64,000 nt of DNA from positions 9,466-73,465 of the IMG/VR virus record IMGVR_UViG_3300031772_002739; one strand, written 5' to 3'. Within the stretch, counting starts at the first letter, position 1. Each line of letters opens with the position of its first letter. Position numbers and translations under genes: made by a program. Positions 1-64,000 of the stretch are shown piece after piece. The notes below the pieces were generated by a model. It did no database searches, had not been told where the DNA came from, and saw only the letters and a list, made by a program, of their open reading frames with translations. The DNA comes from a virus.

Positions 1-51
1 TAAAGAATAAAATATTGGGGAATAATATAAAATTACCTAGATAATCTGTAC

Positions 52-107
52 AGTACTGCTTAGTACTGCTTAGTACTGCTTAGTACTGCTTAGTACTGCT
101 TAGTACT
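52..107. repeat. 10-bp tandem repeat (AGTACTGCTT) x ~5.6
   Basis: cagtactgct tagtactgct x4 tagtacttta read directly; each unit contains the palindrome AGTACT. Confidence 0.95.
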
Positions 108-188
108 TTAAATATTTATTTATAAAGAGCTAATCGCTTCAAAATCGCTACGGTAAGATAACCTACGCTCCTTTTTCGCTCCCGCTCA

Positions 189-216
189 AAAGTACAACAA
201 TAAAATAATTTGTCAA
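189..216 (-). promoter_or_regulatory. sigma70-like leftward promoter facing the repeat region
   Basis: minus strand TTGACA-N16-TACTTT. Confidence 0.5.
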
Positions 217-236
217 GATATTTTAAAATATCAACG

Positions 237-245
237 ATATTTATA
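237..245 (+). promoter_or_regulatory. putative late promoter motif ATATTTATA
   Basis: same motif recurs just upstream of many + strand genes (3461, 4158, 8377, 10474, 30055, 31605, 41999). Confidence 0.55.
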
Positions 246-256
246 TTAGGAAACTT

Positions 257-763
257 ATGCAATCTGATCATAATAGGACAGTGTACGTTGATATGGATGG
301 AGTCGTTTCTGATTTTAGTTCACATTTTCAACATATCACAGGAACGACCACAGGTCAACAATGGGATGACAACGAACTGTGGGCGAGGATCAACGCACAC
401 GGAAAAGAAAAGTTTTTTGCGGAAATGCCTTGGGTTCCTGGGTCAAAAGAAATGTGGAACTTCATAACTGACAACTTTTTGAATGTAAAAATATTGAGTG
501 CTCTTGGAAGGAGCGATAAAGTTGATGGTGGTAAAACTGCAAAAGGAAAGTTGGCTTGGTTGAGAAAAACCATACCATCATTGAAAGAAACGGATATTTT
601 ACTCGTTCCTAACAAACATGCTAAAAAACATTATGCTAAACCTAGTGATATATTAATCGATGACACCGAAGGTAATATTAAAGACTGGGAAAGTAAAGGC
701 GGTATAGGAATACTTTTTAAAACTCCAAAAGATACAATAATAAAATTGAGAGAATATGTATGA
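257..763 (+). CDS. HAD-family 5'(3')-deoxyribonucleotidase-like protein
   Basis: DMDGVVSDF (DxDxV motif I), ILSA motif II, GKLAW, ILIDD motif IV. Confidence 0.85.
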   Translation: MQSDHNRTVYVDMDGVVSDFSSHFQHITGTTTGQQWDDNELWARINAHGKEKFFAEMPWVPGSKEMWNFITDNFLNVKILSALGRSDKVDGGKTAKGKLAWLRKTIPSLKETDILLVPNKHAKKHYAKPSDILIDDTEGNIKDWESKGGIGILFKTPKDTIIKLREYV

Positions 764-1224
764 ATAAAAAAACAGAATTAAAAAACACAATTAAACAACT
801 TATTAAAGAGATTCTAAGTGAACAATCATATAAAGTTGGCGGAAGATCTTACCGAACATTTCAAGATTCTCCACAAGTGACACAAAATCACGATCCGGAA
901 GTTACTGAAAACGGAAACTACGAAGAAGCAGATGAACTTCAAATTATCAAAAATATGGCTAGTATAGTTGAAAAGGTCAAAACGAAAACCGATAATCATT
1001 TTGAGTTGGTAAAAGCTATTAAACAGATTGAAGAACTTGTTGATTCTCTTTTGGATTTACATAAATCTCTTCCAATGTTCAAATCAGGAGAAGTAGCAGA
1101 AGTGGCTCCTCCTGGATGGGAAAAGACGGTTAAGGGTATGAAGAAACATAAAGGTGATATAGAAAATCCCTGGGCATTAGCATGGTCTATGAAAAATAAA
1201 GGAGACAAACCAAGTAAATCATAA
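760..1224 (+). CDS. hypothetical virion-associated protein
   Basis: N-terminal LKNTIKQLIKEILSE leader-like helix; C-terminal APPGWEKTVK..NPWALAW motif; ATGA overlap with upstream gene. Confidence 0.6.
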   Translation: MNKKTELKNTIKQLIKEILSEQSYKVGGRSYRTFQDSPQVTQNHDPEVTENGNYEEADELQIIKNMASIVEKVKTKTDNHFELVKAIKQIEELVDSLLDLHKSLPMFKSGEVAEVAPPGWEKTVKGMKKHKGDIENPWALAWSMKNKGDKPSKS

Positions 1225-1920
1225 ATGAAACTTCGGGTCTACAATGATACGTTAAATCCAGACCTTTGGGATGAGAATAAAAAACTTAAACCTGAGATTG
1301 GTAGTGTATTGTCAAAAGTATCTACGGACTTCTATAAATCAACCGAATTGAGGGGAGAAATTATAGACATTTTATTTTTAGGATCGTCAGCTAATTATAA
1401 TTGGAACCCCAATAGTGATATAGACCTTCATATACTTATTGATGTCACTCAGGAAAAGATGCATCCAACTCATACTCGAAAGTTTTTAGATGTGTTGGCG
1501 TTCAAGTGGAATACTCAACATGATATACGGATTCGGGGAAATAAAGTTGAGGTATACATACAAGATATAGGAGAAACCAACAATTCTATCGGAATATATT
1601 CATTAATGAACAATGCTTGGTTAAGAGAACCATCAAAAGAACACGTTGAGTTGGATAAAGAACAGATTAAACGAAAATTTAAAATTCTCAAACATAAAAT
1701 CAATCAGATAATAGAAACCGAAGATCCTGAAAAATTGAAGGGTGTAATGAAAGATATACGGAATTTTAGACAATCAGGATTGGATAAAACTGGAGAATTT
1801 AGTACGGAAAATGTGGTATTCAAAGCTTTAAGACACTCGGGATTGTTGACAAAGTTGAAGGATTCCATCAACAATTTTTATGATAAACAGGTTTCTATTA
1901 AAGATGATATATCCGTGTGA
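1225..1920 (+). CDS. Pol-beta superfamily nucleotidyltransferase
   Basis: GSSANYNW..SDIDLH (GS-x-DxD) plus VEVYIQ third acidic residue. Confidence 0.8.
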   Translation: MKLRVYNDTLNPDLWDENKKLKPEIGSVLSKVSTDFYKSTELRGEIIDILFLGSSANYNWNPNSDIDLHILIDVTQEKMHPTHTRKFLDVLAFKWNTQHDIRIRGNKVEVYIQDIGETNNSIGIYSLMNNAWLREPSKEHVELDKEQIKRKFKILKHKINQIIETEDPEKLKGVMKDIRNFRQSGLDKTGEFSTENVVFKALRHSGLLTKLKDSINNFYDKQVSIKDDISV

Positions 1921-3389
1921 TTATTACTCCAAATCCATTTGGTGTGACCACAATCCCAAATTCTATCAAACCCGTTGTTTTTCATATTTTCCCATTCTGA
2001 TAATGAATCGTCATATTTCGGTAATATGAATTTTAGTTTGTGTTTTTGAAATGACATTCGATTTTTAACACCTTTATATTTATCAGTAATATAATAATAA
2101 TTTGGTACTGTGTTTCTATCAAATTTCATCCCCATATTAATATAGACATTTCCGTTAAAATATCTACGATCACTATAACTAACAATAGATTTTGGATTGT
2201 GAGTTTTTACAAAATGTTGAAATAATTTGCTTGCACCTCCAATGGTGGTATAATTAAGTTTATTACAAAAACGTGAAATTTCCCACTCTACGGTTTTGTC
2301 AAATCTTGATGTTTTTCTAAATGTCATTACGGATACTAATTCATTGTCATGGTATAATCCCAATTTTATTGTTGATTTATCTTCACCTTGAATATGAGAT
2401 TTATTTAAAAATGTATTTTTGTCTTTAGTGGATATTGTTCTTATTTCACATGTTCTAGCAAAAATTTTGTTTGGTCGATATCCAAGTATAGAATTTATGA
2501 TCGATTTTACAATTTCTGTTTTTTCAATCCATTCGTTTTCTAAAATATGAATTAATCTTACTCCATGAAACAAACAATTATTGGTTTTATTAAGATGATA
2601 ATTTTTTTGAATTCCTCCACCTACGTTGCTGTGCCAATAAAGACCATTTATTTCAAATGCAATTTTTTTGAATGGTATATAAAAATCTAATTCTTTTCCA
2701 TTTAAAATAACACGATCACGTCTTTTAATTTCTATATTTTTTGGAACTATAGACGACAAGAATTCAAAGAAAGAACGTTCTAATTCAAGTCTACGATCAG
2801 GATGACATTTATTACAGTAAATGTTAGAAAGATGATATACTGAATGTTCAAATTCATTACCACATATATCGCATTTAAACTTATACAAATTTTTAAAATG
2901 ATATCCTATATATTCGTTTCTTTCAGATAAAAAAGTAATATTCCATTCTTTACATAGATTTTTAATATATTTATAATGTCGATCCATTATTTGTTCGTTT
3001 ACTTTTTGTATAACATCTGTAGTATTACGAATATTATTTACTCCATATCGGTTTAAACATGTTTGTTTTATTTGTTCATAGTTGTTATAATTTTCGTTTC
3101 CATAACGTTTCTTTTTAGTATTTTTACTTTTTTCTATGAATTTTTTTGATTGTAAAGCATGTTCGACACCATGTTTATTCATCATTGATTTTTTAAAATT
3201 TTCTACAACATTCTGTGTTTTCATGGGATGATCAGTTCCATAATTTTTTTGATAAGTAGATTTTTGACTTTTTTTCATTTTATCAATGACTTCTGGATTG
3301 TGTTGAGCACATGTTTTAGAACATGAAACTTGATTGTTTCGTTTGGTTCTAAATTCATTTTTACAAGTTGGACAAATTTTTAATATCAT
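1878..3389 (-). mobile_element. homing endonuclease-like protein (YG repeats + PD-(D/E)xK-like nuclease + GNAT-like C-terminus)
   Basis: CxxC motifs; KNYGTDH/KHGVEH/KRYGNEN/RYGVNN repeats; ELDFYIP..IAFEINGLYWHS; WEISRFC..GGASKLF..SYSDRRY; antisense to neighbours; likely start MILKICP at 3389. Confidence 0.75.
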
Positions 3390-3416
3390 ATGTTTATAGT
3401 TCAAATGTCGTTAATA

Positions 3417-3445
3417 ATTATAGAACGTCACGATATAAATGTCAA
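3417..3445 (-). promoter_or_regulatory. consensus sigma70 promoter of the endonuclease gene
   Basis: minus strand TTGACA-N17-TATAAT, perfect consensus. Confidence 0.75.
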
Positions 3446-3513
3446 ATTTTTATTTTTCAAATATTTATACATGTGAAGATATTATTTTCTATATTAACAA
3501 AACAGGAGTATTT

Positions 3514-4005
3514 ATGGCAGATTTATTAAATTCAAACGAGATATTCTATACATCATTTGAACCAAAGGTTCAACATCGTTTTCAGATGTATGTTGATGGT
3601 ATTCCAGCTTTTACAATCAAAAAAACCGATAGACCAAAGTTGACTCAAGAAAGAAAAGCTCTTGATCACATTAACTTACAGCGTTACTACAAAGGTAAAT
3701 CTATCTGGCAAGAAATTACGATGGAACTTTATGATCCAATCGTTCCGTCAGCAGCTCAGGCTGTTATGGAGTGGGTTCGTCTATCACACGAATCGGTAAC
3801 TGGCCGCGATGGATATATGGATTTCTACAAGAAAGATATAACGATCAATGTTATCGGTCCTGTCGGTGATAAAGTTGAAGAGTGGACACTTAAAGGTGCT
3901 TTCGTTACCAACGCTGATTTTCAAAACTTGGATTGGACAAACACGGGCGACCCATTAGGTGTGACTATAGTTGTATCATATGATTATGCCATTTTACAGT
4001 ATTGA
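3514..4005 (+). CDS. tail tube protein (T4 gp19-like)
   Basis: FEPKVQHRF..YYKGKSIWQEITMELYDP..EW..YKKDITI..EEWTLKGAF; AGGAG RBS before ATG 3514; late motif at 3461. Confidence 0.85.
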   Translation: MADLLNSNEIFYTSFEPKVQHRFQMYVDGIPAFTIKKTDRPKLTQERKALDHINLQRYYKGKSIWQEITMELYDPIVPSAAQAVMEWVRLSHESVTGRDGYMDFYKKDITINVIGPVGDKVEEWTLKGAFVTNADFQNLDWTNTGDPLGVTIVVSYDYAILQY

Positions 4006-4073
4006 TGTATCTCATTATCAACTACTTATAATTATCTCCTATATCATAGCGTAATCAAAAATAAAAGTTTGAC

Positions 4074-4111
4074 ATCTCTCCTCCTTATGTATAAGGGGGA
4101 GATTTATTTTT
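4074..4111 (+). terminator. stem-loop terminator after tail tube gene
   Basis: atctctcctccttat / ataagggggagat imperfect stem followed by T-rich tract. Confidence 0.55.
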
Positions 4112-4195
4112 AAAGTGACTGATATGAAAAATATTAATTCATCGTTAATTTTGGTTGATATTTATAAATGGTAAATCCTATATTTATTTGAGTGT

Positions 4196-5002
4196 ATGAT
4201 AAAATTAAAAGACATATTACAAGAAGCCTGTGAAAAAGCTCTTGCAAGAACGGTGCCTATAACTAAAGAAAATTTTGATCGTATGTTGCCGTCGTGTAGT
4301 GATGCGGTGGATGCAAATAAACAAGGATACGTAATTTATAGAGGATTAGAAAAAATCATACCATCCTTATACGCATCGGTGAACCCAAGTGAATATTATA
4401 GGTATTCAATGAATACAACAAATTTTTATACCGCACTCATAGACGTATTACCTTCTTGGGTTGATTATCCAAAACGAAGTCGTAGTATTATATGTTCTAC
4501 ATCGATGGGATCTGCTGGATGCTTCGGTAACACTATATATCAAGTATTCCCCCAAAATGGAGCGTCAATAGGTATATGTCCGAAATCAGATTTTTGGGGT
4601 TCTTTTAAAATAGTTAAAAATAGATTAAAATATGCTAAGGATATGGATTTATTCAATTACTGTATGGAAAGTTTTATTAGACATGTTTTAAACATAAAAT
4701 TTTCTTCATCCGATCTTACGCCGTCGGGCATCATTAACATACTTAAACAAATGGATGACGTTATGAATAATAAAAAAGATGAAATATACACAGCAGATGA
4801 ATACGATGAGAATATATGGAATGACGTTAAACAAAGGTGGAAAGTTTCCTGGATGCATTATTTTGATGAATTATTGGATCCAGAAAATAATGAATTTATG
4901 GTGATGCCAATTAAAAATTTTAATGTTACAGAAAAAAATGTATCAGGAAGAGAAGTGTGGACAGATGCTTATTCGTTGTTGAAAGTTGATGAAAGTCGAT
5001 GA
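4196..5002 (+). CDS. ADP-ribosyltransferase-like paralog 1 with MIKLKDILQE leader
   Basis: IYRG, YPKRSRSIICSTS..A..FG, REVW. Confidence 0.6.
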   Translation: MIKLKDILQEACEKALARTVPITKENFDRMLPSCSDAVDANKQGYVIYRGLEKIIPSLYASVNPSEYYRYSMNTTNFYTALIDVLPSWVDYPKRSRSIICSTSMGSAGCFGNTIYQVFPQNGASIGICPKSDFWGSFKIVKNRLKYAKDMDLFNYCMESFIRHVLNIKFSSSDLTPSGIINILKQMDDVMNNKKDEIYTADEYDENIWNDVKQRWKVSWMHYFDELLDPENNEFMVMPIKNFNVTEKNVSGREVWTDAYSLLKVDESR

Positions 5003-5054
5003 ATCAACGTTGATGTAAATTCGGTTGAACCACCATATCGTTAATAAAAATAGT

Positions 5055-5948
5055 ATGATCAAGTTGAAAAATATATTAGAAACATCTCAACCTTATAGTA
5101 AGAACATATCCGAATTAAGTGTTGGAATGGCTTCCTTACATGCGAATACAACTTTTAAAAACTCTTTTGATTTATATAAACAAGATTCAAGAGTTTTGTA
5201 TAGAGGAATAAGTGATAAATATCGTGGAAATTATTATTATGTGAATCCTCGGACCGCGGCTAGAATATCAAAAGACAGTAATAATCTTTATGTAGCTTTG
5301 ATGGATGCGTTACCTTCATGGAACGGATATCCGAAACGAAGTAGAAGTATTATTGTGGGAACGTCGGAATCTGTGGCTGAAGATTACGGAGATATATTTT
5401 TAGTATTTTTAAAATATAACGCTAACGTGGCTGTTTGTTCAGAAGACGATTTATGGAAAGGCATGCCTTATTTAATGAGAAAAACTAACGTCAACGGGTT
5501 AGATACTTATATGATGGGTTTAAATGAGTTGTTGATGAGTGTTAGTAGATATGATGATAAAATACCTGATATAGAAACTAAAACTTATTCGGAAAACAAC
5601 ATAGAAGAATTTTTTCAAGGTATGATATATCTTACAAAGGAAGTGTTAGAAAAGTCTATTAGTGATAGACTGGTTTGGAGCGCCGCCGCAAGGATATCGA
5701 AAAATATGCTTTTAAGTTCTTCCGATGCAAAAAATGGTTGGAGGAATTATTTTAATGATCTTTTTGATCCTGTTAATAATGGAATATCGTTATCATCTGT
5801 ATCAGAACTTCCATATGATGAAAAACATGAATGTTGGTCAGATAGTGATGCATTGTTGGTAAAGGATGAAGATCAAGCGGTAAGAATTTTATACAAATAC
5901 AAACCGCCCGATCCTAATCAACAGACTTTAGATTTTGGAAATGTATGA
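5055..5948 (+). CDS. ADP-ribosyltransferase-like paralog 2 with MIKLKNILE leader
   Basis: LYRG, YPKRSRSIIVGTS..A..YG, HECW; start moved to ATG 5055 to match the shared leader. Confidence 0.6.
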   Translation: MIKLKNILETSQPYSKNISELSVGMASLHANTTFKNSFDLYKQDSRVLYRGISDKYRGNYYYVNPRTAARISKDSNNLYVALMDALPSWNGYPKRSRSIIVGTSESVAEDYGDIFLVFLKYNANVAVCSEDDLWKGMPYLMRKTNVNGLDTYMMGLNELLMSVSRYDDKIPDIETKTYSENNIEEFFQGMIYLTKEVLEKSISDRLVWSAAARISKNMLLSSSDAKNGWRNYFNDLFDPVNNGISLSSVSELPYDEKHECWSDSDALLVKDEDQAVRILYKYKPPDPNQQTLDFGNV

Positions 5949-6799
5949 TCAAGTTAAAAAACATAGTCGAAGAATTTTTGAGATCGTCACCGGAGGGAGA
6001 AAGACGTAGGACGATTGATTTAGATCAAGCTGTTTCTTTGGCAAAAGATTATAGTGAATCGATAGAGATAGGCGGTAAAGGCCGGTTGTATAGGGGGGTA
6101 AGAGGCGCCGATCAACGTTATTATTATATAGATCCGTCCAGTTCACCAATGAGATATTCAAGAGATGTAAACAACATTTACATGGCTCTTATGGATACTT
6201 TACCGGCGTGGAGTGGATTTCCAAAAAGAAGTCATAGTATTATAGTTTCTACAGATTATACAGATGCTAATAGCTATGGTGCTTTGTATGTAGTGTTTTT
6301 GAAAAATGAATCGAAAATAGCTTCTGCTAGTTCCAAAGATATTATTTCGTATGCGGGAATGCCATATCTTTATGATAGACTGAACGTGGATTTAGAAGGT
6401 TATATGTATAGATTGGAAAAACTGTTTAACACTGGAAAAGAGTTAGGATGGTATATGCCTACGACAGGAAAACATGATTATACCTACAAAAATATAGAAG
6501 ATTTTTACAACGAAATGAGCGATTTAACTGTGGAACGGTTGAAAATTCTTCAAACTAAGTTTCAGAACTACGTTAAGATAACTAATGTGATAGATGATAT
6601 GTTGAAACATCCTGATCCAGAAAACGGATGGAAAAATTATTTTAATGAATTATTAAGTCCAACAAAAAATGGTATAACTTTAGAAACGATATCATCTATA
6701 AAATACAATGATGGTAGAGAATGTTGGACAGAATTTCCTGCTATACTTGTCAGACAAACTTTTTTGGGTGGATTTATTGATGCTTATAATAATGTATGA
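5945..6799 (+). CDS. ADP-ribosyltransferase-like paralog 3 with MIKLKNIVEE leader
   Basis: LYRG, FPKRSHSIIVSTD..A..YG, RECW. Confidence 0.6.
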   Translation: MIKLKNIVEEFLRSSPEGERRRTIDLDQAVSLAKDYSESIEIGGKGRLYRGVRGADQRYYYIDPSSSPMRYSRDVNNIYMALMDTLPAWSGFPKRSHSIIVSTDYTDANSYGALYVVFLKNESKIASASSKDIISYAGMPYLYDRLNVDLEGYMYRLEKLFNTGKELGWYMPTTGKHDYTYKNIEDFYNEMSDLTVERLKILQTKFQNYVKITNVIDDMLKHPDPENGWKNYFNELLSPTKNGITLETISSIKYNDGRECWTEFPAILVRQTFLGGFIDAYNNV

Positions 6800-7632
6800 T
6801 CAAGTTAAAAAATATATTGAATGAAATCAGAAGGGTGCCTGTTAATATAAACAGCTCTTTAGCTTTTATGAGATCCAAATGTTCTTTAGCCGTTGGTCAC
6901 GCTAGAGAGGGAAGAGTTGTTTATCGTGGTGTTGAGACTGCCACAAAACCAGCATATTATCTAGATCCTTCAAAAGAGTCGAGGACATCGAAAGATACTA
7001 ACAATCTTTATCAGGCTATAATGGCTACGTCTCCAAATTGGGATGGGTATCCAAATAGAGAACAGAGTGTTATGTTTTCACCGATGAAAAGCACAGCAGA
7101 TGAATACGGAGAAGCATATTTTGTGTTTGTTCCAGATGATGCTAATATAGTTATGACAACATTAAGCCATGGAGATTTTTGGCACTCTATGGATAATATT
7201 GAAAAACGAATCACGGCAGACATTCCATCGTTGATGAATATTATTAAAGGAATAAGTAACTATTCAAATATAAATCCCGATTTAAATTTTGAATTCCCCA
7301 ATGTAGTAGAACATGTTTTTACATCATCTGATGTTAATAAGTTCTACGAGGAAATGAAAAAGTTTACTAAAGAAAAAATTGAATATTTAATTCAAGTTAA
7401 AAAACCTTGGCCACATGCTAAACCGTTTTACTTGGATATGTTGAAACATTATGATGCCGAAAACGGATGGAGAAACTATTTCAATGATTTGTTTGATCCT
7501 CAAAAGAATAAAATAAAGTTGGGTGGAGTTAACGACATCCCATATAGAAAAGATGAAGAATGTTGGACGGATTCTCCTGTATTGTTGTTGTCTTGTGGTT
7601 TGAATGTAAATAAAATTTTGAACGATTTATAA
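6796..7632 (+). CDS. ADP-ribosyltransferase-like paralog 4 with MIKLKNILNE leader
   Basis: VYRG, YPNREQSVMFSP..A..YG, EECW. Confidence 0.55.
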   Translation: MIKLKNILNEIRRVPVNINSSLAFMRSKCSLAVGHAREGRVVYRGVETATKPAYYLDPSKESRTSKDTNNLYQAIMATSPNWDGYPNREQSVMFSPMKSTADEYGEAYFVFVPDDANIVMTTLSHGDFWHSMDNIEKRITADIPSLMNIIKGISNYSNINPDLNFEFPNVVEHVFTSSDVNKFYEEMKKFTKEKIEYLIQVKKPWPHAKPFYLDMLKHYDAENGWRNYFNDLFDPQKNKIKLGGVNDIPYRKDEECWTDSPVLLLSCGLNVNKILNDL

Positions 7633-7636
7633 ATGT

Positions 7637-8377
7637 ATGATTAAATTAAAGAATATATTAGAATCTTTATCAGAACACCCCCTTACCGAAAGTGTGTTTG
7701 ATAAAGGGTTATTTAAGGCTGTATTTTTTTCAGGCATCCCAGGTGCTGGTAAAAGTTATGTCATTAACTCTATTACTGATGGTCAAATCCAACCCCGCAT
7801 TGTAAACTTTGATAAATATTCAGAGTTTTTGGCTAAAAAATATAATTTGCCAGACGCTGGCGATCAAGATTTTCCTTTTGTTGATCAGGCAAAAACAATG
7901 ACGATATCCCAACTTTCTGGATATGTTAATGGGTTACTTCCACTTTTTATTGACACCACCAGTAATAAAGCCAATAGAACGATGTTAAGAGATGGAGTAT
8001 TAAAATCATTTGGGTATGATACGGGAATGGTGTGGATTAATACTCCATTGGATGTGGCGTTAGACAGAATCAAACAAAGAGATAGATCGGTCTCAGATGA
8101 TTTCGTGGTATCTGTTCATCGTTCATTGGAAGAAAATATAAAATATTATAAAACTCAGTTTTCATTTTTTATTGAAGTAAAAAACGGCGCAGGAGAATTG
8201 ACTGATGAAGTTATTAGAGACGCCTATAAAACTGCTTCATCATTCTTTAGAGAAGACATACAAAATCCAATAGGTAAGAGAAATTATAAAAAGGCTTTTG
8301 ACACTACAGGATATTTGGTTCCTCACGTTTACAAATCGATAAGTGATATAAAAGTGAAATTAAGTAATTGGTATTGA
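7637..8377 (+). CDS. P-loop kinase (AAA_33/zeta-toxin-like) with MIKLKNILE leader
   Basis: KAVFFSGIPGAGKS Walker A; FIDTT; ALDRIKQRDR lid motif. Confidence 0.75.
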   Translation: MIKLKNILESLSEHPLTESVFDKGLFKAVFFSGIPGAGKSYVINSITDGQIQPRIVNFDKYSEFLAKKYNLPDAGDQDFPFVDQAKTMTISQLSGYVNGLLPLFIDTTSNKANRTMLRDGVLKSFGYDTGMVWINTPLDVALDRIKQRDRSVSDDFVVSVHRSLEENIKYYKTQFSFFIEVKNGAGELTDEVIRDAYKTASSFFREDIQNPIGKRNYKKAFDTTGYLVPHVYKSISDIKVKLSNWY

Positions 8378-8390
8378 TATTTATAAACAT

Positions 8391-9323
8391 ATGAAAGTCG
8401 TGGGAATTTACAGCGGGAGATTCCAGCCCGCACATAGAGGACATTTGGGAGTTTACAACCAACTGAAACAGATTTCAGCTGATGATACTTTTGTGGTGAC
8501 TTCTGATAAGGTAGAAATTCCTAAATCCCCCCTCAACTTTGCCGAAAAACAACAAATATGGGCAAGACATGGTGTTCCATCCTCTCATGTGGTCAAAGTT
8601 AAAAATCCATATAATCCTTTAGAATTAGTTCAGGGGTTTTCCAAAGAAACCGCGGCGCTGGTATATGCCTTGGGGGATCGGGATGCTGAAAGATTTTCTG
8701 CTAATAAAAAAGTTGAAAATAATAAAGTAATATGGACTAAAAAAGCTGGAGAACCATCATATTTTCAACCATATTTAGGAAATGAGAATAATCTTCAACC
8801 ACTTGATAAACATGGTTATATCATGATTGTTGGCGATGTAAAGATCGATGGGAAACCCATCTCCGGAACAAAAGTAAGAGAAATGTTGGGGTCTAACAAA
8901 TATAATGATGAACAAAAGAAAACATTTTTTCAATGGGTTTTTGGGTGGTTTGATATCAGTTTGTTTGATTTATTAAAAGAAAAATTTACCCCGTTTCAAG
9001 ATGATCAAGTAGAAAAACTCAAAGAAGTTATTGTAAAAATAGTTAATGAATTAGACGGATCTATAGGAACAATACCCGTTTCTTCTATACCAAGTGGGTT
9101 GCCAGCCGGAGATTCGATAGATCCAACTCAAGACGTGGTTGAAAAAACACCAGAAGAAGAACGTAAGGAACGGGAGTTAGCTCGTAAAAAATATGATGCT
9201 GCTGCTAAGAATTTGGAGTTCTTAAGAACCAAAGCTAAATATATATCCAAGGATAAAGATCAAAATATCAGAGATAGAAAAGATAAAGAAAAAGAAATAA
9301 ATCTTCTAAAAAAGAGCATATAA
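8391..9323 (+). CDS. HxGH cytidylyltransferase/NMNAT-like nucleotidyltransferase
   Basis: YSGRFQPAHRGH; ISGTKVR motif. Confidence 0.8.
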   Translation: MKVVGIYSGRFQPAHRGHLGVYNQLKQISADDTFVVTSDKVEIPKSPLNFAEKQQIWARHGVPSSHVVKVKNPYNPLELVQGFSKETAALVYALGDRDAERFSANKKVENNKVIWTKKAGEPSYFQPYLGNENNLQPLDKHGYIMIVGDVKIDGKPISGTKVREMLGSNKYNDEQKKTFFQWVFGWFDISLFDLLKEKFTPFQDDQVEKLKEVIVKIVNELDGSIGTIPVSSIPSGLPAGDSIDPTQDVVEKTPEEERKERELARKKYDAAAKNLEFLRTKAKYISKDKDQNIRDRKDKEKEINLLKKSI

Positions 9324-9386
9324 AAAACAAAAAGTTGTTACGTTCCCTATATATTAGTTGAAAAGCTAACACGTTTATAATACAAT

Positions 9387-10235
9387 ATGTCTGATAATAC
9401 AGTTAAAATCCGGCGCTCTCCAACTGCTGAAGAAGTTGTAGTTCAACTACAACCAGTTAAACAAGAAGAGAAGTATCCCACTGAACATGTTCCCCTTCCT
9501 ACCAAGGGTCATTTTTATCCCCTCGACCATCTATTGTCAATAGGAACGATAGAGATCAAACAAATGACAGCCAGAGAAGAAGATGTTCTCGCTAATCAGG
9601 AACTTCTTCGTAAGGGAACAGTGTTAGATGTTCTTTTATCGTCTCTTATTGTTGATAAATCCATCAACGTTAAAGACATTTTGATTGTGGATAAAAATGC
9701 CATAATGATCGCTATTCGTCGTTTAGCTTATGGAGACGATTATCCAATTTCCGTGTCATGTCCTCAATGTGATGTTAAAAATCAAGTGGTTATAAATCTT
9801 GGAAATATTGAAAATAAACCTTTTGATCTTGAAGGTGTTCAGAAAGGTGAAAATTCGTTCGCATTCAAGTTACCAAATTCCAAAAAAACTATCACCTATA
9901 AACTTCTCAATCAACACGACGATGATTCTATTACAACCGAGCTAAACAATCAAAAAAAGATTTCAAAAGATGCTCCGTCAAGAGAACTCACCACGAGGTT
10001 GAAATATCTTATCACATCAGTTGATGGTACCACCGACAAGGCTTATATTCGTAAGTTTGTTGATGAAGAATTGATGGCTAACGATTCTCTGGCGCTACGA
10101 ACACATTTTAGAGATCACAATCCTGATATTGATATGTCGTTTGATTTTACGTGCCATCAATGTAGTTATGAGAGGAGGTTAGGAATCCCTCTGGGAATGT
10201 CCTTTCTATGGCCTGGCGTTGACGATGGAAGATAA
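9387..10235 (+). CDS. baseplate hub assembly / tail assembly chaperone (T4 gp26-like)
   Basis: LPTKGHFY, MTAREEDVL, RRLAYG..Y, two CxxC motifs, ends FLWP; located upstream of tape measure. Confidence 0.75.
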   Translation: MSDNTVKIRRSPTAEEVVVQLQPVKQEEKYPTEHVPLPTKGHFYPLDHLLSIGTIEIKQMTAREEDVLANQELLRKGTVLDVLLSSLIVDKSINVKDILIVDKNAIMIAIRRLAYGDDYPISVSCPQCDVKNQVVINLGNIENKPFDLEGVQKGENSFAFKLPNSKKTITYKLLNQHDDDSITTELNNQKKISKDAPSRELTTRLKYLITSVDGTTDKAYIRKFVDEELMANDSLALRTHFRDHNPDIDMSFDFTCHQCSYERRLGIPLGMSFLWPGVDDGR

Positions 10236-10443
10236 GATACGAATTCATAAAGAAATTTTTACGTTAGTATACAACTCCAACGGTGGTTTTACGCATGATG
10301 AGGTATATTTCATGCCCATCTATCTTCGATATTTTTATATTAAAATGTTGGTAGAACAAAAGAAAACAGAAGAACAACAATATAAAAACGCTGAAACTCC
10401 TGCAAGTTCCGGTCCTATTAAAAAACCTGTATTTAAGAAGTAA
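10219..10443 (+). CDS. small tail chaperone partner, possibly a frameshift extension of the upstream gene
   Basis: GGFTHDEVYFMPIYLRYFYI motif; overlaps upstream ORF in +1 frame. Confidence 0.7.
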   Translation: MTMEDKIRIHKEIFTLVYNSNGGFTHDEVYFMPIYLRYFYIKMLVEQKKTEEQQYKNAETPASSGPIKKPVFKK

Positions 10444-10515
10444 ATATCATTTCTGATTTTATAGTGTATTAACTATTTATATTTACAGAAGAATTATAAC
10501 CATTTTTAAGAATAT

Positions 10516-12900
10516 ATGGCCGATCCAAATCTAGCCCGACAATTAGAAACCGCTAAAGATGTAACTGCGGAATTGAACAATCAAGCCCGGCTGATGGAGT
10601 CTCAACTTAGAATGGCTGGAAATTTAAATGTTATACATGAGATTCGGAAAAAAATAGAAGAAAAATATCTTACTACAGAACAAATAGTTCAAAGTGTTCA
10701 AAATAGCATCACCAACAAGTTAATTAAAGTAGAAAAAATACAAAATGATATAAATAAAAGGTTATTGTCAGGAAGATCCACATCTGCTCAACAACTATTA
10801 ATAAATAAACGTATTGGAGAATTATTAAGTGATCAAAATAAACTTATAGAAGAACAAGCCAAGTTGAACGCCAAAATATCCCAACATAGAACCGCGGAAA
10901 TTTTGGGTCTTACCAAGTTTAAAGAAAAAGCCGAACAACTTAAAGCTGATTTCGGCGTAGGTGGCTGGTATTTAATGGGGTTGATGGCATCCGTAACTAT
11001 ATGGAAAAAGATATTTACGGTGTTTATGGCGATGGATGAATCGGCTGCTAAATTCCGTATGTCTATGGGATTTACCAGAGACGTTAGTTCTGCGTTTGAA
11101 AAAAATGTTAAAGAATCTGCTTTTCGCCTCGCTGCCGTAGGTGTGACCGCTGAAAAATTATATGATAGTATAAAGGCTATTGCAGATACAATGGGGTCTG
11201 CTCAATATTCTACTGCTGGTATAACGGAAGATATGGCATTGTTAAATTCTCAACTAGGAATATCTCAAGGTGTATCAGCTACTTTTAATAAATCGATGGC
11301 AATGGCCAGTCAAAGTACTATACAGGCTCAAAGTCATATGGCTCTTTTTGCAGTAGAGTTATCAAAAGCTGGAGGAACAAATCTAGGGGAAATAATGAAA
11401 GATGTGTCGGATGCATCTAAATCTTCATATTCTTATATATCTCGATCTCCTATCGCGTTAGTGAGAGCTGCTATAGAAGCTAGAAGGATGGGAACTAGTT
11501 TGGATTCAATAGTTAAATCTTCTCAATCGGTTTTGAATTTTACAGATTCTATTAACAAAGAAATGGAAGCTAGTGTTTTGTTGGGTAGATCTATTAACCT
11601 TCAAAGAATGCGAGAATATGCATTCGTCAAAGATGCTGAAGGAGTTAATAGAGAAATATTAAAAATAGCTAAAGAAACCAATTTTGAAAGATTGGACCCG
11701 TTTACTGCTGAAGCTGTGGCTTCTGCATTAGGGAAACAAGCAGGAGAAGTATCCGCAATACTTCAAACCGACAAACAAAGAATGGATTTAATAAGACGGG
11801 CAAGAGAAGACGAAAAGCTAGCTAAACAACTCAAGTTATACGAAAATATAAAAGAAGTTAATGAAGATATAGTAAAAAAAAGAGCGGAAGATGTAAGATA
11901 TCAGTTGATGACTCAAAATAATCAATCGAGAATACAGAGTATCAGCTTGGCATGGCAGGGTATACTTCAAAAAGTTGGCGAAGTTTATTTGCCTATTATC
12001 GATACTATACTTGGAAAAGTTTCTGGATGGTTATCTAAAATAAGTTTTGAAGGTCACGAATGGTTGAAATGGGTGTTAGGTGTTGGATCGGCTCTAGTTG
12101 TTGTTGGGACAATTATTACAGCTGTTTTAACCAAAATGTTGATTGGTCAACTCATTGGAAAGGCTGTAGGAAACGTCGCTAACGCAACGTTGACAGGAGT
12201 TTCTAAAGGCATATCATCAATGGCAGATCCAAAAGTTTTTGTTGGAATTGCGGCTATAGCATTACTTGGTTTTGCAATCAGACCGTTTGTCACATCAATG
12301 AAGATGCTGACCGGTCTTGATTGGAACAGTCTTGGTGTGGCTACCGCTGGGTTGATTATATTTACGGCCGCTGCTTTCGGTCTTGGTGCTCTATTAACAA
12401 CTGGAGCTGGAGCATTATTATTTGGCGCAGGATTATTGGGGATAGCCGGGCTTGGATTTTCTCTTCAACCTCTTGGAAAATCAGCGATGATGGCTGGTCA
12501 GGGTTTACAGATGTTAGGCGTAGGATTTACTGCAGTCGTAGATGGTTTTGATAGATTAAGTAAAATGTCTTTCGTTGGAGTGACCCTTGATATTATCAAT
12601 ATGACGGCAGCTATGGTTGATTTAGCTAAAGCCCTTAACCAAATACCAACTATGAATCTTGGTAAATTAGAAAATATAAACCTTAATATGGGAACGCCTG
12701 CTGGTGGTGTTGCGGCAGCAGAATTTAAAACTGCTCTGATTGACACGAATGCCAAATTGGATATACTAGCCAATAAACTAGATATTATAAGTAATAAAGA
12801 TACAAATTTGTATATGGATGGAGATAAAATGAATCAGGTTATGGATAGAAGTAATAGATTTTCAGCAGGCAGAGGAACCAACGACACACGAAAGAGATAA
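10516..12900 (+). CDS. tail tape measure protein
   Basis: 794 aa helical/coiled-coil with Ala/Gly-rich hydrophobic C-terminal repeats; position between chaperone and baseplate genes. Confidence 0.8.
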   Translation: MADPNLARQLETAKDVTAELNNQARLMESQLRMAGNLNVIHEIRKKIEEKYLTTEQIVQSVQNSITNKLIKVEKIQNDINKRLLSGRSTSAQQLLINKRIGELLSDQNKLIEEQAKLNAKISQHRTAEILGLTKFKEKAEQLKADFGVGGWYLMGLMASVTIWKKIFTVFMAMDESAAKFRMSMGFTRDVSSAFEKNVKESAFRLAAVGVTAEKLYDSIKAIADTMGSAQYSTAGITEDMALLNSQLGISQGVSATFNKSMAMASQSTIQAQSHMALFAVELSKAGGTNLGEIMKDVSDASKSSYSYISRSPIALVRAAIEARRMGTSLDSIVKSSQSVLNFTDSINKEMEASVLLGRSINLQRMREYAFVKDAEGVNREILKIAKETNFERLDPFTAEAVASALGKQAGEVSAILQTDKQRMDLIRRAREDEKLAKQLKLYENIKEVNEDIVKKRAEDVRYQLMTQNNQSRIQSISLAWQGILQKVGEVYLPIIDTILGKVSGWLSKISFEGHEWLKWVLGVGSALVVVGTIITAVLTKMLIGQLIGKAVGNVANATLTGVSKGISSMADPKVFVGIAAIALLGFAIRPFVTSMKMLTGLDWNSLGVATAGLIIFTAAAFGLGALLTTGAGALLFGAGLLGIAGLGFSLQPLGKSAMMAGQGLQMLGVGFTAVVDGFDRLSKMSFVGVTLDIINMTAAMVDLAKALNQIPTMNLGKLENINLNMGTPAGGVAAAEFKTALIDTNAKLDILANKLDIISNKDTNLYMDGDKMNQVMDRSNRFSAGRGTNDTRKR

Positions 12901-12903
12901 CGT

Positions 12904-15375
12904 ATGGGAAATGATAATAGAATAGATCAAATTGTTCCACTGCCTGGATTTCCTCCGTTGGTTAAGAATGTGCCGGCCAATTATCCAATGACTCCACAAC
13001 CAGGAAAAATTAGCCTTTTGTTTGAATATAACAAACAAAACATTTGGAGAAAATTTTCTCCGTATACGGAGGGTGACAATATTTTTGGTATATTCCCTAA
13101 TAAACAACCTTTTGTATGGAGATATATCGATGAAAAGAATAAATCTTTATTTGGTAACCTGCCCAACAGATTTAAGTCTTTCGAGTCTAGAGCTTTACCA
13201 ATTCGATCAACTACGGATGATCTAGTTCGAGTGGCCAAATTCTCCGTTTCTCCTCAAGGAATAATATTTTACGCTAAACAATTTGGTCTTCAATTATTAC
13301 AACCTTTTGACGAAACTCGGTTGTATAATCCTCTATCTCCGATTTTGGCAACGCTGAATCCGTTAACTTTAGGTCTCATTGGAAAACCCACCAGACATAT
13401 TGAATTAAGTCTTGGCGGCCTGCTAAACGCTGTAGGTTTGAGTGGTCTTAGCGCTGCTCTTTCAACTAGTATCATTGGGTCTAGTAAACTTTCTCAGGAA
13501 GCTCAAGGACAACATAAAGGAATACTTCGTGGTCATACAGCCGGACTGGCCTATTCATCGCTTCAAACAAAGTGGGCAACATCAACAGGCATAGGCGGAT
13601 TTTCAATGATGTCAATGATGAAAAATGCTGCCAAATCTTTGTTTTTCAGTATTGTTGGAATAGCATCGCCATCAAACAAGTATAGAGCCGATGAAAATAC
13701 AATGGAGTTAATGTATAACAATATAAGAGAAGTGTCCGTCAGAGGCGGCAGCTCTGTATTGTTTAGTTTTTTCCACCCTTGGTTCCCTGGTCGCCATAAT
13801 AACACAAATATGCCGAAGATGTCTCCATATCCTCAATCTACATGGTTGGGGGCGGTGGTTCCACTTTTTAGATTTGATACTCAGAATGAAAGAAATCAAG
13901 GAAAAATAAATGGAAAATCTGTGGGATACACAACAAGCGGTAACGGTGATAAATACGGAAATTATGTAGGTATGGCGCCGGACGGTGAATATACCGATTC
14001 GGATATGTTAGTTAATTATTCTAGATATTTAGATGAGAGAAATAACTATCTTAGTAAAATGACTCTTCCTCAAGATTCGGCGGTCAAAAGAGTCGATCAA
14101 AGTTTACAAAAATTATTAGATGGAATAAGAGACGCTGGGTATCAAGTTCAATTAGATGCAAATTCTCGTATATTATCTAATCCAGTTTCTAATGTAAAAG
14201 GATACGATAAAATAATCACCGCTACAAATTCCAATGGAGGTGTTCGTGGATCGTTAAGTGAATATAAATTTACAACAAAAACGTTGGATGTTAATGGAAA
14301 TAGGCACCCATTTACGTTTAAGTTTGCCTCTACTAATAAAACGGATGGTATAAATAGGCTGCCAGTATTAGATCAGGGAAGGTCAGTTCCTAAAGATGTT
14401 CAGTCGGAAATTCCTGGATGGGAAGTATGGAAACCGTATGAAGACGATTTGATTGCCTTTTTCTTTTATGATGTAGTTAATGAAAGATATATTCCATTCA
14501 GAGCCACAGTAAAAGGATTATCTGAAACGGTTACAGGCAATTGGGATGAGTTAAGGTTTATAGGTAGAGCGGATCAAATCTATACTTATAATGGATTTGT
14601 GAGAACGCTTTCATTTAGTTTCAACATAGTTATCGGTAGTATAAAAGAAATGTTCCCTACTTGGAATAAAATTAATTATATGTTAGGCTGTTTGTCTCCA
14701 TCGAGTTATACCACAGCTCAGGGAGCAGTATTTAACAGATTTATAGTGCCTCCAATGTTTATGCTCACTATAGGAGATTTGTATAAATATCAACCCATTA
14801 TTATGAAGTCTCTTATGCTTAATATTCCTGATGATGCTGCTTGGGAAACTTTGAATGAGAAAAATTCCGACGATTGGCATTATCTGAATAGAACTATTCA
14901 AGATGCTTCTTCAAGATATAAATATGCTCAATTGCCAAGAGAAGTTGAAATACAAATATCCTGCGATTTGTTGGAAAAAGAACGTCCTGTTGTTGGTGCT
15001 GCTCACTTTGGTCATGCTATATATGAAGATATTTATGGGAATCAAAATGAAAGAAGCGCTGAATCAGAACACAATCCAAGAGAAACGGAATTTGATAAAA
15101 GTTTAATTAAATATAATGATACTATGGAGCCGCCACGAGAAGCCAGTACTATTGGAAATAGGTCGAGGGCTAATAGATTGCCGGCTGGCACTGATAAAGT
15201 TGTAGAAGCTAAGAATTCAGTTCCTCCGGTAACATCTTTACCTACATCAGCTGGTGATATAGCTTCAAAATCTAGGGCAGTAAATTCTTTATCTGCTGGA
15301 CCAAACCAGTTAGGAACACAGGGTCAAGCCAAAGCAAATTTAGGTGCTAAAGGAGTGGCTGCTCTTGGGCAATAA
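12904..15375 (+). CDS. baseplate / tail-tube-initiator-like structural protein
   Basis: FRATVKGLSE..W..FIGRADQIYTYNGFVRTLSFSF..PP..LTIGDLY tube-fold-like C-terminal domain. Confidence 0.65.
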   Translation: MGNDNRIDQIVPLPGFPPLVKNVPANYPMTPQPGKISLLFEYNKQNIWRKFSPYTEGDNIFGIFPNKQPFVWRYIDEKNKSLFGNLPNRFKSFESRALPIRSTTDDLVRVAKFSVSPQGIIFYAKQFGLQLLQPFDETRLYNPLSPILATLNPLTLGLIGKPTRHIELSLGGLLNAVGLSGLSAALSTSIIGSSKLSQEAQGQHKGILRGHTAGLAYSSLQTKWATSTGIGGFSMMSMMKNAAKSLFFSIVGIASPSNKYRADENTMELMYNNIREVSVRGGSSVLFSFFHPWFPGRHNNTNMPKMSPYPQSTWLGAVVPLFRFDTQNERNQGKINGKSVGYTTSGNGDKYGNYVGMAPDGEYTDSDMLVNYSRYLDERNNYLSKMTLPQDSAVKRVDQSLQKLLDGIRDAGYQVQLDANSRILSNPVSNVKGYDKIITATNSNGGVRGSLSEYKFTTKTLDVNGNRHPFTFKFASTNKTDGINRLPVLDQGRSVPKDVQSEIPGWEVWKPYEDDLIAFFFYDVVNERYIPFRATVKGLSETVTGNWDELRFIGRADQIYTYNGFVRTLSFSFNIVIGSIKEMFPTWNKINYMLGCLSPSSYTTAQGAVFNRFIVPPMFMLTIGDLYKYQPIIMKSLMLNIPDDAAWETLNEKNSDDWHYLNRTIQDASSRYKYAQLPREVEIQISCDLLEKERPVVGAAHFGHAIYEDIYGNQNERSAESEHNPRETEFDKSLIKYNDTMEPPREASTIGNRSRANRLPAGTDKVVEAKNSVPPVTSLPTSAGDIASKSRAVNSLSAGPNQLGTQGQAKANLGAKGVAALGQ

Positions 15376-15378
15376 TTT

Positions 15379-15678
15379 ATGAAACGATACGAAAATATAT
15401 TAAAAGAAAAAAGATTTGATGGACAAAGAGTATATAAAACTACAAGATACCCAAATATATTGCCAAGGACCGAAGATATTATTTATATCTCTAACGACGG
15501 AGATTATTTAGATAGTTTATCGTATAAGTTTTACGGAGACCCAACTTTGTGGTGGATTGTCGCTTTAGCAAATAATTTGGGGCAGGGAAAAATGTCTGTA
15601 GAACCAGGTCTTCAATTAAGAATACCTGTTAATATAAACGAAATATTAAGCGATTATAGTGCGTTAAACACAGAATAA
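15379..15678 (+). CDS. LysM-type baseplate wedge protein (gp53-like)
   Basis: GDYLDSLSYKFYGDPTLWWIVALAN..GLQLRIP. Confidence 0.8.
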   Translation: MKRYENILKEKRFDGQRVYKTTRYPNILPRTEDIIYISNDGDYLDSLSYKFYGDPTLWWIVALANNLGQGKMSVEPGLQLRIPVNINEILSDYSALNTE

Positions 15679-15696
15679 ACATTATAAAGAAAAATT

Positions 15697-18300
15697 ATGC
15701 CCGCACCAATTGTACCATGGCAACCCGGAAATATTCCTTCGGAAATACAATCTGAGTTGAATCGTAGAAAGAAAAATAGGAGTTTCAATTATATTAATAA
15801 TGCTCAAGCGGGTTGGGATAAAGAATCTGGGGATTGGTTAAAATATAAAGGTCCAATAACTTCGTGGATACGAGTGTGTTCAAACAGTGCTGGGGATTTA
15901 ACAAAAGATGCTGCTGATCGAATTCCTAGATTTGTATTGCATGGCGGAAAAGGATTTTATCAAACATATGGATTTGAACAAAAATCAAACGGAATAGGAT
16001 ATCAACAAACCATTGGATATTCTCCTGATGGAAAAACTCCTCATATTATAGAAAATAATATTAAAACGAGTGATTATCCCATTCATGTTCCTTGTCCTGA
16101 AATTTCAAATCTTTCTGTTAAAGTTCAAAAAGAACGGTTTAGACGAGCCACTGTGGAGTGGGTCTGTTTTTCGTGGAAACAGTTGGAATATTTGACTCCA
16201 TATTTTTTGATTCCAGGACTCACAATATTAATTGAGTGGGGGTGGAATCATTTTAATCCTGAATCATTGGTGAAAATAAGTGATGTGGGTATATTAACTT
16301 CATATTGGGAAGATCCGTATCCATTGTATACAAATCATATTCTTAAATCAAAAGGAAATTATGATGTAATTTTTGGACTTGTTAGTAATTTTAATTGGTC
16401 GGTCGAGCGTGGTAACCGAATTATTTGTACAACAGAAATTACATCCAAAGACAGATTGTATGCCGGAATTATTAAAGATTCTACGTTAACAGTAAGAAAC
16501 CGATCACCAAAGGTGGATAAAGTTGGAAATATAACCGATTCATCTGAACCGGGGCTAGTAACATCTGTTCAAAGATTTTTCAAATCGTCGGATTCAGGAC
16601 AAAATTTTCTAGCATTAGCAAGAGAAGGTTCTTCATATCTCCCAGTAGAAAACAGAGGAAATAAGGATGTAGTAGTCCTTAGAGATATAGCTCAAAATGT
16701 TAAAGAAAAATTTAGATCGAAGAATGCTCTCACCAAAGATGAAATTCAATGGTTTTATTTAAAGGATTCATATTTAAGAGGCATTTTTGCTGGAAGAACT
16801 TGGCCTGGAAAACGAGGCTCCAAAGATTTTGATTTTGGGTTAAAATCGGATATAAAGAGGTTTTGGATTAACATGGGTTTGGTAGTAGAATTACTTAACT
16901 ATTTTTCTCAAAGAGAAAATACAAAAGACAAAGTAATGTTTGAAGTGGATATAACCAAAACTGTTATTTCTGCTCATCCAAATTTAATTTCGTGTAATCC
17001 AAACGTGCTAATCCCCAACGCACATGCTCCAAAATATCATTATGGAAGTGTGGGAATACAATCTACGGAAGGTACAATTGAAGAAAAAAATGATTATTTG
17101 AATCAATTGCCAGGAGAAAAAACCGATGGAACAAGATTAGCAGACGTTAAAGTAAGAAATGTATTTTATCATGGAGAAAATAAAAATGGAGGATGTTTTA
17201 GAAATAATCTGTCAACACCAATTAATTGGTATAGAATTAAAGATTTTGTTAAGTCAGATAAAACCCCCCCATTTACCACTGGAATTTTTTCGTTCCCATC
17301 TACATCAGACGAAACAATATTGGGGTCTGTCTTGGAAAAAGATTATTCCGGGTTACTTTCCAACATTTATATAAGTTATGAATCTTTAAAATCTATAGTC
17401 TTAAATTCGTCTATAGAAACTTATACGGAAATTTATCAAAAGATATTTGAAGTTGTAAATGGCGCTAGTGATAATTTCTGGGATTTAGCATTAGTAGAAA
17501 GCGATCAAGGAAAAATCGCCATCGCTGATAGAAATTATAATTCAAAGAGTAATCTCAATAGTGGAGAAACTGTATATTCTTTTGATTATTATGACGCAGA
17601 TAGCTTGATAAAAACTATAAAATTCACCCCCCAATTGTCAGATGCTCAGGCAACCAGAGCGATTTATGGAAGTGTGAATAATAAAGATGGAAAATATTCA
17701 AACCCAGACAGAAACGATTTGATAAATTTTCACTCAGAAGATGTTATATTATCAAAAAAGGCAATCGACGATACAAAAACTATAGAAGAAAATAATACAA
17801 AGTTAGATGAAAAAATAGATCAAGCGAGACAACAGCATAGAGAAATTATAAGAGGATTACAAACTGTAAATGAAGGAACATCAAAAGAAGAATCCCTTCA
17901 AATGACAATATATGGAGATAGCCCATTAATGTCCGTTCAACTCCCCAATATTAAACAAAATCCTAATTCGTTTGAAATTATGAAATTTGTTTTGCCTGAT
18001 TCTGAAATGTTAAGATTGATGTTGGATGATGGAGATGAAGAACGAAATCCGAGGTATTGTGCTATTCAACCAAATATTAATTTGGAATTGACGTTGCAGG
18101 GTATTGGCGGACTCAGAACATTTCAATATTTCTTTGTTCGTAATCTTCCATCTCCATATTCTTCAAACGATGTAATATTTAGAATTACCGACGTTCAACA
18201 TAGCGTTCAACAGGGAAGTTGGGAAACGGTTATTACAGCGGGGCTGCTTCCATCAAAAGCTTACATTAAGAAACGTTTGGGTATCAATAATATAAATTGA
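15697..18300 (+). CDS. large baseplate hub-like structural protein
   Basis: LEYL..YFLIPG.TILIEWGW; C-terminal LTLQGIGG..FRITDVQHSVQQGSWET. Confidence 0.6.
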   Translation: MPAPIVPWQPGNIPSEIQSELNRRKKNRSFNYINNAQAGWDKESGDWLKYKGPITSWIRVCSNSAGDLTKDAADRIPRFVLHGGKGFYQTYGFEQKSNGIGYQQTIGYSPDGKTPHIIENNIKTSDYPIHVPCPEISNLSVKVQKERFRRATVEWVCFSWKQLEYLTPYFLIPGLTILIEWGWNHFNPESLVKISDVGILTSYWEDPYPLYTNHILKSKGNYDVIFGLVSNFNWSVERGNRIICTTEITSKDRLYAGIIKDSTLTVRNRSPKVDKVGNITDSSEPGLVTSVQRFFKSSDSGQNFLALAREGSSYLPVENRGNKDVVVLRDIAQNVKEKFRSKNALTKDEIQWFYLKDSYLRGIFAGRTWPGKRGSKDFDFGLKSDIKRFWINMGLVVELLNYFSQRENTKDKVMFEVDITKTVISAHPNLISCNPNVLIPNAHAPKYHYGSVGIQSTEGTIEEKNDYLNQLPGEKTDGTRLADVKVRNVFYHGENKNGGCFRNNLSTPINWYRIKDFVKSDKTPPFTTGIFSFPSTSDETILGSVLEKDYSGLLSNIYISYESLKSIVLNSSIETYTEIYQKIFEVVNGASDNFWDLALVESDQGKIAIADRNYNSKSNLNSGETVYSFDYYDADSLIKTIKFTPQLSDAQATRAIYGSVNNKDGKYSNPDRNDLINFHSEDVILSKKAIDDTKTIEENNTKLDEKIDQARQQHREIIRGLQTVNEGTSKEESLQMTIYGDSPLMSVQLPNIKQNPNSFEIMKFVLPDSEMLRLMLDDGDEERNPRYCAIQPNINLELTLQGIGGLRTFQYFFVRNLPSPYSSNDVIFRITDVQHSVQQGSWETVITAGLLPSKAYIKKRLGINNIN

Positions 18301-18324
18301 CTTGTTGGGTTTCCGTTGTATCCT
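18297..18324 (+). promoter_or_regulatory. sigma70-like promoter, leaderless start of polymerase gene
   Basis: TTGACT-N16-TATCCT, 7 nt before ATG 18332. Confidence 0.55.
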
Positions 18325-18331
18325 ACGTTGA

Positions 18332-19678
18332 ATGATTGAAACCAAAGAAGACTATACTAGTTTTATAAATTCCACTGTGGATCATAGTTTGATTTTGCAT
18401 TTGGTTCTAGATTCTTCTTATATCCATCCGACAATTGATAATCCGTGTGTTGTGTTAATTAGAGATGTTATTTCTAAAAAAACGTATTGTATTTCTTTTG
18501 GTCATGAAGATTTGTTGGTAGTAGTTAACAAAGAAATGTTTATAAAATTCCTCAACGATCATAAACCACATAAATGGGCTTTTGATATGAAGTCGTTTAT
18601 TCAACATTTTTTAATAAATAATATTTATGATGCTAATCTGTTGATATTTTTATATAAAAACAAAATGGTTGAATTAGAAAGGTTTGAAACTTCAGTTCAC
18701 CAGTTTTTTAAACGGCAATACCCACAATCTAAATGTGTAAATAAATACATACCATTGATGAAACATATTGACACTTTTGATAAAATGTGTGAAGAGTTTT
18801 TAAAACACATTTCTGGTTGTGAGTGTGATATGGGGTTTAAGAAAGAAAATGAAGTAATTGTTAAAACGCTTTCACAAATCGAATCCAACGGAATTTGTGT
18901 AGATGAGAATTTGTTCGGTAGATTTTTTGATGCTCCTGTTTATGACGGCAAAGTGTATAGTAAATATAATATCTACACCCCCACAGGCCGCCCAAGTAAT
19001 CATTTTGATAAGGTGAACTACGCTGCGTTGAAAAAGGATGGTGGGAGTAGAAATTGTTTTATTTCAAGATTTGGATTGGATGGTAAAATGGTTTTAGTTG
19101 ATTATTCTGCTTTTCATCCACGTATTATTTGTTATTTGACCGATTTTGATATTGCTCCTGAAATCAATATTTACGAATATTTAGCTCAACTTTATTTTCA
19201 AAAAGAAGAAATTAACGATCAAGATTTAGATGATGCTAAAATTTTGACTTTTAAACAACTTTATGGTTGGGTGGAAGAGAAATATGAACATATTAAATAC
19301 TTTAAAAACTTAAAAGATTTTATAAATAGATATTGGCAAGATTTTATAAAAGACGGGTTTATAAAAACTCCATTATTTAAACGAATTATGATTAAAGATC
19401 ATGTTTCAGGAGCGAATCCAAGTAAGTTATTTAATTATGTATTACAGGCGACTGAAACCGAGTTGGGTGTAGGTATTTTACGGGAAATAAATACATATTT
19501 AAAGGGAAGACCAACCCTGCCTGTTCTGTATACCTACGATTCCATTCTTTTTGACTTTCATGTGTCAGATGGGGAACAAGTATTATCAGACATAATAAAA
19601 ATAATGACTTTGAATAATAAGTTTCCCGTTAAAGCTTATTCTGGAAAATCGTATGGTAATATGAATAGAATTTATTGA
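18332..19678 (+). CDS. compact family A DNA polymerase
   Basis: TPTGRPS, VDYSAFHPR (motif A), AKILTFKQLYG (motif B), YTYDSILFD (motif C). Confidence 0.8.
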   Translation: MIETKEDYTSFINSTVDHSLILHLVLDSSYIHPTIDNPCVVLIRDVISKKTYCISFGHEDLLVVVNKEMFIKFLNDHKPHKWAFDMKSFIQHFLINNIYDANLLIFLYKNKMVELERFETSVHQFFKRQYPQSKCVNKYIPLMKHIDTFDKMCEEFLKHISGCECDMGFKKENEVIVKTLSQIESNGICVDENLFGRFFDAPVYDGKVYSKYNIYTPTGRPSNHFDKVNYAALKKDGGSRNCFISRFGLDGKMVLVDYSAFHPRIICYLTDFDIAPEINIYEYLAQLYFQKEEINDQDLDDAKILTFKQLYGWVEEKYEHIKYFKNLKDFINRYWQDFIKDGFIKTPLFKRIMIKDHVSGANPSKLFNYVLQATETELGVGILREINTYLKGRPTLPVLYTYDSILFDFHVSDGEQVLSDIIKIMTLNNKFPVKAYSGKSYGNMNRIY

Positions 19679-19731
19679 AAAAAGGATATTTCATATATTC
19701 CAGTTATATTTATGATAAGAGTATAATAAAT

Positions 19732-20364
19732 ATGAATTTAATTGAAAAAATATTAAGTGATGTAAGTTTAGATCCAAAAGTTAAAAATGGAATGTTTAGT
19801 GTAGAAAATAACGATCATATGGATGTTCTTAGGTCTTATTTGGTAAAACGGGGTCTAAATGAGTGTGACGTAATAGAATTTTGTAATAGAGTCGTTGAAG
19901 GAAAATATCCTGAACGACAAGCGTTTAATACTAATGGTATTCTTGTTACGTTTCCTACCCCCGAATATAAACAACGAGCGCTTCAACGTGGGACTCACTT
20001 TGAAGAAGATCCATCAAAAAGAGAACCAAATGTGTTTGGTGCTCAACCAAAGGCTCCAGAGACTGCAGCCCAACAGAAACCTGCAGCGCCCGACGGCACT
20101 GTTACATCACCAAAAACAGATTTGCCACTATCTAAAGCTGAACCAGGCGACAAACCTGATTCACAACAACCGGTAACGACATCTGCTCCTGAAACAGTCC
20201 CACCTACAGAACTACCGCCACCAATACCAAAGTCGGATGCGGAACGAGAAGCGGATAAAAATCTAATCAAAAAAATACTGAGTAGACAAGATTCGGTTTT
20301 ACAAGAAGCGGTTACTTGGTTTGTAAAAAACGCTCCCATAGACGTATTAGATAAGTGCCGATGA
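19732..20364 (+). CDS. hypothetical protein with Pro-rich linker
   Basis: ORF; ATG 19732 follows ATATTTAT at 19706. Confidence 0.6.
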   Translation: MNLIEKILSDVSLDPKVKNGMFSVENNDHMDVLRSYLVKRGLNECDVIEFCNRVVEGKYPERQAFNTNGILVTFPTPEYKQRALQRGTHFEEDPSKREPNVFGAQPKAPETAAQQKPAAPDGTVTSPKTDLPLSKAEPGDKPDSQQPVTTSAPETVPPTELPPPIPKSDAEREADKNLIKKILSRQDSVLQEAVTWFVKNAPIDVLDKCR

Positions 20365-20375
20365 TGGGGATATTT

Positions 20376-20765
20376 ATGAACGACAAAAGACAATTGTTAT
20401 GTACTTTTTCTACTTGTGATTTATATAAAGATACGATAGAGAGATTAAAAGATTTTTACGATGTAATCAACAATAAGTTTTTCGTTTTTGTTAACGGCAT
20501 CGACCCAAATGTGGTATACATTACCTACAATATAATTGCCGGACATTCCTCAAAATATCCTAATACCATTTCAGTTCACAGAAAAAAACAGACAAATACG
20601 ATATATACATTGAACGCAATGAATCAGATTATCAAAGATGAAAATGGTGGCAATTTTAATAAAGAGTTTTCTGTAAAGTGGGAATTATATAAGGACTCAC
20701 TTATTTTAACTGGCGAAGTTTCTCTCCGAATTATTCCCATAAAAATTCTTGTTATTATAAGTTGA
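20376..20765 (+). CDS. conserved phage hypothetical protein
   Basis: QLLCTF..TISVHRKKQTNTIYTLNAMN; start MNDKRQ. Confidence 0.65.
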   Translation: MNDKRQLLCTFSTCDLYKDTIERLKDFYDVINNKFFVFVNGIDPNVVYITYNIIAGHSSKYPNTISVHRKKQTNTIYTLNAMNQIIKDENGGNFNKEFSVKWELYKDSLILTGEVSLRIIPIKILVIIS

Positions 20766-20875
20766 TTTTCATTTGATTTTAGCGTATGGTTAATATGTAC
20801 TTAGTAAGGCAAGATTTAACCAGTTAGTTAATGATTGACTTACTAAATTAACAAATTAAACATTTAAGGACTTAT

Positions 20876-21778
20876 ATGCCTATTAATACAGATGCAATCA
20901 AAGCACGTCTCAAATCCCTCGAAAAGAAAGACAAAAAAACAAAAGACGCTATTTGGCGCCCCACTGAAGGAAAACAAATAATTCGAATCGTTCCCAATCA
21001 ACATAATCTATCGAATCCATTCATAGAATTGAAGTTTCATTATAACTTTGTTGGAAAGAATTATCTTAGTCCGGCTAGCTTTGGCAAGCCAGATCCGATA
21101 GTTGAATGTGCAGAAAGAATGAAAAGAAGCGGCGACAAGAAACAGTGGTTCGCTGGCCGCAATCTCGAACCTAAGATGAGAACGTTCGCTCCTGTTGTAG
21201 TTCGTGGTGAAGAGGAAAGGGGCGTTCGACTCTGGGGTTTTGGTGTCACAATCTACAAACAATTGTTAGATATGATCAGCGATTCTGAATATGGTGATAT
21301 CACCGACTTGAATGAAGGTATTGATATCGATGTCACTTTTGTCAAAGAACCTGTTGGTAAACAATATCCAGAAACAACGATTAAACCAAAACGTAAATCT
21401 AGTCCTGTAATCGATCCAAAACATCCGAAGGTTAAGGAACTGATGACACTCGTTACGGAAAAACAACCAAATATTTTGGAAGTTTATGAACCAGCTACAT
21501 ACGAAGAGTTGGCTACGGCTCTTGAAGAATATCTCAAAAAGAGTTCTGAGGGCGAAGCTGAGGAACCAGCAGAAACCAATGTTGCCGAACCAAGTGAAGA
21601 ACAGCTTGATAAGGCTGGTGCGCCAACTGTTAAACCAGTAGAACCCGTGGTTAAAGTAGATGTCACCGAAAAAGAATCCGTTACGGAAGAAGTAAAATCT
21701 CCTAGCGCCGAAACTGCAAAAGGTAATGTGGATGAATATACAAAGGCATTCGCTAATATCTTTGATGATCAAAAGTAA
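20876..21778 (+). CDS. single-stranded DNA-binding protein (gp32-like)
   Basis: WRP..GKQIIRIVP, PF.EL.FHY, GVRLWGFG..Y, YGDITD..GID; acidic tail ending FDDQK. Confidence 0.8.
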   Translation: MPINTDAIKARLKSLEKKDKKTKDAIWRPTEGKQIIRIVPNQHNLSNPFIELKFHYNFVGKNYLSPASFGKPDPIVECAERMKRSGDKKQWFAGRNLEPKMRTFAPVVVRGEEERGVRLWGFGVTIYKQLLDMISDSEYGDITDLNEGIDIDVTFVKEPVGKQYPETTIKPKRKSSPVIDPKHPKVKELMTLVTEKQPNILEVYEPATYEELATALEEYLKKSSEGEAEEPAETNVAEPSEEQLDKAGAPTVKPVEPVVKVDVTEKESVTEEVKSPSAETAKGNVDEYTKAFANIFDDQK

Positions 21779-21791
21779 AATAACTTGAAAC

Positions 21792-21815
21792 GGTGCCCAA
21801 GGATGGGCATCTTTT
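21792..21815 (+). terminator. rho-independent terminator
   Basis: ggtgccca-agga-tgggcatc-tttt. Confidence 0.7.
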
Positions 21816-21842
21816 CATGTACATTTTTGAAAGGAAATTTCT

Positions 21843-23015
21843 ATGAAAAAATCTTCTACGCATGTGGAACATACAGTTGGGTCCACTGATAAAATTGAAC
21901 GGGATGAACTAGCTCAACTTATAGCTGATTCTTTGAACAAAGTATCTAAAGAAGGAAAAATAGCCTATTTTTTGGATGAACAGGAAGATCCATCTATGGT
22001 TGTAGATTGGATATCCACCGGCTCTACACTTTTGGATTTGGCTATTTCAAACAGGCCCCGCGGCGGTCAACCTGTTGGTCGTATGGTAGAGTTGAATGGG
22101 TTGGAAGGAACCGGAAAATCTCTTATCGCTGCTCATTTATTAGCTAGCACTCAAAAGAAGGGTGGTATCGCTGTTATGATTGATTGTGAAACCTCCGCGG
22201 CGCCACAATTTTGGACCGCTGTTGGAGTAAACCTTAAGAACTTAATATATGCCCCTCTTACGACAGTAGAAGAGATATTCAAGTATATTGAAAATATTGT
22301 TGGTATAGTTAGGAAGGCAAATAAAGATAGATTACTGACCATCGTAGTAGATTCTGTGGCTGGAGCTTCAACTGAAAAAGAATTGGAATCCGAACACGGA
22401 GTAGATGGATACAATACGGCTAAATCGATCATTATATCCAAAGCTATGAGAAAGATTACTAATCTCATAGGTGAACAACGAGTGTTGATTGTATTTACCA
22501 ACCAGCTTCGTATGAATATGAACGCTATGGCGTTTGGAGATAAGTATGTTGTTCCCGGCGGCAAGGCTCTCGCGTATCATTGTTCTGTTCGTGTTCGTCT
22601 TAATAGTATCGCCAAAATAAAAAAAGATGATGAAATTGTTGGTATACACTGTAAAGCTCAAGTGGTGAAGAACCGTCTTGGTCCTCCACATCGAACTGCG
22701 GAGTTTGATATTTTCTTTGATTCTGGTATTCAAGATCTTAAGAGTTGGTTGGAGTTTTTAAAGAAACAGGGTGTGGCAAAGGCAGCTGGGGCAACTTATA
22801 AGATTAAGTTAAATGAGGAAGAGTATTCTTTGTCTGCTGCTGAATTTGTCGATAAGGTCAATACCGATGAAAAGTTTAAAGAAGAAGTCTACAAATATAT
22901 TTGTGATACGTATATTATGAAATATCGCGACCCAAATTCTAAAATTGATGAAAACACTACTGAATCTTCGGAAGATGATGAAAATTCAGAAGTCAGTTCC
23001 CAAGAAGATGAATAA
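21843..23015 (+). CDS. recA: RecA/UvsX recombinase
   Basis: ISTGS..LD; GLEGTGKS Walker A; IVVDSVA Walker B; FTNQLR; GGKAL; VKNR..PP. Confidence 0.9.
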   Translation: MKKSSTHVEHTVGSTDKIERDELAQLIADSLNKVSKEGKIAYFLDEQEDPSMVVDWISTGSTLLDLAISNRPRGGQPVGRMVELNGLEGTGKSLIAAHLLASTQKKGGIAVMIDCETSAAPQFWTAVGVNLKNLIYAPLTTVEEIFKYIENIVGIVRKANKDRLLTIVVDSVAGASTEKELESEHGVDGYNTAKSIIISKAMRKITNLIGEQRVLIVFTNQLRMNMNAMAFGDKYVVPGGKALAYHCSVRVRLNSIAKIKKDDEIVGIHCKAQVVKNRLGPPHRTAEFDIFFDSGIQDLKSWLEFLKKQGVAKAAGATYKIKLNEEEYSLSAAEFVDKVNTDEKFKEEVYKYICDTYIMKYRDPNSKIDENTTESSEDDENSEVSSQEDE

Positions 23016-23027
23016 TAAAAACGTTTT

Positions 23028-24105
23028 ATGTTAACAAATTCAGAAAAAAATACGATATTTTCCGTTTGGGAAAATATAAAAAAAGAGAAAGAAAATGCCA
23101 TCGCTAATGGAATAACTTCTATTCAGAGGAATAGTGTTCTATTAGTCGATGGCTACTGACAATACTTTTTTGCGGGCATTTTGTTCTTTAGGAACGATGA
23201 ACGAAGATGGATTACACACCGGTGGCATATCCGGGTTTTTGAAGAGTGTGGGATATGCCATCAAACTTCTCAAGCCTGAACGTTGCGTCATTGTATTTGA
23301 TGGTCCTGGAGGATCTTTAAAACGGAGAAAAATTTACCCAGAGTATAAAGATCACAAAAAGACAAAAATTCGTTTAAACAGGATTTACGAAGATGATATT
23401 GGTTTGGATGGAGAAGAAAAAAATCTCAAGAAACAACTACAGAGGTTAGTATCATATCTTTCCATACTTCCTGTTCATATGTTGTCGTTGGATCACGTAG
23501 AAGCGGATGATACAATGGCATACTGTGCATTGGACTGCTTCAAAAATTGGGGTGTGTATTTAATGTCGTCGGATAAGGATTTTCTACAATTGGTGGATGA
23601 TAGAGTAAAGGTATGGAGTCCCACTAGAAAGAAATTATATTCTCCTCAAGATGTGTTAAATGAATATGGAATACATCCAAAAAACTTTGTTATTTATCGA
23701 GCTTTGGATGGTGATACTTCTGATAATATTCCTGGGGTTAAAGGGTGTGGGTTAAAAACTATTATAAAATATTTTCCATTTTTATCAGAGGATAGAAAAG
23801 TGGAAGTGTCAGAAGTTTTAAAACATTGTGAGAAAAATATAAATAGTGGTAAGAAGATTTATCAAAAAATATTAGATAATAAATCGGATGTAGACAGAAA
23901 TTTTGAGTTAATGCAGTTGGTAGATACTGCAATTCAGACACATGCTCAGTTGAAAGTCAATGAAATATTGGATACTCAAAAACCGAAAATGAATAGATAT
24001 GAATTTATTACGTTAATGTCCGAAGATAAAATGTTGAATAATATACCAAATTCTAATTTTTGGCTTAATGAGGTATTTACTAAACTTGATTATTTTATAA
24101 AATAA
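23028..24105 (+). CDS. 5'-3' exonuclease / flap endonuclease (RNase H-like), frame-disrupted near its 5' end
   Basis: 23028-23159 encodes ..VLLVDGY*; +1 frame continues NTFLRAF..VFDG..YK..EADD..SSDKDF.QL..GDTSDNIPGVKGCG. Confidence 0.8.
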
Positions 24106-24200
24106 CTATATGAATAAAAAAATGAATCGTAGTGTTCGTAGGAAGATTATGCAATATTTACATATAGACGAAGAATTATCAACGTTCAAACAGAATAAAT

Positions 24201-24599
24201 ATGAATTTCTTCAAGTTCAAAACAGCGGAACTAGTGAATTATGTAGTGGCGATTAGTAAAATTGCAGAAGAAAATGTGGAGGGATATTGTTTGAATCCAG
24301 GTTCCACTACTCCTGTTATAAGATTATCAAAAAATTTAATTAACCACAATAGAGCCAGAAGGCAACTGGCTATTATTTTGGAGGAAATGCTTCATGCTCA
24401 CGCATTTCCACTGACTGAAAAAGTAGTAAGAAAATATGCTGCTAATACCTCTAAACTATTATATAAGTTTGGATGGCGTTGGCAAAAAGAAGATGACGTA
24501 AAAATGGTTATTTCAAAAAGGAAAAATAATGCGAAAAAGAAAAACGGAAAAACAGTTAGATCAAGACAAAAAAGGGCGGGAAAGAACTCGCAGATATGA
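24201..24599 (+). CDS. hypothetical protein with degenerate zincin-like motif
   Basis: ILEEMLHAH resembles HExxH with H->E. Confidence 0.5.
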   Translation: MNFFKFKTAELVNYVVAISKIAEENVEGYCLNPGSTTPVIRLSKNLINHNRARRQLAIILEEMLHAHAFPLTEKVVRKYAANTSKLLYKFGWRWQKEDDVKMVISKRKNNAKKKNGKTVRSRQKRAGKNSQI

Positions 24600-24774
24600 A
24601 GAAAAACAAAAGGTGGAAGAAGTTAGAAAAGAGGAAACGAAACTCACAAAAGAAAACGACGACGGCATAAGAGCGCAAAAGTTTTATGAAAAGATTGAGA
24701 ATGGAGAATGGGAGGAAAAATATAAATCTTATAAAGTGGATGAAAACGGAAAGTTTCTTCGTTGGGTAGATTAA
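24529..24774 (+). CDS. small charged hypothetical protein
   Basis: 81 aa ORF followed by terminator. Confidence 0.5.
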   Translation: MRKRKTEKQLDQDKKGRERTRRYEEKQKVEEVRKEETKLTKENDDGIRAQKFYEKIENGEWEEKYKSYKVDENGKFLRWVD

Positions 24775-24776
24775 GA

Positions 24777-24798
24777 GGGGTTGGTTTTTGCCAACCCC
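24777..24798. terminator. GC hairpin between convergent genes
   Basis: ggggttgg-tttttg-ccaacccc. Confidence 0.6.
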
Positions 24799-24838
24799 CA
24801 TTCCCCATTTTGTTTTTGCCGATGTGCCTGTATAGAAA

Positions 24839-25681
24839 TTAACCTGCCCATCCTTTGGGCGGCTTAGCGTACTTTTCAGTAAAACTTTTAGGAAAAGAGA
24901 CTTTCGTTTCGTTTGTAAGAGGAACTCCCATTTCCACTAAAGATTCTCTGCTTGCATAATAAATATCAAGAGATAACAACAATTCTCCCTTTTCAAAATT
25001 AACTTCTACTACTTTTTGTTCTTTTTTCTGACCCCATCCGGTTTCCATGTTAAACCCAGAGGGTTTTAAGGATGCTCTTAACATAGATATGTCCGATGTG
25101 TCACAAGCGTATGTTGGGTCGCCGGAAGATAACTTCATATATTCGGTATCATTGTCTCTGTAACACCACATATCATCCTGCGGAGTAGTAAGAGAGTCAT
25201 CATTGTTAAAATCCGGATCACAACAAGTTATATAAGGATAATTCCAATATGGATCTTTTGGAGATGGTATATGCTCTTCGTTTTTTATAACTATATGAGG
25301 ATATATTTTTTCATTAAATATTCTTATTCCGATGACGCCTCTATTTTTTTCCAATTCATTTCCTTTTTCAGATACATACCCCCCTCCTTTTGATGTGAAT
25401 TTGAATGCTCCTACGTGATCATCAGAATATCTGAATCCTTTAACTTTTAATGGATGATACGAGTCTATTACATATCCAGTACCATCTTCACTGGCTGGAT
25501 TTCCATCCATAACGGATAACCCATCTACGGAACCAACAACTAAAACTCTGTTATAGGTGTTGTTTTTTATTTCTATTTCATATTCGGAACCTTCCTTGGC
25601 TTCTACGTATATTTTTCCTTCGTGATGATACTGTTTGCAACGATTGCCGTTGACTAGAATGTTGATGTCGAAATTTGGCAT
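24839..25681 (-). CDS. conserved hypothetical protein
   Basis: YEIEIKNN..SVDGLSVMDG..GYVI..GFR..FKF..GVIGIRIF; AAGG RBS. Confidence 0.7.
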   Translation of the reverse strand: MPNFDINILVNGNRCKQYHHEGKIYVEAKEGSEYEIEIKNNTYNRVLVVGSVDGLSVMDGNPASEDGTGYVIDSYHPLKVKGFRYSDDHVGAFKFTSKGGGYVSEKGNELEKNRGVIGIRIFNEKIYPHIVIKNEEHIPSPKDPYWNYPYITCCDPDFNNDDSLTTPQDDMWCYRDNDTEYMKLSSGDPTYACDTSDISMLRASLKPSGFNMETGWGQKKEQKVVEVNFEKGELLLSLDIYYASRESLVEMGVPLTNETKVSFPKSFTEKYAKPPKGWAG

Positions 25682-25931
25682 AATCTTACCTTTCTATTTT
25701 TATTTTAATTTATAGTAAAGCGGTCCATACAACCGATTTCGATTAATACATATCTACGGGAATATGTTTTCTCTCAAAAATATTTTACGATAAATAATCC
25801 CCGACGATATTTTTCATTAACGAGTTTATATTTGTACTTTACACCGAGACATAAAAACTTCACCTCGGTATAATATGTTTACATTCGTCGGATGGTGAAG
25901 TATTGTTACCGACAACTGTAAAGGAGAATTT

Positions 25932-27341
25932 ATGGCAGATCAAGATGTTGATAATCTTAAAAAATACGGGCCCGAATTTCAGACAAAATGTATTTCAAGT
26001 ATCTTATCGGACAAAGCTTTCATAGAGAGAATTTTTGATATACTTCATACCGATTATTTTGAGTCGGATTCAAATAAATGGATAGTAGAACAGATAATGA
26101 GTTATTTCATTCAGTATAAAGAATTGCCTACACTAAACGTTTTTAAAGTAAAAATAGATGGTATTGACAATGAAGTGTTAAAGAAATCCACCATCGAACA
26201 ATTGCGTTCAGTATATGCTAAACTTACCGATTCGGATATCAAGTTTGTCAAAGAACAATTTTTGGAATTTTGTAGAAATCAGAAACTAAAATGTGCTATT
26301 ATACAATCGGTGGATTATTTGAAACTTGGTCAATATGATAGTATCAAGTGTGTAGTGGATGATGCTCTTAAAGCGGGAATGGAAAGAAATTTGGGACATA
26401 ATTATAAAGAGGATATTGATGTTCGCATGAGTTCTACAGCTAGAGATTGCGTTCTAACTAACTGGCCTATTATTGATACACTAATGGACGGTGGGTTGGC
26501 CAGAGGAGAACTTGGGTTTATTGTGGGCCCTACCGGTTCAGGAAAATCGTGGCTATTGGCTCGCCTTGGAGCTGAAGCTATGAAACAAGGAAAAAATGTT
26601 ATTCATTTTACATTAGAGTTAAATGAAAATTATGTTGGACTTCGTTACGATTGTTGTTTCACTGGTATCGATTTTCAGGATATAAGAAACCACATCGATA
26701 CGGTCAGACAGAAGATTGATAAGAAGTTTGTGCCTGGCCAATTGTTTATCAAAAATTATCCAAGTAAATCCGTCTCTCCTCATATATTGAAGCTTTATGT
26801 TGAAAGATTGCAGATGATTTCTAGCGTTAAGATAGATTTAATTGTGGTTGATTATGCTGACTTGTTAAAGCCGTTAAATGCGGAGAGGAACTCCAATTCT
26901 TATAGTGAAGCTGGTAGTGTATATGAAGAATTAAGAACGGTCGCCGGGGAATTACAGGTTCCCATTTGGTCTGCCTCCCAAGCTCATCGGGCTGCGCACG
27001 AAGAAGACGTTATTCAAGCTCATAACGTGGCCGATTCTTATAGAAAAATTATGGTGGGTGATTTCGTGTTGTCTTTATCACGAAAGATGGAAGATAAGGC
27101 TGCTCAAACCGCTCGTATTCATGTCATCAAAAATAGATTTGGTCAAGATGGATTAACATTTCCAACGCTTTTCAACTCTTCGAATGGTGATGTTCGAGTT
27201 CATGATCCGAGTTCAAAAGAAGGGATGGAACTTCAAAGAAAGATGGGAGATTCAGGCGATGCCGTAAAAGATATTATTGGCGGTCATTGGAAAAAGATTA
27301 AGCAACGTAATAATAATGGAACCGATAACGATTCGGATTGA
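25932..27341 (+). CDS. dnaB: replicative DnaB-like helicase
   Basis: GPTGSGKS, FTLEL, IVVDYADLL, SASQ, ADSYRK, KNRFG; AGGAG RBS. Confidence 0.9.
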   Translation: MADQDVDNLKKYGPEFQTKCISSILSDKAFIERIFDILHTDYFESDSNKWIVEQIMSYFIQYKELPTLNVFKVKIDGIDNEVLKKSTIEQLRSVYAKLTDSDIKFVKEQFLEFCRNQKLKCAIIQSVDYLKLGQYDSIKCVVDDALKAGMERNLGHNYKEDIDVRMSSTARDCVLTNWPIIDTLMDGGLARGELGFIVGPTGSGKSWLLARLGAEAMKQGKNVIHFTLELNENYVGLRYDCCFTGIDFQDIRNHIDTVRQKIDKKFVPGQLFIKNYPSKSVSPHILKLYVERLQMISSVKIDLIVVDYADLLKPLNAERNSNSYSEAGSVYEELRTVAGELQVPIWSASQAHRAAHEEDVIQAHNVADSYRKIMVGDFVLSLSRKMEDKAAQTARIHVIKNRFGQDGLTFPTLFNSSNGDVRVHDPSSKEGMELQRKMGDSGDAVKDIIGGHWKKIKQRNNNGTDNDSD

Positions 27342-27386
27342 TTTATTTTAAGGTTATTTTAACAATGGAATTTTTAAGGACTGGAT

Positions 27387-30020
27387 ATGAATAAAATTAG
27401 TGTGAGGTTTGATGATGTAAAAGATCAGACAACAGAAGAGTATTTTAAAGGAAATAAGTTTTCAATAGACGCGTTTCGTAAAAAGTATTCCATAAACGAT
27501 TCAGAGACTTATGTTCAGGCTTTGAAACGGGTGTGTGATTATATTGCATCAGTTGAAAAAACCGACGAATTGCGAAAATGTTGGAGCGAACGTTGGTTTG
27601 ATGAAATAGCCCAAGGTTGGTGGCATCCAGCCGGTTCCATCATGCAAGGTGCCGGATCTAATAGAAAAATTAGCCTGGCAAATTGCACGACTATATCTCT
27701 TGGTGCTCTACGTGATGATGAAGAATGGGATAATCTTGAATCCATCGTTAGAAATACAGCATATACAGTAGCTAAATGTGCCGCTTATAGGCAGGGACTT
27801 GGTGTAGATTTTTCCCGCCTACGCCCCAGTGGAACCAAACTTTTGAATTCAGCTAATATTTCCACCGGCCCTATTCATTGGATGAAGTTTATAGACGATA
27901 TAGCATATTACGTAGGTCAAAAAGGAAGAATTCCCGCGTTTTTGTTTTCGTTAAATATCAACCACCCAAGCGTGGAAGAATTTATCACGTCTAAGAGCGA
28001 TTATACCAAAATACAAAATGCCAACATATCTGTTCAACTTACAGAGGTGTTTTATAAAGCTGTTGAAGACGATAAGGATTGGGAAATGTCCTTTGTTACT
28101 CCGGAGGTCAAAAGAGGAGATAAAGTTTATATTGATGAACACAGCGTAGATAAAGATAGCCACAGAGAAAAGGAAACGGGCAAGTGGTATAAACTCGCTA
28201 CTCACACCAAGGAAGAAGAAAAAACCTCCAAAGTGGTAAAGGCCAGAAAGTTGATGGAACTAATTGCTAAAAGTATGTGCAGTCACGCCGAGCCAGGAAT
28301 ACAAAATATTGATATCGCTCGAAAGTATTCCAATTCGGATTACATGTATGATCCTAATGATGAATATGATAGTAGAATTATTGGTACAAATGCGTGCAGC
28401 GAACAATACCTCTCTAGAGAAAGCTTATGCGTACTAGCTTCTCTTAATGTAGGAAGATTTTCAGGTATAAAAGAAATTTATATGACGCAGCTGGAAAGGA
28501 TCGCTCCGTCAATGAATAGATTTTTGGATAACGTCAATGAGTGTGAGTTGGTGTATCAAACTTACGCCACTCCACATCAGAAAATGGCGATTGAAAAACT
28601 TCGCAGAATAGGTGCTGGAATAACCAATCTTGTTGAATGGTTATTTAGAAAAAAACTTATCTATGGAACTACAGAAGCTAATAACGAGACAGAAGAGTTT
28701 GTTAAATACTTCAATTATTGGCTTTATGTTGGTTCTGAACAACTTGGTCGTGAAAAAGGAAATTTTGGATTATTTAAAAAAGATAAGTGGAATGTTTCTC
28801 CGTTTGTAGTTAGAACTATTGAAGAGTCGAAAAGGATTGCCGAGCAGTTTAAAACGCCTATATTAAAAGGAACCCACGCTAGAAATGTTACTTGTTCGTC
28901 TATTGCTCCAACGGGAACGCTTTCACTTATGTTCCGTGATATGGTTATGAGTTATGGTATTGAACCTGCTTTTTTCTTGTATTTTTGGAAACGAACAAGA
29001 ATGTCGGGTAAGTATGAATATTATTTTTGCGTCCCAAAAGCAGTAAAAGATGCTTTTGGAGAAGCTGGGGTTCCGATACCCATGCAATCGGACACAATCC
29101 AAGATGATTGGGATGGAAAACATGGAAAATCTATTGCAAAGTTTATTGATGAAAACTTGGAAAAAGTTGGTATAAAGAAATTTAAAACTTCCACTGAAAT
29201 CGATCCTATGGATAAATTGCAGATGATGTCACAAGTGATGAAATGGGTTGATTCATCTATTTCGACTACCTATCTTTTGCCAGACGGATCAGATTGGAAA
29301 CTGGTTCAGAAGTTTGTTTTGGAATCCCATAAAAAAGAAGTTAAATCTATAGCCGCATTTCCTGATAAGAAAATGTATGGAATCGTCACTTCTATCTCTT
29401 TCAAAGATCTAGCGATCAAGTTGAAAGAAGAAGGTATTGTTATACATCCTCAGAATTTTTCGGATGATGAATTAAAAGAATTAAATATTTCAAGGCAAGA
29501 AATAAACACCAATTGTAGTGGTGCTCCAAAACGATTACATACGTTAGAGGCTGATATTTATACGGTGGTGGTGAAAGGTCAAAAATTCGTAATAGTGATA
29601 GGGATGCAAAACGGAAAACCGTATGAAATTTTTGGCGGCCATCTGGATGGATTGGGATTGAAATGTCCTCACAAAAAAGGAAAAATTACGAGGGTGAAGA
29701 AATCTCAATATTCTCTTGAGTTTGATGATATAACAATTGAAGATTTTTCTAAACAATTTACACCAACAGAACAGATTCTCTTTCGTTTGGCTTCTACAAG
29801 TCTTAGACACGGTGTTCCTATAATATTTGTAGTTGACCAACTTCAAAAAGCTACGGAGGATATAACTTCTATGGCATCTGCTGCAGCTAGAGTGTTAAAA
29901 AAATACATAATTGATGGTGAAACTGCTCATGGTCAGAACTGCCCATCGTGCGGTCACATTCTGGTGTATATTGATGGTTGTGTGTCTTGCGGAAATTGTG
30001 GATACTCCAGATGTAATTAA
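27387..30020 (+). CDS. nrdJ: class II (B12-dependent) ribonucleotide reductase
   Basis: LANC, TNACSE, RRIGAG, IAPTGTLS, DSSIS; C-terminal TSCPD-like region and CxxC..CxxCGYSRC; no small subunit nearby. Confidence 0.85.
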   Translation: MNKISVRFDDVKDQTTEEYFKGNKFSIDAFRKKYSINDSETYVQALKRVCDYIASVEKTDELRKCWSERWFDEIAQGWWHPAGSIMQGAGSNRKISLANCTTISLGALRDDEEWDNLESIVRNTAYTVAKCAAYRQGLGVDFSRLRPSGTKLLNSANISTGPIHWMKFIDDIAYYVGQKGRIPAFLFSLNINHPSVEEFITSKSDYTKIQNANISVQLTEVFYKAVEDDKDWEMSFVTPEVKRGDKVYIDEHSVDKDSHREKETGKWYKLATHTKEEEKTSKVVKARKLMELIAKSMCSHAEPGIQNIDIARKYSNSDYMYDPNDEYDSRIIGTNACSEQYLSRESLCVLASLNVGRFSGIKEIYMTQLERIAPSMNRFLDNVNECELVYQTYATPHQKMAIEKLRRIGAGITNLVEWLFRKKLIYGTTEANNETEEFVKYFNYWLYVGSEQLGREKGNFGLFKKDKWNVSPFVVRTIEESKRIAEQFKTPILKGTHARNVTCSSIAPTGTLSLMFRDMVMSYGIEPAFFLYFWKRTRMSGKYEYYFCVPKAVKDAFGEAGVPIPMQSDTIQDDWDGKHGKSIAKFIDENLEKVGIKKFKTSTEIDPMDKLQMMSQVMKWVDSSISTTYLLPDGSDWKLVQKFVLESHKKEVKSIAAFPDKKMYGIVTSISFKDLAIKLKEEGIVIHPQNFSDDELKELNISRQEINTNCSGAPKRLHTLEADIYTVVVKGQKFVIVIGMQNGKPYEIFGGHLDGLGLKCPHKKGKITRVKKSQYSLEFDDITIEDFSKQFTPTEQILFRLASTSLRHGVPIIFVVDQLQKATEDITSMASAAARVLKKYIIDGETAHGQNCPSCGHILVYIDGCVSCGNCGYSRCN

Positions 30021-30072
30021 AATCAAAGAACTTCCATTTATTCTAAAGTTTTATATATTTATATGTTGATAT

Positions 30073-30450
30073 ATGGTAATCGAACTCACAACAGTATTAG
30101 AAATAATCCCTCCTATAATCGCTGCGGTAGTAACTTACATTATCGCCAGTAAAAAAGCCAAGATTCAATATGCTAAAATGATGACGGATATTCAAAGTAA
30201 AGCTATTCAAACTGTCGTGAGTGAAGAAGAAAAAATGCGTAAAGAAATTTGGGAAGAACTGAAAATCGTTAGAAAAGAAAACGAATTTCTTAGACTGGAA
30301 ATCTCTGAAATTAACAAAAAATTGTATAATTCTGGAGAATTGGTAGAAACATTGAGAGAAGAAATCGCCGTGCTTAAATCTTCTATTGCAGTTTATAAAG
30401 AAGAATTGAATCGTAAAGATAAACGAATAACGGAATTAGAAACGATATAA
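30073..30450 (+). CDS. membrane-anchored coiled-coil protein
   Basis: N-terminal hydrophobic helix then heptad repeats; late motif at 30055. Confidence 0.6.
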   Translation: MVIELTTVLEIIPPIIAAVVTYIIASKKAKIQYAKMMTDIQSKAIQTVVSEEEKMRKEIWEELKIVRKENEFLRLEISEINKKLYNSGELVETLREEIAVLKSSIAVYKEELNRKDKRITELETI

Positions 30451-30463
30451 GGAGAGTAATGAT

Positions 30464-30778
30464 ATGAATTCAAAACGTCAACAAAAGGTGTTCATTGTTA
30501 ATGAAGTAGAGACTGATATTCCGCAAGCTGAAAAAGAAGTTTTGATTCACCACTCCGACGCCTCAATAGATACCTACACAGATTATAAAAAATTATTGTA
30601 TAAATTACACAAAAGTTTCAAATTTCAATACGCAATTGGTATTATTCATGAAAATGGTTCCAAGGCTAAACCATCAGTCATATCAAGTTTTGTAAGACAA
30701 TTGAGCCCAGAAATACGGATTATCATCTATAATTCAATTGACGGTTTGAAACAACAACTTCAAGAAATAAAAATTTGA
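30464..30778 (+). CDS. hypothetical protein (weak receiver-domain-like pattern)
   Basis: AGGAG RBS; KVFIVNE..IRIIIY beta/alpha pattern. Confidence 0.55.
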   Translation: MNSKRQQKVFIVNEVETDIPQAEKEVLIHHSDASIDTYTDYKKLLYKLHKSFKFQYAIGIIHENGSKAKPSVISSFVRQLSPEIRIIIYNSIDGLKQQLQEIKI

Positions 30779-30803
30779 CATTAGTAGTTGAATCGGTTAT
30801 GTT
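30775..30803 (+). promoter_or_regulatory. sigma70-like promoter, leaderless start
   Basis: TTGACA-N17-TATGTT, 6 nt before ATG 30810. Confidence 0.6.
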
Positions 30804-30809
30804 ATCAAC

Positions 30810-31598
30810 ATGTCTATCGAAGGTTATTTCGATCCAACTAAATTTATTATAAAAGAAATAGATAAATCTTCTGCTGAAGATATGATCGTAAGGCATCATT
30901 ACACACATAAATGGTCATTATGTCAAGTGGCTTATGGTATTTTTTATATTTCAGAAGAAGAATCGGATTTTTTTGATGCTAAAGAAGAAATCCTTATAGG
31001 ATGCATGGTTTTTGGTCATCCTGTCGGTAGAAGTGCTGCTGAATCGGTTTCTGATATCATCAAAATTGATGAAGTTTTTGAGTTGACTAGATTGGTTTGT
31101 TTGGATGGTGAAGAATATGGAAAGAACTTAGAAAGTTATTGTTTGACTTATGCTTTAAAGTTGTTGAAAAAATCCTTTCCGAATATCAAGGCTCTCATTA
31201 CTTATGCGGATGGAGAACAAGGTCATAAAGGAACGATATATCAAGCCTGTGGGTTTTACTATCAGGGGAACTCTTCTCTAGCTTTAATGCCTAATTATTC
31301 TATTTCTTTGATTGGACCTCCAAATTATAACTGGATGCATTCAAGAACGGTATCTGCCACATATGGTTCTCATAATGTTGAATATTTAAAAAAACGAATA
31401 GGCCATACATTTTGGAGGAAACGAGAGTCTACTAAACATCGATATGTGTGTTTTTTATGTAATAAAATAGAAAAAAAGAAAATTCTATCTAATATCAAAC
31501 ATCTCTTCTACGATTATCCCAAAGAAACCCATCATATAGATGAAATTCAAGAGATTGTTGTAAATGAAAATGATAAAGAAAATCTCTTTTTTGGATGA
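30810..31598 (+). CDS. Mom-like GNAT-fold DNA modification protein
   Basis: HHYTH, ELTRL, ES, ITYAD..QGH.GTIYQA..F.Y.G, KHRYV. Confidence 0.75.
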   Translation: MSIEGYFDPTKFIIKEIDKSSAEDMIVRHHYTHKWSLCQVAYGIFYISEEESDFFDAKEEILIGCMVFGHPVGRSAAESVSDIIKIDEVFELTRLVCLDGEEYGKNLESYCLTYALKLLKKSFPNIKALITYADGEQGHKGTIYQACGFYYQGNSSLALMPNYSISLIGPPNYNWMHSRTVSATYGSHNVEYLKKRIGHTFWRKRESTKHRYVCFLCNKIEKKKILSNIKHLFYDYPKETHHIDEIQEIVVNENDKENLFFG

Positions 31599-31655
31599 TT
31601 AACCATATTTATATTTGGTAAATTATATCGATATCGATTTATCACGGAGATTAAT

Positions 31656-32483
31656 ATGAATAAAGATTTTTTGAAAAATTTAGTAAAAGAAACACTAACG
31701 GAGATGAAAGCTGAGAAGACTGCTGATCGTCCTGCCAAGAAACAACGAATTAGAGAATCTCTAAAAAGTGTGATCGGTCAAATATTGAAAGAATACATCG
31801 CTAGTGTCAATAAACCTAAAAAATCAAAAGACGACATAGAGAAGGAACGAAAGGGATATGCTAAGGATGGTAATGTTCATTTAGATAAAACAAACGAACA
31901 GCTCAAGGATGAAATGGAAAAAATATCAAACGATATCGATAAGAGCATTGAAGTTAAGTGGGATGACCACGGAGATTTGGTTGTTGATGCTAAAGAATTA
32001 TTCAAGGTTCGTATTCATCCAATGTGGGATAACAATTTTTACATTGAATCGTGGCCAAGATTGCAGGATCGTGTAGTTGCCGTTGGATTGGATTGGGAGC
32101 AGGTTAAGAATTTTGTTAAAGCCAATTTCAAACATGATAGTGAAGATATTGAAAATACTAAAGTGGACCAAGCTAAGAATAAAGCGATGGATCATCTTGA
32201 AGACGAATCTGGCAAGGGAGAAGTTCCAAAACAAGATTATGAATCCCGAACAACCATAAAGAAGGTTGGTGACACCAAGAAAGACGATAAGGATTATAAC
32301 AAACCAGATGTCGAAGATGATGACGATCTTCCTGATCAACCAATGAAACCGGTTGATGTAGACGATATCAAAAAACAGAGTGATCATAAAGAGCATAAAG
32401 AAGAGCCTCAAAAACACAAGGATGATAAACGTCATATAAAGAAAATGAAGATCGGTAGAGGACGAAAACGTGCTTTGAATTAA
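31656..32483 (+). CDS. highly charged hypothetical (virion-associated?) protein
   Basis: LKNLVKETLTE leader-like start; late motif at 31605; GGAG RBS. Confidence 0.6.
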   Translation: MNKDFLKNLVKETLTEMKAEKTADRPAKKQRIRESLKSVIGQILKEYIASVNKPKKSKDDIEKERKGYAKDGNVHLDKTNEQLKDEMEKISNDIDKSIEVKWDDHGDLVVDAKELFKVRIHPMWDNNFYIESWPRLQDRVVAVGLDWEQVKNFVKANFKHDSEDIENTKVDQAKNKAMDHLEDESGKGEVPKQDYESRTTIKKVGDTKKDDKDYNKPDVEDDDDLPDQPMKPVDVDDIKKQSDHKEHKEEPQKHKDDKRHIKKMKIGRGRKRALN

Positions 32484-32484
32484 T

Positions 32485-32754
32485 ATGAAAAAATCCGATC
32501 TTAAAAAATTGATTGAAGAAGTTAATAAAGAGGTGGAAAGAAACCCTCTATATGTTAAAGGATTTCGTCAAGGTGAAAAAGATGGATATGTCAAAGAAAA
32601 GGTTGACGTAAAAGATCAACCTGATATTTATCAGTTGGGATACAAGAGAGGTTATCAAGCTGGATTTTGGAGATTATACAGCGAAAAGTTGAACAAAGGA
32701 TTAGCTGCCGCTGGAGAGTTCATGGGGGGTTTTGTAAACTTAAATCGTAGGTAA
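32485..32754 (+). CDS. small hypothetical protein
   Basis: MKKSDLKKLIEE leader; YxxGY/GF repeats. Confidence 0.6.
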   Translation: MKKSDLKKLIEEVNKEVERNPLYVKGFRQGEKDGYVKEKVDVKDQPDIYQLGYKRGYQAGFWRLYSEKLNKGLAAAGEFMGGFVNLNRR

Positions 32755-32779
32755 ACGTTTTGGTAATAATTCATAAGAA

Positions 32780-32805
32780 GACACACCATTTCGGTGTGTT
32801 TTTTT
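32780..32805 (+). terminator. rho-independent terminator
   Basis: gacacacc-atttc-ggtgtgtt-ttttt. Confidence 0.75.
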
Positions 32806-32815
32806 ATTTTCTCAC

Positions 32816-32843
32816 TTGACATCCTATAAAAGAGTGGTATTGT
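32816..32843 (+). promoter_or_regulatory. sigma70-like promoter of the AAA/vWA unit
   Basis: TTGACA-N16-TATTGT with TG extension, 9 nt before ATG. Confidence 0.65.
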
Positions 32844-32852
32844 ATCTCAACA

Positions 32853-33167
32853 ATGAAAACCCCGAATCTAATCAACATGGCAAATATAGACGTTACGAAA
32901 ATGCTAGCGGATTGTTGGAGTCTAAAACCCAACGACCTGATTATTGACAAACTTAAATGGAAGTATATGGTATGGTCCGTATTGAGAGGAAAGAACATCC
33001 TCTTTGTTGGTCCCACTCGTTGTGGAAAAACTAAAGCCGCTCAAAGTGTTTCTGAAATATTTTCTGAAATTAAAACTGAAATTGTTGATGAAAACCAATT
33101 GGACGTTCTTAAATCCGATAGAAGCATTAAAATAGAAAAAATAGAGGAAGTTTCAGATGAAAAGTAG
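32853..33167 (+). CDS. MoxR-like AAA+ ATPase, N-terminal fragment
   Basis: GKNILFVGPTRCGKT Walker A, then a ~30 aa tail and a stop. Confidence 0.8.
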   Translation: MKTPNLINMANIDVTKMLADCWSLKPNDLIIDKLKWKYMVWSVLRGKNILFVGPTRCGKTKAAQSVSEIFSEIKTEIVDENQLDVLKSDRSIKIEKIEEVSDEK

Positions 33168-33205
33168 AGTTGGAATATACTTATATCTGTAATAGAAAGT
33201 ATATT

Positions 33206-33970
33206 ATGATGGTGATTTATAAAACTATAAACCTAATAAATGAAAAATATTATGTTGGAAAACAACAAAGATATACAAAGTCATATTTAGGTTCTGGTTC
33301 AGCACTAAAATCTGCCATAAAGAAATATGGAAGAAGAAATTTTAGGAAAGAAATCTTAGAAATTTGTAAATCAGAATCCGATTTGGAAAAAAAAGAATTG
33401 GAGTGGTTGGATAAACTAAACGCTATAAAGGATAAAAACTCGTATAATTTAGTAAGAGAAACATCGCCCAATAAACATAGAAGTTATACAGACCCAAAAT
33501 ATAGAAAACGATTGAGTAATTCTATTAAAAAAATATTTAACACTCCAGAATCACATATTCGGTTAAGCAAACAAAATAGAGGAAAAAACAACCCGATGTA
33601 TGGTAAAAAAAGATCGAAAGAGTTTAAAAAAGTGGTTAGCAAAATCCATTCGGGAAAAGTAGTATCTGACGAAACCAGAGAAAAAATACGAAATAGTCGA
33701 ATAGGAAGAAAAGCATCGTCTGAAACAAAAAACCGGATGAAAGAAAGCCAGCGCCATCGTTGGGATACTATAAAAGTAAAAATGATATTAAACAACAATC
33801 ACATGTGGAGTTTCGACAATAGATATGATTTTATATCTTTTATAAAAGATTATAATAATTCTATACCAAAAGGAAAAGTAAGAGGGTCAGGTCCTAAAAG
33901 AATTAATTGGAAACGAGCAATAAAAAATGAATATGACTTCATAAAGGTACATAAAAATGAAAAAATATAA
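33206..33970 (+). mobile_element. GIY-YIG homing endonuclease with NUMOD3-like repeats
   Basis: VIYKTINLINEKYYVG, YLGSG, NF.KEILE, SYN; GKNNPMYGK and S.ET.EK repeats. Confidence 0.85.
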
Positions 33971-34757
33971 AGTTACATATAAAAAATATAATAGACCATT
34001 GTTTATTTTCAATTGCGGGTCTTCTCAAGACGCTCGAGCTACTTTAATAGGTAATACTTACTTTAAAAAAGACACAGGAACAATTCTCTGTAAATCTGAA
34101 TTTGTTGAAGCAATACAAACACATAACGCAATCATCTTATTAGATGAACTAAGTAGAGGGCATCACGATTTTTGGAATATTTTACTTCCCACTATCGATC
34201 CGACACAACGGACTCTTAGGTTAGATGAGTCGGAGAATTCTGCCGTAATTCACGTCCTACCAGACGTAACGTTTATGGCTACGGCTAATGTTGGTAATGA
34301 ATATACGTCAACAAAAGTTATGGATAAAGCTTTGACGGCCAGGTTCCCTACAATTATTGAAATGATTCCTTTGGAATATGAAGGAGAAATGGAGTTGTTG
34401 AAAATTAATCATCCAGATGTTCTTCAAGACGTTTTGGAAGGATTCATTTCTATCTGTCGTATTTCTGATGATACTAAAAAACAATGTAGGTTAGATAATC
34501 CAAGAATTACCACTTTCATTCCTACCGGAACTGTAGTCGAAATGGCCGAAATGCTTATCGACGGGTTTTCGTTAATGGATATCGCCCAATCTGTAATTTA
34601 TCCGATGTATGACGATTCCGGCGGAGCCGAATCTGAACGGTTGTATGTTAAACAGATTGTTCAGAAATATCTTGATAACAAGTCAGGGGGCGTAAGTTCT
34701 CCAATCAACGATCCGTTAAATAAGGTTGGAACCTCGGGGAACAAGTTCAGTTTTTAA
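33957..34757 (+). CDS. MoxR-like AAA+ ATPase, C-terminal fragment
   Basis: RPLFIFNCG..DARATLIG, ILLDELSR Walker B, ATAN, MDKAL..RF. Confidence 0.85.
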   Translation: MKKYKVTYKKYNRPLFIFNCGSSQDARATLIGNTYFKKDTGTILCKSEFVEAIQTHNAIILLDELSRGHHDFWNILLPTIDPTQRTLRLDESENSAVIHVLPDVTFMATANVGNEYTSTKVMDKALTARFPTIIEMIPLEYEGEMELLKINHPDVLQDVLEGFISICRISDDTKKQCRLDNPRITTFIPTGTVVEMAEMLIDGFSLMDIAQSVIYPMYDDSGGAESERLYVKQIVQKYLDNKSGGVSSPINDPLNKVGTSGNKFSF

Positions 34758-34758
34758 T

Positions 34759-37038
34759 ATGTCAAAAAAGGTTGAAAATTCGGAAACGTATTCCGATTTT
34801 TGGTTGGACGATGAGTTAATCAGCCAGTTTATTGGCGACGAAACTCAAGAATCCGAAGAGGGCGAAACGCCTTCTGCTCCGATGTTTTCGTTAGATTTGA
34901 TTCAGTTAGCGGCATATCGAAAGGTGATATCCAATTTTGTATCCATTCTTACAAATAAAGATGTTCCGGTTAAATTCATTACTACAGGCAATAATTCCAG
35001 CGATGGAAATGTGGTATACCTCTCTTCCTCAATTAAAAAGAAAAAAGATTTTGATTGGAATGTTGGTCTATCTCTCCACGAGGCGGAACACATTGTAAAA
35101 AGTGATTGGGATATGGTTAAGAAATTTTATACCATCGTTCCACAACATCTTAAAGATAAAGCTAAAAAGAAAAATATCACCAATGAACAATTATGTCAGT
35201 TTTGTAAACACGTTTGGAATGTAATTGAGGATCGTTATATCGATATGTTGGTTTTTACGGATGCTCCTGGATATCGTGGGTATTATGAAGCGATGTATAA
35301 TAAATTGTGGAATAGTAAATCTATATCGGATGGGTTAAAATCCAAATTATTTAGAATATCAAATTTGATTGGATATGAATTTCGTATCACAAATCTTACT
35401 AATGTTGATACCGAGGTTGATGCTCTTCCTGGGTTGAGGAAAATCGCCGAAACGATTGATATAACAAATATTTTAAGATTGAAAACTACTCAAGATAGGG
35501 TAGACGTTTCTTTTAAGGTTGTAGAAATTGTTTTGGATAATATTGGAAAACAGCCCGTTCAACCAACTGAAACTGATAAGATTATCAAAAAAATTAAGGA
35601 TGTGGTGGGATCGCCTTCGCCAAGTGGAGGAACTGGTTCAGATGGTGATGAAGATGATGACGATAATAATAAAAACGATTCAGATTCAGGAGGAGATTCT
35701 ACGGATGATGATGATGAAGACGATTCTAAAAATGGATCTTCTGGAGATAAAGAGGAAAAAGATGGAGAAGAAGATGGAAAAGGATCTGGAGATGATAAAT
35801 CGTCAGATTCGGGGTCAGATAAATCAGATAACACATCCGATCCAACCAACCCAGGAAAAGACGATGACTTGTCTGACAAAAAAGTTAAAGCCATAAAAAA
35901 AGCGTTTGAACAGCAGTTAAATTTTCTTTTAAGAAATTACGACAAAGCCAAACAAACCGTATCCAAGGAATCGGCCGATTTGTTAGATATTATCGAAAAG
36001 GCTGGAATTACTTTAAGAATGGCTGGACATGGGTATTCTCAACCTGGAGAAGAAATTCGTGATGGTATTAATTGTATTGTAGTCAATAAGTTGACCAAAG
36101 AATTGATGGAAAGTGGGCATCACATTTTTCCACTGACCACTATAACCGTGGCCAACAAAACCCCCAATAAATCTTATGAGGATGCCGTAGTTAAAGGGTT
36201 TACAATGGGCAAGATGTTGGGTAAGAAACTACAAATTCGAAGTGAAACCAACATCACAAAGTATATTCGAAGAATGGCTGGAAAGATTGATAGACGATTG
36301 TTGGCTGGTATTGGCGCCGGGTTGGAAGATATCTTTTTCAAAATTAAAACGGACAAGTATAACAAGGCTCGTCTTCACATCTCCGTGGACGCTAGTGGAT
36401 CAATGATGGATGACAACAAGTGGTGTCCAACCATGTCGTTGTTGGTTTCCATTTGTGTAGCATTTTCTATGGTGGAAAATTTGAAGATATCCGTGTCTTT
36501 CCGATCTACTCACAGAATGTCTACTGGAGTAGAATTACCTTATATTGTGTTGGCCTATGATTCTGATGTGGATAAAATATCAAAGATACGAAATTTGTTT
36601 CCATATCTAAAGGCTTCTGGCTGCACCCCCGAGGGGTTGGCGTTCGAATCCACGATGGATAGTTTTATCATCGGTAAGAAGTCGGATGGAACGGATGTCT
36701 ATTTCCTTAACATATCTGATGGTGAACCATATTTTTTCCTGAATGGAATTATGAATAAAAGTCGAACCAATTTCTCATATCAAGGTCAAGGAGCGTGTCT
36801 TCACACCAAAAAGCAGATTGAAAAACTTCGGTCTGCTGGTATAAAGATATTAAGTTATTTTATAGAAAGTGCTGATAGCGGTATAGGATACAATTTATAT
36901 GGTGTGTCTGGGATTCCCTATAAGGAAACATTATTCCAACAGTTTAGATTGATGTATGGAAAGGATGCTCAGTTCATTAACATTACCAACGTCTTCCAAA
37001 TAGCGAAAACAATTAATGGTCTGTTTCTACAGAAATGA
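34759..37038 (+). CDS. vWA-domain protein with HExxH domain and acidic linker (MoxR partner)
   Basis: LHEAEH, NVIEDRYID, long D/S/G-rich spacer, SVDASGSM MIDAS, TPE, ISDGEP. Confidence 0.8.
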   Translation: MSKKVENSETYSDFWLDDELISQFIGDETQESEEGETPSAPMFSLDLIQLAAYRKVISNFVSILTNKDVPVKFITTGNNSSDGNVVYLSSSIKKKKDFDWNVGLSLHEAEHIVKSDWDMVKKFYTIVPQHLKDKAKKKNITNEQLCQFCKHVWNVIEDRYIDMLVFTDAPGYRGYYEAMYNKLWNSKSISDGLKSKLFRISNLIGYEFRITNLTNVDTEVDALPGLRKIAETIDITNILRLKTTQDRVDVSFKVVEIVLDNIGKQPVQPTETDKIIKKIKDVVGSPSPSGGTGSDGDEDDDDNNKNDSDSGGDSTDDDDEDDSKNGSSGDKEEKDGEEDGKGSGDDKSSDSGSDKSDNTSDPTNPGKDDDLSDKKVKAIKKAFEQQLNFLLRNYDKAKQTVSKESADLLDIIEKAGITLRMAGHGYSQPGEEIRDGINCIVVNKLTKELMESGHHIFPLTTITVANKTPNKSYEDAVVKGFTMGKMLGKKLQIRSETNITKYIRRMAGKIDRRLLAGIGAGLEDIFFKIKTDKYNKARLHISVDASGSMMDDNKWCPTMSLLVSICVAFSMVENLKISVSFRSTHRMSTGVELPYIVLAYDSDVDKISKIRNLFPYLKASGCTPEGLAFESTMDSFIIGKKSDGTDVYFLNISDGEPYFFLNGIMNKSRTNFSYQGQGACLHTKKQIEKLRSAGIKILSYFIESADSGIGYNLYGVSGIPYKETLFQQFRLMYGKDAQFINITNVFQIAKTINGLFLQK

Positions 37039-37047
37039 AAAAAAGAT

Positions 37048-37075
37048 TTGACAACTTTATAGTTTGTGGTATAGT
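37048..37075 (+). promoter_or_regulatory. sigma70-like promoter
   Basis: TTGACA-N16-TATAGT with TG extension. Confidence 0.7.
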
Positions 37076-37124
37076 ATATCACAAGTTCTAAAAAACAAAA
37101 AACAAAAGTAGAGGAATAAAAGTT

Positions 37125-37493
37125 ATGAATGATAAACCAATAAGAAAAAATAAAACAAATCTAGTAGTTAACTGGCCAGCCACTGACCAATCGTTTACGA
37201 TTAACGAACTGGCTGCGCTTAATGATAATTTCATCCAAATCACCCTTCGAGTCCGCGTCCAGAAGGCAATTGAGGAAAATCGGGTCGTTGCCATAGGCAC
37301 CAAAAATCTCAAGAAGGGGCGCCCACAGTTGGTGTTTGCGTTGAGGCCGGTTTCTCAGGCCGCTTTGGAACATGCCAAGGCCAGCGGTGCTATTTTAGAT
37401 GATCAGTCACGTTTGATCACAGTTATGGAAGTTCCTGCTTCTATGACCACGATTACTGTCAATGAGACAGTCAAGGCTACCGCAGTTGCGTAA
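37125..37493 (+). CDS. winged-helix DNA-binding protein
   Basis: FTINEL..ITLRVRV..KGRPQLVF wing; GAGGA RBS. Confidence 0.6.
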   Translation: MNDKPIRKNKTNLVVNWPATDQSFTINELAALNDNFIQITLRVRVQKAIEENRVVAIGTKNLKKGRPQLVFALRPVSQAALEHAKASGAILDDQSRLITVMEVPASMTTITVNETVKATAVA

Positions 37494-37519
37494 CAAGACA
37501 CAGCATTGATGCCGTATAT

Positions 37520-37684
37520 ATGAGTGAAGAAAATAAGACAAATTTTGTTCGTATATACGGCATTTTTGACCAAGAAGAGAATACTATTGTGTATGTTAGT
37601 TTGAGTTATACGGATGTTGAAATTGAAATGACTTCTCTGAGTGAGGAACGTTTTGTTCCGTGTGAATTTGATATAGTCTTTTAA
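37520..37684 (+). CDS. small acidic hypothetical protein (54 aa, not in ORF track)
   Basis: MSEENKTNFVRIYGIFDQEENTIVYVSLSYTDVEIEMTSLSEERFVPCEFDIVF* fills the gap exactly. Confidence 0.6.
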   Translation: MSEENKTNFVRIYGIFDQEENTIVYVSLSYTDVEIEMTSLSEERFVPCEFDIVF

Positions 37685-37947
37685 GGCGCAGGCTGTTTTT
37701 GGGACGTTGCCTTTTTGTCTCCGCTGTAAACTGCTTTTCTTTTAAATGATTGTCGGTCTACTGGATCTCTTTTATAATAAATCACCGTTACATTTTTAGA
37801 TAATCGCCTCACTATTGATTCTACAAGATTTCGACTGCCGTATCCTACAGGAATATCAAACTCATCATCATATAAAGCGAATTCAGACGGCGACCTTTCA
37901 AAATGATGATATAACAATATTTCTGGGTTGATTCTTTTTAATCTCAT
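37681..37947 (-). CDS. hypothetical protein
   Basis: 88 aa; GGGAG RBS and late motif on the minus strand at 37963-37971. Confidence 0.6.
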   Translation of the reverse strand: MRLKRINPEILLYHHFERSPSEFALYDDEFDIPVGYGSRNLVESIVRRLSKNVTVIYYKRDPVDRQSFKRKAVYSGDKKATSQKQPAP

Positions 37948-38043
37948 GGTATATTACTCCCATATAAATATCTCTGAGATGAGATTTATCGATTTTTCAT
38001 GATGGTCTGAGTTATGTATCGTAAATCGCTCGGAGAATAAATT

Positions 38044-39210
38044 ATGAGTGAATATTTTGAAGAATTTTTTGACGGCCATGCTTTTGATTTTCAAGTGGAA
38101 AAACAAAAAGTTATAGATAATCTAAATTGGCTTAAATCTTTATCTGTTGAGGAATTTACTTTTTATAAGAAATGGGAAGAAATCCAAGAGTATGGTGACT
38201 TGATTGGCGATTCCAAACAAGTAAAAGCTCAGTTGTGGAGTCCATCAAATATAGACGATCCAGTTCAGACAATAAAAGAAATAGAAACACTTTCTCCAAG
38301 AGTGGTATACGTCGATACTCCTGAACTGCAAAAATCATGGTTAAATCTCCGTGTATTTTGCCATTCTGCTGATTACAATCAAGTTCCAGGAAGATATAGA
38401 AAATTTCTAATAATGGATGGAGATAGGTATCTTGGATTTCTCGCTGTGGGTAGTGATATTATCGCTACAGATGCTAGAGATAGTTGGATTGGATGGAATA
38501 AAGAAACCAGAGAAGGCGGCAAACTTACTTTTTCTGCTGTAGGTAGTACAATAGCTCCAACACAACCATTAGGATACAATTTTTTGGGTGGCAAACTATG
38601 CGCTCTATTGGTCACTTCACAAGTGGTCAGAGATAACTGGAAAAAATCATATGGGAATACTTTAACAGGAATGACCACCACTAGCCTATATGGATCTTTA
38701 TCACAATATAACAATTTAAAATGGTGGCACAAATGCGGTCATTCAAAAGGCAAGGTTCTTATAAAACCAGATCAAAGATTTTATAAAATATGGCACGATT
38801 GGTTGAAGACAAATCGTTCCGAAGAATATATTAAAGCTATGACTCAGAAAGAAGGAGTTTCTGGCCCTGTTACTGGAGCCAAACTTCGTGTGTTGGATAT
38901 GATATGTGATGTAGTGGGCATAAAAGTTTCTGATTATCAACACGGATATTCAAGAGGAATATTTTATTCTTGTTTTTATAATAATACAAAAGAATTTTTA
39001 CGTGGAGAAATTAAAGAAAATGATTTAATAATAAAAGATATAATGAACGAAGAATGTATGTTAAGTTGGTGGAAAAATAAAGCCGTCGAAAGATATAAAA
39101 AACTTATTTTGGAAAAAAGAATAAAAATCGAAAAATTGTTTTATAATAAAATGTTTGGAATGAAATATACCAAAGCTAAAGAAATTTATTTTTCAGAAGT
39201 GGGTAGATAA
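38044..39210 (+). CDS. DUF4338 / DruA-like protein
   Basis: PGR, RDSWIGW, PTQPLGYNFLGGKL, TTSLYG..SQY. Confidence 0.7.
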   Translation: MSEYFEEFFDGHAFDFQVEKQKVIDNLNWLKSLSVEEFTFYKKWEEIQEYGDLIGDSKQVKAQLWSPSNIDDPVQTIKEIETLSPRVVYVDTPELQKSWLNLRVFCHSADYNQVPGRYRKFLIMDGDRYLGFLAVGSDIIATDARDSWIGWNKETREGGKLTFSAVGSTIAPTQPLGYNFLGGKLCALLVTSQVVRDNWKKSYGNTLTGMTTTSLYGSLSQYNNLKWWHKCGHSKGKVLIKPDQRFYKIWHDWLKTNRSEEYIKAMTQKEGVSGPVTGAKLRVLDMICDVVGIKVSDYQHGYSRGIFYSCFYNNTKEFLRGEIKENDLIIKDIMNEECMLSWWKNKAVERYKKLILEKRIKIEKLFYNKMFGMKYTKAKEIYFSEVGR

Positions 39211-39331
39211 TATTCAACAAGAGTGTTATTTAATTCATTATTGAATATAATAACTTGATTTATTTTCAAGATGTGATAAGTTAAGTCATAAAGTGTGAAA
39301 AACACAAATTTGCAAGAAAGGAAAACTAAAT

Positions 39332-39550
39332 ATGGTTGCACGTAAAAATCGTAAGAATAGAACGGCGTTTGTCGGTAATGTTACTCCCGCTGGATTGGGT
39401 ATTTTCTACTCCATCCCTCTTAAGGGAAACACCGATGTAGGTCAGAGACTCACTCTTAAGGTGGGTAGGAACAGAATCGATTTGACCGGCAGTCAGGTCC
39501 GAGCAGTTCAGCGAGTTATTACTCGCGCTCGTCGCCTCGCTTCCCGTTAA
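39332..39550 (+). CDS. small basic protein
   Basis: 72 aa Arg-rich; AAGGA RBS; followed by terminator. Confidence 0.65.
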   Translation: MVARKNRKNRTAFVGNVTPAGLGIFYSIPLKGNTDVGQRLTLKVGRNRIDLTGSQVRAVQRVITRARRLASR

Positions 39551-39575
39551 TTCTAATAAAACAAAGGGTTATGAC

Positions 39576-39606
39576 AAAAGGGGGCGGCAAACCGCCCTCT
39601 TCTTTT
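39576..39606 (+). terminator. rho-independent terminator
   Basis: gggcgg-caaa-ccgccc stem followed by tcttctttt. Confidence 0.7.
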
Positions 39607-39611
39607 CATCT

Positions 39612-39902
39612 ATGTTAACATCATATTGTATATTCATATTCATAGCAGTTGGAGTGTTAATTTGGTCAGTTATAAGATTAGAAAAACTTATAAACCAAAT
39701 AAATAAACGGTTATATCGCATTGATAATGATATAAATACTTTACATTCTAACCAACGTGTAATAGATTCAAACGTAAGAAACATAAACGGTCAGATAACA
39801 AGGTATCTAAAACATGGGCAGAAAAAAGAAAATCGATCAGGAAATCTACGGGAAAACGTCCGACGAGAAATTCAAAACCAGAAAAGAAATATCGGAGAAT
39901 AA
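39612..39902 (+). CDS. small membrane protein
   Basis: N-terminal TM helix plus coiled coil. Confidence 0.5.
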   Translation: MLTSYCIFIFIAVGVLIWSVIRLEKLINQINKRLYRIDNDINTLHSNQRVIDSNVRNINGQITRYLKHGQKKENRSGNLRENVRREIQNQKRNIGE

Positions 39903-40353
39903 GCCTAAATCTTTAGGGTTGTTCGATCATATCAAACATATCAGGACTATTCAAGATCCCGATTACTATAACAATCTTAACGACGAAGACAGAAAGTCAT
40001 TCAACCACTTCATGATATTGAGAGCATTATCAATGAATCCTGCTCTCACCGATGATATATCGGTTCTTTTTAGATATTTTGATAAAATGCCTTCCAATCG
40101 GTTCTATACACTGTTGATTTCGTTAATTCCAGCGGATAAACGATTTTATCCGTGGGTCAAATCACAGAAAAAAGTAAATAAAGTCGTTGTAGAATTTATA
40201 TCACAAAAGTTTGAAGTCTCTCCTCGTGAAGCCGAAGAATATCTATACATATTGTCCAATACGGAATCAGGACAAAAAGAGTTGTTCAAAATTTGTCAGG
40301 GGTTCGGTTTGACAGAAAAAGAAGTCAATAAACTTTTGTTGGAGAAAGAGTAG
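39814..40353 (+). CDS. putative clamp loader small subunit-like protein
   Basis: LFDHI..FNHFMILRALSM..YPWVK..S.REA.EY resembles the gp62-like pattern. Confidence 0.5.
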   Translation: MGRKKKIDQEIYGKTSDEKFKTRKEISENKPKSLGLFDHIKHIRTIQDPDYYNNLNDEDRKSFNHFMILRALSMNPALTDDISVLFRYFDKMPSNRFYTLLISLIPADKRFYPWVKSQKKVNKVVVEFISQKFEVSPREAEEYLYILSNTESGQKELFKICQGFGLTEKEVNKLLLEKE

Positions 40354-40355
40354 TT

Positions 40356-41069
40356 ATGAAAAAAACAAAAATTATAGGAATTGGAGGGCTATCCAGGTCT
40401 GGAAAAGATACATTTGTAAAAGTAGCACATAATATTTTGAAACAGAATGGGTATGACACCTGCCATCTTGCTTTTGCTACAGCATTAAAGAATGAAATCC
40501 AACAGATGTTTAGAAATAACAATTTTAATTTAGATATTTGGACTGATGATACTGAAAGGAAGAAACGGCTCCGTGACCTTCTCGTATGGTGGGGTTGTAT
40601 GAGAAGAGAGTTAGGTGACGGTAATTATTGGATAGATAGAATTCAAGAAAGATTTGAGTTGATACAGAGAACTTACTCTCAAGAAGTATTGGATAAATCT
40701 GTATTTTTTGTTTCTGACGTTCGTTTCCCCAATGAATCTAAGTGGATTCACGAAAAATGGGGCGGTTGGTTTATTCATGTAAAGAAATATTCTATGCGAT
40801 ATGATAACGTGCAAACGTTTGATGATGGAAATGTAGAACATTCAGACGCAATGCATCGAATGTATGATTCTGCACCCAACGAAGAAGAGGCTAAACAAGA
40901 TCCTCTCATACAGGAACACGCTGATGATAAATTAGAGTTGGAAAATGTCATTGAAAGAGAAACTAGATTAGGTAATAAAATAACTGTCGCTGACTTGCCG
41001 AATAATACTTATCTATTGAATGAGGTAAGGTTATGTCTGGCGAAGGTTCCTCTTTTAAAAATTAAATAA
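40356..41069 (+). CDS. deoxynucleoside monophosphate kinase
   Basis: IIGIGGLSRSGKDT, FATALK, SDVRFPNE. Confidence 0.75.
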   Translation: MKKTKIIGIGGLSRSGKDTFVKVAHNILKQNGYDTCHLAFATALKNEIQQMFRNNNFNLDIWTDDTERKKRLRDLLVWWGCMRRELGDGNYWIDRIQERFELIQRTYSQEVLDKSVFFVSDVRFPNESKWIHEKWGGWFIHVKKYSMRYDNVQTFDDGNVEHSDAMHRMYDSAPNEEEAKQDPLIQEHADDKLELENVIERETRLGNKITVADLPNNTYLLNEVRLCLAKVPLLKIK

Positions 41070-41071
41070 CG

Positions 41072-41269
41072 ATACATAAAATTAAAAGAAAACAAATATC
41101 GGAAAATACTAAAAATTTAATATTGGATCTTTTTTGTAATAAAAAAATTGGTATAGTGAATATTTCTAAAGAATTATCTAAAATCGGAATAAATTACGGA
41201 TCAAAAGCAATTAGAAATTTTCTAATAAGAAATAATGTGTATATAAAACAACAGAGGACAAAACAATGA
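41072..41269 (+). pseudogene. start-less HTH-like remnant, probably the end of a deleted homing endonuclease
   Basis: open frame IHKIKRKQISENTKNLILDLF..GIVNISKEL..GSKAIRNFLIRNNV..* with no ATG; stop overlaps next ATG. Confidence 0.45.
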
Positions 41270-41991
41270 AATTTTTTGATATACAAACCGAGGAGGAATA
41301 TCCGATTTTTTTAGATGAATGTAATAATACTGAAAAAAATAAAAAATTTGCTTTTATTATTAATAAATATCATAGTTATAAAAAATTTAATCCTGGCCCG
41401 ACAAGGCGAATACATTGGTTAATATATGAATCGGAAACGACAAAATTAATAGGAGCAATCGGATTGTCGAGTGCAACAATAGCAATAAAATGTAGAGATG
41501 ATTATATTGGATGGAACAAAGAACAGAGAATAAAAAATTTGGGTATGATAGCTAATAATTCCAGGTTTTGTATAATACCAAATAAATCGATTCTAAAAAA
41601 TATTGGAAGTATGATACTGAAACAATTGTCCATTGTAGGGTCAAAAAGATGGAAAGAAAAGTATGGCGGTATGTTATCTATGATAGAAACTTACGTACAA
41701 ATTGAAAGAAATGATGAATATAATGAACATAAAGAAAGAAACGGATCTGTATACCGAGCATCCAATTGGATCGAAATTGGTCATACATCCGGAAATAGTA
41801 TCCGAAAAGCCCCATTATCAAGTTGGAAAAAAGAATCGGGAATTCGTGGAGAGTTGGCAAGAAACAACCCAAAATTGGCGATGGAACGATATGGGTATGG
41901 GGGAAAGGAATATATAGTATCAAAATCACCAATTAAAATAATGTTCATAAAATCTTTAGTTTGGAATTGGAAAAAAATATTATTATCATAA
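41266..41991 (+). CDS. second DUF4338-like protein
   Basis: HSY, IGAIGLSSA, RDDYIGW, NNSRFCI, ETYV, GSVYRASNW..IG.TSG. Confidence 0.7.
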   Translation: MKFFDIQTEEEYPIFLDECNNTEKNKKFAFIINKYHSYKKFNPGPTRRIHWLIYESETTKLIGAIGLSSATIAIKCRDDYIGWNKEQRIKNLGMIANNSRFCIIPNKSILKNIGSMILKQLSIVGSKRWKEKYGGMLSMIETYVQIERNDEYNEHKERNGSVYRASNWIEIGHTSGNSIRKAPLSSWKKESGIRGELARNNPKLAMERYGYGGKEYIVSKSPIKIMFIKSLVWNWKKILLS

Positions 41992-42010
41992 TTAGTAGAT
42001 ATTTATATTT

Positions 42011-43375
42011 ATGATTCTATTGTCATCCATTATAGAAAAAGTTGATATCCAAAAGGCCGATGTAGTCAAAACAGGATTAGAAAAGAAATATGGGCCTGAT
42101 ATTGGACCAAACACTTTTGGAGTTGAATTAGAGTATGTTCTTCCTCCACAGGAAGAATTTGAAATGGAAGAACATCTTCATGATGTTGTTCGTTCTTTAA
42201 TGTGGAAAGCTAGGAACGACGTTACTGCAAGAGATGATTATATTGATTGGGTTACTGATAAAAGAAGTAATATCAATAGAAGAATAAAATCCAGTGATGA
42301 ATGGGATGATAGTTATGGTCCGATTGATCTGGATACGTGGGAAACTTTTAATCCTGAACCAGAACACGAAGATTATAGTGATGATAAAGAATATGATGAC
42401 GCACATTCTACTTGGGATGATGCTTCATCCGATGTAAAAAAACAATATAGGAATTGGGAATTTGGTGAAAGGTATAATTATACGGAAGAATGGGCCGAAT
42501 ATATGATTGAGGCTGATCGGTGGGAAAGTTATATTGATACATCTGACATTGTAAAATCCACTACAGATATAGAAATTGAAGCGGCTTCCGATTATATACG
42601 AAAATATATACGTGATGGAGTAGTAAACGGAAACGCTACCAATACAGCATGGGGAGTTGGCCTGGATGGTGATCTTATGGAAATTAGAACTCCTCCTCTT
42701 TCTGGAAACGAAGATTCATTTAAAAAAGTAAGAATCGCTTTGAGTTTTTTGAATGACAAGGATACTCACGGAGGAACGTCTGCTCACGTTCATATAGGGG
42801 TTCCGGAAGATTTCGATGTGTTTGATATGATAGCCATGTCAGATTTAGTTGACGAAGAAAAAGTAAAACAAGCTGTAGGTGCAGATCGTCAGTTAGCTAA
42901 ATATGCCGAAACAAATGAGGTTCTTCAAAGAAGTTTGGAAATAGCAATAAGAAAAATATTAACTCAAAATCAAGAAACAAAGCCTGTCAGTGAAGGTAAG
43001 TGGATAATGAGTCATGATACTTTGAAAAAATTTATTTTGTCGGTCATGGATAGATACAAGGGAACAAACATTCTTCCTGTAATGAAAGGAACTCATCTGA
43101 CTATAGAATTTAGATATTTTTCATCCAATGTTAAAGAACACCCGAGTGTATTTGTTCAGTGGATCAAATACTTTTTACTTTTACCAAAAGTAGCCCAAGG
43201 AAGAAATAGGGTAACTTTAAACAAGGACAAAACCATTCCTATAGTTCTCACACGATTACCTGATAATAAAGTAAGGGTGGAGTTCGTTGTTCGTGGAACT
43301 CAACAAAAACCATCACCAATGCCTGGATTGCCTGCCAAAGATATACGAACTAAAAAAGATAAGGATGTTGTATGA
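42011..43375 (+). CDS. putative amidoligase (COOH-NH2 ligase type 2) with leader MILLSSIIE
   Basis: TFGVELE, EIRTPPL, SAHVHIG, RY..N, TIEFRYF; acidic insertion; late motif at 41999. Confidence 0.75.
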   Translation: MILLSSIIEKVDIQKADVVKTGLEKKYGPDIGPNTFGVELEYVLPPQEEFEMEEHLHDVVRSLMWKARNDVTARDDYIDWVTDKRSNINRRIKSSDEWDDSYGPIDLDTWETFNPEPEHEDYSDDKEYDDAHSTWDDASSDVKKQYRNWEFGERYNYTEEWAEYMIEADRWESYIDTSDIVKSTTDIEIEAASDYIRKYIRDGVVNGNATNTAWGVGLDGDLMEIRTPPLSGNEDSFKKVRIALSFLNDKDTHGGTSAHVHIGVPEDFDVFDMIAMSDLVDEEKVKQAVGADRQLAKYAETNEVLQRSLEIAIRKILTQNQETKPVSEGKWIMSHDTLKKFILSVMDRYKGTNILPVMKGTHLTIEFRYFSSNVKEHPSVFVQWIKYFLLLPKVAQGRNRVTLNKDKTIPIVLTRLPDNKVRVEFVVRGTQQKPSPMPGLPAKDIRTKKDKDVV

Positions 43376-43629
43376 CATTGGGGGAATTGAAAAAATCGTT
43401 GAGTCGTTTCGGTGGGGATATGGATGATTGTGAAGTTTTGTTTATGTATAAACTTGGCGAAAAAATAGATTATGATTGTTTGGCTTTTGTAGCATATATT
43501 GATGAGAAAACTATGGGTGATGTATATATCGTTTTGGGTTCAATGAATGCAGCATTAGATCAGTTGAAAAAAGGAAACTTGAAAAATCAGAGTGGCATAT
43601 CGTTGACATCTGAGGGATATAATGTATAA
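43372..43629 (+). CDS. hypothetical protein
   Basis: MTLGELKKSL..DD.EV small phage protein pattern. Confidence 0.6.
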   Translation: MTLGELKKSLSRFGGDMDDCEVLFMYKLGEKIDYDCLAFVAYIDEKTMGDVYIVLGSMNAALDQLKKGNLKNQSGISLTSEGYNV

Positions 43630-43635
43630 AATTTT

Positions 43636-43923
43636 TCACCGGTTTAATGTTTTTAAGTGTTTACCTTCATTGTAAAAAATAATACATCCGTCTACTACTT
43701 TTTTGAATATTTCATTTTTTATGGGGGGTAAAGACTGAACGGAGTGGACGTATAATGTTTGGCATCTATTTAATTTGCTCTTTTTAAATTCTTCATCATC
43801 ACAATTACATAATCTTGCGTATTCATCCATACAAGAACAAAAACTTGAAACGGTAGGAGTAGAGTTAGATAGCCCTGCTGATTTTATCAGTTGATTAAAT
43901 TGAGTTATTCCGTTAATGACCAT
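43636..43923 (-). CDS. Cys-containing hypothetical protein
   Basis: ORF in operon context. Confidence 0.55.
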   Translation of the reverse strand: MVINGITQFNQLIKSAGLSNSTPTVSSFCSCMDEYARLCNCDDEEFKKSKLNRCQTLYVHSVQSLPPIKNEIFKKVVDGCIIFYNEGKHLKTLNR

Positions 43924-44260
43924 ATAATTGAGTGGTTATTAAATATATCAATAGTGAGAGTATAAACATTACGGGAATAAATATGATATTACTAAATAAT
44001 AAACACGTTATAATCGATAACCACACATCTAAACAAATCGGACACGTCACTAATCTAACAAAAAAATTATCGTGTTTCATCCGAAGAAATTGTTGATAAG
44101 ATATAGTAATATCTTGTTGTTGTTTATATTCTTTATATTCTATAATTTTTAATAATTTACAAAGAGTTCTGTTTAGTTGAGTATATTCTATAAACGCATC
44201 CGTTTTGAACCATATAATCATCACCATTGATATTAAACATGTTAATGTAAAAAAAATCAT
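43913..44260 (-). CDS. membrane protein (DUF1360-like CPxC)
   Basis: hydrophobic helices, LVTCPICLDVW. Confidence 0.6.
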   Translation of the reverse strand: MIFFTLTCLISMVMIIWFKTDAFIEYTQLNRTLCKLLKIIEYKEYKQQQDITISYQQFLRMKHDNFFVRLVTCPICLDVWLSIITCLLFSNIIFIPVMFILSLLIYLITTQLYGH

Positions 44261-45591
44261 AAACGAATAAGTTCTATATCTAACGGAGGATTTTTAACAA
44301 CAACGTTTTCTTCTATAACATTTTGAATTCGATTTACTTTGATTTTTATTCCTTCACAGTCGAATTCATCTCCAGGAGTCAATTCGTCTTTATAACTGTG
44401 AATAATATCATTCATTTGTTGGAGATATTTGTAAAGTTCCGGTGTCATAGTATTCATATCTATTTCTAAAACAATATCATCTTCTACAGGTGCATCGGAG
44501 AAAATATCTTCTACATTCCATACTCTATAGTATTTTCCAAATTCTGCCCATTGTTTGTCAGATATATTGAGTATTTCATTTGCAGGATTGTGTAGTTTTT
44601 GGTAACGGTCTTTAGCCATCTGACGAGTTTGAGGTTCATCGATAAATATTTTTTCAAATAAATGATACATACTAAAAATGCCCGTAGCCTGAACAGGCAT
44701 ACAATTTTTGAGATTCACAGATATGTTGTATTTGTAATTTGTCTGTGGGTCATCTACGGCTTCATGTTTGAACCGTTTCCACTTTCTTAGAAACCTCTGC
44801 ATCTCAACTTGATCAGCCACAGATTGAAGTTGTGTTCTTCTTTGATTTTCAGGTTTCCACCATTCCTTTCCACGGGAAGATGTGCAAGTAAAATGATAAA
44901 CAATAGCCGACCAACATTGTTTCATTTTTAATCCTTGCAGACAGAATCTATATAATAAATCCGAATCCTCCCTCGATCTTCTAAACAGTGTATCATGACC
45001 TCCGATACTCACCCAATTCTTTTTATATAAAGTAAAAGGAGCGAACCAATAATCTGTGATTCTATCGGTTTTTTTAGACTCAGCAAATCGAGTAAAGACA
45101 TCTAAATCAAACTTTTGGGGATCTAAGCCAAAATCGTGAGTAATCTTCTCTGGAGAAGGGGGATGCAATGGAGGTTCAATTCGGGTGGATGATATGATAT
45201 TGTGTTCATTCAGGTGTTTAAGAACTTCCAAATCATATTGATGACATATCACTTGATCTGACTGAAGATAGCTTACAATCTCATGAGTAGCCATTTCAAA
45301 CATGAGATTTATATTTCGGGCATATCCTAATGGTATTGGAAGAGGATTGACAACGATTTTAAGGTTTGGGAAGATTTCTTTTTGAGTTTTTAGAAATCCG
45401 ACAGTATCTTGATTGTCATTTTCTACGTAAACTAGAATTTCGTGATCTTTTCGACAAAGATTCTGATTTAACGAGCGGAATAAAAGTTCAACGTGAAAAC
45501 GTTCATTAATTGAGGTATTTATACAGAAACTAATTTGTGAAATCATTTTCTTTTTTCGTTCTAATAATGTACCAATTTCGTCATTTTTCAT
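44257..45591 (-). CDS. GT2-like glycosyltransferase
   Basis: ISFCI, YLQSD, IGGHD..F..REDSD, VYHF..SSRG. Confidence 0.75.
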   Translation of the reverse strand: MKNDEIGTLLERKKKMISQISFCINTSINERFHVELLFRSLNQNLCRKDHEILVYVENDNQDTVGFLKTQKEIFPNLKIVVNPLPIPLGYARNINLMFEMATHEIVSYLQSDQVICHQYDLEVLKHLNEHNIISSTRIEPPLHPPSPEKITHDFGLDPQKFDLDVFTRFAESKKTDRITDYWFAPFTLYKKNWVSIGGHDTLFRRSREDSDLLYRFCLQGLKMKQCWSAIVYHFTCTSSRGKEWWKPENQRRTQLQSVADQVEMQRFLRKWKRFKHEAVDDPQTNYKYNISVNLKNCMPVQATGIFSMYHLFEKIFIDEPQTRQMAKDRYQKLHNPANEILNISDKQWAEFGKYYRVWNVEDIFSDAPVEDDIVLEIDMNTMTPELYKYLQQMNDIIHSYKDELTPGDEFDCEGIKIKVNRIQNVIEENVVVKNPPLDIELIRL

Positions 45592-46445
45592 ATCATCATG
45601 CTTTCATACATTTCAAGTATGCCATTTTCTAATCCTGTTAGTGGTAAATTGAGTGTTGATAACATCGACCCATTCCCTGTATATGGCATCCCCCACCCGC
45701 CAGTTTCTATATGTATTTTTAGATTTGGTTTTCCTACTATAAAAGCGATGCTTGTAGCTATATCAGATAATCTATATTTACTCATATAAGATAAATTTAA
45801 AGATTTATAGTTATAATCTACGACATTAGATACCGTCGTCATTATGTATTGTATAACTTTATATACGTCATTTATAAAAAAATAATCCATAAATTTATCT
45901 TGATGAATAACCATGTATTCTCCATTGATGGCTCGTTGTACGTTATTTTTTATTAATCTAAAATTTTCTTCGAGAGGACCAAAACAACCGAATAATCTTA
46001 AATTTATAACATTATAAGTTTCTTCATATATTCTTCTACATATAATATTTTTAGCTAATCCATAAGCATCGATGGGATGTTTCTTGAATATATTTTCTTC
46101 ACAAACTCTGAGTATTGGAAATCTTCTATCAAATTCTGCCCCCGATCCGAAAGTAAATAATAACCTATATGATTCTTTGTTGTTTAACAAATTTTCAAAC
46201 ATTAATAGATTAGTTTGAAGGTTTTCGTATGATTCTGAATCGGTTCTGTTTCCTCCTTTAACAGCGGTATGTATGACTATATCTACTGTGTTTTTCTTAA
46301 AAAATTCATCTACTTGATATTTATTAGAAACATCTAATTCTTGATGAGTAGGAGAATACACGTCATATCCTTCCAGCCTAAACATAGGAGTTAAACTTCG
46401 GGCGATAAATCCTTTCCCTCCCGTAATTAAAACATCGTAGTGCAT
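45588..46445 (-). CDS. NAD-dependent epimerase/reductase
   Basis: ITGGKGFIA, YGLAK. Confidence 0.85.
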   Translation of the reverse strand: MHYDVLITGGKGFIARSLTPMFRLEGYDVYSPTHQELDVSNKYQVDEFFKKNTVDIVIHTAVKGGNRTDSESYENLQTNLLMFENLLNNKESYRLLFTFGSGAEFDRRFPILRVCEENIFKKHPIDAYGLAKNIICRRIYEETYNVINLRLFGCFGPLEENFRLIKNNVQRAINGEYMVIHQDKFMDYFFINDVYKVIQYIMTTVSNVVDYNYKSLNLSYMSKYRLSDIATSIAFIVGKPNLKIHIETGGWGMPYTGNGSMLSTLNLPLTGLENGILEMYESMMI

Positions 46446-46921
46446 TATTTTTTAAGATTTAGATATGCTGGTTGTTTATTATACAGAAATGTATCGTAAT
46501 ATGATAATAATGCTCTGTCTGTGTCGGGTTTGTAAATTTGTAATCCATTAACACACATACATACATCAACATCCTCCTCCGCCCAGTGTGTGAATCCTAG
46601 ATATCCATAATCTTTATCCCTACCTCCACCAACAAGTTTAACCGGAATTTTATCATGACCAAGATAATTTCTGATAAATTCAAATGGACGATAAAGAAGA
46701 AATGAGGTGATGGAATAACAGACAACAATTTTACCTTCCATCGTCATTCCTACAGCCATACCAATCATAAGTTGTTCAGAAGATAAAACATTAAAAAATC
46801 TATTAGTATGTGTATTTCGAATTTTATCTAATAATCCATATCCTAAATCTCCTGTCAAAACAACTATATTATCATCTTTTTCCATTGTTTTACATAAATA
46901 ATCAAAAAATAATTTTCTCAT
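46445..46921 (-). CDS. transketolase-like pyrimidine-binding subunit
   Basis: LTGDLG, RFFNV..SEQ..G.A.G, G.TH. Confidence 0.8.
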   Translation of the reverse strand: MRKLFFDYLCKTMEKDDNIVVLTGDLGYGLLDKIRNTHTNRFFNVLSSEQLMIGMAVGMTMEGKIVVCYSITSFLLYRPFEFIRNYLGHDKIPVKLVGGGRDKDYGYLGFTHWAEEDVDVCMCVNGLQIYKPDTDRALLSYYDTFLYNKQPAYLNLKK

Positions 46922-47547
46922 ACTAACATCTCCAATGCCTGTTTATAATCTTCTTCTGACATTATTTTGTAATGAGCGTTCAACCCTTTAAGAAATGGAA
47001 ACGTTTCAACGGAAGTCTTACATATGGCTATTTGTGGTAAAAATGATACTAATCTAACAGTTAGATAATCAGCATCAATTTCATCATAAGCGGCATATCC
47101 GTTTATATTAACATACACATGAATATTTTCAATCTTGTGATCGTGAATAAATCTTAACGCTTCCCATATACATCCTTCTGCACATTCTCCATCACTTATT
47201 AATACATAAACATGACCATTTTTATTGGATAGTGCTCTACCGACTGCTACTGTTATTCCCATGCCTAAACTTCCAGTTGAACAATAAATTTTATCGTTTT
47301 CGTTATAATGTGGATGCCCTCCATGACGAAGAAACAATTCTTCGGCGTTAATTCCATCATATTTTTCTAATACAACATATTGAGCCAGAGCGGCGTGCCC
47401 ACTTGATAGAATAAAAATATCTTCTGGCTGTTTTACTCTAAAAATACGATCAATAATATCAACCGAAGAAAAAAAACTCCCTAAATGTCCCAATTTGTGT
47501 TTGTATGCAATCTCAACGATTCGTTTTTTAAGATCTTTATTGTTCAT
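46918..47547 (-). CDS. transketolase-like N-terminal TPP-binding subunit
   Basis: GHLGS, LSSGHA, TGSLGMG, SDGEC.EG..WEA..N. Confidence 0.85.
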   Translation of the reverse strand: MNNKDLKKRIVEIAYKHKLGHLGSFFSSVDIIDRIFRVKQPEDIFILSSGHAALAQYVVLEKYDGINAEELFLRHGGHPHYNENDKIYCSTGSLGMGITVAVGRALSNKNGHVYVLISDGECAEGCIWEALRFIHDHKIENIHVYVNINGYAAYDEIDADYLTVRLVSFLPQIAICKTSVETFPFLKGLNAHYKIMSEEDYKQALEMLV

Positions 47548-48145
47548 GGTTTACTGTGAGTATACCACTTTTACCGCTAGGTTTCAAGATTTTATATTTT
47601 TCTAATGATCTAGCTATCCCAGCATTAACATCACCGTTCCATAAATCATCAAATATTATTATTCCTTTTTTATTACCTATACATAATACAGATAACTCCA
47701 CGTCTATATCTATATCTTTTTCATGATGAGATCCATCGACATAAACAACAGAGATGTTTAGTTTGTTAAGATCGAATAAATCTTTTTCGAGATCGGTTTT
47801 GTTATTACCTGAATCTTTAACTTTTTGTAAAAATAATTCGGAAACACAATCAAACAATTTTATGTTTGGGCATATAGATATATTGTGAATACAATTTTCT
47901 TTTTGAGTAGGTAACGGAGTACCCCTTTCATGATAGGTATGTCCATCATCAATAAAAGGATCTATCCCGATTACTGTTACGTTTGGGTTGTTTAACGCTA
48001 TGCTACACATAGTTACTCCATCATACACGCCTATTTCAAGATAGTTTCCTGGACAAATTTTTAAATAATTCGTTACATCCAACACAATCCCGTGGTGGCT
48101 ACAAAGTAAAGAATTCCCCTTCAATAATTCAATTGGATCAGACAT
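47537..48145 (-). CDS. class I SAM-dependent methyltransferase
   Basis: YLEIGVYDG, GIDPF, YVDGSH, IFDD. Confidence 0.8.
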   Translation of the reverse strand: MSDPIELLKGNSLLCSHHGIVLDVTNYLKICPGNYLEIGVYDGVTMCSIALNNPNVTVIGIDPFIDDGHTYHERGTPLPTQKENCIHNISICPNIKLFDCVSELFLQKVKDSGNNKTDLEKDLFDLNKLNISVVYVDGSHHEKDIDIDVELSVLCIGNKKGIIIFDDLWNGDVNAGIARSLEKYKILKPSGKSGILTVNHEQ

Positions 48146-48150
48146 TTTAT

Positions 48151-48366
48151 TTAAATAACTCTCTTTCTGTTTTTACATTCTTCGCTACAATAATCTTCTG
48201 TGGATGGAATGGTGGTTCTACACCATATACAATAATCTGTATGTTCGTCTACCCAACGATCAATTAATTTTAATGTTCGTTTTAGATCGTCAATATCTTC
48301 TTGTGTTTTTGGGGCAAAAATTTTAATCCGAACATCGGATACGTTGTTTTCAAATTCATTTTTCAT
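48151..48366 (-). CDS. small Zn-ribbon protein
   Basis: CIWC..YCSEEC. Confidence 0.55.
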   Translation of the reverse strand: MKNEFENNVSDVRIKIFAPKTQEDIDDLKRTLKLIDRWVDEHTDYCIWCRTTIPSTEDYCSEECKNRKRVI

Positions 48367-48370
48367 ACGA

Positions 48371-49468
48371 TTACCAAATAAAATTATCTCTGTAATATTG
48401 TATTACACTTGGTAATTCTTTGTCAAATTCACAAGTTATTTTCCATCCTAATGATTTTAGTTTGTTACTATCTATACTATAACGAACATCTTGCCCACTT
48501 CTTGTGTAAGAAAAATCACATATTTCTTCCATATTGTTATTATTCAAACCATTGTCTTTTGATTGGAATGAAAAAAATCCATTCTCATCTTTGTAATTTA
48601 TAAGAATACAATTATTGCCATAAATATTTACCCTAGAATCGGGAATTTGTGAGTCGATTTTTCTTTCAATATTGTGTTTTCCTTTTATACCAAGGATTTT
48701 TGCGATTTTTGCTACAACTCTCCAATTTTCTATTTCATAATCTCCAGCAATATTATAAATTTCATTTAATTTTCCTTTTTCTACAACAGTTAATATGCCA
48801 TCAACACAATCATTTATGTGAAGCCATGTTCTGATAGGCAAACCAAGATTATGAAGTGAAATTTTTTTACCAAGAATTAAATTTCGACATGTTTTAGGAA
48901 TTAGTTTTTCAGAATTTTGACGCGTTCCCCAAGTATTTGTAGCTCTTCCTATTTTATATTTAATATCATATGTTCTAGCGTAAGATTTTACTAATAAATC
49001 TGCACTAGCTTTTGAAAAAGAATATGGATTGCTTGGATTATAATTATCCGTTTCTACATGAGACCCGATTCCGATAGCATCTCCATAAATTTCATCAGTA
49101 GACATTTGATAAAAAAGAGGTCGAATTTTTTTGTGACGAATAATTTCTAATAAATTATGAACGCCATTTATGTTAGATTTTAAAAATTCATTACTGTTTT
49201 CTATACTATTATCAACATGAGATTCTGCACAAATATTAAATAATATATCTAAGTCTGGAAGATGTTTTATATCATTAATATCTTTATGTTCGAATTTAAA
49301 TTGTTTATTATATTTAATTTTAAATTCATCCATTAATTTTGGATAAGAACAATAGGATAATTTATCTACACCATATACATACCACCCCATTGCTAAGCAT
49401 TTTTCTGTCAAATGACTTCCAATAAACCCAGCACATCCAGTTATCATGCAAATTTTTATATCATTCAT
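48371..49468 (-). CDS. rmlB: dTDP-glucose 4,6-dehydratase-like protein with C-terminal insertion
   Basis: ITGCAGFIGS, AESHVDNSI, STDEIYG, YSFSK, EKLIP, R.GQD.RY; start MND at 49468. Confidence 0.8.
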   Translation of the reverse strand: MNDIKICMITGCAGFIGSHLTEKCLAMGWYVYGVDKLSYCSYPKLMDEFKIKYNKQFKFEHKDINDIKHLPDLDILFNICAESHVDNSIENSNEFLKSNINGVHNLLEIIRHKKIRPLFYQMSTDEIYGDAIGIGSHVETDNYNPSNPYSFSKASADLLVKSYARTYDIKYKIGRATNTWGTRQNSEKLIPKTCRNLILGKKISLHNLGLPIRTWLHINDCVDGILTVVEKGKLNEIYNIAGDYEIENWRVVAKIAKILGIKGKHNIERKIDSQIPDSRVNIYGNNCILINYKDENGFFSFQSKDNGLNNNNMEEICDFSYTRSGQDVRYSIDSNKLKSLGWKITCEFDKELPSVIQYYRDNFIW

Positions 49469-50246
49469 ACATTTTCCATCCTCCAACCGAATTAAATTTT
49501 CTTTTAATTAATTGCCCTAAATTTCCTTGATTTAATTTGTATTTTGTTCTTAAATTATATTGAGTAGATTCTTCGATTCCATGTTTAGGGTGAATAAATT
49601 TATACACGTTATTGTCATATTGTGAATGTTTTTCTCCACGTTGTGCATTACTCATTTTTAATCGGGCTTCTATAGAATGAGTTTTTCCTTTTAATTTTTT
49701 ACTCATTTTTAATTTGGTTTCGTCTGAAAGACGTTTTCCAAAAAGATGATTCTTTTTACCTTTACATGCATTACTCATTTTTATTAAAGTTTCAGTTGAA
49801 AACATTCTTCCTTTAAGTGAATTTCCTATTTTAATTTTTGTTTTTTCGGGAAGACGTTTTCGAAAATGAGGATGATTACTTCCTTTTTTTGCTATACTCA
49901 TTTTCATTCGTGTTTCTGGTGAACGAGTTAATCCTCTACTTGGGCAAATTGAGTTGTATCCTATATTATAAGATTTGAATGGAAACATTTTACACCAATC
50001 CAAATAATATTGCTCTACCTCTTGTAATTGTTTTGATGATAATTTCTCTTCTATTTTAAATATAAACCCATCCTCTCCATATTTATTCCAAGCATTTTGA
50101 AGATATAAATTTTTATGTTTATTGTTTTTTAATTCGTTTTTATGATTGATAAATCTACGAGTTATATCGGAAGATGAACCGTAATATACTTTTTCATTAT
50201 TTATATTTGTTATGCTATAAATTCCTGATGTTTTTATTTTTTTCAT
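49461..50246 (-). mobile_element. GIY-YIG homing endonuclease with NUMOD3 repeats
   Basis: SGIYSITN..KVYYGSS..R..H; repeated S.ET..KMS...KG. Confidence 0.85.
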
Positions 50247-50249
50247 AAC

Positions 50250-51221
50250 TTATAGATAACCTTTCTCTTTCAAATACATATCAACCCGATCCAGGAAAGG
50301 TTGAGGTTTTCCTTTTCCTTGTGTATGTCCTATGAAGTGAGAAATTTTAGATGAAAGACACAAACCCCAACCGCCCATTCCATCTTGTTCGTTTATTTTT
50401 CCAAATACTGGGTGTGGCCCCCACGACCAATTTGGAACTACATAGTATTCTTTTTCATTCAAAATGTGAGGGTGTTTTCTAGATCTAGCTACATTCATTA
50501 AACTACAAAACGATTGTTGTTGAGTTTCCAATGCCGTTCTTTGTTCCCCCCATATTTCATTTCCATCCGACCCGATAATACCAGAATAATCAAATAATGA
50601 TAATAATGAAACGAATCTGTCTGTAGACAACCAATCATCATATATTACCAAATCTATACCTTCAAATCCAGAATTAAACCCTAACAGATTTGGATTTCTA
50701 TATTTGTAAATATTAACAAATTTTTCTCCATACGAAGACGATAATCGTTGAAAACATACTTTATCACAATTTTGATTGAATGGTTCATATATTAAAATAG
50801 GAACCTCATCTATTAACAATTGTAAAACGTCTTTAAAGTCGGTGTTAATTAGAATATCGTCGTCATAAATCAAATAATAACTTTTTAACAAAACTCGTCT
50901 CAAATAATGAGGAAGTAAAATGTGATAAATATTATAGAAATTATCAAATCGTTTAATATCCTTATCACTAACTCCATATGCTATTCTGCAATAATCATTA
51001 AGATAACTTCTAGTATACGGAGTAATATCAAATCCGTAGTTATCTATTAGATCAGACCATTTACTTTTTTCTTCTTTTCCCTCGTTATCCCATAAGATAT
51101 GAAATTCTGGTTCACAATCCATTTCCGATTCTAACATTTTGGTATGAATCTGATGTAAGGCAAAAAACGCCTGTTTGGTTTTATCCCTCATCAAGTTTGC
51201 GACCACAACTTTGTTTTTCAT
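50250..51221 (-). CDS. putative glycosyltransferase-like protein
   Basis: YLIYDDDIL (DxD), FNSG, Q, HFIG; sugar cluster context. Confidence 0.5.
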   Translation of the reverse strand: MKNKVVVANLMRDKTKQAFFALHQIHTKMLESEMDCEPEFHILWDNEGKEEKSKWSDLIDNYGFDITPYTRSYLNDYCRIAYGVSDKDIKRFDNFYNIYHILLPHYLRRVLLKSYYLIYDDDILINTDFKDVLQLLIDEVPILIYEPFNQNCDKVCFQRLSSSYGEKFVNIYKYRNPNLLGFNSGFEGIDLVIYDDWLSTDRFVSLLSLFDYSGIIGSDGNEIWGEQRTALETQQQSFCSLMNVARSRKHPHILNEKEYYVVPNWSWGPHPVFGKINEQDGMGGWGLCLSSKISHFIGHTQGKGKPQPFLDRVDMYLKEKGYL

Positions 51222-51772
51222 TTTATTACCTTCCAGTTTGGATCGTTATAAGCGTCTCCCCATTCTACGATGATTGTAGATTTTCCGTCTTCTCTTTCAT
51301 ACGCCCGGCGATATGAGTTAAAAATTTGTTCAGGTGTATCTAACCTAACAACAATAATGTTTCTACACATTAGTTCAAATACATCTGTAAAATCTCCTGT
51401 ATGTTGATGGAGTGGAAAAAGTGGTTTTTCAGCTCCTATCGACGTTCTTATAATTATTTTTGTTTTATAGGGTTCAGCACCCATCAGATGTAATTTATCA
51501 ATATGATTTACTATATGATTTGTTGCCAATAACAGAAAGTTCCATCGTGGATATATACTTATAGGAACCGTACCGCCCAAAGCCAGACCAATGCTCATGC
51601 CCATTTGTAAATCTTCCGCAACAGGCATTTCCAATTTCTTTTCAATAGGAACATCTTTCAATGTATTTGTCATAGCAGTTCCTTTATACTCAACTGCTTG
51701 ACCTAAAAATAATGTATCCGGCTTTTCTCCCAACCACGTCATTGTCCTTGTTAGTTCTTCGGCATATTTCAT
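51218..51772 (-). CDS. 2-oxoacid dehydrogenase E1 beta-like subunit (truncated)
   Basis: LGQAV, EMPVAE..GM.IGLAL.G, QH. Confidence 0.8.
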   Translation of the reverse strand: MKYAEELTRTMTWLGEKPDTLFLGQAVEYKGTAMTNTLKDVPIEKKLEMPVAEDLQMGMSIGLALGGTVPISIYPRWNFLLLATNHIVNHIDKLHLMGAEPYKTKIIIRTSIGAEKPLFPLHQHTGDFTDVFELMCRNIIVVRLDTPEQIFNSYRRAYEREDGKSTIIVEWGDAYNDPNWKVIK

Positions 51773-51774
51773 AA

Positions 51775-52413
51775 TTAAAATTGTATTCGTTTTCCCGTCC
51801 CGGCATGAGAATATTTATCTAAATTATACCAATAATACCACAAATTTGACGACACTTTTATTATTTTATCGTTAATTTTTTCTGGTTCGTATGATAATTT
51901 GTTTGTGTTCCATGCCGCGTATGTATCAGTACAAACACTCTTTCCATTATTTTCAATTACATATGTAATAGGTAAACCGAAATTAGTAGCATATTTATAA
52001 TTTTCATGAAAACACCCACTTTCAGAAGTCATGTCCCCGATAAAACACCAAACGTGGTTAGACATTTTTTTTCTCTTAATATCTAATGCTGTTCCGTTAG
52101 AAATAGGAATAATACCCCCAACAATAGAAGAAGAAAATATTTTATATTGAGGATAACAGAGTGCCATAGATCTTCCATCAATAATATCTTTTTTAAGAAC
52201 ATCCCAGGGAACACCCTTTAATAATACGTGATAGTGTGATCTCCACGAACAAAATATATAATCATCGTCATTTATATGAGAAAAAATTTCTATTAATTGG
52301 TTTTCATTATTACATGATAAATGGATAACGGAACGAATCGTTTTATTTTCGAAACAATAGGCAATTTCATCCTCAAATTTAATTAAGTCTTCTTTTGTAT
52401 ATTTTCGTATCAT
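51775..52413 (-). CDS. 2-oxoacid dehydrogenase E1 alpha-like TPP subunit
   Basis: HLS..NE, WRSHYH, GRSM, IVGG, FIGD..G..HE..ENN. Confidence 0.8.
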   Translation of the reverse strand: MIRKYTKEDLIKFEDEIAYCFENKTIRSVIHLSCNNENQLIEIFSHINDDDYIFCSWRSHYHVLLKGVPWDVLKKDIIDGRSMALCYPQYKIFSSSIVGGIIPISNGTALDIKRKKMSNHVWCFIGDMTSESGCFHENYKYATNFGLPITYVIENNGKSVCTDTYAAWNTNKLSYEPEKINDKIIKVSSNLWYYWYNLDKYSHAGTGKRIQF

Positions 52414-52422
52414 ATAATAGTG

Positions 52423-53793
52423 TTAAAGTTCATATACATATGTGTTTGGTTTTTCATAATCGTCTAAATTCTTTTTTGGGTTTATTTCATATGCTAATTT
52501 TTGTAATTTTCTAAGTTCATCTATGGACAATTTATCACTATCCATCACTCCTGGATGTTGTTTTCCATAATCATCCCAGTTGTTCGTCAGAATTTTAAGT
52601 CCGTATTCGTGATTTTCTGCTTGTTTCCTTAATAATGTTCCAGGATAAGGACAAGCAATAGGAAATGATGTCGAATATATATCCAAACTTTTTGCATAAT
52701 AGATATTTCTCATTGCAGAATCGTATGTTTCTCCTGGTAATCCTAAAATGAAACATCCTACAGAAATTATGTCTGCATCTTTTGCCCACTTAACTGCTTG
52801 TTTGGCCTCTTCTGCAACAACTCGTTTTCCCATTATTTTTAACATTTCGTCATCGCCATGTTCAAATCCGAAGAAAATATAATAACACCCAGATTTTCTC
52901 ATAAGTTTAAATAATTCTGGAGTTACAGTATCAACTCTTGTTGAACATGACCATTTTAGTTTCTTGTTTATACCTTTATCTATCATGGTTGTAAACAATT
53001 TTTCGTTCCATGTAGGATTGACCGTGAATGTTTCATCTAATACAGTCAATGCTTCGCATCCAAAATCCACTATATTTCTTTCCATTTCAGCTATAACAGA
53101 TTCTACCGATCTTGAAATTCTCCTTTTACCGAACATTCTTGAACAAAAATTGCAGGTAAAAGGACACCCTCTGCTCGTCACGATAGGTAATTCCAACTTT
53201 GTTCTGTGTGGATCTGAACCAGGATATTTTGATAAATCAAATTCTTCCCAAGCTGGAAATGGTATTGAATCCAAATCGAGAAGTTTGTTATTGACGGTTT
53301 TACTTAACTTTCTGGTTATAATTCCTGGTATTACACTTAAATCGTTTAAGTTATTTAAAATTTTTGGGAACAAGTTTTCAGATTCTCCACATACAACAAA
53401 ATCGAATGTGGAAAATTCAGAAAGAGTTTCAAATGGTATAGCGGTAGTATGCGGCCCGCCGACACCTATCACAATATCTGGAAAATTTTCTTTTATTTTT
53501 TCTGCTACATACGCGGCAGATTTTATTTGAACTGTGAAAGCTGTAAAACCAACAACGGTTGGATGTGTATCCTTGATAATTTTTAATATGCCATCAACAT
53601 CTATTTCGTAAGCGGCCATGTCAACATATTTAGTGTTGATGTTTTCTTTTTTTGATATAGCTAACAAATATCCCATGCCCATATGTGGTGGTTGTTGTCG
53701 TTGAATTTTTTCATCGACTTTCATTTTGTCTTTACGAAGTCGTTCTGAATTTAAGTTTGCACAAGGATTAATTAATAAAAAATCTAGTTTCAT
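52423..53793 (-). CDS. B12-binding radical SAM enzyme (class B methylase-like)
   Basis: GGPH, GESE, TSRGCPFTCNFC, DETF, GFE, FILGLPGE, PYPGT. Confidence 0.85.
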   Translation of the reverse strand: MKLDFLLINPCANLNSERLRKDKMKVDEKIQRQQPPHMGMGYLLAISKKENINTKYVDMAAYEIDVDGILKIIKDTHPTVVGFTAFTVQIKSAAYVAEKIKENFPDIVIGVGGPHTTAIPFETLSEFSTFDFVVCGESENLFPKILNNLNDLSVIPGIITRKLSKTVNNKLLDLDSIPFPAWEEFDLSKYPGSDPHRTKLELPIVTSRGCPFTCNFCSRMFGKRRISRSVESVIAEMERNIVDFGCEALTVLDETFTVNPTWNEKLFTTMIDKGINKKLKWSCSTRVDTVTPELFKLMRKSGCYYIFFGFEHGDDEMLKIMGKRVVAEEAKQAVKWAKDADIISVGCFILGLPGETYDSAMRNIYYAKSLDIYSTSFPIACPYPGTLLRKQAENHEYGLKILTNNWDDYGKQHPGVMDSDKLSIDELRKLQKLAYEINPKKNLDDYEKPNTYVYEL

Positions 53794-54746
53794 ACTATTT
53801 TTCTGTAATAATCTAATAGAAACTGAACGCTATCAGACAATTTATATTTTGGTTTCCACGATGTTTTATTTACAAATTTATCTATGTTTGGAATTTGCAT
53901 GGTCACGTCCACGGGCCTTAATAACTTTGGATCTTGTTCGTGAGGAACGTCAGGCAATATAGAATAAGATAATAATTCTTTAAGAAAATCTCCAACGGTC
54001 AACACGTCGGTGCCTCCTATATTGTATTCTTCTCCATAATTACACATATTGGCCGAAACCCAATATGCGTCGGCAGTATCTCTGACATCCATTAGTGTTC
54101 TTGTTGAATCCAAATTTCCGTATGTAATTTTATCGCGTTTTCCCTTCTCAACTTCGACTAATTGTCTGGCAAATGCACTCGAAAAAATATCCGGTCTTCT
54201 GGGGTTGATATATGTAAATGCTCTTGTAATTACACATTTTATTCCATACGAACAATAGTAAGATTTGACCAACTTCTCTTGAGTCAGTTTACTAATAGCA
54301 TATACATTGACGGGATCTAATCTGTGGGTTTCTACAATGGGTGTATCCTCTTTTCTTACTTGTCCGTAAACCTCCGAAGTTCCGGCATAGTGAACAATCG
54401 TCGGTAATTTCAATATTCTAATGGCTTCTAATAAGTTGATGGTGGAATCCACGTTGTTTTTCAATACGGCAATGGGATTGACGAAACACAATCTTACATT
54501 GGCGTGAGAAGCCATATGAAAAATATAATCGGGCCGAACTTCGTCTAAAACTCTGATGGTAGAACTTAAGTCGGTCAAATCACATTCATGAAGAAATATT
54601 CCATCCTTAATATTTTCAAGATTTTTATTTGACCCGTTGGTGTGCCATCTGGCTATTCCATGAACTTCCATATTAGGAACATCAACCAAATATTCCGCCA
54701 TATAACTGGGACCGCTTCCGTTTATACCTGTTATTAGTGATTTCAT
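53790..54746 (-). CDS. gmd: GDP-mannose 4,6-dehydratase-like protein
   Basis: LITGINGS..SY, DLTD, SEVYG, YAISK, GNLDS.R, LLRP.D. Confidence 0.75.
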   Translation of the reverse strand: MKSLITGINGSGPSYMAEYLVDVPNMEVHGIARWHTNGSNKNLENIKDGIFLHECDLTDLSSTIRVLDEVRPDYIFHMASHANVRLCFVNPIAVLKNNVDSTINLLEAIRILKLPTIVHYAGTSEVYGQVRKEDTPIVETHRLDPVNVYAISKLTQEKLVKSYYCSYGIKCVITRAFTYINPRRPDIFSSAFARQLVEVEKGKRDKITYGNLDSTRTLMDVRDTADAYWVSANMCNYGEEYNIGGTDVLTVGDFLKELLSYSILPDVPHEQDPKLLRPVDVTMQIPNIDKFVNKTSWKPKYKLSDSVQFLLDYYRKIV

Positions 54747-54747
54747 G

Positions 54748-55227
54748 TTATGTATTTTCGGATTTTAAAGTTCCGTCTTCGTTAATTTCATCATATGGCG
54801 GAATGGTAAATTCTGCTAACACATCAGAGATTGGAGGAGGGTCAAATATGTTTCCTACTACTTTAGTAAAGGTTGATATTAAACTTCCATCGATATTTCC
54901 ATCTTTATACCTCAATGTTATTAAAGGTATATTGATACCTCCATCTGACAAAATTCTAAAAGAAACGAGCGTATCACAAAATATAACTTTCCCTTTCTCA
55001 CCATCGTTATAAATTGTTTCAACAATATCTCCTTCATATACATCAACACCGTTGGAATCTTTGATACCGGTATATTGTTGAACAGAAATTGATTTGTTGT
55101 TCGTTAGATCTTCCAAAAAAGAATTGAGTGTTGCAGATTTGGGGTCGCCAAGATTCTCCAAAAACAAATCATTAACCCATTTATTCAACGAATGGGACCA
55201 CACTCTAAATTTAAACTTTCTACTCAT
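54748..55227 (-). CDS. YopX family protein
   Basis: KFRVW, QQYTG.KD.NG..VYEGDIV, VVGNIF. Confidence 0.8.
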   Translation of the reverse strand: MSRKFKFRVWSHSLNKWVNDLFLENLGDPKSATLNSFLEDLTNNKSISVQQYTGIKDSNGVDVYEGDIVETIYNDGEKGKVIFCDTLVSFRILSDGGINIPLITLRYKDGNIDGSLISTFTKVVGNIFDPPPISDVLAEFTIPPYDEINEDGTLKSENT

Positions 55228-56558
55228 AAATTTTTCATAAACCTTTCCAAAACTTCTCCGATATAATCAATTTGTTCTTTAAGAAGAACCGGGCTCGTCC
55301 CCAAGAAAAACGTGTCGGTAGTGACTTTAGTAGCATTAGGATACTTATCTTTAGGTATATTGTATGCTGCTTCTTCCAGACCGGCATATGCTGGTTGAAG
55401 TAATAGATTACCACCAAAATAATTTCTTGTCTGTATTTTATTATCCTCAAAAAATTGGCAAATATCCGATCTCTTGAACGTAACACCGTCTTTAATAGTC
55501 AAAGGAAATGCAAACCAACTTGGCTTGGCTTTTTCTGTCGCTCTTGGAAGAATAAAACGATCCTCGTATGGTAGAAACTTTTCCATCAACCATTCATAAT
55601 TCTGTATTCTTCTGGCATGGATTTCAGGCAATCGTTCGATCTGCTCTAATCCGATAGAACACTGTAGTTCAATAGGCTTTAAGTTATAACCAATTTCTTC
55701 ATACACATATTTGTGGTCAAACACATAATCTGGCATAGATGGTAGCCAATTGGAAAATCTTTTCTTACACATACCACATTTGAGAAGATTTTGTTTCTTT
55801 CCTACACAATAACATCCTCTACCCCACTCTCTCAAACTTCTAACTATGGTTTCCTGTTCTTTTGTTCTACAGGCCACAAAACCTCCTTCTCCCATTGTAA
55901 TGTGATGAGCCGGATAAAATGAACAGGTAGCCAGTTCTCCGAAACTACCCAACAGTTTTCCGTCATATGTAGTTCCAAGAGCATCACAACAATCTTCCAA
56001 TAGAATCAACTTGTATTCCTTTACAAGATTCATCAACTTATCCATGTTGGGTGGGTTAGCTAATACATGAGCGAATGTGATGGCTCGTATATCTTCATGT
56101 CTTTCCAAAGCGCTTTCTACACGATCAACATCAAGGTTTAGATTATCCAATTGAATATCTACAAAAACTGGCTTAAAACCAAATTGGAGTAGTGGATTGA
56201 GTGTAGTAGGAAATCCTGCTACAGGAGTTAAAATTTTCGTTCCTTTCGGAAAATTATACAACCTTCTTGAAGTTAATGCTGCCATCATAAGAAGGTTAGC
56301 ACTTGAACCGCTATTCGTGACGATGCCGTATTCCTTACCTAACAATGGAGGAAACTTCCGCTCAAATTCCATTGCTTCTTCTCCGAGAACCAACCACCCT
56401 TTAAGAAATGTATCTATAGCTCTGATATATTCTTTTGAAGAAAGATATGGTCCAGAATATTGAACCCAATCTTCTCCTGGTTTCCAAGTTTTAGAAGATT
56501 GTTTTTCTTCTACGTATTCTTGGACAAGACGAAGGATTTGTTGTAACTTTTCTTCCAT
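55224..56558 (-). CDS. rfbH: CDP-4-keto-6-deoxyglucose 3-dehydratase (E1, RfbH/DdhC-like)
   Basis: NSGSSANL, EDCCDALG, SFYPAHHITMGEGG, WGRGCYC..CG, DHKY. Confidence 0.85.
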   Translation of the reverse strand: MEEKLQQILRLVQEYVEEKQSSKTWKPGEDWVQYSGPYLSSKEYIRAIDTFLKGWLVLGEEAMEFERKFPPLLGKEYGIVTNSGSSANLLMMAALTSRRLYNFPKGTKILTPVAGFPTTLNPLLQFGFKPVFVDIQLDNLNLDVDRVESALERHEDIRAITFAHVLANPPNMDKLMNLVKEYKLILLEDCCDALGTTYDGKLLGSFGELATCSFYPAHHITMGEGGFVACRTKEQETIVRSLREWGRGCYCVGKKQNLLKCGMCKKRFSNWLPSMPDYVFDHKYVYEEIGYNLKPIELQCSIGLEQIERLPEIHARRIQNYEWLMEKFLPYEDRFILPRATEKAKPSWFAFPLTIKDGVTFKRSDICQFFEDNKIQTRNYFGGNLLLQPAYAGLEEAAYNIPKDKYPNATKVTTDTFFLGTSPVLLKEQIDYIGEVLERFMKNL

Positions 56559-56568
56559 AACAATGACT

Positions 56569-56596
56569 AATATACAGTATAAAACCTGAAAGTCAA
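56569..56596 (-). promoter_or_regulatory. sigma70-like internal promoter
   Basis: minus strand TTGACT-N16-TATATT, 10 nt before ATG 56558. Confidence 0.5.
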
Positions 56597-56600
56597 TTTT

Positions 56601-57125
56601 TTATTTATTTGAATCTCCTAAAGCGTCTCTTTCTGATAAAATAGGCACAATAGGTAAATAAATATCAAGATCATTCCATCGAATTGTTATTTGTTTTCCT
56701 TTTCCACTATAATATTCAGTCTGTTTGTAAGAAAACACACAAAACTCTGACAAACAAAGATGCCCGTTAACAAAACCAGCTGGAACTAAAATTTGTAATT
56801 TATTAGAGTCATTAATTGTAAATTTTTCATGTTTTTTATAATTTGGAGAATCCTTTCTCATGTCGGCCACAATCAACAAAATTTCCCCCTTTAAACACTG
56901 TATCAATTTCCATGTTTTACTATCACCATGAAGACCACGAAAGACATTCTGCCGGGAAATAGAAACATCATCCTGAATAAATCTTAGAGGTTTTCCGTCG
57001 AAATCAGTTAAAATAGAATACTTTTCTTCGTTGAAAGTTTCTACATAAGTTCCTCTAAAATCATAAAAAATTTCTGGCTGAATGATTTTTACTTCCCAGA
57101 GTATTTTACTGCTTTCAATGTTCAT
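56601..57125 (-). CDS. rmlC: dTDP-4-dehydrorhamnose 3,5-epimerase-like cupin
   Basis: D.RG..E, FIQD..S.S..V.RGLH, P.GF.NGH, Y. Confidence 0.8.
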   Translation of the reverse strand: MNIESSKILWEVKIIQPEIFYDFRGTYVETFNEEKYSILTDFDGKPLRFIQDDVSISRQNVFRGLHGDSKTWKLIQCLKGEILLIVADMRKDSPNYKKHEKFTINDSNKLQILVPAGFVNGHLCLSEFCVFSYKQTEYYSGKGKQITIRWNDLDIYLPIVPILSERDALGDSNK

Positions 57126-58048
57126 AATTTTTTCAAATGTTGTACGTTAAAATAAACTGAATCGTGAGGGTTGACCACACGTTTTTTGTTTATTATAAAA
57201 TATATCTCTTCTGCGCCGTTTTCAACAGTATATATAGGTGTCCATCCAAGATTTTGATACTTATCAAAGTTAATTTTGTAGTTTCTAGAATCTTCAAATT
57301 CCTTTTCGGTCAATTTTATTTCTACATTTGGAATGGCTAACGCTATTTTTTCAGCCACATTTCTGATGGTATAGTTAGCATATGTCAAATTAAACACCCC
57401 ACGAATATTGTTTTGAAGACCAAATAAAATCGCTCGGCTAACATCTCTCACATGCAGTATTGGCCTCCACTGTTCGCCCCCAAAAACTGAAAGACATTTT
57501 TCGGTGGCTGCTTTGTATGCCAAATAATTGACTATCAAATCCAAACGGAGCCTTGTAAAGAAATCCCCCAACCCAAACAATGTTCCCAATCTAAAAACAA
57601 GATGGTTTGAGTGGTTTTTTGTAATGTATTGTTCGGCTTCTAATTTGGTTTCCCCGTATAATGAAATGGGATTGGTAGGAGAAGTTTCATCCAACATCCC
57701 CTCATTAATGCCGTAAACGGAACAAGTAGAAGTAAATACAATCTTTCCTTTATAATTATCTACTAACCATTTGACCGTATTAACATTGACTTCTCGGGTC
57801 AATGTGGGATTTACATCACATGCTTCGGCACCAACTATAGCTGGCAACCATACGACAATATCATATTCGTTTATATTATTAAACGTTTTTGGATCTCTTA
57901 CATCACCGTTGATGAACCTAATTGGCTTCATATATCTGGTTTCATATAGAAGGTTATCTATTACGGTCACTTCATGGTTGTTATCAGTAAATAAATCTGT
58001 AAGATAACCACCAACATATCCTGCACCACCAGCTATCAATATTTTCAT
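57122..58048 (-). CDS. NAD-dependent epimerase/dehydratase
   Basis: GGAGYVG, STCSVYG, YGETK, RLDL. Confidence 0.85.
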   Translation of the reverse strand: MKILIAGGAGYVGGYLTDLFTDNNHEVTVIDNLLYETRYMKPIRFINGDVRDPKTFNNINEYDIVVWLPAIVGAEACDVNPTLTREVNVNTVKWLVDNYKGKIVFTSTCSVYGINEGMLDETSPTNPISLYGETKLEAEQYITKNHSNHLVFRLGTLFGLGDFFTRLRLDLIVNYLAYKAATEKCLSVFGGEQWRPILHVRDVSRAILFGLQNNIRGVFNLTYANYTIRNVAEKIALAIPNVEIKLTEKEFEDSRNYKINFDKYQNLGWTPIYTVENGAEEIYFIINKKRVVNPHDSVYFNVQHLKKL

Positions 58049-59397
58049 AATTTTAATTTGTTATAATTTTTTGATAAAACATCAAACGTTCGTTTCAATA
58101 TATCGGAACTAGAATCTACTTTAGATCCACCGGTATATATTATTTTTATACCTAATCTATTACATGTTTCTTTTTCTTTTAAGGATGAATTGTTTTCTGT
58201 TCTATCTCCACCATTACAAAAAATGTGTGGATTTATCTTTTCTAATGTTTTTGACACAGACCTATCCGAATCTATTGATATAACAACTTCATCGACTCCT
58301 TTTATATTTGAAACTATATATGCTCTATTTTTTTCATTTATTACTGAAGGTGTCGATTTTAATTTTGCTTGTTGATCGGAATTTATTATAGCTATTAAAT
58401 ATCCGCCAAGTTTCTTAGCATTTCTTATATAATCTATATGTCCGGCATGTAAAATTTGAAAATATCCACTAATAGCTACATTTATAGTAAATTTTTTAGT
58501 AATTTTTTTACAAATATCTAATAATCTCTCTTGAGACATTTTAAATTTTAACATATTTATATCTTTATGAACCCACTGAATATTGTCTGTTGTATATCCT
58601 CTGTGATTATCTATTCTATCTAAAGATGATATTCCTTTTTTACTTCTTGTTGAGAAATATAAATCTTCTCCTGTTAAATTACACTTTCCACTTTGCCATA
58701 AAAATTGTTTATTCATATCTTCCATCGAGACAGAAAAATTTATATTTCTTAAAAATGCGCCGCGCCTTATTGAAGTATAATAATTTTTAGTAATATATCC
58801 AATTCCTTTAAAATTTTTGTGTGTTATATTTATGTATTTTGGAGGCAATCCGACTTTTTTGGATTCATGAGTATTAAAATGTATCTTTATACACGAATTT
58901 ATAAAGCCGGAATCATTTTTATTATTTTTCATTAGATTTATATCTTTATGAACCCACTGTACATTATTTTTTACGTATCCTTTAGATGAATTTATTCTGT
59001 CTAAAGATGCTGTTTTGTCTATAAAAGATAACGGCTCATCAACAAAGAAACATTTCTTGTTTTGTTTATTATACAATTTTTCTAAATAATTAATAGAAAT
59101 ATTAAATTTTAAATTTCTTGTTTTGGCATTTCGTTTTATTGAATTAAAATAATCCATTGGAATTATTTCCCCCCCTTTCCATTTAGGATTGTTTGGACCA
59201 ATTATATTTCTTGAACAACATTTATGACAGTTTTTTGTATGTAAAATATTACTTTTAGTTGTTATATAAATATTATTACAATTACAATTGAGACATTTAA
59301 CTTTATATTTAGAATGAATATTTTTCTTTGATTCTACACATTCTATTATTAATCTATCGTTCAATATCTTTCCGGATAAATTTTCTCGTATTCTCAT
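58045..59397 (-). CDS. fusion of tandem HNH-like endonuclease domains and an HxGH cytidylyltransferase
   Basis: two SLDRI...GY...N.QWVHKDIN.MK units, then ISGYFQILHAGH..NSD..R..GVDEV..NGGDR..SSS. Confidence 0.75.
   Translation of the reverse strand: MRIRENLSGKILNDRLIIECVESKKNIHSKYKVKCLNCNCNNIYITTKSNILHTKNCHKCCSRNIIGPNNPKWKGGEIIPMDYFNSIKRNAKTRNLKFNISINYLEKLYNKQNKKCFFVDEPLSFIDKTASLDRINSSKGYVKNNVQWVHKDINLMKNNKNDSGFINSCIKIHFNTHESKKVGLPPKYINITHKNFKGIGYITKNYYTSIRRGAFLRNINFSVSMEDMNKQFLWQSGKCNLTGEDLYFSTRSKKGISSLDRIDNHRGYTTDNIQWVHKDINMLKFKMSQERLLDICKKITKKFTINVAISGYFQILHAGHIDYIRNAKKLGGYLIAIINSDQQAKLKSTPSVINEKNRAYIVSNIKGVDEVVISIDSDRSVSKTLEKINPHIFCNGGDRTENNSSLKEKETCNRLGIKIIYTGGSKVDSSSDILKRTFDVLSKNYNKLKL
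58555..58959. repeat. 24-bp exact direct repeat inside the duplicated nuclease domains
   Basis: atttatatctttatgaacccactg at 58555-58578 and 58936-58959. Confidence 0.85.
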
Positions 59398-59479
59398 ATA
59401 AATTAAATATTTATGACTATTCTAAAAATTAAATTTATCATATCTAAAAGATTAGAATATTCAGATACAATTTTTACTT

Positions 59480-60460
59480 TCATAAGTTTAATGTTGGTTC
59501 AAAATAAACATGAGTCACTCCGTTAAATTCTAATTTAACATCTAACACGTTTTTATTGAAAATTTCTTTAGCTTTTTCTTTTACTTTGGGGTCACATATA
59601 CCCAATACAAATCCACATCCTCCACTTCCCAGTAATTTTACTCCATAAGCACCAATAGTCAATAATTTTTCAGCAATCTCGTTAATTTTATTGTTGCTTA
59701 TTAGAGATGAAATTTTCTGTTTTTCTTTCCACGATTCTAATAGGAGAGTTCCTATTTCTTTCAAATCTTCTTTTAAAAATGAATTATATGCTGTTTTCGA
59801 TAACTCCAATATCTTAGTTTTGTCTTTATTATCGTGAGATTTAGCTATTTCTCCAGAATCGGTTCGTTGGTCGTTAGTATAAACTAAAATCAAAGAATCT
59901 TCAAATAGTTTTTTAAACTCATATGAAACAGGCAATGGCCGAACGAAAAACTCTCCGTTAGTAGTAATTTCAATTGAATTTAACCCCCCATATGATGCCC
60001 ATATTTGATCTTGGATGCCTCCTGGCTCTTTGAGTATTTCTCTTTCAATACAAATGGCTTCTGTTGCAATTTTCTTTTTGTTTATGTTTAATCGATATTC
60101 TTTCCATAACGCATATAAAATAGACACACAAAACGTAGATGATCCTCCCAATCCTGTTCGTGATGGAATATCAGAAAACATGTGTATGTCAACAGAAGTT
60201 TGGTCCGGGCCACTATAACGTTTAAGAATTTCTCTTATTAGAGGATGTTTAATGTCTTTTATATCGGACACTACCTCTTGTTTAGAGTAAGATATAACAG
60301 ACATATCGGATACTATGCTCGGCCTGAATCTGAAAGACGTGTAAATATATTTGTCTATGGTGGTGCCTATCAATAACGATCCATGTTCTTTGTAGAACGA
60401 CTCATAATCAGTCGATCCGCCGAACAAAGACAATCTGAATGGTGCCTTTACAATTATCAT
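59480..60460 (-). CDS. hddA: GHMP sugar kinase (heptose-7-phosphate kinase HddA-like)
   Basis: APFRLSLFGGSTD, P..TGLGGSS, G.QDQ, KLLGSGGCGF. Confidence 0.75.
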   Translation of the reverse strand: MIIVKAPFRLSLFGGSTDYESFYKEHGSLLIGTTIDKYIYTSFRFRPSIVSDMSVISYSKQEVVSDIKDIKHPLIREILKRYSGPDQTSVDIHMFSDIPSRTGLGGSSTFCVSILYALWKEYRLNINKKKIATEAICIEREILKEPGGIQDQIWASYGGLNSIEITTNGEFFVRPLPVSYEFKKLFEDSLILVYTNDQRTDSGEIAKSHDNKDKTKILELSKTAYNSFLKEDLKEIGTLLLESWKEKQKISSLISNNKINEIAEKLLTIGAYGVKLLGSGGCGFVLGICDPKVKEKAKEIFNKNVLDVKLEFNGVTHVYFEPTLNL

Positions 60461-61431
60461 ATATTAGTAAAACTGGTGTTTACATTCTTAATTACAGAAT
60501 ATGCTCGAATCAATTCTTTTACACCACGATCAAGATCAAATTTACAAGACCACCCTAAAGATTCTAATTTAGCGTTCGATACAACATAGTTTCTTTGGTC
60601 TGGATCTTTGTTAATAGGAGATTCAGTAATATAGAAATCTGGTATTTGTTTTTTAATGGCTAAACACAAATTCATTTTACTCATGTTAATGTTAGTGTTA
60701 CCAACGTTGAACGGTTGTCCTATCATTGTTTCATAACCATGAATACAAAACTTAAATGTATAGGCAATATCTCTAATATGAATAAAGTTTCTCATGAAAT
60801 GTGATTCAAATAGCACAATGAATTTGTCGTTGAACGCTCTATAAACCATATCGTTGACTAACAAATCTAATCGCATTCTTCGTGATACACCAAATACCGT
60901 AGCCAATCTCAATGTAATAGCAGATCCACAATCCAATAACGCTTTCTCCGCATCACATTTAGTTTCTCCATACAAAGAAATTGGTTTGAGAGGAGTTTCT
61001 TCTGTGCAATGCACGGTTTGATCATCTACTACTTGCCCTACTCCGTATCCTGAATTGGTAGTTGGATAAATAACAACTTGACTTTTGGATATATTATCAG
61101 CCAAAAATTTAGAACTACCATAATTGACCGCTACAGTTTCCGATGGAAATTTTCTACAAGCGGGCATTCCAACATAAGCCGCTAAATGGATAATTATATC
61201 ATTTTCTGATGTGAGTTTTCCAAACAACTTTTCATCTCGAACATCACCACAAATAAATTTAAAGTCGTCACGCCAACAATATTCGGTTAAACATGGTTGT
61301 TTATACAATAGATTATCCAACACGGTCACATCATATAGTAATGGTTTTGGCCAAGCATCATTAGCAGCCAATAAATGTTCTACCAACACGTTTCCAAGAT
61401 ATCCAGCACCACCAGTGATCAATATTTTCAT
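60457..61431 (-). CDS. NAD-dependent epimerase/dehydratase
   Basis: ITGGAGYLG, TNSGYG, YGETK, RMRLDLLVN, DQRNY. Confidence 0.85.
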   Translation of the reverse strand: MKILITGGAGYLGNVLVEHLLAANDAWPKPLLYDVTVLDNLLYKQPCLTEYCWRDDFKFICGDVRDEKLFGKLTSENDIIIHLAAYVGMPACRKFPSETVAVNYGSSKFLADNISKSQVVIYPTTNSGYGVGQVVDDQTVHCTEETPLKPISLYGETKCDAEKALLDCGSAITLRLATVFGVSRRMRLDLLVNDMVYRAFNDKFIVLFESHFMRNFIHIRDIAYTFKFCIHGYETMIGQPFNVGNTNINMSKMNLCLAIKKQIPDFYITESPINKDPDQRNYVVSNAKLESLGWSCKFDLDRGVKELIRAYSVIKNVNTSFTNI

Positions 61432-62633
61432 ATATTATTCAAAATGTTTGTTAGTTTTATAATTTTTTCTTCTTCCAAGTCAGGATAATTACCTATATAC
61501 CATCCAAAATGGTGAACATGATCACAAACTGGATGGTTTTTGTATTCTCCACAAAAAAGATCTTTAAGATATGGTTGACGAAGTTGGTTCCCTCCTCCCG
61601 ACATACCTCTTCTAAACTCTATACTCTTTTCATACATGAGTTTTTCAATTTTATTCCGCAATTCAAAATCCGGAGATTTTAACAACAATGTAAAGGCATA
61701 ATTAGAGTTGCCTTCTCTATCAAATTCTACAAAATATTTTTTTGGATCTAAATTATCCAGAAATACGTTCAGGCTGTGTGCTCTTTTTTCGTTATTATTA
61801 TCTAATCTATTGAGTTGGTTGATAGCCAACACTGCGTTTATTTCCGTCGATCGCATGTTGTGGGCCGGATAAACGAAAATAAAATCTTTATTTAAATCTG
61901 GGTTGGCGTCAATAACATATTGTTTTAATACCATATCAGTGCTTTCCCTGAGAAGACCGTGAGAACGAAGAATTCTAGCTAATTCATATACGTTTTGATC
62001 ATCAGTGCATATCATACCACCTTCAATGGAGGTCATATGATGAGCATAATAGAAAGAAAAGTTAGATATTAACCCAAACGTTCCTAATTTTTTACCTTTA
62101 AACGTGGCTCCGTGAGATTCACACACATCCTCCACTAAAGCGACTTTGTTTCTTTTACATATATCAAGTATTTCATCAGTAATACCATTATATCCAAGAA
62201 TGTGTGTCAAAAATATAGCAGATGTTTTTTCTGTAATTTTACTCTCTAATAAACTCCCGTCTAATGCTAGGTTTTTTAGGTTTATATCACTAAATACAGG
62301 ATTTAATCCTGCATGAAGAATTGATGCTATATCCGATACCCAAGTTAAAGGTGGAACTATTATTTCATTTTTATCACGAAATAAATGTTTTAGTATTAAT
62401 GTGGTGATTGTATTAGCAGAACTTCCTGAATTTACAAACACACTATATTTTATACCCAACCATTCGCTCCACAATTTCTCAAATTCTATTACTTTTTTAG
62501 AATTGGTTAAAATAGGCATGGGTTGTTGAGACAAAAAATCCACTAATGATTTAATATCCTCGTCTGTGATATTATTATACATCAACGGCCATTTGTAATC
62601 GTGTTTCGAAATTTTCATATACTCATATACCAA
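61428..62633 (-). CDS. PLP/PMP-dependent 3-dehydratase (ColD-like)
   Basis: NSGSSAN, EDVCESHGA, SFYYAHHMTSIEGG (His in place of Schiff-base Lys), RSHG. Confidence 0.8.
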   Translation of the reverse strand: MVYEYMKISKHDYKWPLMYNNITDEDIKSLVDFLSQQPMPILTNSKKVIEFEKLWSEWLGIKYSVFVNSGSSANTITTLILKHLFRDKNEIIVPPLTWVSDIASILHAGLNPVFSDINLKNLALDGSLLESKITEKTSAIFLTHILGYNGITDEILDICKRNKVALVEDVCESHGATFKGKKLGTFGLISNFSFYYAHHMTSIEGGMICTDDQNVYELARILRSHGLLRESTDMVLKQYVIDANPDLNKDFIFVYPAHNMRSTEINAVLAINQLNRLDNNNEKRAHSLNVFLDNLDPKKYFVEFDREGNSNYAFTLLLKSPDFELRNKIEKLMYEKSIEFRRGMSGGGNQLRQPYLKDLFCGEYKNHPVCDHVHHFGWYIGNYPDLEEEKIIKLTNILNNI

Positions 62634-63541
62634 TCAACAGTTTTTTGTATTCCTTCTTCTAAACGAGTCGGTGGAACATATTTTATTTCTTTTAATAAAG
62701 TAGATATATCAAAAACTCTTCTTGGTTGTCCATCGGGTTTAGAGGAATCCCATCTGATTTCTCCTTTATAACCAACACTATCAACAATAACATCCACAAG
62801 TTCTTTTATTTTAATTTCTATACCAGTCCCCAAATTAACAGGACCTTTTCCAGAATAATCCTCTGCTGTTTTTATCATGGCTCTAGCGGCATCATCTACA
62901 TACAAAAATTCTCGTGTTGCATTTCCAGTCCCCCACACTTCTATTGATGGTAGATTTTCTCCCCTGGCATCCACAATTCTCTTTACAAGAGCGGCAACCA
63001 CATGAGATTTGTTTGGATCAAAACAATCTTCGGGTCCATAAATATTGGATGGTATTAAAACTACAGAATCAAAATTATATTGTTCTCTATAAACCCATGA
63101 CTGAACTACCATAGCTTTTTTGGCGGTGGTATATCCAATCATGCTTCCGTCTGCCAATCCTTTAAAAAAATCTTCTTCTTTATATGGTATTGGAACTTCA
63201 TTAGAATATCCTCCTGATCCAAATGCCACTAACTTTTTTACACCATGGATCATAGAATAATGTAATATGTTTGTGTTTATCATTACATTATCATAATAAA
63301 ATTCTGCTGGAAAGGCTTTGTTTGCCCCTATTCCTCCAACTCTGCCTGCTAAATGAAATACCACATCAGGCTTTAGTTGAGACAATAAAGTGTTAACGTC
63401 GTTCGGATCTCTTAAATCTCCGTCGTATCTTGAGATGGGTAATATCTCTTTTATGTTTCTTTTGTAAAGAATTTTTGTAAGAGCCTCTCCGACGAATCCA
63501 TCTGCTCCCGTAATTAATACTTTTTTATTATCTAATATCAT
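62615..63541 (-). CDS. fcl: GDP-L-fucose synthase / ColC-like epimerase-reductase
   Basis: HLAGRVGGIGAN, GY..AK, NIYGP.D.F..SHV, WGTG..REFLY..D, KPDG..R. Confidence 0.8.
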   Translation of the reverse strand: MILDNKKVLITGADGFVGEALTKILYKRNIKEILPISRYDGDLRDPNDVNTLLSQLKPDVVFHLAGRVGGIGANKAFPAEFYYDNVMINTNILHYSMIHGVKKLVAFGSGGYSNEVPIPYKEEDFFKGLADGSMIGYTTAKKAMVVQSWVYREQYNFDSVVLIPSNIYGPEDCFDPNKSHVVAALVKRIVDARGENLPSIEVWGTGNATREFLYVDDAARAMIKTAEDYSGKGPVNLGTGIEIKIKELVDVIVDSVGYKGEIRWDSSKPDGQPRRVFDISTLLKEIKYVPPTRLEEGIQKTVDWYMSI

Positions 63542-63999
63542 ACTATAGAAACCATTCTATTCTTTATGTCAATATAAGTGTTATTAATGCCGTTGTCAAG
63601 ATTTACTTTTGATCCCCAACCTATTTCTTTTTTTATTTTATCTGGGGAACACCACTGACAATCAATTTTGGATCTATTGGTACATTTAATTAACGACACA
63701 TTTTTTCCTGATGCTCTAATAATAGATTCACATATATCTATAACGGTGTGTTTTGTATTTGTACAGATGTTATACGGACCCAAAAATGGAGACTCATCTA
63801 ATTTATTCATCAACATTAAAATGGCGTCAATAGCGTCATCAATATAACAATAAGATCGATATTCATCTCCCGTTGTTCTAATTTGAAATGTTTCGTGGAG
63901 ATCATTAATTTTAGCACACATTACAGGAATCAAAGATCCGTCGTTGTAATCATACGATTGGCCCGGTCCGTAAATTCCACATAACCTACCAACGGCTAT
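63538..63999 (-). CDS. NAD-dependent epimerase, C-terminal part (runs off window)
   Basis: frame is open to window end: GRLCGIYGPGQ..LIP..RSYCYIDD..YNI. Confidence 0.75.
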   Translation of the reverse strand: MAVGRLCGIYGPGQSYDYNDGSLIPVMCAKINDLHETFQIRTTGDEYRSYCYIDDAIDAILMLMNKLDESPFLGPYNICTNTKHTVIDICESIIRASGKNVSLIKCTNRSKIDCQWCSPDKIKKEIGWGSKVNLDNGINNTYIDIKNRMVSIV

Positions 64000-64000
64000 T

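Follow-up and report, generated by a model that had tools for sequence, protein, structure and literature searches.

A ten-residue N-terminal leader as a probable T4-type head-targeting propeptide on unrelated proteins of an uncultured T4-related phage

Why should proteins that are unrelated in sequence begin with the same ten residues? This question is raised by a window of 64,000 nucleotides (positions 9,466 to 73,465 of the IMG/VR record IMGVR_UViG_3300031772_002739) from an uncultured, T4-related phage, the record being a 73.5-kb fragment without head module (CheckV completeness 17%). Five tandem genes of this window, starting at 4196, 5055, 5945, 6796 and 7637, open with MIKLK[ND]I[LV]xE or MIKLKNILE, a leader of ten residues counted from Met1, with an in-frame stop shortly upstream. 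The first four encode paralogs with a candidate ADP-ribosyltransferase (ART)-like fold and the fifth a candidate P-loop kinase. L4 and I7 are invariant in all five leaders. The glutamate is E10 in three of them and E9 (I-L-E) in the two others, and the candidate amidoligase relative encoded at 42011 has I-I-E. The preliminary description had attributed the leader to the four ART-like genes, the kinase and the amidoligase, and their N-termini do read in this way. The core set of five tandem genes is far beyond chance. The start retained for the second paralog (5055) is an ATG within the ORF opening at TTG-5025.

Table. Coordinates of the leader-carrying or candidate genes and of the motifs preceding them in the window
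Feature	Positions	Strand	Remarks
ATATTTATA promoter-like motif	4159..4167	+	37 nt 5' of 4196, first of the five-gene unit
Candidate ART-fold paralog 1	4196..5002	+	leader MIKLKDILQE at 4196-4225; phrog_12810 match
Candidate ART-fold paralog 2	5055..5948	+	leader MIKLKNILE(T), reads MIKLKNILET
Candidate ART-fold paralog 3	5945..6799	+	leader MIKLKNIVEE; structure modelled; invariant R50, R95, E259
Candidate ART-fold paralog 4	6796..7632	+	leader MIKLKNILNE
Candidate P-loop kinase, AAA_33/Zeta-like	7637..8377	+	leader MIKLKNILE (MIKLKNILES); Walker A GIPGAGKS
ATATTTATA motif	31606..31614	+	50 nt 5' of 31656
Lys-rich protein, candidate second-class leader	31656..32483	+	start MNKDFLKNLVKETLTE
89-aa protein	32485..32754	+	start MKKSDLKKLIEE; fits the leader pattern
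ATATTTATA motif	42000..42008	+	11 nt 5' of 42011
Candidate Amidoligase_2-family relative	42011..43375	+	diverged leader MILLSSIIEK
154-aa protein, weak candidate	760..1224	+	start MNKKTELKNTIKQLIKEILSE; Glu at 17 or 21

Among the four paralogs, M1, I2, K3, L4, K5 and I7 are invariant while overall identity is merely 27-28%, and the kinase, despite the common leader, is unrelated to them in sequence. Codons 2-8 show synonymous differences among the five genes, which argues for a constraint at the protein level. The five genes are joined by ATGA start/stop overlaps and also have a few upstream bases (AATGT) in common, as could be left behind by duplication or by cassette exchange at a recombination joint lying at gene starts, the leader itself being functionless. 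Such an origin is very improbable: the leader stayed put while the paralogs drifted apart, the kinase and the amidoligase have unrelated folds, and the leader residues recur on unrelated families in other contigs (see below), with synonymous change free. A mere relic of a recent duplicate is rejected in view of the 27-28% identity of the paralogs and of the unrelated cargo.

The leader was also sought in other viral contigs, by an exact scan with the query M-I-K-[LF]-K-N-I-[LF], in which residues 1-8 are fixed; one further search used the leader itself as search word. The 8-residue scan found at least 115 stretches, and the 80 loci fetched gave 82 matches. Among the matches listed, 69 of the 82 open ORFs of at least 60 aa, an upstream in-frame ATG being almost absent, and glutamate at position 10, which the query leaves free, is found in 58 of these 69 ORFs and in just one of the 13 short ones. 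The 69 leaders among the matches listed are encoded by 58 distinct 30-nt sequences, and the mature parts of these ORFs fall into 42 BLASTP-unrelated clusters. No Pfam family (E<=0.001) was found for 37 of the 42 cluster representatives listed; three exceed the cut-off curated for the family, one being a nucleotidyltransferase of the CCA-adding type, one a GNAT and one a lipase-lysozyme protein; the two remaining ones with Pfam rows score under the family cut-offs. The lipase-lysozyme protein starts with MIKLKNILSR, without the glutamate. By these comparisons, the leader is a modular tag, constrained as protein and carried by proteins unrelated to one another. The earlier proposal of a modular address tag attached to unrelated enzymes is partly supported, along lines that are indirect but independent: this modularity (42 unrelated families among the matches listed) and, as set out below, the T4-like build, the co-occurrence with a gp21-type protease in relatives and the virion association of the homologous array in Atu_ph07. 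The host-takeover activities that it ascribed to the enzymes are putative.

On the 73.5-kb fragment, where the head module is missing, nothing matches the gp21-type prohead protease family (Peptidase_S77, PF03420), which is over cut-off in all four of the long tag-carrying contigs tested. In the head modules of such long contigs, tag-like small ORFs lie between the portal and capsid genes, tag-bearing small ORFs are placed among the scaffold, protease and capsid genes, and one MIKLKNILRE protein is encoded one small ORF downstream of the protease. A gp21-type protease is also present in RsoM2USA and Mel-JY01 (by annotation for the latter).

ADP-ribosyltransferases of the R-S-E type have an Arg, a Ser-x-Ser and a catalytic Glu. 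In an alignment of 81 ART-like sequences (identity 22-38%), R50 (YRG), S96/S98 and E259 (E-[VC]-W) are either invariant or conserved to 90% and above, and the conservation of E10 of the leader also reaches at least 90%. The AlphaFold model of the paralog encoded at 5945 (pLDDT 91.4) has a confident fold from near residue 21, the leader being a low-confidence appendage (residues 5-14 below 50) in which an amphipathic helix is predicted over residues 4-12. Foldseek comparison of this model with the PDB gave no match at E<=0.001. With VIA-align, Arr comes first (Z 6.1, rmsd 3.4, 87 aligned) and diphtheria toxin second (Z 5.5), and about 30 of the 50 rows listed are ART-fold by title, every Z being below 8. 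Values of Z 4-6 and the conserved R/S/E set make the paralogs candidates for an ADP-ribosyltransferase-like fold. They match no family in Pfam or NCBIfam; a profile of the four against PDB sequences gave chance-level rows only, with no ART; their nearest clusters in the protein Atlas are unnamed viral proteins only; and megablast of 4196-8377 against cultured phages found no match. The family comprises 3,485 clusters at 50% identity. The leader occurs within residues 1-15 of 96 of 144 ART-like representatives, against 0-18/144 in control windows, and its glutamate peaks at positions 10 (51) and 9 (26).

By tblastn, the paralogs of the window align to gp54-gp57 of the Agrobacterium phage Atu_ph07 and to further places in its record. 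The gp53-gp65 array of this phage, which consists of hypothetical virion proteins (Attai et al. 2018, PMC6102473), resembles the locus by its tandem homologs of the ART-fold paralogs, one of which, gp53, is a YRG-type N-terminal part fused to a kinase homologous to 7637 (28% identity, E 1e-26). The conserved YRG(I/M) motif of the paralogs lies within the first 45 residues of 7 of the 13 proteins (gp53-gp57, gp61 and gp62). In the same array, 11 tandem genes open with M[RK]W.QL.E, MKWNDLNE or MRLFQLLE, short N-terminal leaders that have L-x-E at their end. The array differs by this leader of eight residues (M[RK]W.QL.E), by proteins only about 29-32% identical to those of the window, by more copies, and by belonging to a 490-kb jumbo phage of another host and clade. 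Mass spectrometry of virions detected 13 of the 13 proteins gp53-gp65, each by 3-31 unique peptides (PMC6102473, Table S5), carry-over being possible because the preparation was purified by PEG only and also contained a RecA-like protein, an SSB and a ribonucleotide reductase (1-3 peptides; PMC6102473). The gp21 homolog of Atu_ph07 is gp204 (PMC6102473, Table S3). The available text of that paper does not mention paralogs.

The organisation of the leader recalls the capsid targeting sequence (CTS) of T4. In the T4 record, IPII and IPIII start with MKTYQEFIAE and IPI with MKTFKEF. For incorporation into the head, residues 1-10 of IPIII are sufficient, residues 4 and 7 mainly governing targeting and residues 8 and 10 processing; gp21 cleaves after L/I-x-E; a cleavage-dead Glu-to-Asp leader still brings a reporter into heads; and Alt, a packaged cargo, is an ADP-ribosyltransferase ejected into the host (PMC9026906). 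Like the T4 CTS carried by IPI, IPII, IPIII and Alt, the leader is a peptide of ten residues at the N-terminus of proteins that are otherwise unrelated to each other, with hydrophobic residues 4 and 7 (L4 and I7 here, Y4 and F7 in T4), an aliphatic residue 8 (L/V here) and Glu 10 (E9 in two of five here). It differs from it by its sequence, MIKLKNILxE, found near letter-for-letter across many uncultured contigs, and by its cargo, i.e. tandem ART-fold paralogs without Pfam ART match, a kinase and an amidoligase relative. Since the tag has the build of the T4 signal, the tagged enzymes probably travel inside the head and are injected together with the DNA. The probability that M-I-K-L-K-N-I-L-x-E serves as a head-targeting propeptide of the T4 type, on enzymes that are packaged and then injected, is put at roughly 0.7.

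By analogy, we infer core binding, cleavage, injection and enzyme roles as follows. Late in infection, the tagged proteins would bind the prohead scaffolding core by the hydrophobic side of the tag, formed by residues 4, 7 and 8, and become enclosed by the shell. A gp21-type (Peptidase_S77) prohead protease would then cut after the Glu of [LIV]-x-E and free the mature enzymes inside the head, from which they would exit together with the DNA in the following infection. The cargo would consist of the four diverged ART-fold paralogs, the P-loop kinase and the Amidoligase_2 relative, and probably also of the products of 31656 and 32485. The predicted amphipathic helix of the leader (residues 4-12) could also serve another cellular address, such as the membrane or a replication compartment, or the leader could be a degradation or translation signal unrelated to assembly. 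This is quite improbable, as it leaves unexplained the near-invariant Glu at 9 or 10, the co-occurrence in 4/4 contigs with a Glu-specific prohead protease family, the position in head modules and the Atu_ph07 virion proteomics; synonymous codon variation also speaks against a signal at the mRNA level.

Returning to the head-targeting reading, the two other enzymes were compared with their own families. The kinase scores just under the cut-offs of AAA_33 (26.3 bits for 27) and Zeta_toxin (19.4 for 22.3), and most of its homologs carry PF13671 and/or PF06414 (precomputed column). When residues 20-246 only are used as query, the leader is found in 32 of 52 full-length kinase homologs, against 0-6/67 in controls. 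LSE and LTE|S sites lie between the leader and the domain in 7637, and a second conserved L-x-E|S joint precedes the domain across the family. For the amidoligase relative, 18 of 31 homologs carry the leader, against 0-3 in controls, with starts such as MIKLKDILNEE, MILLKSILKE and similar; its place in the tagged set, through these homologs, is well supported by sequence comparison. PF12224 (Amidoligase_2) has no match in 42011 itself, even at E<=1, and is found in 5 of 32 homologs (precomputed column), P0009 (32.2 bits) and P0029 (28.9 bits) being over its 22-bit cut-off. A phmmer search of either protein against the PDB gave nothing useful.

The whole contig was scanned for the pattern Phi-x-x-Phi-[LIVM]-x-E, its Glu lying no further in than residue 14. 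Seven of the 76 genes fit, where the internal rate would give 1.4: 4196, 5945, 6796, 31656, 32485, 15379 and 55224. The variant without the x brings in 5055, 7637, 42011, 30073 and 44257. The [LIV]-x-E rule is short, and genes encoding a gp25-like baseplate protein (15379, starting with MKRYENILKE) and a DegT aminotransferase (55224) also satisfy the pattern. An equal frequency of the leader on replication proteins, which the preliminary description had set against its own claim, is not what is found, as none of the nine annotated replication/nucleotide-metabolism genes of the contig (257, 18332, 20876, 21843, 23149, 25932, 27387, 39814 and 40356) fits. The nucleotidyltransferase gene 8391 adjoins the kinase gene and is without leader. 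Among the related starts proposed at 760, 31656 and 32485, the last two fit the pattern and 760 does so only loosely, further inside (Glu at 17 or 21). Membership of the tagged set is supported moderately for 31656, by pattern alone for 32485 and weakly for 760. The short-form homologs of 31656 shown keep FRNxVRECxSExKxE N-terminally and the long forms internally; the relatives of 760 have only the C-terminal ~45 aa in common; a homolog search with 32485 gave one weak relative and no informative homologs.

The baseplate gene 15379 and the second joint of the kinases bear on another reading, according to which the leader would only be a protease-removable propeptide, keeping potentially harmful enzymes inactive or timing their activation, or would target another part of the virion such as the tail or baseplate. 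No feature is better conserved than the Glu together with the [LIV]-x-E rule. Against this, residues 1-8 (MIKLKNIL) are conserved far beyond the needs of a cut site, residues 4 and 7 are targeting determinants in T4 (PMC9026906), tag-bearing small ORFs lie among scaffold, protease and capsid genes, and the Atu_ph07 homologs were found in virions (PMC6102473). This reading is unlikely.

The leader genes had also been described as lying in units downstream of ATATTTATA; this is borne out, the motif being correctly oriented 11-50 nt 5' of the first gene in each unit named (238 before 257/760, 4159 before 4196, 31606 before 31656/32485 and 42000 before 42011). It is also present upstream of 8391, 10516, 30073 and 37947(-), and 143 nt before a 1079-aa ORF lying upstream of the window, a putative tail sheath, as its start resembles that of the sheath annotated in Mel-JY01. 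A nucleotidase gene and a nucleotidyltransferase gene are among those that the motif precedes. The T4 late promoter TATAAATA was not found in sense orientation before the leader genes. As ATATTTATA on the coding strand is the reverse complement of TATAAATA, likeness to T4 does not support a "late" timing. The claimed co-occurrence with a "late" motif is retained for the position of ATATTTATA before the units; in this orientation, the motif does not correspond to the late consensus of T4. Promoter function and timing of ATATTTATA are both putative.

In the giant phages phiKZ, 201phi2-1 and SPN3US, many head-internal proteins are cleaved behind the Glu of a three-residue motif, and some of them are ejected into the host (PMC9026906). 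These phages likewise have Glu-cleaved propeptides and a diverged gp21-type protease. They differ by the motif (S/A-x-E) and by another capsid lineage, and the available text of PMC9026906 describes no single shared ten-residue tag for them. In the literature searched, the strings MIKLKNIL, MIKLKDIL and MIKLKNILxE were not found, nor was anything related that joins the capsid targeting sequence with metagenomes. The Far-T4 paper (PMC4360716) does not mention internal protein, prohead or ADP-ribosyl, and a jumbo-phage survey (PMC7824862) does not mention capsid targeting, N-terminal leader, propeptide or the accession stems AUZ9486/AUZ9487.

As the principle has been known since the T4 work, the gain lies in breadth and cargo and not in a new mechanism. 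Phage proteins carried in the head act before phage genes are read and are prime candidates for host takeover and counter-defence. Should the tag function as it does in T4, a string of ten residues would be enough to list head-carried proteins from sequence, and the list would include a very large unnamed ART-like-fold family and hundreds of orphan families of uncultured phages. Foreign proteins could also be loaded into capsids of the clade by means of the tag, as is done with the T4 CTS (PMC3012670). A wider and rather doubtful proposal is that MIKLKNILxE and its variants label, clade-wide, the complete set of injected proteins in a large group of uncultured phages related to T4 (Far-T4-like and huge ones). 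The ART-fold family, the kinase, the neighbouring HxGH nucleotidyltransferase and the amidoligase might then form a pre-made NAD-centred toolkit, modifying host targets or blunting NAD-depleting defences before phage gene expression. If this were true, the label would list candidate injected effectors in thousands of never-grown phages.

The N-termini that the preliminary description had given are those read from the sequence, residue for residue, and the observation of a shared leader is confirmed. In the four ADP-ribosyltransferase-like (ART-fold) paralogs, M1, I2, K3, L4, K5 and I7 are invariant despite an overall identity of only 27-28%. With the kinase gene, they form a tandem of five tagged genes whose stop and start codons overlap. 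The leader codons of these five genes vary synonymously (ATA/ATC/ATT, AAA/AAG, TTA/TTG, AAT/AAC/GAC) and the constraint therefore acts at the peptide level and not at that of the DNA or the mRNA.

Tagged genes and other features of the window
Feature	Position	Strand	Start or remark
ART-fold paralog	4196		MIKLKDILQE
ART-fold paralog	5055		MIKLKNILET; ATG within an ORF otherwise opened at TTG 5025
ART-fold paralog	5945		MIKLKNIVEE
ART-fold paralog	6796		MIKLKNILNE
Kinase	7637		MIKLKNILES
Amidoligase relative	42011		MILLSSIIEK
HxGH nucleotidyltransferase	8391-9323	+	MKVVGIYSGRFQPAHRGH; PF01467, E 1e-4
gp25-like baseplate wedge	15379-15678	+	MKRYENILKE
Mom-family gene and two DruA-like genes	30810-31598, 38044-39210, 41266-41991	+	family scans
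Nucleotide-sugar cluster, ~20 kb	44257-63933	-
GIY-YIG endonuclease	49461-50246		within the nucleotide-sugar cluster, as is a YopX gene
Homing endonuclease, HNH/DUF7487 type	1878-3404	-	opposite strand amid late-looking genes
Homing endonuclease, GIY-YIG/NUMOD3 type	33203-33970	+
DNA polymerase match	18332-19678		partial, weak

A contig-wide scan used the rule Phi-x-x-Phi-[LIVM]-x-E, the Glu falling no later than residue 14, and took the chance level from internal positions. It retrieved 7 of 76 genes where 1.4 were expected: three of the tandem genes, 31656, 32485, the gp25-like gene 15379 and the DegT aminotransferase 55224, these last two looking like chance matches. Since 15379 encodes a tail protein, its match reflects either chance or a rule that is not specific to the head. 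A variant of the rule without the x adds 5055, 7637, 42011, 30073 and 44257. Equal frequency of the leader on early or replication proteins, which the preliminary description had named as counting against its own proposal, is not seen on this fragment: no gene annotated for replication or nucleotide metabolism, nine in all, matches the rule.

The leader is also recurrent among homologs. The ART-fold profile found 3,485 cluster representatives at E<=1e-3 (2,699 at <=1e-10) among 1.84 billion. Of the 146 best, the window's own being left out, 144 begin with Met, and 96 of these 144 carry Phi-x-x-Phi-[LIVM]-x0-2-E in residues 1-15; across seven internal control windows the count was 0-18 of 144. 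Among these best matches, the Glu is the tenth residue in 51 and the ninth in 26, and many proteins start MIK... or MRL..., as in MRLKQYLTE. In an 81-sequence alignment (22-38% identity), conservation of E10 reaches at least 90%. For the kinase, only residues 20-246 were used in the search, so that the leader could not seed matches; it is nevertheless present on 32 of 52 full-length homologs, versus 0-6/67 in controls, and some starts (MKTFKQFIDE, MTTFKEYLLE) are nearly T4's own. Many of these homologs (P0213-P0279) have a second L-x-E/S joint directly ahead of the P-loop domain (LNE/SVYDKGIFK, the slash marking the joint), corresponding to LTE/SVFDKGLFK in the kinase of the window (7637-7700). 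To judge from this arrangement, removal of the kinase propeptide may take two cuts.

Homologs of 42011 (36-42% identity) start MIKLKDILNEE, MIKLKNILQEE, MIKFKDILKEE, MILLKSILKE or MILLRDLLPE, and 18 of 31 carry the leader versus 0-3 in controls; 42011 thus carries a drifted copy of the same tag. Its link to Amidoligase_2 is made only through these homologs. Of the wider set proposed earlier, 42011 is well supported by its homologs' starts, 31656 moderately, and 32485 by its match to the rule; 760, which matches only deeper in (Glu at 17 or 21), is held weak; relatives of 760 share only its C-terminal domain, some starting MRIIQILES, and those of 32485 are uninformative. In the Lys-rich family of 31656, the short-form homologs shown keep FRNxVRECxSExKxE N-terminally. 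Long forms (P0035, P0036, P0043, P0047, P0053) have an extra N-terminal domain of ~110 aa and retain the Met and leader-like helix of the short form internally. This points to two architectures or to internal cleavage or initiation at the stretch, and the latter reading suits it no less than a leader does.

When IMG/VR contigs were searched for exact matches to DNA that encodes M-I-K-[LF]-K-N-I-[LF], at least 115 stretches were obtained, and 80 loci were examined. Among the matches listed, 69 of 82 open ORFs of at least 60 aa, usually with an in-frame stop a few codons upstream and almost never an upstream ATG. Positions 9 and 10 lay outside the pattern; among these listed matches, Glu occupies position 10 in 58 of the 69 ORFs versus 1 of 13 short ORFs, which form a chance-like background, while position 9 is variable (K 14, N 12, S 10, L 9, others). 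Freed of their first 12 residues, the 69 listed proteins fall into 42 clusters without BLASTP relation at E 1e-3. The tag, common to all 42, is thus modular, as had been claimed. At E<=0.001, Pfam gave no family for 37 of the 42 cluster representatives from the listed matches. Three representatives exceed curated cut-offs: a CCA-adding-type nucleotidyltransferase, a GNAT acetyltransferase and a GDSL-lipase/peptidoglycan-binding/lysozyme protein, this last starting MIKLKNILSR, without the Glu. Two more have matches below cut-offs (DUF5754; Cep57_CLD and Endopep_inhib). This is comparable to the T4 internal-protein loci as described in the available text of PMC3012670: a single conserved tag with hypervariable, mostly orphan cargo. 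In the complete 159.6-kb relative G002, 17 of 191 ORFs obey a relaxed rule (5.6 expected); seven, scattered across the genome, start MI[KR]L..[IL]L.E or MIRLKKLLEQ.

In the T4 record, IPII and IPIII start MKTYQEFIAE, IPI MKTFKEF.., gp22 MLKEQLIAE and gp21 MNEPQLLIE. According to the available text of PMC9026906, gp21 cleaves after the Glu of L/I-x-E, and the first ten residues of IPIII are enough to bring IPIII or foreign proteins into the head. Residues 4 and 7 are the main determinants of targeting, and residues 8 and 10 those of processing; Asp at position 10 stops cutting but not targeting; Alt is described there as an ADP-ribosyltransferase, processed and ejected from the head. The leader studied here has L4, I7, L/V8 and E10 in the same register as the T4 capsid targeting sequence. 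By analogy, the tag would be a head-targeting propeptide removed by the protease, a reading to which we give a probability of roughly 0.7.

Neither head genes nor a Peptidase_S77 protease were found on the 73,465-base record, a 17%-complete fragment. In the four long MIKLKNIL-carrying contigs searched, the gp21-type prohead protease family PF03420 is above cut-off in all four (E 2e-28 to 3e-34). Small ORFs with leader-like starts lie between the portal and capsid genes of their head modules, where T4 keeps its core proteins gp67, gp68, gp21 and gp22. One of them (144 aa), one small ORF downstream of the protease in contig G001, starts MIKLKNILRETEE; further starts are MNINQLKELIKQVVKEE, MKLTKLLKENEE, MKLNQILQE, MKTPNLKFILE and MKSFLKQIEE, and a 929-aa protein begins MRLKNLLLEAEY. 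A small ribosomal protein S21-like gene (annotated RpsU) occupies the protease-scaffold interval of the Mel-JY01 head module (L150 8185-8412), and apparently the G001 head module too (L130 9910-10089).

Virion evidence comes from relatives. By tblastn, the paralogs and the kinase matched in Atu_ph07 (an Agrobacterium jumbo phage of 490 kb), Ralstonia phage RsoM2USA, Salicola phage SCTP-2 and the 484-kb uncultured phage LR756508, the kinase also in Pelagibacter phage HTVC008M and Melnitz phages. In the tandem row of Atu_ph07, 11 genes start M[RK]W.QL.E, MKWNDLNE or MRLFQLLE, and among the residues printed YRG(I/M), a conserved motif of the paralogs, occurs in 7 of 13 (gp53-gp57, gp61, gp62); by tblastn, the window paralogs align with gp54-gp57 and elsewhere in this record as well. 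Proteins AUZ94865-AUZ94877 were assigned to gp53-gp65 through ClpX (AUZ94814.1 = gp2) and matching masses. All 13 were detected in virions (3-31 unique peptides, 12-47% coverage; Supplementary Table S5, PMC6102473), as was the gp21 homolog gp204 (Table S3); the particles were, in the available text of that paper, PEG-purified only, and some replication proteins also appear in its virion list with 1-3 peptides. The last gene of the row, gp53 (L001 10527-12863, 778 aa), fuses a paralog-like N-terminal part to a kinase (28% identity with 7637, E 1e-26) with L-K-E at the domain joint, a fusion also modelled by phrog_12810. This 87-kDa protein peaks in gel band 9, and the other proteins peaking there are mostly of 18-23 kDa (PMC6102473); the band and the joint hint at internal processing. 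RsoM2USA starts are MTTFKEYLLE (kinase), MTTFKEYLTE, MNQTFKQFLTE and MRLKQFLME; its paper identified ten major bands only, tag-family genes not being among them. Paralogs of LR756508 start MRLKKILKE and MKLKNLLSE.

The promoter-like motif ATATTTATA, which reads as the T4 late consensus in reverse complement and not as the consensus itself, lies in sense orientation 11-50 nt upstream of 257 (the unit including 760), 4196, 8391, 10516, 30073, 31656, 42011 and 37947 (-). Its claimed position ahead of tagged units holds, since 10 of 19 plus-strand copies are intergenic on a mostly coding contig. It also lies 143 nt ahead of a 1079-aa ORF upstream of the window, a candidate tail sheath, as it begins like the sheath annotated in Mel-JY01. 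Large unassigned tail-region genes among these units would fit late expression; nucleotidase and nucleotidyltransferase units are headed by it too.

The predicted model of 5945 (pLDDT 91.4, pTM 0.87) is confident except at residues 5-14, so that the tag appears as a loose appendage. Foldseek found no match for it in the PDB at E<=0.001. VIA-align ranked Arr first (Z 6.1), with diphtheria toxin (Z 5.5) and BC2332 (Z 5.2), and about 30 of 50 rows are ADP-ribosyltransferase folds (PARPs, DarT, Tpt1, exotoxin A, CteC, Scabin, pertussis toxin), all with Z <8. With R50, S96/S98 and E259 invariant or at least 90% conserved in the alignment, the paralogs can be read as a divergent ART fold, which is a reading and not proven membership. 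The kinase has a Walker A motif, with borderline AAA_33 and Zeta scores. Directly following it, 8391 has its own ATATTTATA and no leader; NMN-adenylyltransferase models gave it only weak rows, far below cut-offs. The kinase-nucleotidyltransferase adjacency also occurs in HTVC008M (L004) and in a further record, L005. As a lead only, 8391 and the ART-fold genes hint at an NAD-centred set.

The phage is T4-related, and family scans of the window found a gp19-like tail tube, a T4-type baseplate protein, a gp25-like wedge, gp32, UvsX/RecA, a 5'-3' exonuclease, a DnaB-type helicase, ribonucleotide reductase, a clamp-loader subunit and a dNMP kinase. The record, of which the window covers bases 9466-73465, has a CheckV completeness of 17% and a G+C content of ~33%; the genome is much larger than this fragment, since an identical copy of the 31656 protein is found on a 194.7-kb contig. 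The nucleotide-sugar cluster includes six epimerase/dehydratases, two DegT aminotransferases, a B12-binding radical SAM enzyme, split transketolase/E1-like pairs, a GHMP kinase, a cytidylyltransferase and an RmlC-like epimerase. The Mom and DruA-like genes adjoin 42011 and may form a DNA-modification or anti-defence set.

Judged by RecA, Microcystis phage Mel-JY01 (51% identity) is the closest cultured relative, and LR756508 comes next. The G001 capsid protein is closest to those of Mel-JY01 (55%), LR756508 (54%), Flavobacterium phage immuto (51%) and Rhodothermus phage RM378 (40%), which would place the tag-carrying contigs, and the window by its RecA, near the Far-T4 phages of PMC4360716, as far as the available text of that paper describes them. 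The leader string did not occur in the literature searched, and the available text of the Far-T4 and jumbo-phage papers does not discuss such tags. We infer the enzymatic meaning of the proposed kit (ART-fold proteins, kinase, amidoligase relative). The proposed mechanism is the one known from T4; what is new is the lineage and the cargo.

Follow-up and report, generated by a model that had tools for sequence, protein, structure and literature searches.

A MoxR-class ATPase gene of a huge phage split by a free-standing GIY-YIG endonuclease gene within a predicted mini-domain

How can a phage keep an AAA+ ATPase whose Walker A and Walker B motifs are encoded by two separate open reading frames (ORFs)? 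The question is raised by a locus in the window, the stretch of 64,000 nt analysed here (virus record IMGVR_UViG_3300031772_002739, positions 9,466–73,465; the host phage is termed a huge phage). The two ORFs are in the same frame and flank a gene for a GIY-YIG/NUMOD3 homing endonuclease (HEG), so that the layout described in an earlier note on this DNA is confirmed (Table 1). That note also proposed that additional segments at the broken ends re-join the two halves without splicing. This idea is not new, since it is already in print for Aeh1 NrdA (available text of PMC3045599).

Table 1. Features of the split ATPase locus, in positions of the window.
Feature	Position	Strand	Description
Promoter-like TTGACA-16 nt-TATTGT with TG	32816..32843	+	upstream of the N-half; consensus match only
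N-half ORF, MoxR-class AAA+ ATPase	32853..33167	+	104 aa; beta1, Walker A, alpha1, then tail
Walker A, GPTRCGKT	33009..33032	+	N-half residues 53-60
N-half tail, SEIKTEIV...SDEK	33063..33164	+	34 extra aa; strand-helix-strand, judged from homology with the models of L020 and P0007
N-half stop codon and 38-nt spacer before the HEG ATG	33165..33205	+	kept in 4 split loci
Free-standing GIY-YIG + NUMOD3 HEG	33206..33970	+	254 aa; frame differs from that of the ATPase halves
C-half ORF	33957..34757	+	266 aa; head, core beta2, Walker B, remaining AAA+ core and lid
C-half head, MKKYKVTYKKYN	33957..33992	+	11-12 extra aa; predicted last strand of the mini-domain
Walker B, ILLDE	34134..34148	+	C-half residues 60-64
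Downstream partner gene	34759..37038	+	759 aa; syntenic in all relatives seen

When the halves are aligned with two contiguous homologues, the break falls between ...SVSEIF and NRPLFIFN..., with no core residue lost; residues F70 of the N-half and N12 of the C-half are separated by 927 nt. The N-half could alternatively start at the ATG at 32877, where its database form (P0002, 96 aa) begins. The HEG ORF is listed from the TTG at 33170; its first ATG was taken as the start, rather than 33170 or 33197. The C-half ATG overlaps the final 14 nt of the HEG ORF, and the HEG stop is followed within 19 nt by the first conserved C-half codon. The spacer upstream of the HEG is conserved across the four split loci despite saturated synonymous sites and probably holds expression signals of the endonuclease gene. 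A promoter and terminator scan of the region gave nothing above chance; as it contains 19 promoter-like sites against 16.7 ± 4.4 in shuffled sequences, the one upstream of the N-half is a weak hint. No clear Shine-Dalgarno sequence was seen at the C-half, though such a sequence accompanies only nine of the window's 46 long ORFs.

The host gene is a MoxR-class ATPase (AAA_5; NorQ/CbbQ/CobS/midasin-like). The class is marked by the two Walker motifs and by a match to the AAA_5 profile that exceeds the cut-off, and all three are present, the C-half matching AAA_5 with 31.6 bits (Pfam cut-off 22). A profile search against the PDB returned midasin (2.4e-40), CobS (1.8e-10) and NorQ (1.5e-8), and the top Foldseek matches to the model of an intact relative, L020, were NorQ (3.9e-14) and CbbQ2 (5.9e-13). 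The product of the downstream gene is possibly vWA-like: it contains a DASGSM motif that may be MIDAS-like, and searches gave neither a Pfam VWA match nor a PDB sequence match. The NorQ/NorD, CbbQ/CbbO and CobS/CobT systems (PDB 9qh4, 6l1q, 9ujv) resemble the phage locus in the fold and Walker motifs of the ATPase and in the large partner gene immediately downstream. They differ in that sequence identity in the Foldseek alignments is only 14–18%, that some phage members add an insertion between alpha1 and beta2, and that the phage partner is only possibly vWA-like.

The gene between the halves combines an N-terminal nuclease domain with a DNA-binding module, as expected of a GIY-YIG homing endonuclease, with Pfam matches to NUMOD3 (2.8e-11), SegE_GIY-YIG (25.6 bits, cut-off 25) and GIY-YIG (22.8 bits, cut-off 22.6), and it falls into the PHROG family annotated as "homing endonuclease" (phrog_314, 5.5e-29). 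Its occurrence is also site-specific, since all five full-length relatives in IMG/VR lie at this same ATPase site. The product is presumed to be an active endonuclease. A blastn search for near relatives among phage records gave a single match of 175 nt, confined to the GIY-YIG domain.

The terminal segments are indeed extra relative to intact ATPases: the gene is contiguous and devoid of them in 73 of the 77 loci read. Split loci with available DNA number 13 (the window, L013, L081, L082, L084–L089, L092, L144 and L146), and tailed N-halves form 18 clusters among the 150 representatives listed, ending 0–8 residues after the match to the tail profile. The tail is conserved in P0003–P0006, and its final approximately five residues differ among loci. 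The gaps between the two halves measure 790–1020 nt, or 34 nt in L084. Locus L013 has an additional 74-aa ORF between the HEG and the C-half. In L084 the endonuclease gene is lost and the ATPase gene is still split, with mutually out-of-frame halves and a 34-nt spacer that aligns to the last ~15 codons of the HEG. Two intact relatives, L020 and P0007, carry the tail and the head joined as one continuous insertion of about 38 aa. The earlier note had regarded the termini as simply added to the broken ends, and had itself named intact homologs with the same segment as evidence to the contrary; given these two relatives, that claim does not hold, and the residues truly made by the junction are only about five at the N-half end and two or three at the C-half start. 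Altogether, four natural states are observed: no insertion, a split with the endonuclease present, a split from which it is absent, and a one-piece insertion. L020 has a Met exactly at the position of the C-half start, an observation that fits both orders of events, an insertion that came first or one that arrived with the endonuclease. Fragmentary metagenome contig pieces (X4–X7) are identical to the window and contain no joints and no endonuclease-free allele; being so fragmentary, they weigh neither for nor against such an allele. The 16 sequencing runs listed are all DNA sediment metagenomes.

Selection on the pieces was assessed by pN and pS in six pairwise comparisons among four loci. 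Synonymous sites are saturated throughout (pS 0.48–0.96). The pN values are 0.14–0.39 for the tail (pS 0.62–0.96), 0.05–0.29 for the head, 0.19–0.33 for the bodies and 0.14–0.31 for the HEG (pS 0.61–0.81). These values indicate that the tail and the head are constrained as protein in the same way as the ATPase body. Both halves are kept by selection as separate ORFs, as seen from pN against pS, from the 13 split loci and from L084. The insertion could in principle have inactivated the ATPase and left two decaying remnants. We consider this very improbable: Walker A, Walker B and every family-invariant residue are retained in the halves, the pN of both bodies stays well under the saturated pS in comparisons of four diverged loci, and the split persists in 13 loci and the tailed N-half in 18 clusters.

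Another way to keep the gene functional would be splicing at the RNA level, with the HEG ORF residing in a group I (or group II) intron and the tail and head representing read-through of the intron. In favour, the break is precise, and phage group I introns often harbour GIY-YIG genes according to the accessible part of PMC3943268. Nevertheless, an Rfam search of the locus at E<=10 found no intron family. The tail and head are constrained as protein with synonymous sites saturated, and they are protein segments in the intact L020 and P0007. The further ORF in L013, the out-of-frame halves only 34 nt apart in L084, and the stop and ATG found at the same places in every split locus compared also argue against an intron, which we regard as extremely unlikely. 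Ribosomal bypass was also rejected, given gaps of 790–1020 nt, or of 34 nt and out of frame in L084, where the only matching landing codon would lead into a stop.

Split inteins are recognized by a Hint domain, an N-terminal Cys or Ser, a C-terminal Asn, and Cys, Ser or Thr at position +1, and a Hint domain is far larger than 45 aa. If the locus were fractured in the sense used by Dassa 2009, its tail and head would be trans-splicing intein fragments. The first tail residue is Ser in four of five aligned N-halves and Cys in the fifth (P0006), and the order of a half, a free-standing endonuclease and a half matches the fractured genes, whose flanking peptides are trans-splicing split-intein halves in the available text of PMC2677866. 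In contrast, the flanking peptides of the ATPase are too short, with a total of ~45 aa, lack intein motifs and stay in the protein, the segment being retained in the modelled mature fold of the intact relatives. Pfam searches of the halves, and of the 47-aa insertion at E<=1, found no Hint or intein family; Arg, His or Pro follows the head, whose own last residues vary (N, D, TH, ER or LR). Hence we give a split intein next to no probability. An intein origin of the tail, suggested by a faint likeness to intein N-terminal motifs, was dropped for want of Pfam support. The claim of a fracture by a free-standing GIY-YIG gene with neither intron nor intein therefore stands on the negative Rfam and Pfam searches, the constraint and L084.

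Both intact relatives were modelled with AlphaFold2. In the model of L020 (pLDDT 88.7, pTM 0.83) the insertion forms a strand (residues 63–68), a helix (72–80) and two strands (84–89 and 93–98), followed by the core strand 102–106; the pLDDT values of the four insertion blocks are 90, 90, 82 and 86. The P0007 model has the same strand-helix-strand-strand arrangement (89, 92, 87 and 87). The suggested pairing of KYKVTY in the head with IKIEKIEE in the tail fits both models, in which the break, and thus the endonuclease gene, is placed in the turn of the last hairpin of the mini-domain. A circular permutation of this domain, also suggested previously, found no support.

The complex of the two window halves was predicted with an ipSAE of 0.75 in three of three runs, and the best of three controls gave 0.00; the ipSAE mark is reached by 51 of 78 solved complexes and by two of 108 mismatched pairs. 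The runs have at least 88% of contacts in common, with a partner pLDDT of at least 77. As anticipated, the tail (residues 67–80, 83, 86, 90–100 and 102) and the head (residues 1–15) take part in the predicted interface, but the tightest contacts, those of lowest error, between residues 48–52 of the N-half and 106–109 and 130–134 of the C-half, are all in the core sheet and not in the tails. The halves of one AAA+ domain may pass such a test merely by likeness to solved structures, and the tails may be dispensable for pairing by analogy with Aeh1, where they are not needed for heterodimer formation according to the available text of PMC3045599. We infer the assembly of the halves, and any contribution of the tails to it, from these models.

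These points would also fit incidental tails. The two intact relatives with an unbroken, confidently folding insertion could mean that it is an ordinary older, lineage-specific insertion, and that the endonuclease gene happened upon its permissive surface hairpin. The halves would then re-associate via the AAA+ core alone, as the core-sheet contacts and the Aeh1 heterodimer allow, and the tails would be neither re-joining nor mobile. Moreover, HEG identity tracks body identity (0.74 for the window and L081; 0.54–0.56 for L082 and the others), and this parallel means that vertical descent with losses, rather than transfer, could account for much of the history.

The histories of the alleles argue against this explanation. 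In the tree of the C-half body, the split label needs six changes, at least five of which are forced. Separate segment trees need four changes for the proximal 75 columns and seven for the distal 151 columns: in the distal tree, insert-bearing alleles are dispersed between sisters that lack the insertion, and in the columns adjacent to the site they cluster together. The L013 allele is a mosaic. Its first ~60 residues are 80–87% identical to L020, P0010 and L082 and 60–70% identical to its backbone sisters; further along, it is 90–93% identical to its sister L018 and 20–43% identical to L020. On the distal segment, AU tests rejected a grouping of L013 with the neighbours it has in the proximal segment (p 2.7e-6), and also one that unites all insert-bearing rows in a single clade (p 3.3e-6). 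The proximal AU test is marginal (p 0.0375, for a group picked after the tree was seen), and the proximal tree has 75 columns only, with an unstarred SH-aLRT of 88 for its key split. Only two unsplit insert-bearing forms are found, and for each there is a split sibling of nearly the same sequence: P0008 matches L020 with 100% identity over eight 30-aa windows, and L146 shares 93–97% identity with P0007. The Met of L020 at the exact C-half start also speaks against an incidental origin, as do the tailed N-halves in deep clades where the insertion is absent from all IMG/VR relatives (of 50 loci, a script read 39 and five more were read by eye). Scans with P0065 and P0068 for split loci in these clades returned only contiguous, insert-free relatives. 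On balance, we consider incidental tails rather unlikely. Judging by the trees and the mosaic L013, the insertion travels between alleles in company with the HEG and ~60 flanking codons; such shared inheritance and copying between diverged alleles are expected for homing with co-conversion.

We know of no endonuclease-split gene with tested tails other than Aeh1 nrdA, whose nrdA-a / mobE / nrdA-b order was reportedly described in 2007 by Friedrich. It is the closest precedent for the ATPase locus. Of the features that define this type of split, contiguous relatives, no core residue lost, an endonuclease gene with its own start outside any intron or intein, and halves under selection are found here; for the remaining one, an active enzyme assembled from the halves with tails that it requires, the complex prediction points to assembly, possibly through likeness to solved AAA+ folds. 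In both cases, a free-standing endonuclease gene interrupts the gene of an enzyme between two neighbouring beta-strands; its ORF overlaps the downstream half, and the halves are separate ORFs (those of Aeh1 are translated separately). In both, C- and N-terminal tails are missing from contiguous homologues, and are proposed to arrive with the mobile element and to neutralize the break without splicing. The available text on Aeh1 reports that mobE overlaps nrdA-b and that NrdA-a and NrdA-b need their tails for activity, and its authors suggest that tails of this kind might generally counteract the fragmentation of genes (Crona 2010, PMC3045599). The two cases differ in the host gene (a MoxR-class AAA+ ATPase here, a ribonucleotide reductase there), in the endonuclease (GIY-YIG/NUMOD3 against HNH) and in the tails, which are predicted to form one cross-chain mini-domain here and are oppositely charged peptides in Aeh1. 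The ATPase split is also found repeatedly, in many diverged phages, and has derivatives in which the endonuclease is deleted or the insertion unbroken; Aeh1 has been studied by biochemistry, the ATPase locus by sequence and prediction.

Other contiguous genes split into two polypeptides, as reviewed in PMC2988022, are the T4 topoisomerase genes 39/60, with mobA, and in Aeromonas phages 25 and 44RR gene 43. Like that of the ATPase, these splits are associated with endonuclease genes (mob or seg), and the split of 44RR without an endonuclease parallels L084. The genes concerned are different ones, and T4 gene 60 also has a 50-nt ribosomal bypass (same source), for which the ATPase gaps leave no fit. 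A literature search for MoxR, homing endonuclease and phage gave no title on a split of this kind.

The endonuclease gene thus lies within the ATPase coding sequence, at the predicted last beta-hairpin turn of a ~38-residue insertion between the Walker A helix and core beta2. The cassette provides the stop codon of the upstream fragment and the overlapping ATG of the downstream fragment, and we propose that the ATPase is consequently made as two polypeptides, without RNA or protein splicing. The halves would co-fold non-covalently, with beta1 of the N-half fitting into the C-half core sheet, and the strands of tail and head would complete the hairpin of the mini-domain across the two chains. 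The mini-domain, the HEG and ~60 flanking codons would be inherited jointly and copied between diverged alleles; deletion of the HEG from a still-split gene (L084) and the one-piece insertion (L020, P0007) would be secondary states. As a whole, we consider this explanation of a gene in pieces probable.

More tentatively, and with somewhat less than even confidence, we speculate that the strand-helix-strand-strand module is itself a component of the mobile element. As a portable non-covalent clasp, it would be co-converted with the GIY-YIG gene and would pre-adapt recipient ATPase alleles to splitting, with L084 and then L020 and P0007 as stages of decay and re-fusion; the FNCG-type flank may be a cleavage-immune variant of the target. 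If so, the module would be the functional counterpart of a split intein, but one without any ligation.

The locus adds a new example to a known way of tolerating broken genes, and might in addition yield a small non-covalent complementation tag with which proteins could be split. It is a second and much broader case beside Aeh1, in a different enzyme and with a different class of endonuclease; here the pair of tails is confidently predicted as one small fold across two chains, and sequence evidence suggests that the tails move with the endonuclease gene. Together with the natural intermediates, this linkage makes the idea that a mobile element brings its own repair directly testable.

The N-half, the endonuclease gene and the C-half are three co-directional ORFs, and both ORF calls and Pfam searches confirm that the Walker A and Walker B motifs lie in separate ORFs around a GIY-YIG gene. 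The coordinates proposed for this fractured locus in the earlier note stand, except that the endonuclease starts at the first ATG. The endonuclease matches NUMOD3 (2.8e-11), SegE_GIY-YIG (25.6 bits, cut-off 25) and GIY-YIG (22.8 bits, cut-off 22.6) in Pfam, and "homing endonuclease" in PHROG (5.5e-29). The MoxR-class assignment holds, because the top Foldseek matches of the fold are NorQ (3.9e-14) and CbbQ2, and the family profile matches midasin (2.4e-40), CobS (1.8e-10) and NorQ. The 73-kb source record is 17% complete by CheckV estimate, so the window comes from a very large phage; the sequencing runs containing this DNA are sediment metagenomes.

Features of the split ATPase locus and of the spacer in related loci
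Feature	Locus	Position	Strand	Remarks
N-half	window	32853..33167	+	104 aa; database form begins 32877
Walker A GPTRCGKT	window	33009-33032	+	in N-half
Tail	window	33063-33164	+	extra residues at N-half end
Spacer	window	33165-33205		N-half stop to endonuclease ATG
Endonuclease gene	window	33206..33970	+	first ATG 33206; 254 aa
C-half	window	33957..34757	+	266 aa; AAA_5 31.6 bits (cut-off 22)
Head	window	33957-33992	+	extra residues at C-half start
Walker B ILLDE	window	34134-34148	+	in C-half
Spacer	L013	5292-5336
Spacer	L081	614-655
Spacer	L082		-

A 759-aa gene lies directly 3' of the C-half, and this synteny is kept in every relative examined. The partner protein (34759-37038) contains a long acidic, Asp/Ser/Gly-rich low-complexity linker (window 35600-35900), and its C-terminal part has a DASGSM sequence that may be MIDAS-like; Pfam and PDB sequence searches gave no support for a vWA domain. 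A G+C-rich hairpin with a T-run behind it (32781-32806), placed on the minus strand by the scan, comes just before a promoter-like site and probably terminates transcription of the preceding gene. Elsewhere, within a minus-strand sugar-gene cluster, an ORF of 261 aa (49461-50246, minus strand) resembles a second GIY-YIG homing endonuclease; it matches the NUMOD3 part of the first one (residues 95-181) at 33% identity.

Contiguous homologues are found, among others, in Microcystis phage Mel-JY01, an uncultured 484-kb phage and IMG/VR contigs. Their alignment puts the break at ...SVSEIF/NRPLFIFN..., with zero residues lost. Among 77 loci read, 73 are contiguous without extra sequence, three (the window, L013 and L081) show the C-half alone in this reading, and one, L020, is contiguous yet contains extra sequence. 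Compared with the 73 contiguous loci, the N-half has 34 additional residues and the C-half 11-12, so the extra termini described earlier are real. The Mel-JY01 homologue (L001 2041-3723) has an N-terminal extension of about 230 aa that the window protein lacks, and several IMG/VR clades have a different one of about 100 aa. In the insert-free protein P0013, GHTRCGTT replaces the Walker A GKT with loss of its Lys; an inactive ATPase and a sequencing error are both conceivable.

The intact proteins L020 (345 aa) and P0007 (347 aa) contain tail and head as one continuous segment. The AlphaFold2 model of L020 (pLDDT 88.7, pTM 0.83, 31-sequence alignment) shows in the insertion a strand (63-68), a helix (72-80) and two further strands (84-89, 93-98), followed by a core strand (102-106); 10-residue blocks of the insertion score 90, 90, 82 and 86. 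The P0007 model has the same elements, with blocks of 89, 92, 87 and 87. The split proteins stop just past the third element and resume just ahead of the fourth, which places the endonuclease gene within the last hairpin, at its turn. The pairing of KYKVTY with IKIEKIEE predicted in the earlier note agrees with both models. Its view that the peptides were appended to the broken ends cannot stand in that form: L020 and P0007 carry the segment unbroken, and they are literally the intact homologues with an ordinary insertion that the note had set against its own reading. The residues made by the junction itself are only about five at the window tail end (VSDEK) and two or three at the head start, and they vary between loci.

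Co-folding of the window halves gave an ipSAE of 0.75 in all three runs, while the best of three controls gave 0.00; 51 of 78 solved complexes score at least this high, against 2 of 108 mismatched pairs. The runs shared at least 88% of contacts, with partner pLDDT of at least 77. Tail residues 67-80, 83, 86, 90-100 and 102 and head residues 1-15 lie in the predicted interface, in line with the proposed clasp; the tightest predicted contacts are elsewhere, between N-half 48-52 (strand beta1) and C-half 106-109 and 130-134 in the AAA+ core sheet. The score may mirror likeness to a much-solved fold, the halves being parts of one domain. On this prediction association of the halves is plausible, and the tails may or may not be needed for it.

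Four further proteins of 94-96 aa match the N-half at 62-69% identity in a protein search, and their tails show the same degree of conservation as their bodies. A back-translated head pattern and an endonuclease profile brought up more split loci in IMG/VR and JGI metagenomes, making 13 loci with DNA that are split at the same place, the window included. The endonuclease gene lies between the halves in 12 of them, the available sequence of L088 having only its 3' part. In four diverged loci synonymous sites are saturated (pS 0.48-0.96 in every segment) and pN is low (tail 0.14-0.39, head 0.05-0.29, bodies 0.19-0.33, endonuclease 0.14-0.31); therefore tail and head are translated and constrained, and both ATPase halves and the endonuclease are maintained, which rejects a dead gene. 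The stop codon that closes the tail and the ATG that opens the head occupy equivalent positions in all four loci. The spacer (38-42 nt) is almost invariant among them; no stable shared hairpin was found in it (minimum free energies -5.5 to -14.5 kcal/mol), and its candidate roles are those of a promoter, a translational operator or a site connected with the endonuclease. Only L013 has an extra 74-aa ORF (6085-6309) between the endonuclease gene and the C-half, with a weak Pfam match to DUF6558 (E 0.0056) and no PHROG match; L088 apparently has a similar gap.

The thirteenth locus, L084, has a deletion of the endonuclease gene that leaves only 34 nt between the halves, which are in different frames. 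This gap (2084-2117) can be aligned with the end of the endonuclease gene in a relative, its last ~15 codons, and the final Pro and stop of the N-half derive from that remnant read in another frame. The split thus persists after endonuclease loss. A group I intron, already doubted in the earlier note, is rejected: Rfam gave no intron family at E<=10 over 32500-35000 (seven chance-level matches only), tail and head are constrained as protein, and 34 nt in L084 cannot hold a ribozyme. An intein fares no better, since no Hint/intein family in Pfam matches the halves or the insertion, tail and head total only ~45 aa, and the residues that would sit at a C-terminal splice site are variable. Among the 150 matches listed from a profile search of 1.84 billion representatives, at least 18 are N-halves ending 0-8 residues past the tail match, including lineages with a ~100-aa N-terminal extension. 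The IMG/VR relatives of these lineages, of which 39 of 50 loci were read by script and five more by eye, are without exception contiguous and insert-free.

In the tree of the C-terminal body (IQ-TREE, 48 rows), split forms are interleaved with insert-free sisters and need six changes, at least five forced by well-supported branches. L013 is a mosaic. Over the first ~60 residues past the site it resembles L020, P0010 and L082 (80-87% identity) more than its backbone sisters L018, L014 and P0023 (60-70%); farther from the site the relation is reversed, with 90-93% identity to L018 and 20-43% to L020. Among 37 rows, the proximal 75 columns group all 15 insert-bearing rows with four insert-free ones (SH-aLRT 88; four changes); the distal 151 columns need seven changes and pair L013 with insert-free L018 at 95. 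For the distal segment, AU tests reject both L013 with its proximal neighbours (p 2.7e-6) and the grouping of every insert-bearing row in one clade (p 3.3e-6); for the proximal segment, L013 with the backbone clade is marginally rejected (p 0.0375, the group having been chosen after seeing the tree). All five full-length endonuclease relatives in IMG/VR are at this site, and 25 other matches share only the GIY-YIG domain. Long co-descent with losses, instead of purely horizontal spread, is a possible explanation, because endonuclease identity tracks body identity. A split sibling nearly identical in sequence exists for each intact insert-bearing form: P0008 for L020 (100% over eight 30-aa windows) and L146 for P0007 (93-97%). 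Insert-free P0014 also shares 93-97% identity with P0007 next to the site. L020 has a Met exactly at the C-half start position (MNYKV), which is as compatible with re-fusion after endonuclease loss as with an insertion that landed directly upstream of an existing Met. Together, the trees and the mosaic L013 show the insertion moving with the endonuclease gene; that it is a portable clasp belonging to the mobile element is a tentative reading, to which we give somewhat less than an even chance.

A single transcript would cover both halves, the endonuclease gene between them and the partner gene; the scan found no convincing terminator separating these genes. The N-half stops at TAG 33165, and the endonuclease starts 38 nt later behind the conserved spacer. 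The overlap between the C-half start and the endonuclease end is 14 nt in the window and 4 nt in L081 and L082; translation of the C-half could start independently or be coupled to endonuclease translation. Few genes of this phage have a Shine-Dalgarno motif, which is present at 9 of 46 long ORFs. The halves would then co-fold, beta1 entering the C-half sheet and the tail and head strands closing the mini-domain hairpin. Judging from the mosaicism, the endonuclease would cut endonuclease-free alleles, and repair from the donor would copy its gene, the mini-domain halves and ~60 downstream codons.

The closest case is nrdA-a/mobE/nrdA-b of phage Aeh1. Its authors report that the tails, absent from contiguous NrdA, are essential for activity and dispensable for the heterodimer, and propose that the mobile element brought its own antidote, perhaps generally (PMC3045599). 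The mobE/nrdA-b overlap has the same layout as the C-half ATG within the endonuclease end here. A T4-phage review lists mobA in genes 39/60, a seg-like gene in gene 43, and a split without an endonuclease in 44RR (PMC2988022). Fractured genes with split inteins have the same gene order, but those splice (PMC2677866). Literature on MoxR, homing endonucleases and phages, judged by title, included none on such a split. The kind of split is therefore already known; new are the host enzyme and the endonuclease class, the tail pair predicted to form one small fold, the breadth of the family, and the natural series of states.
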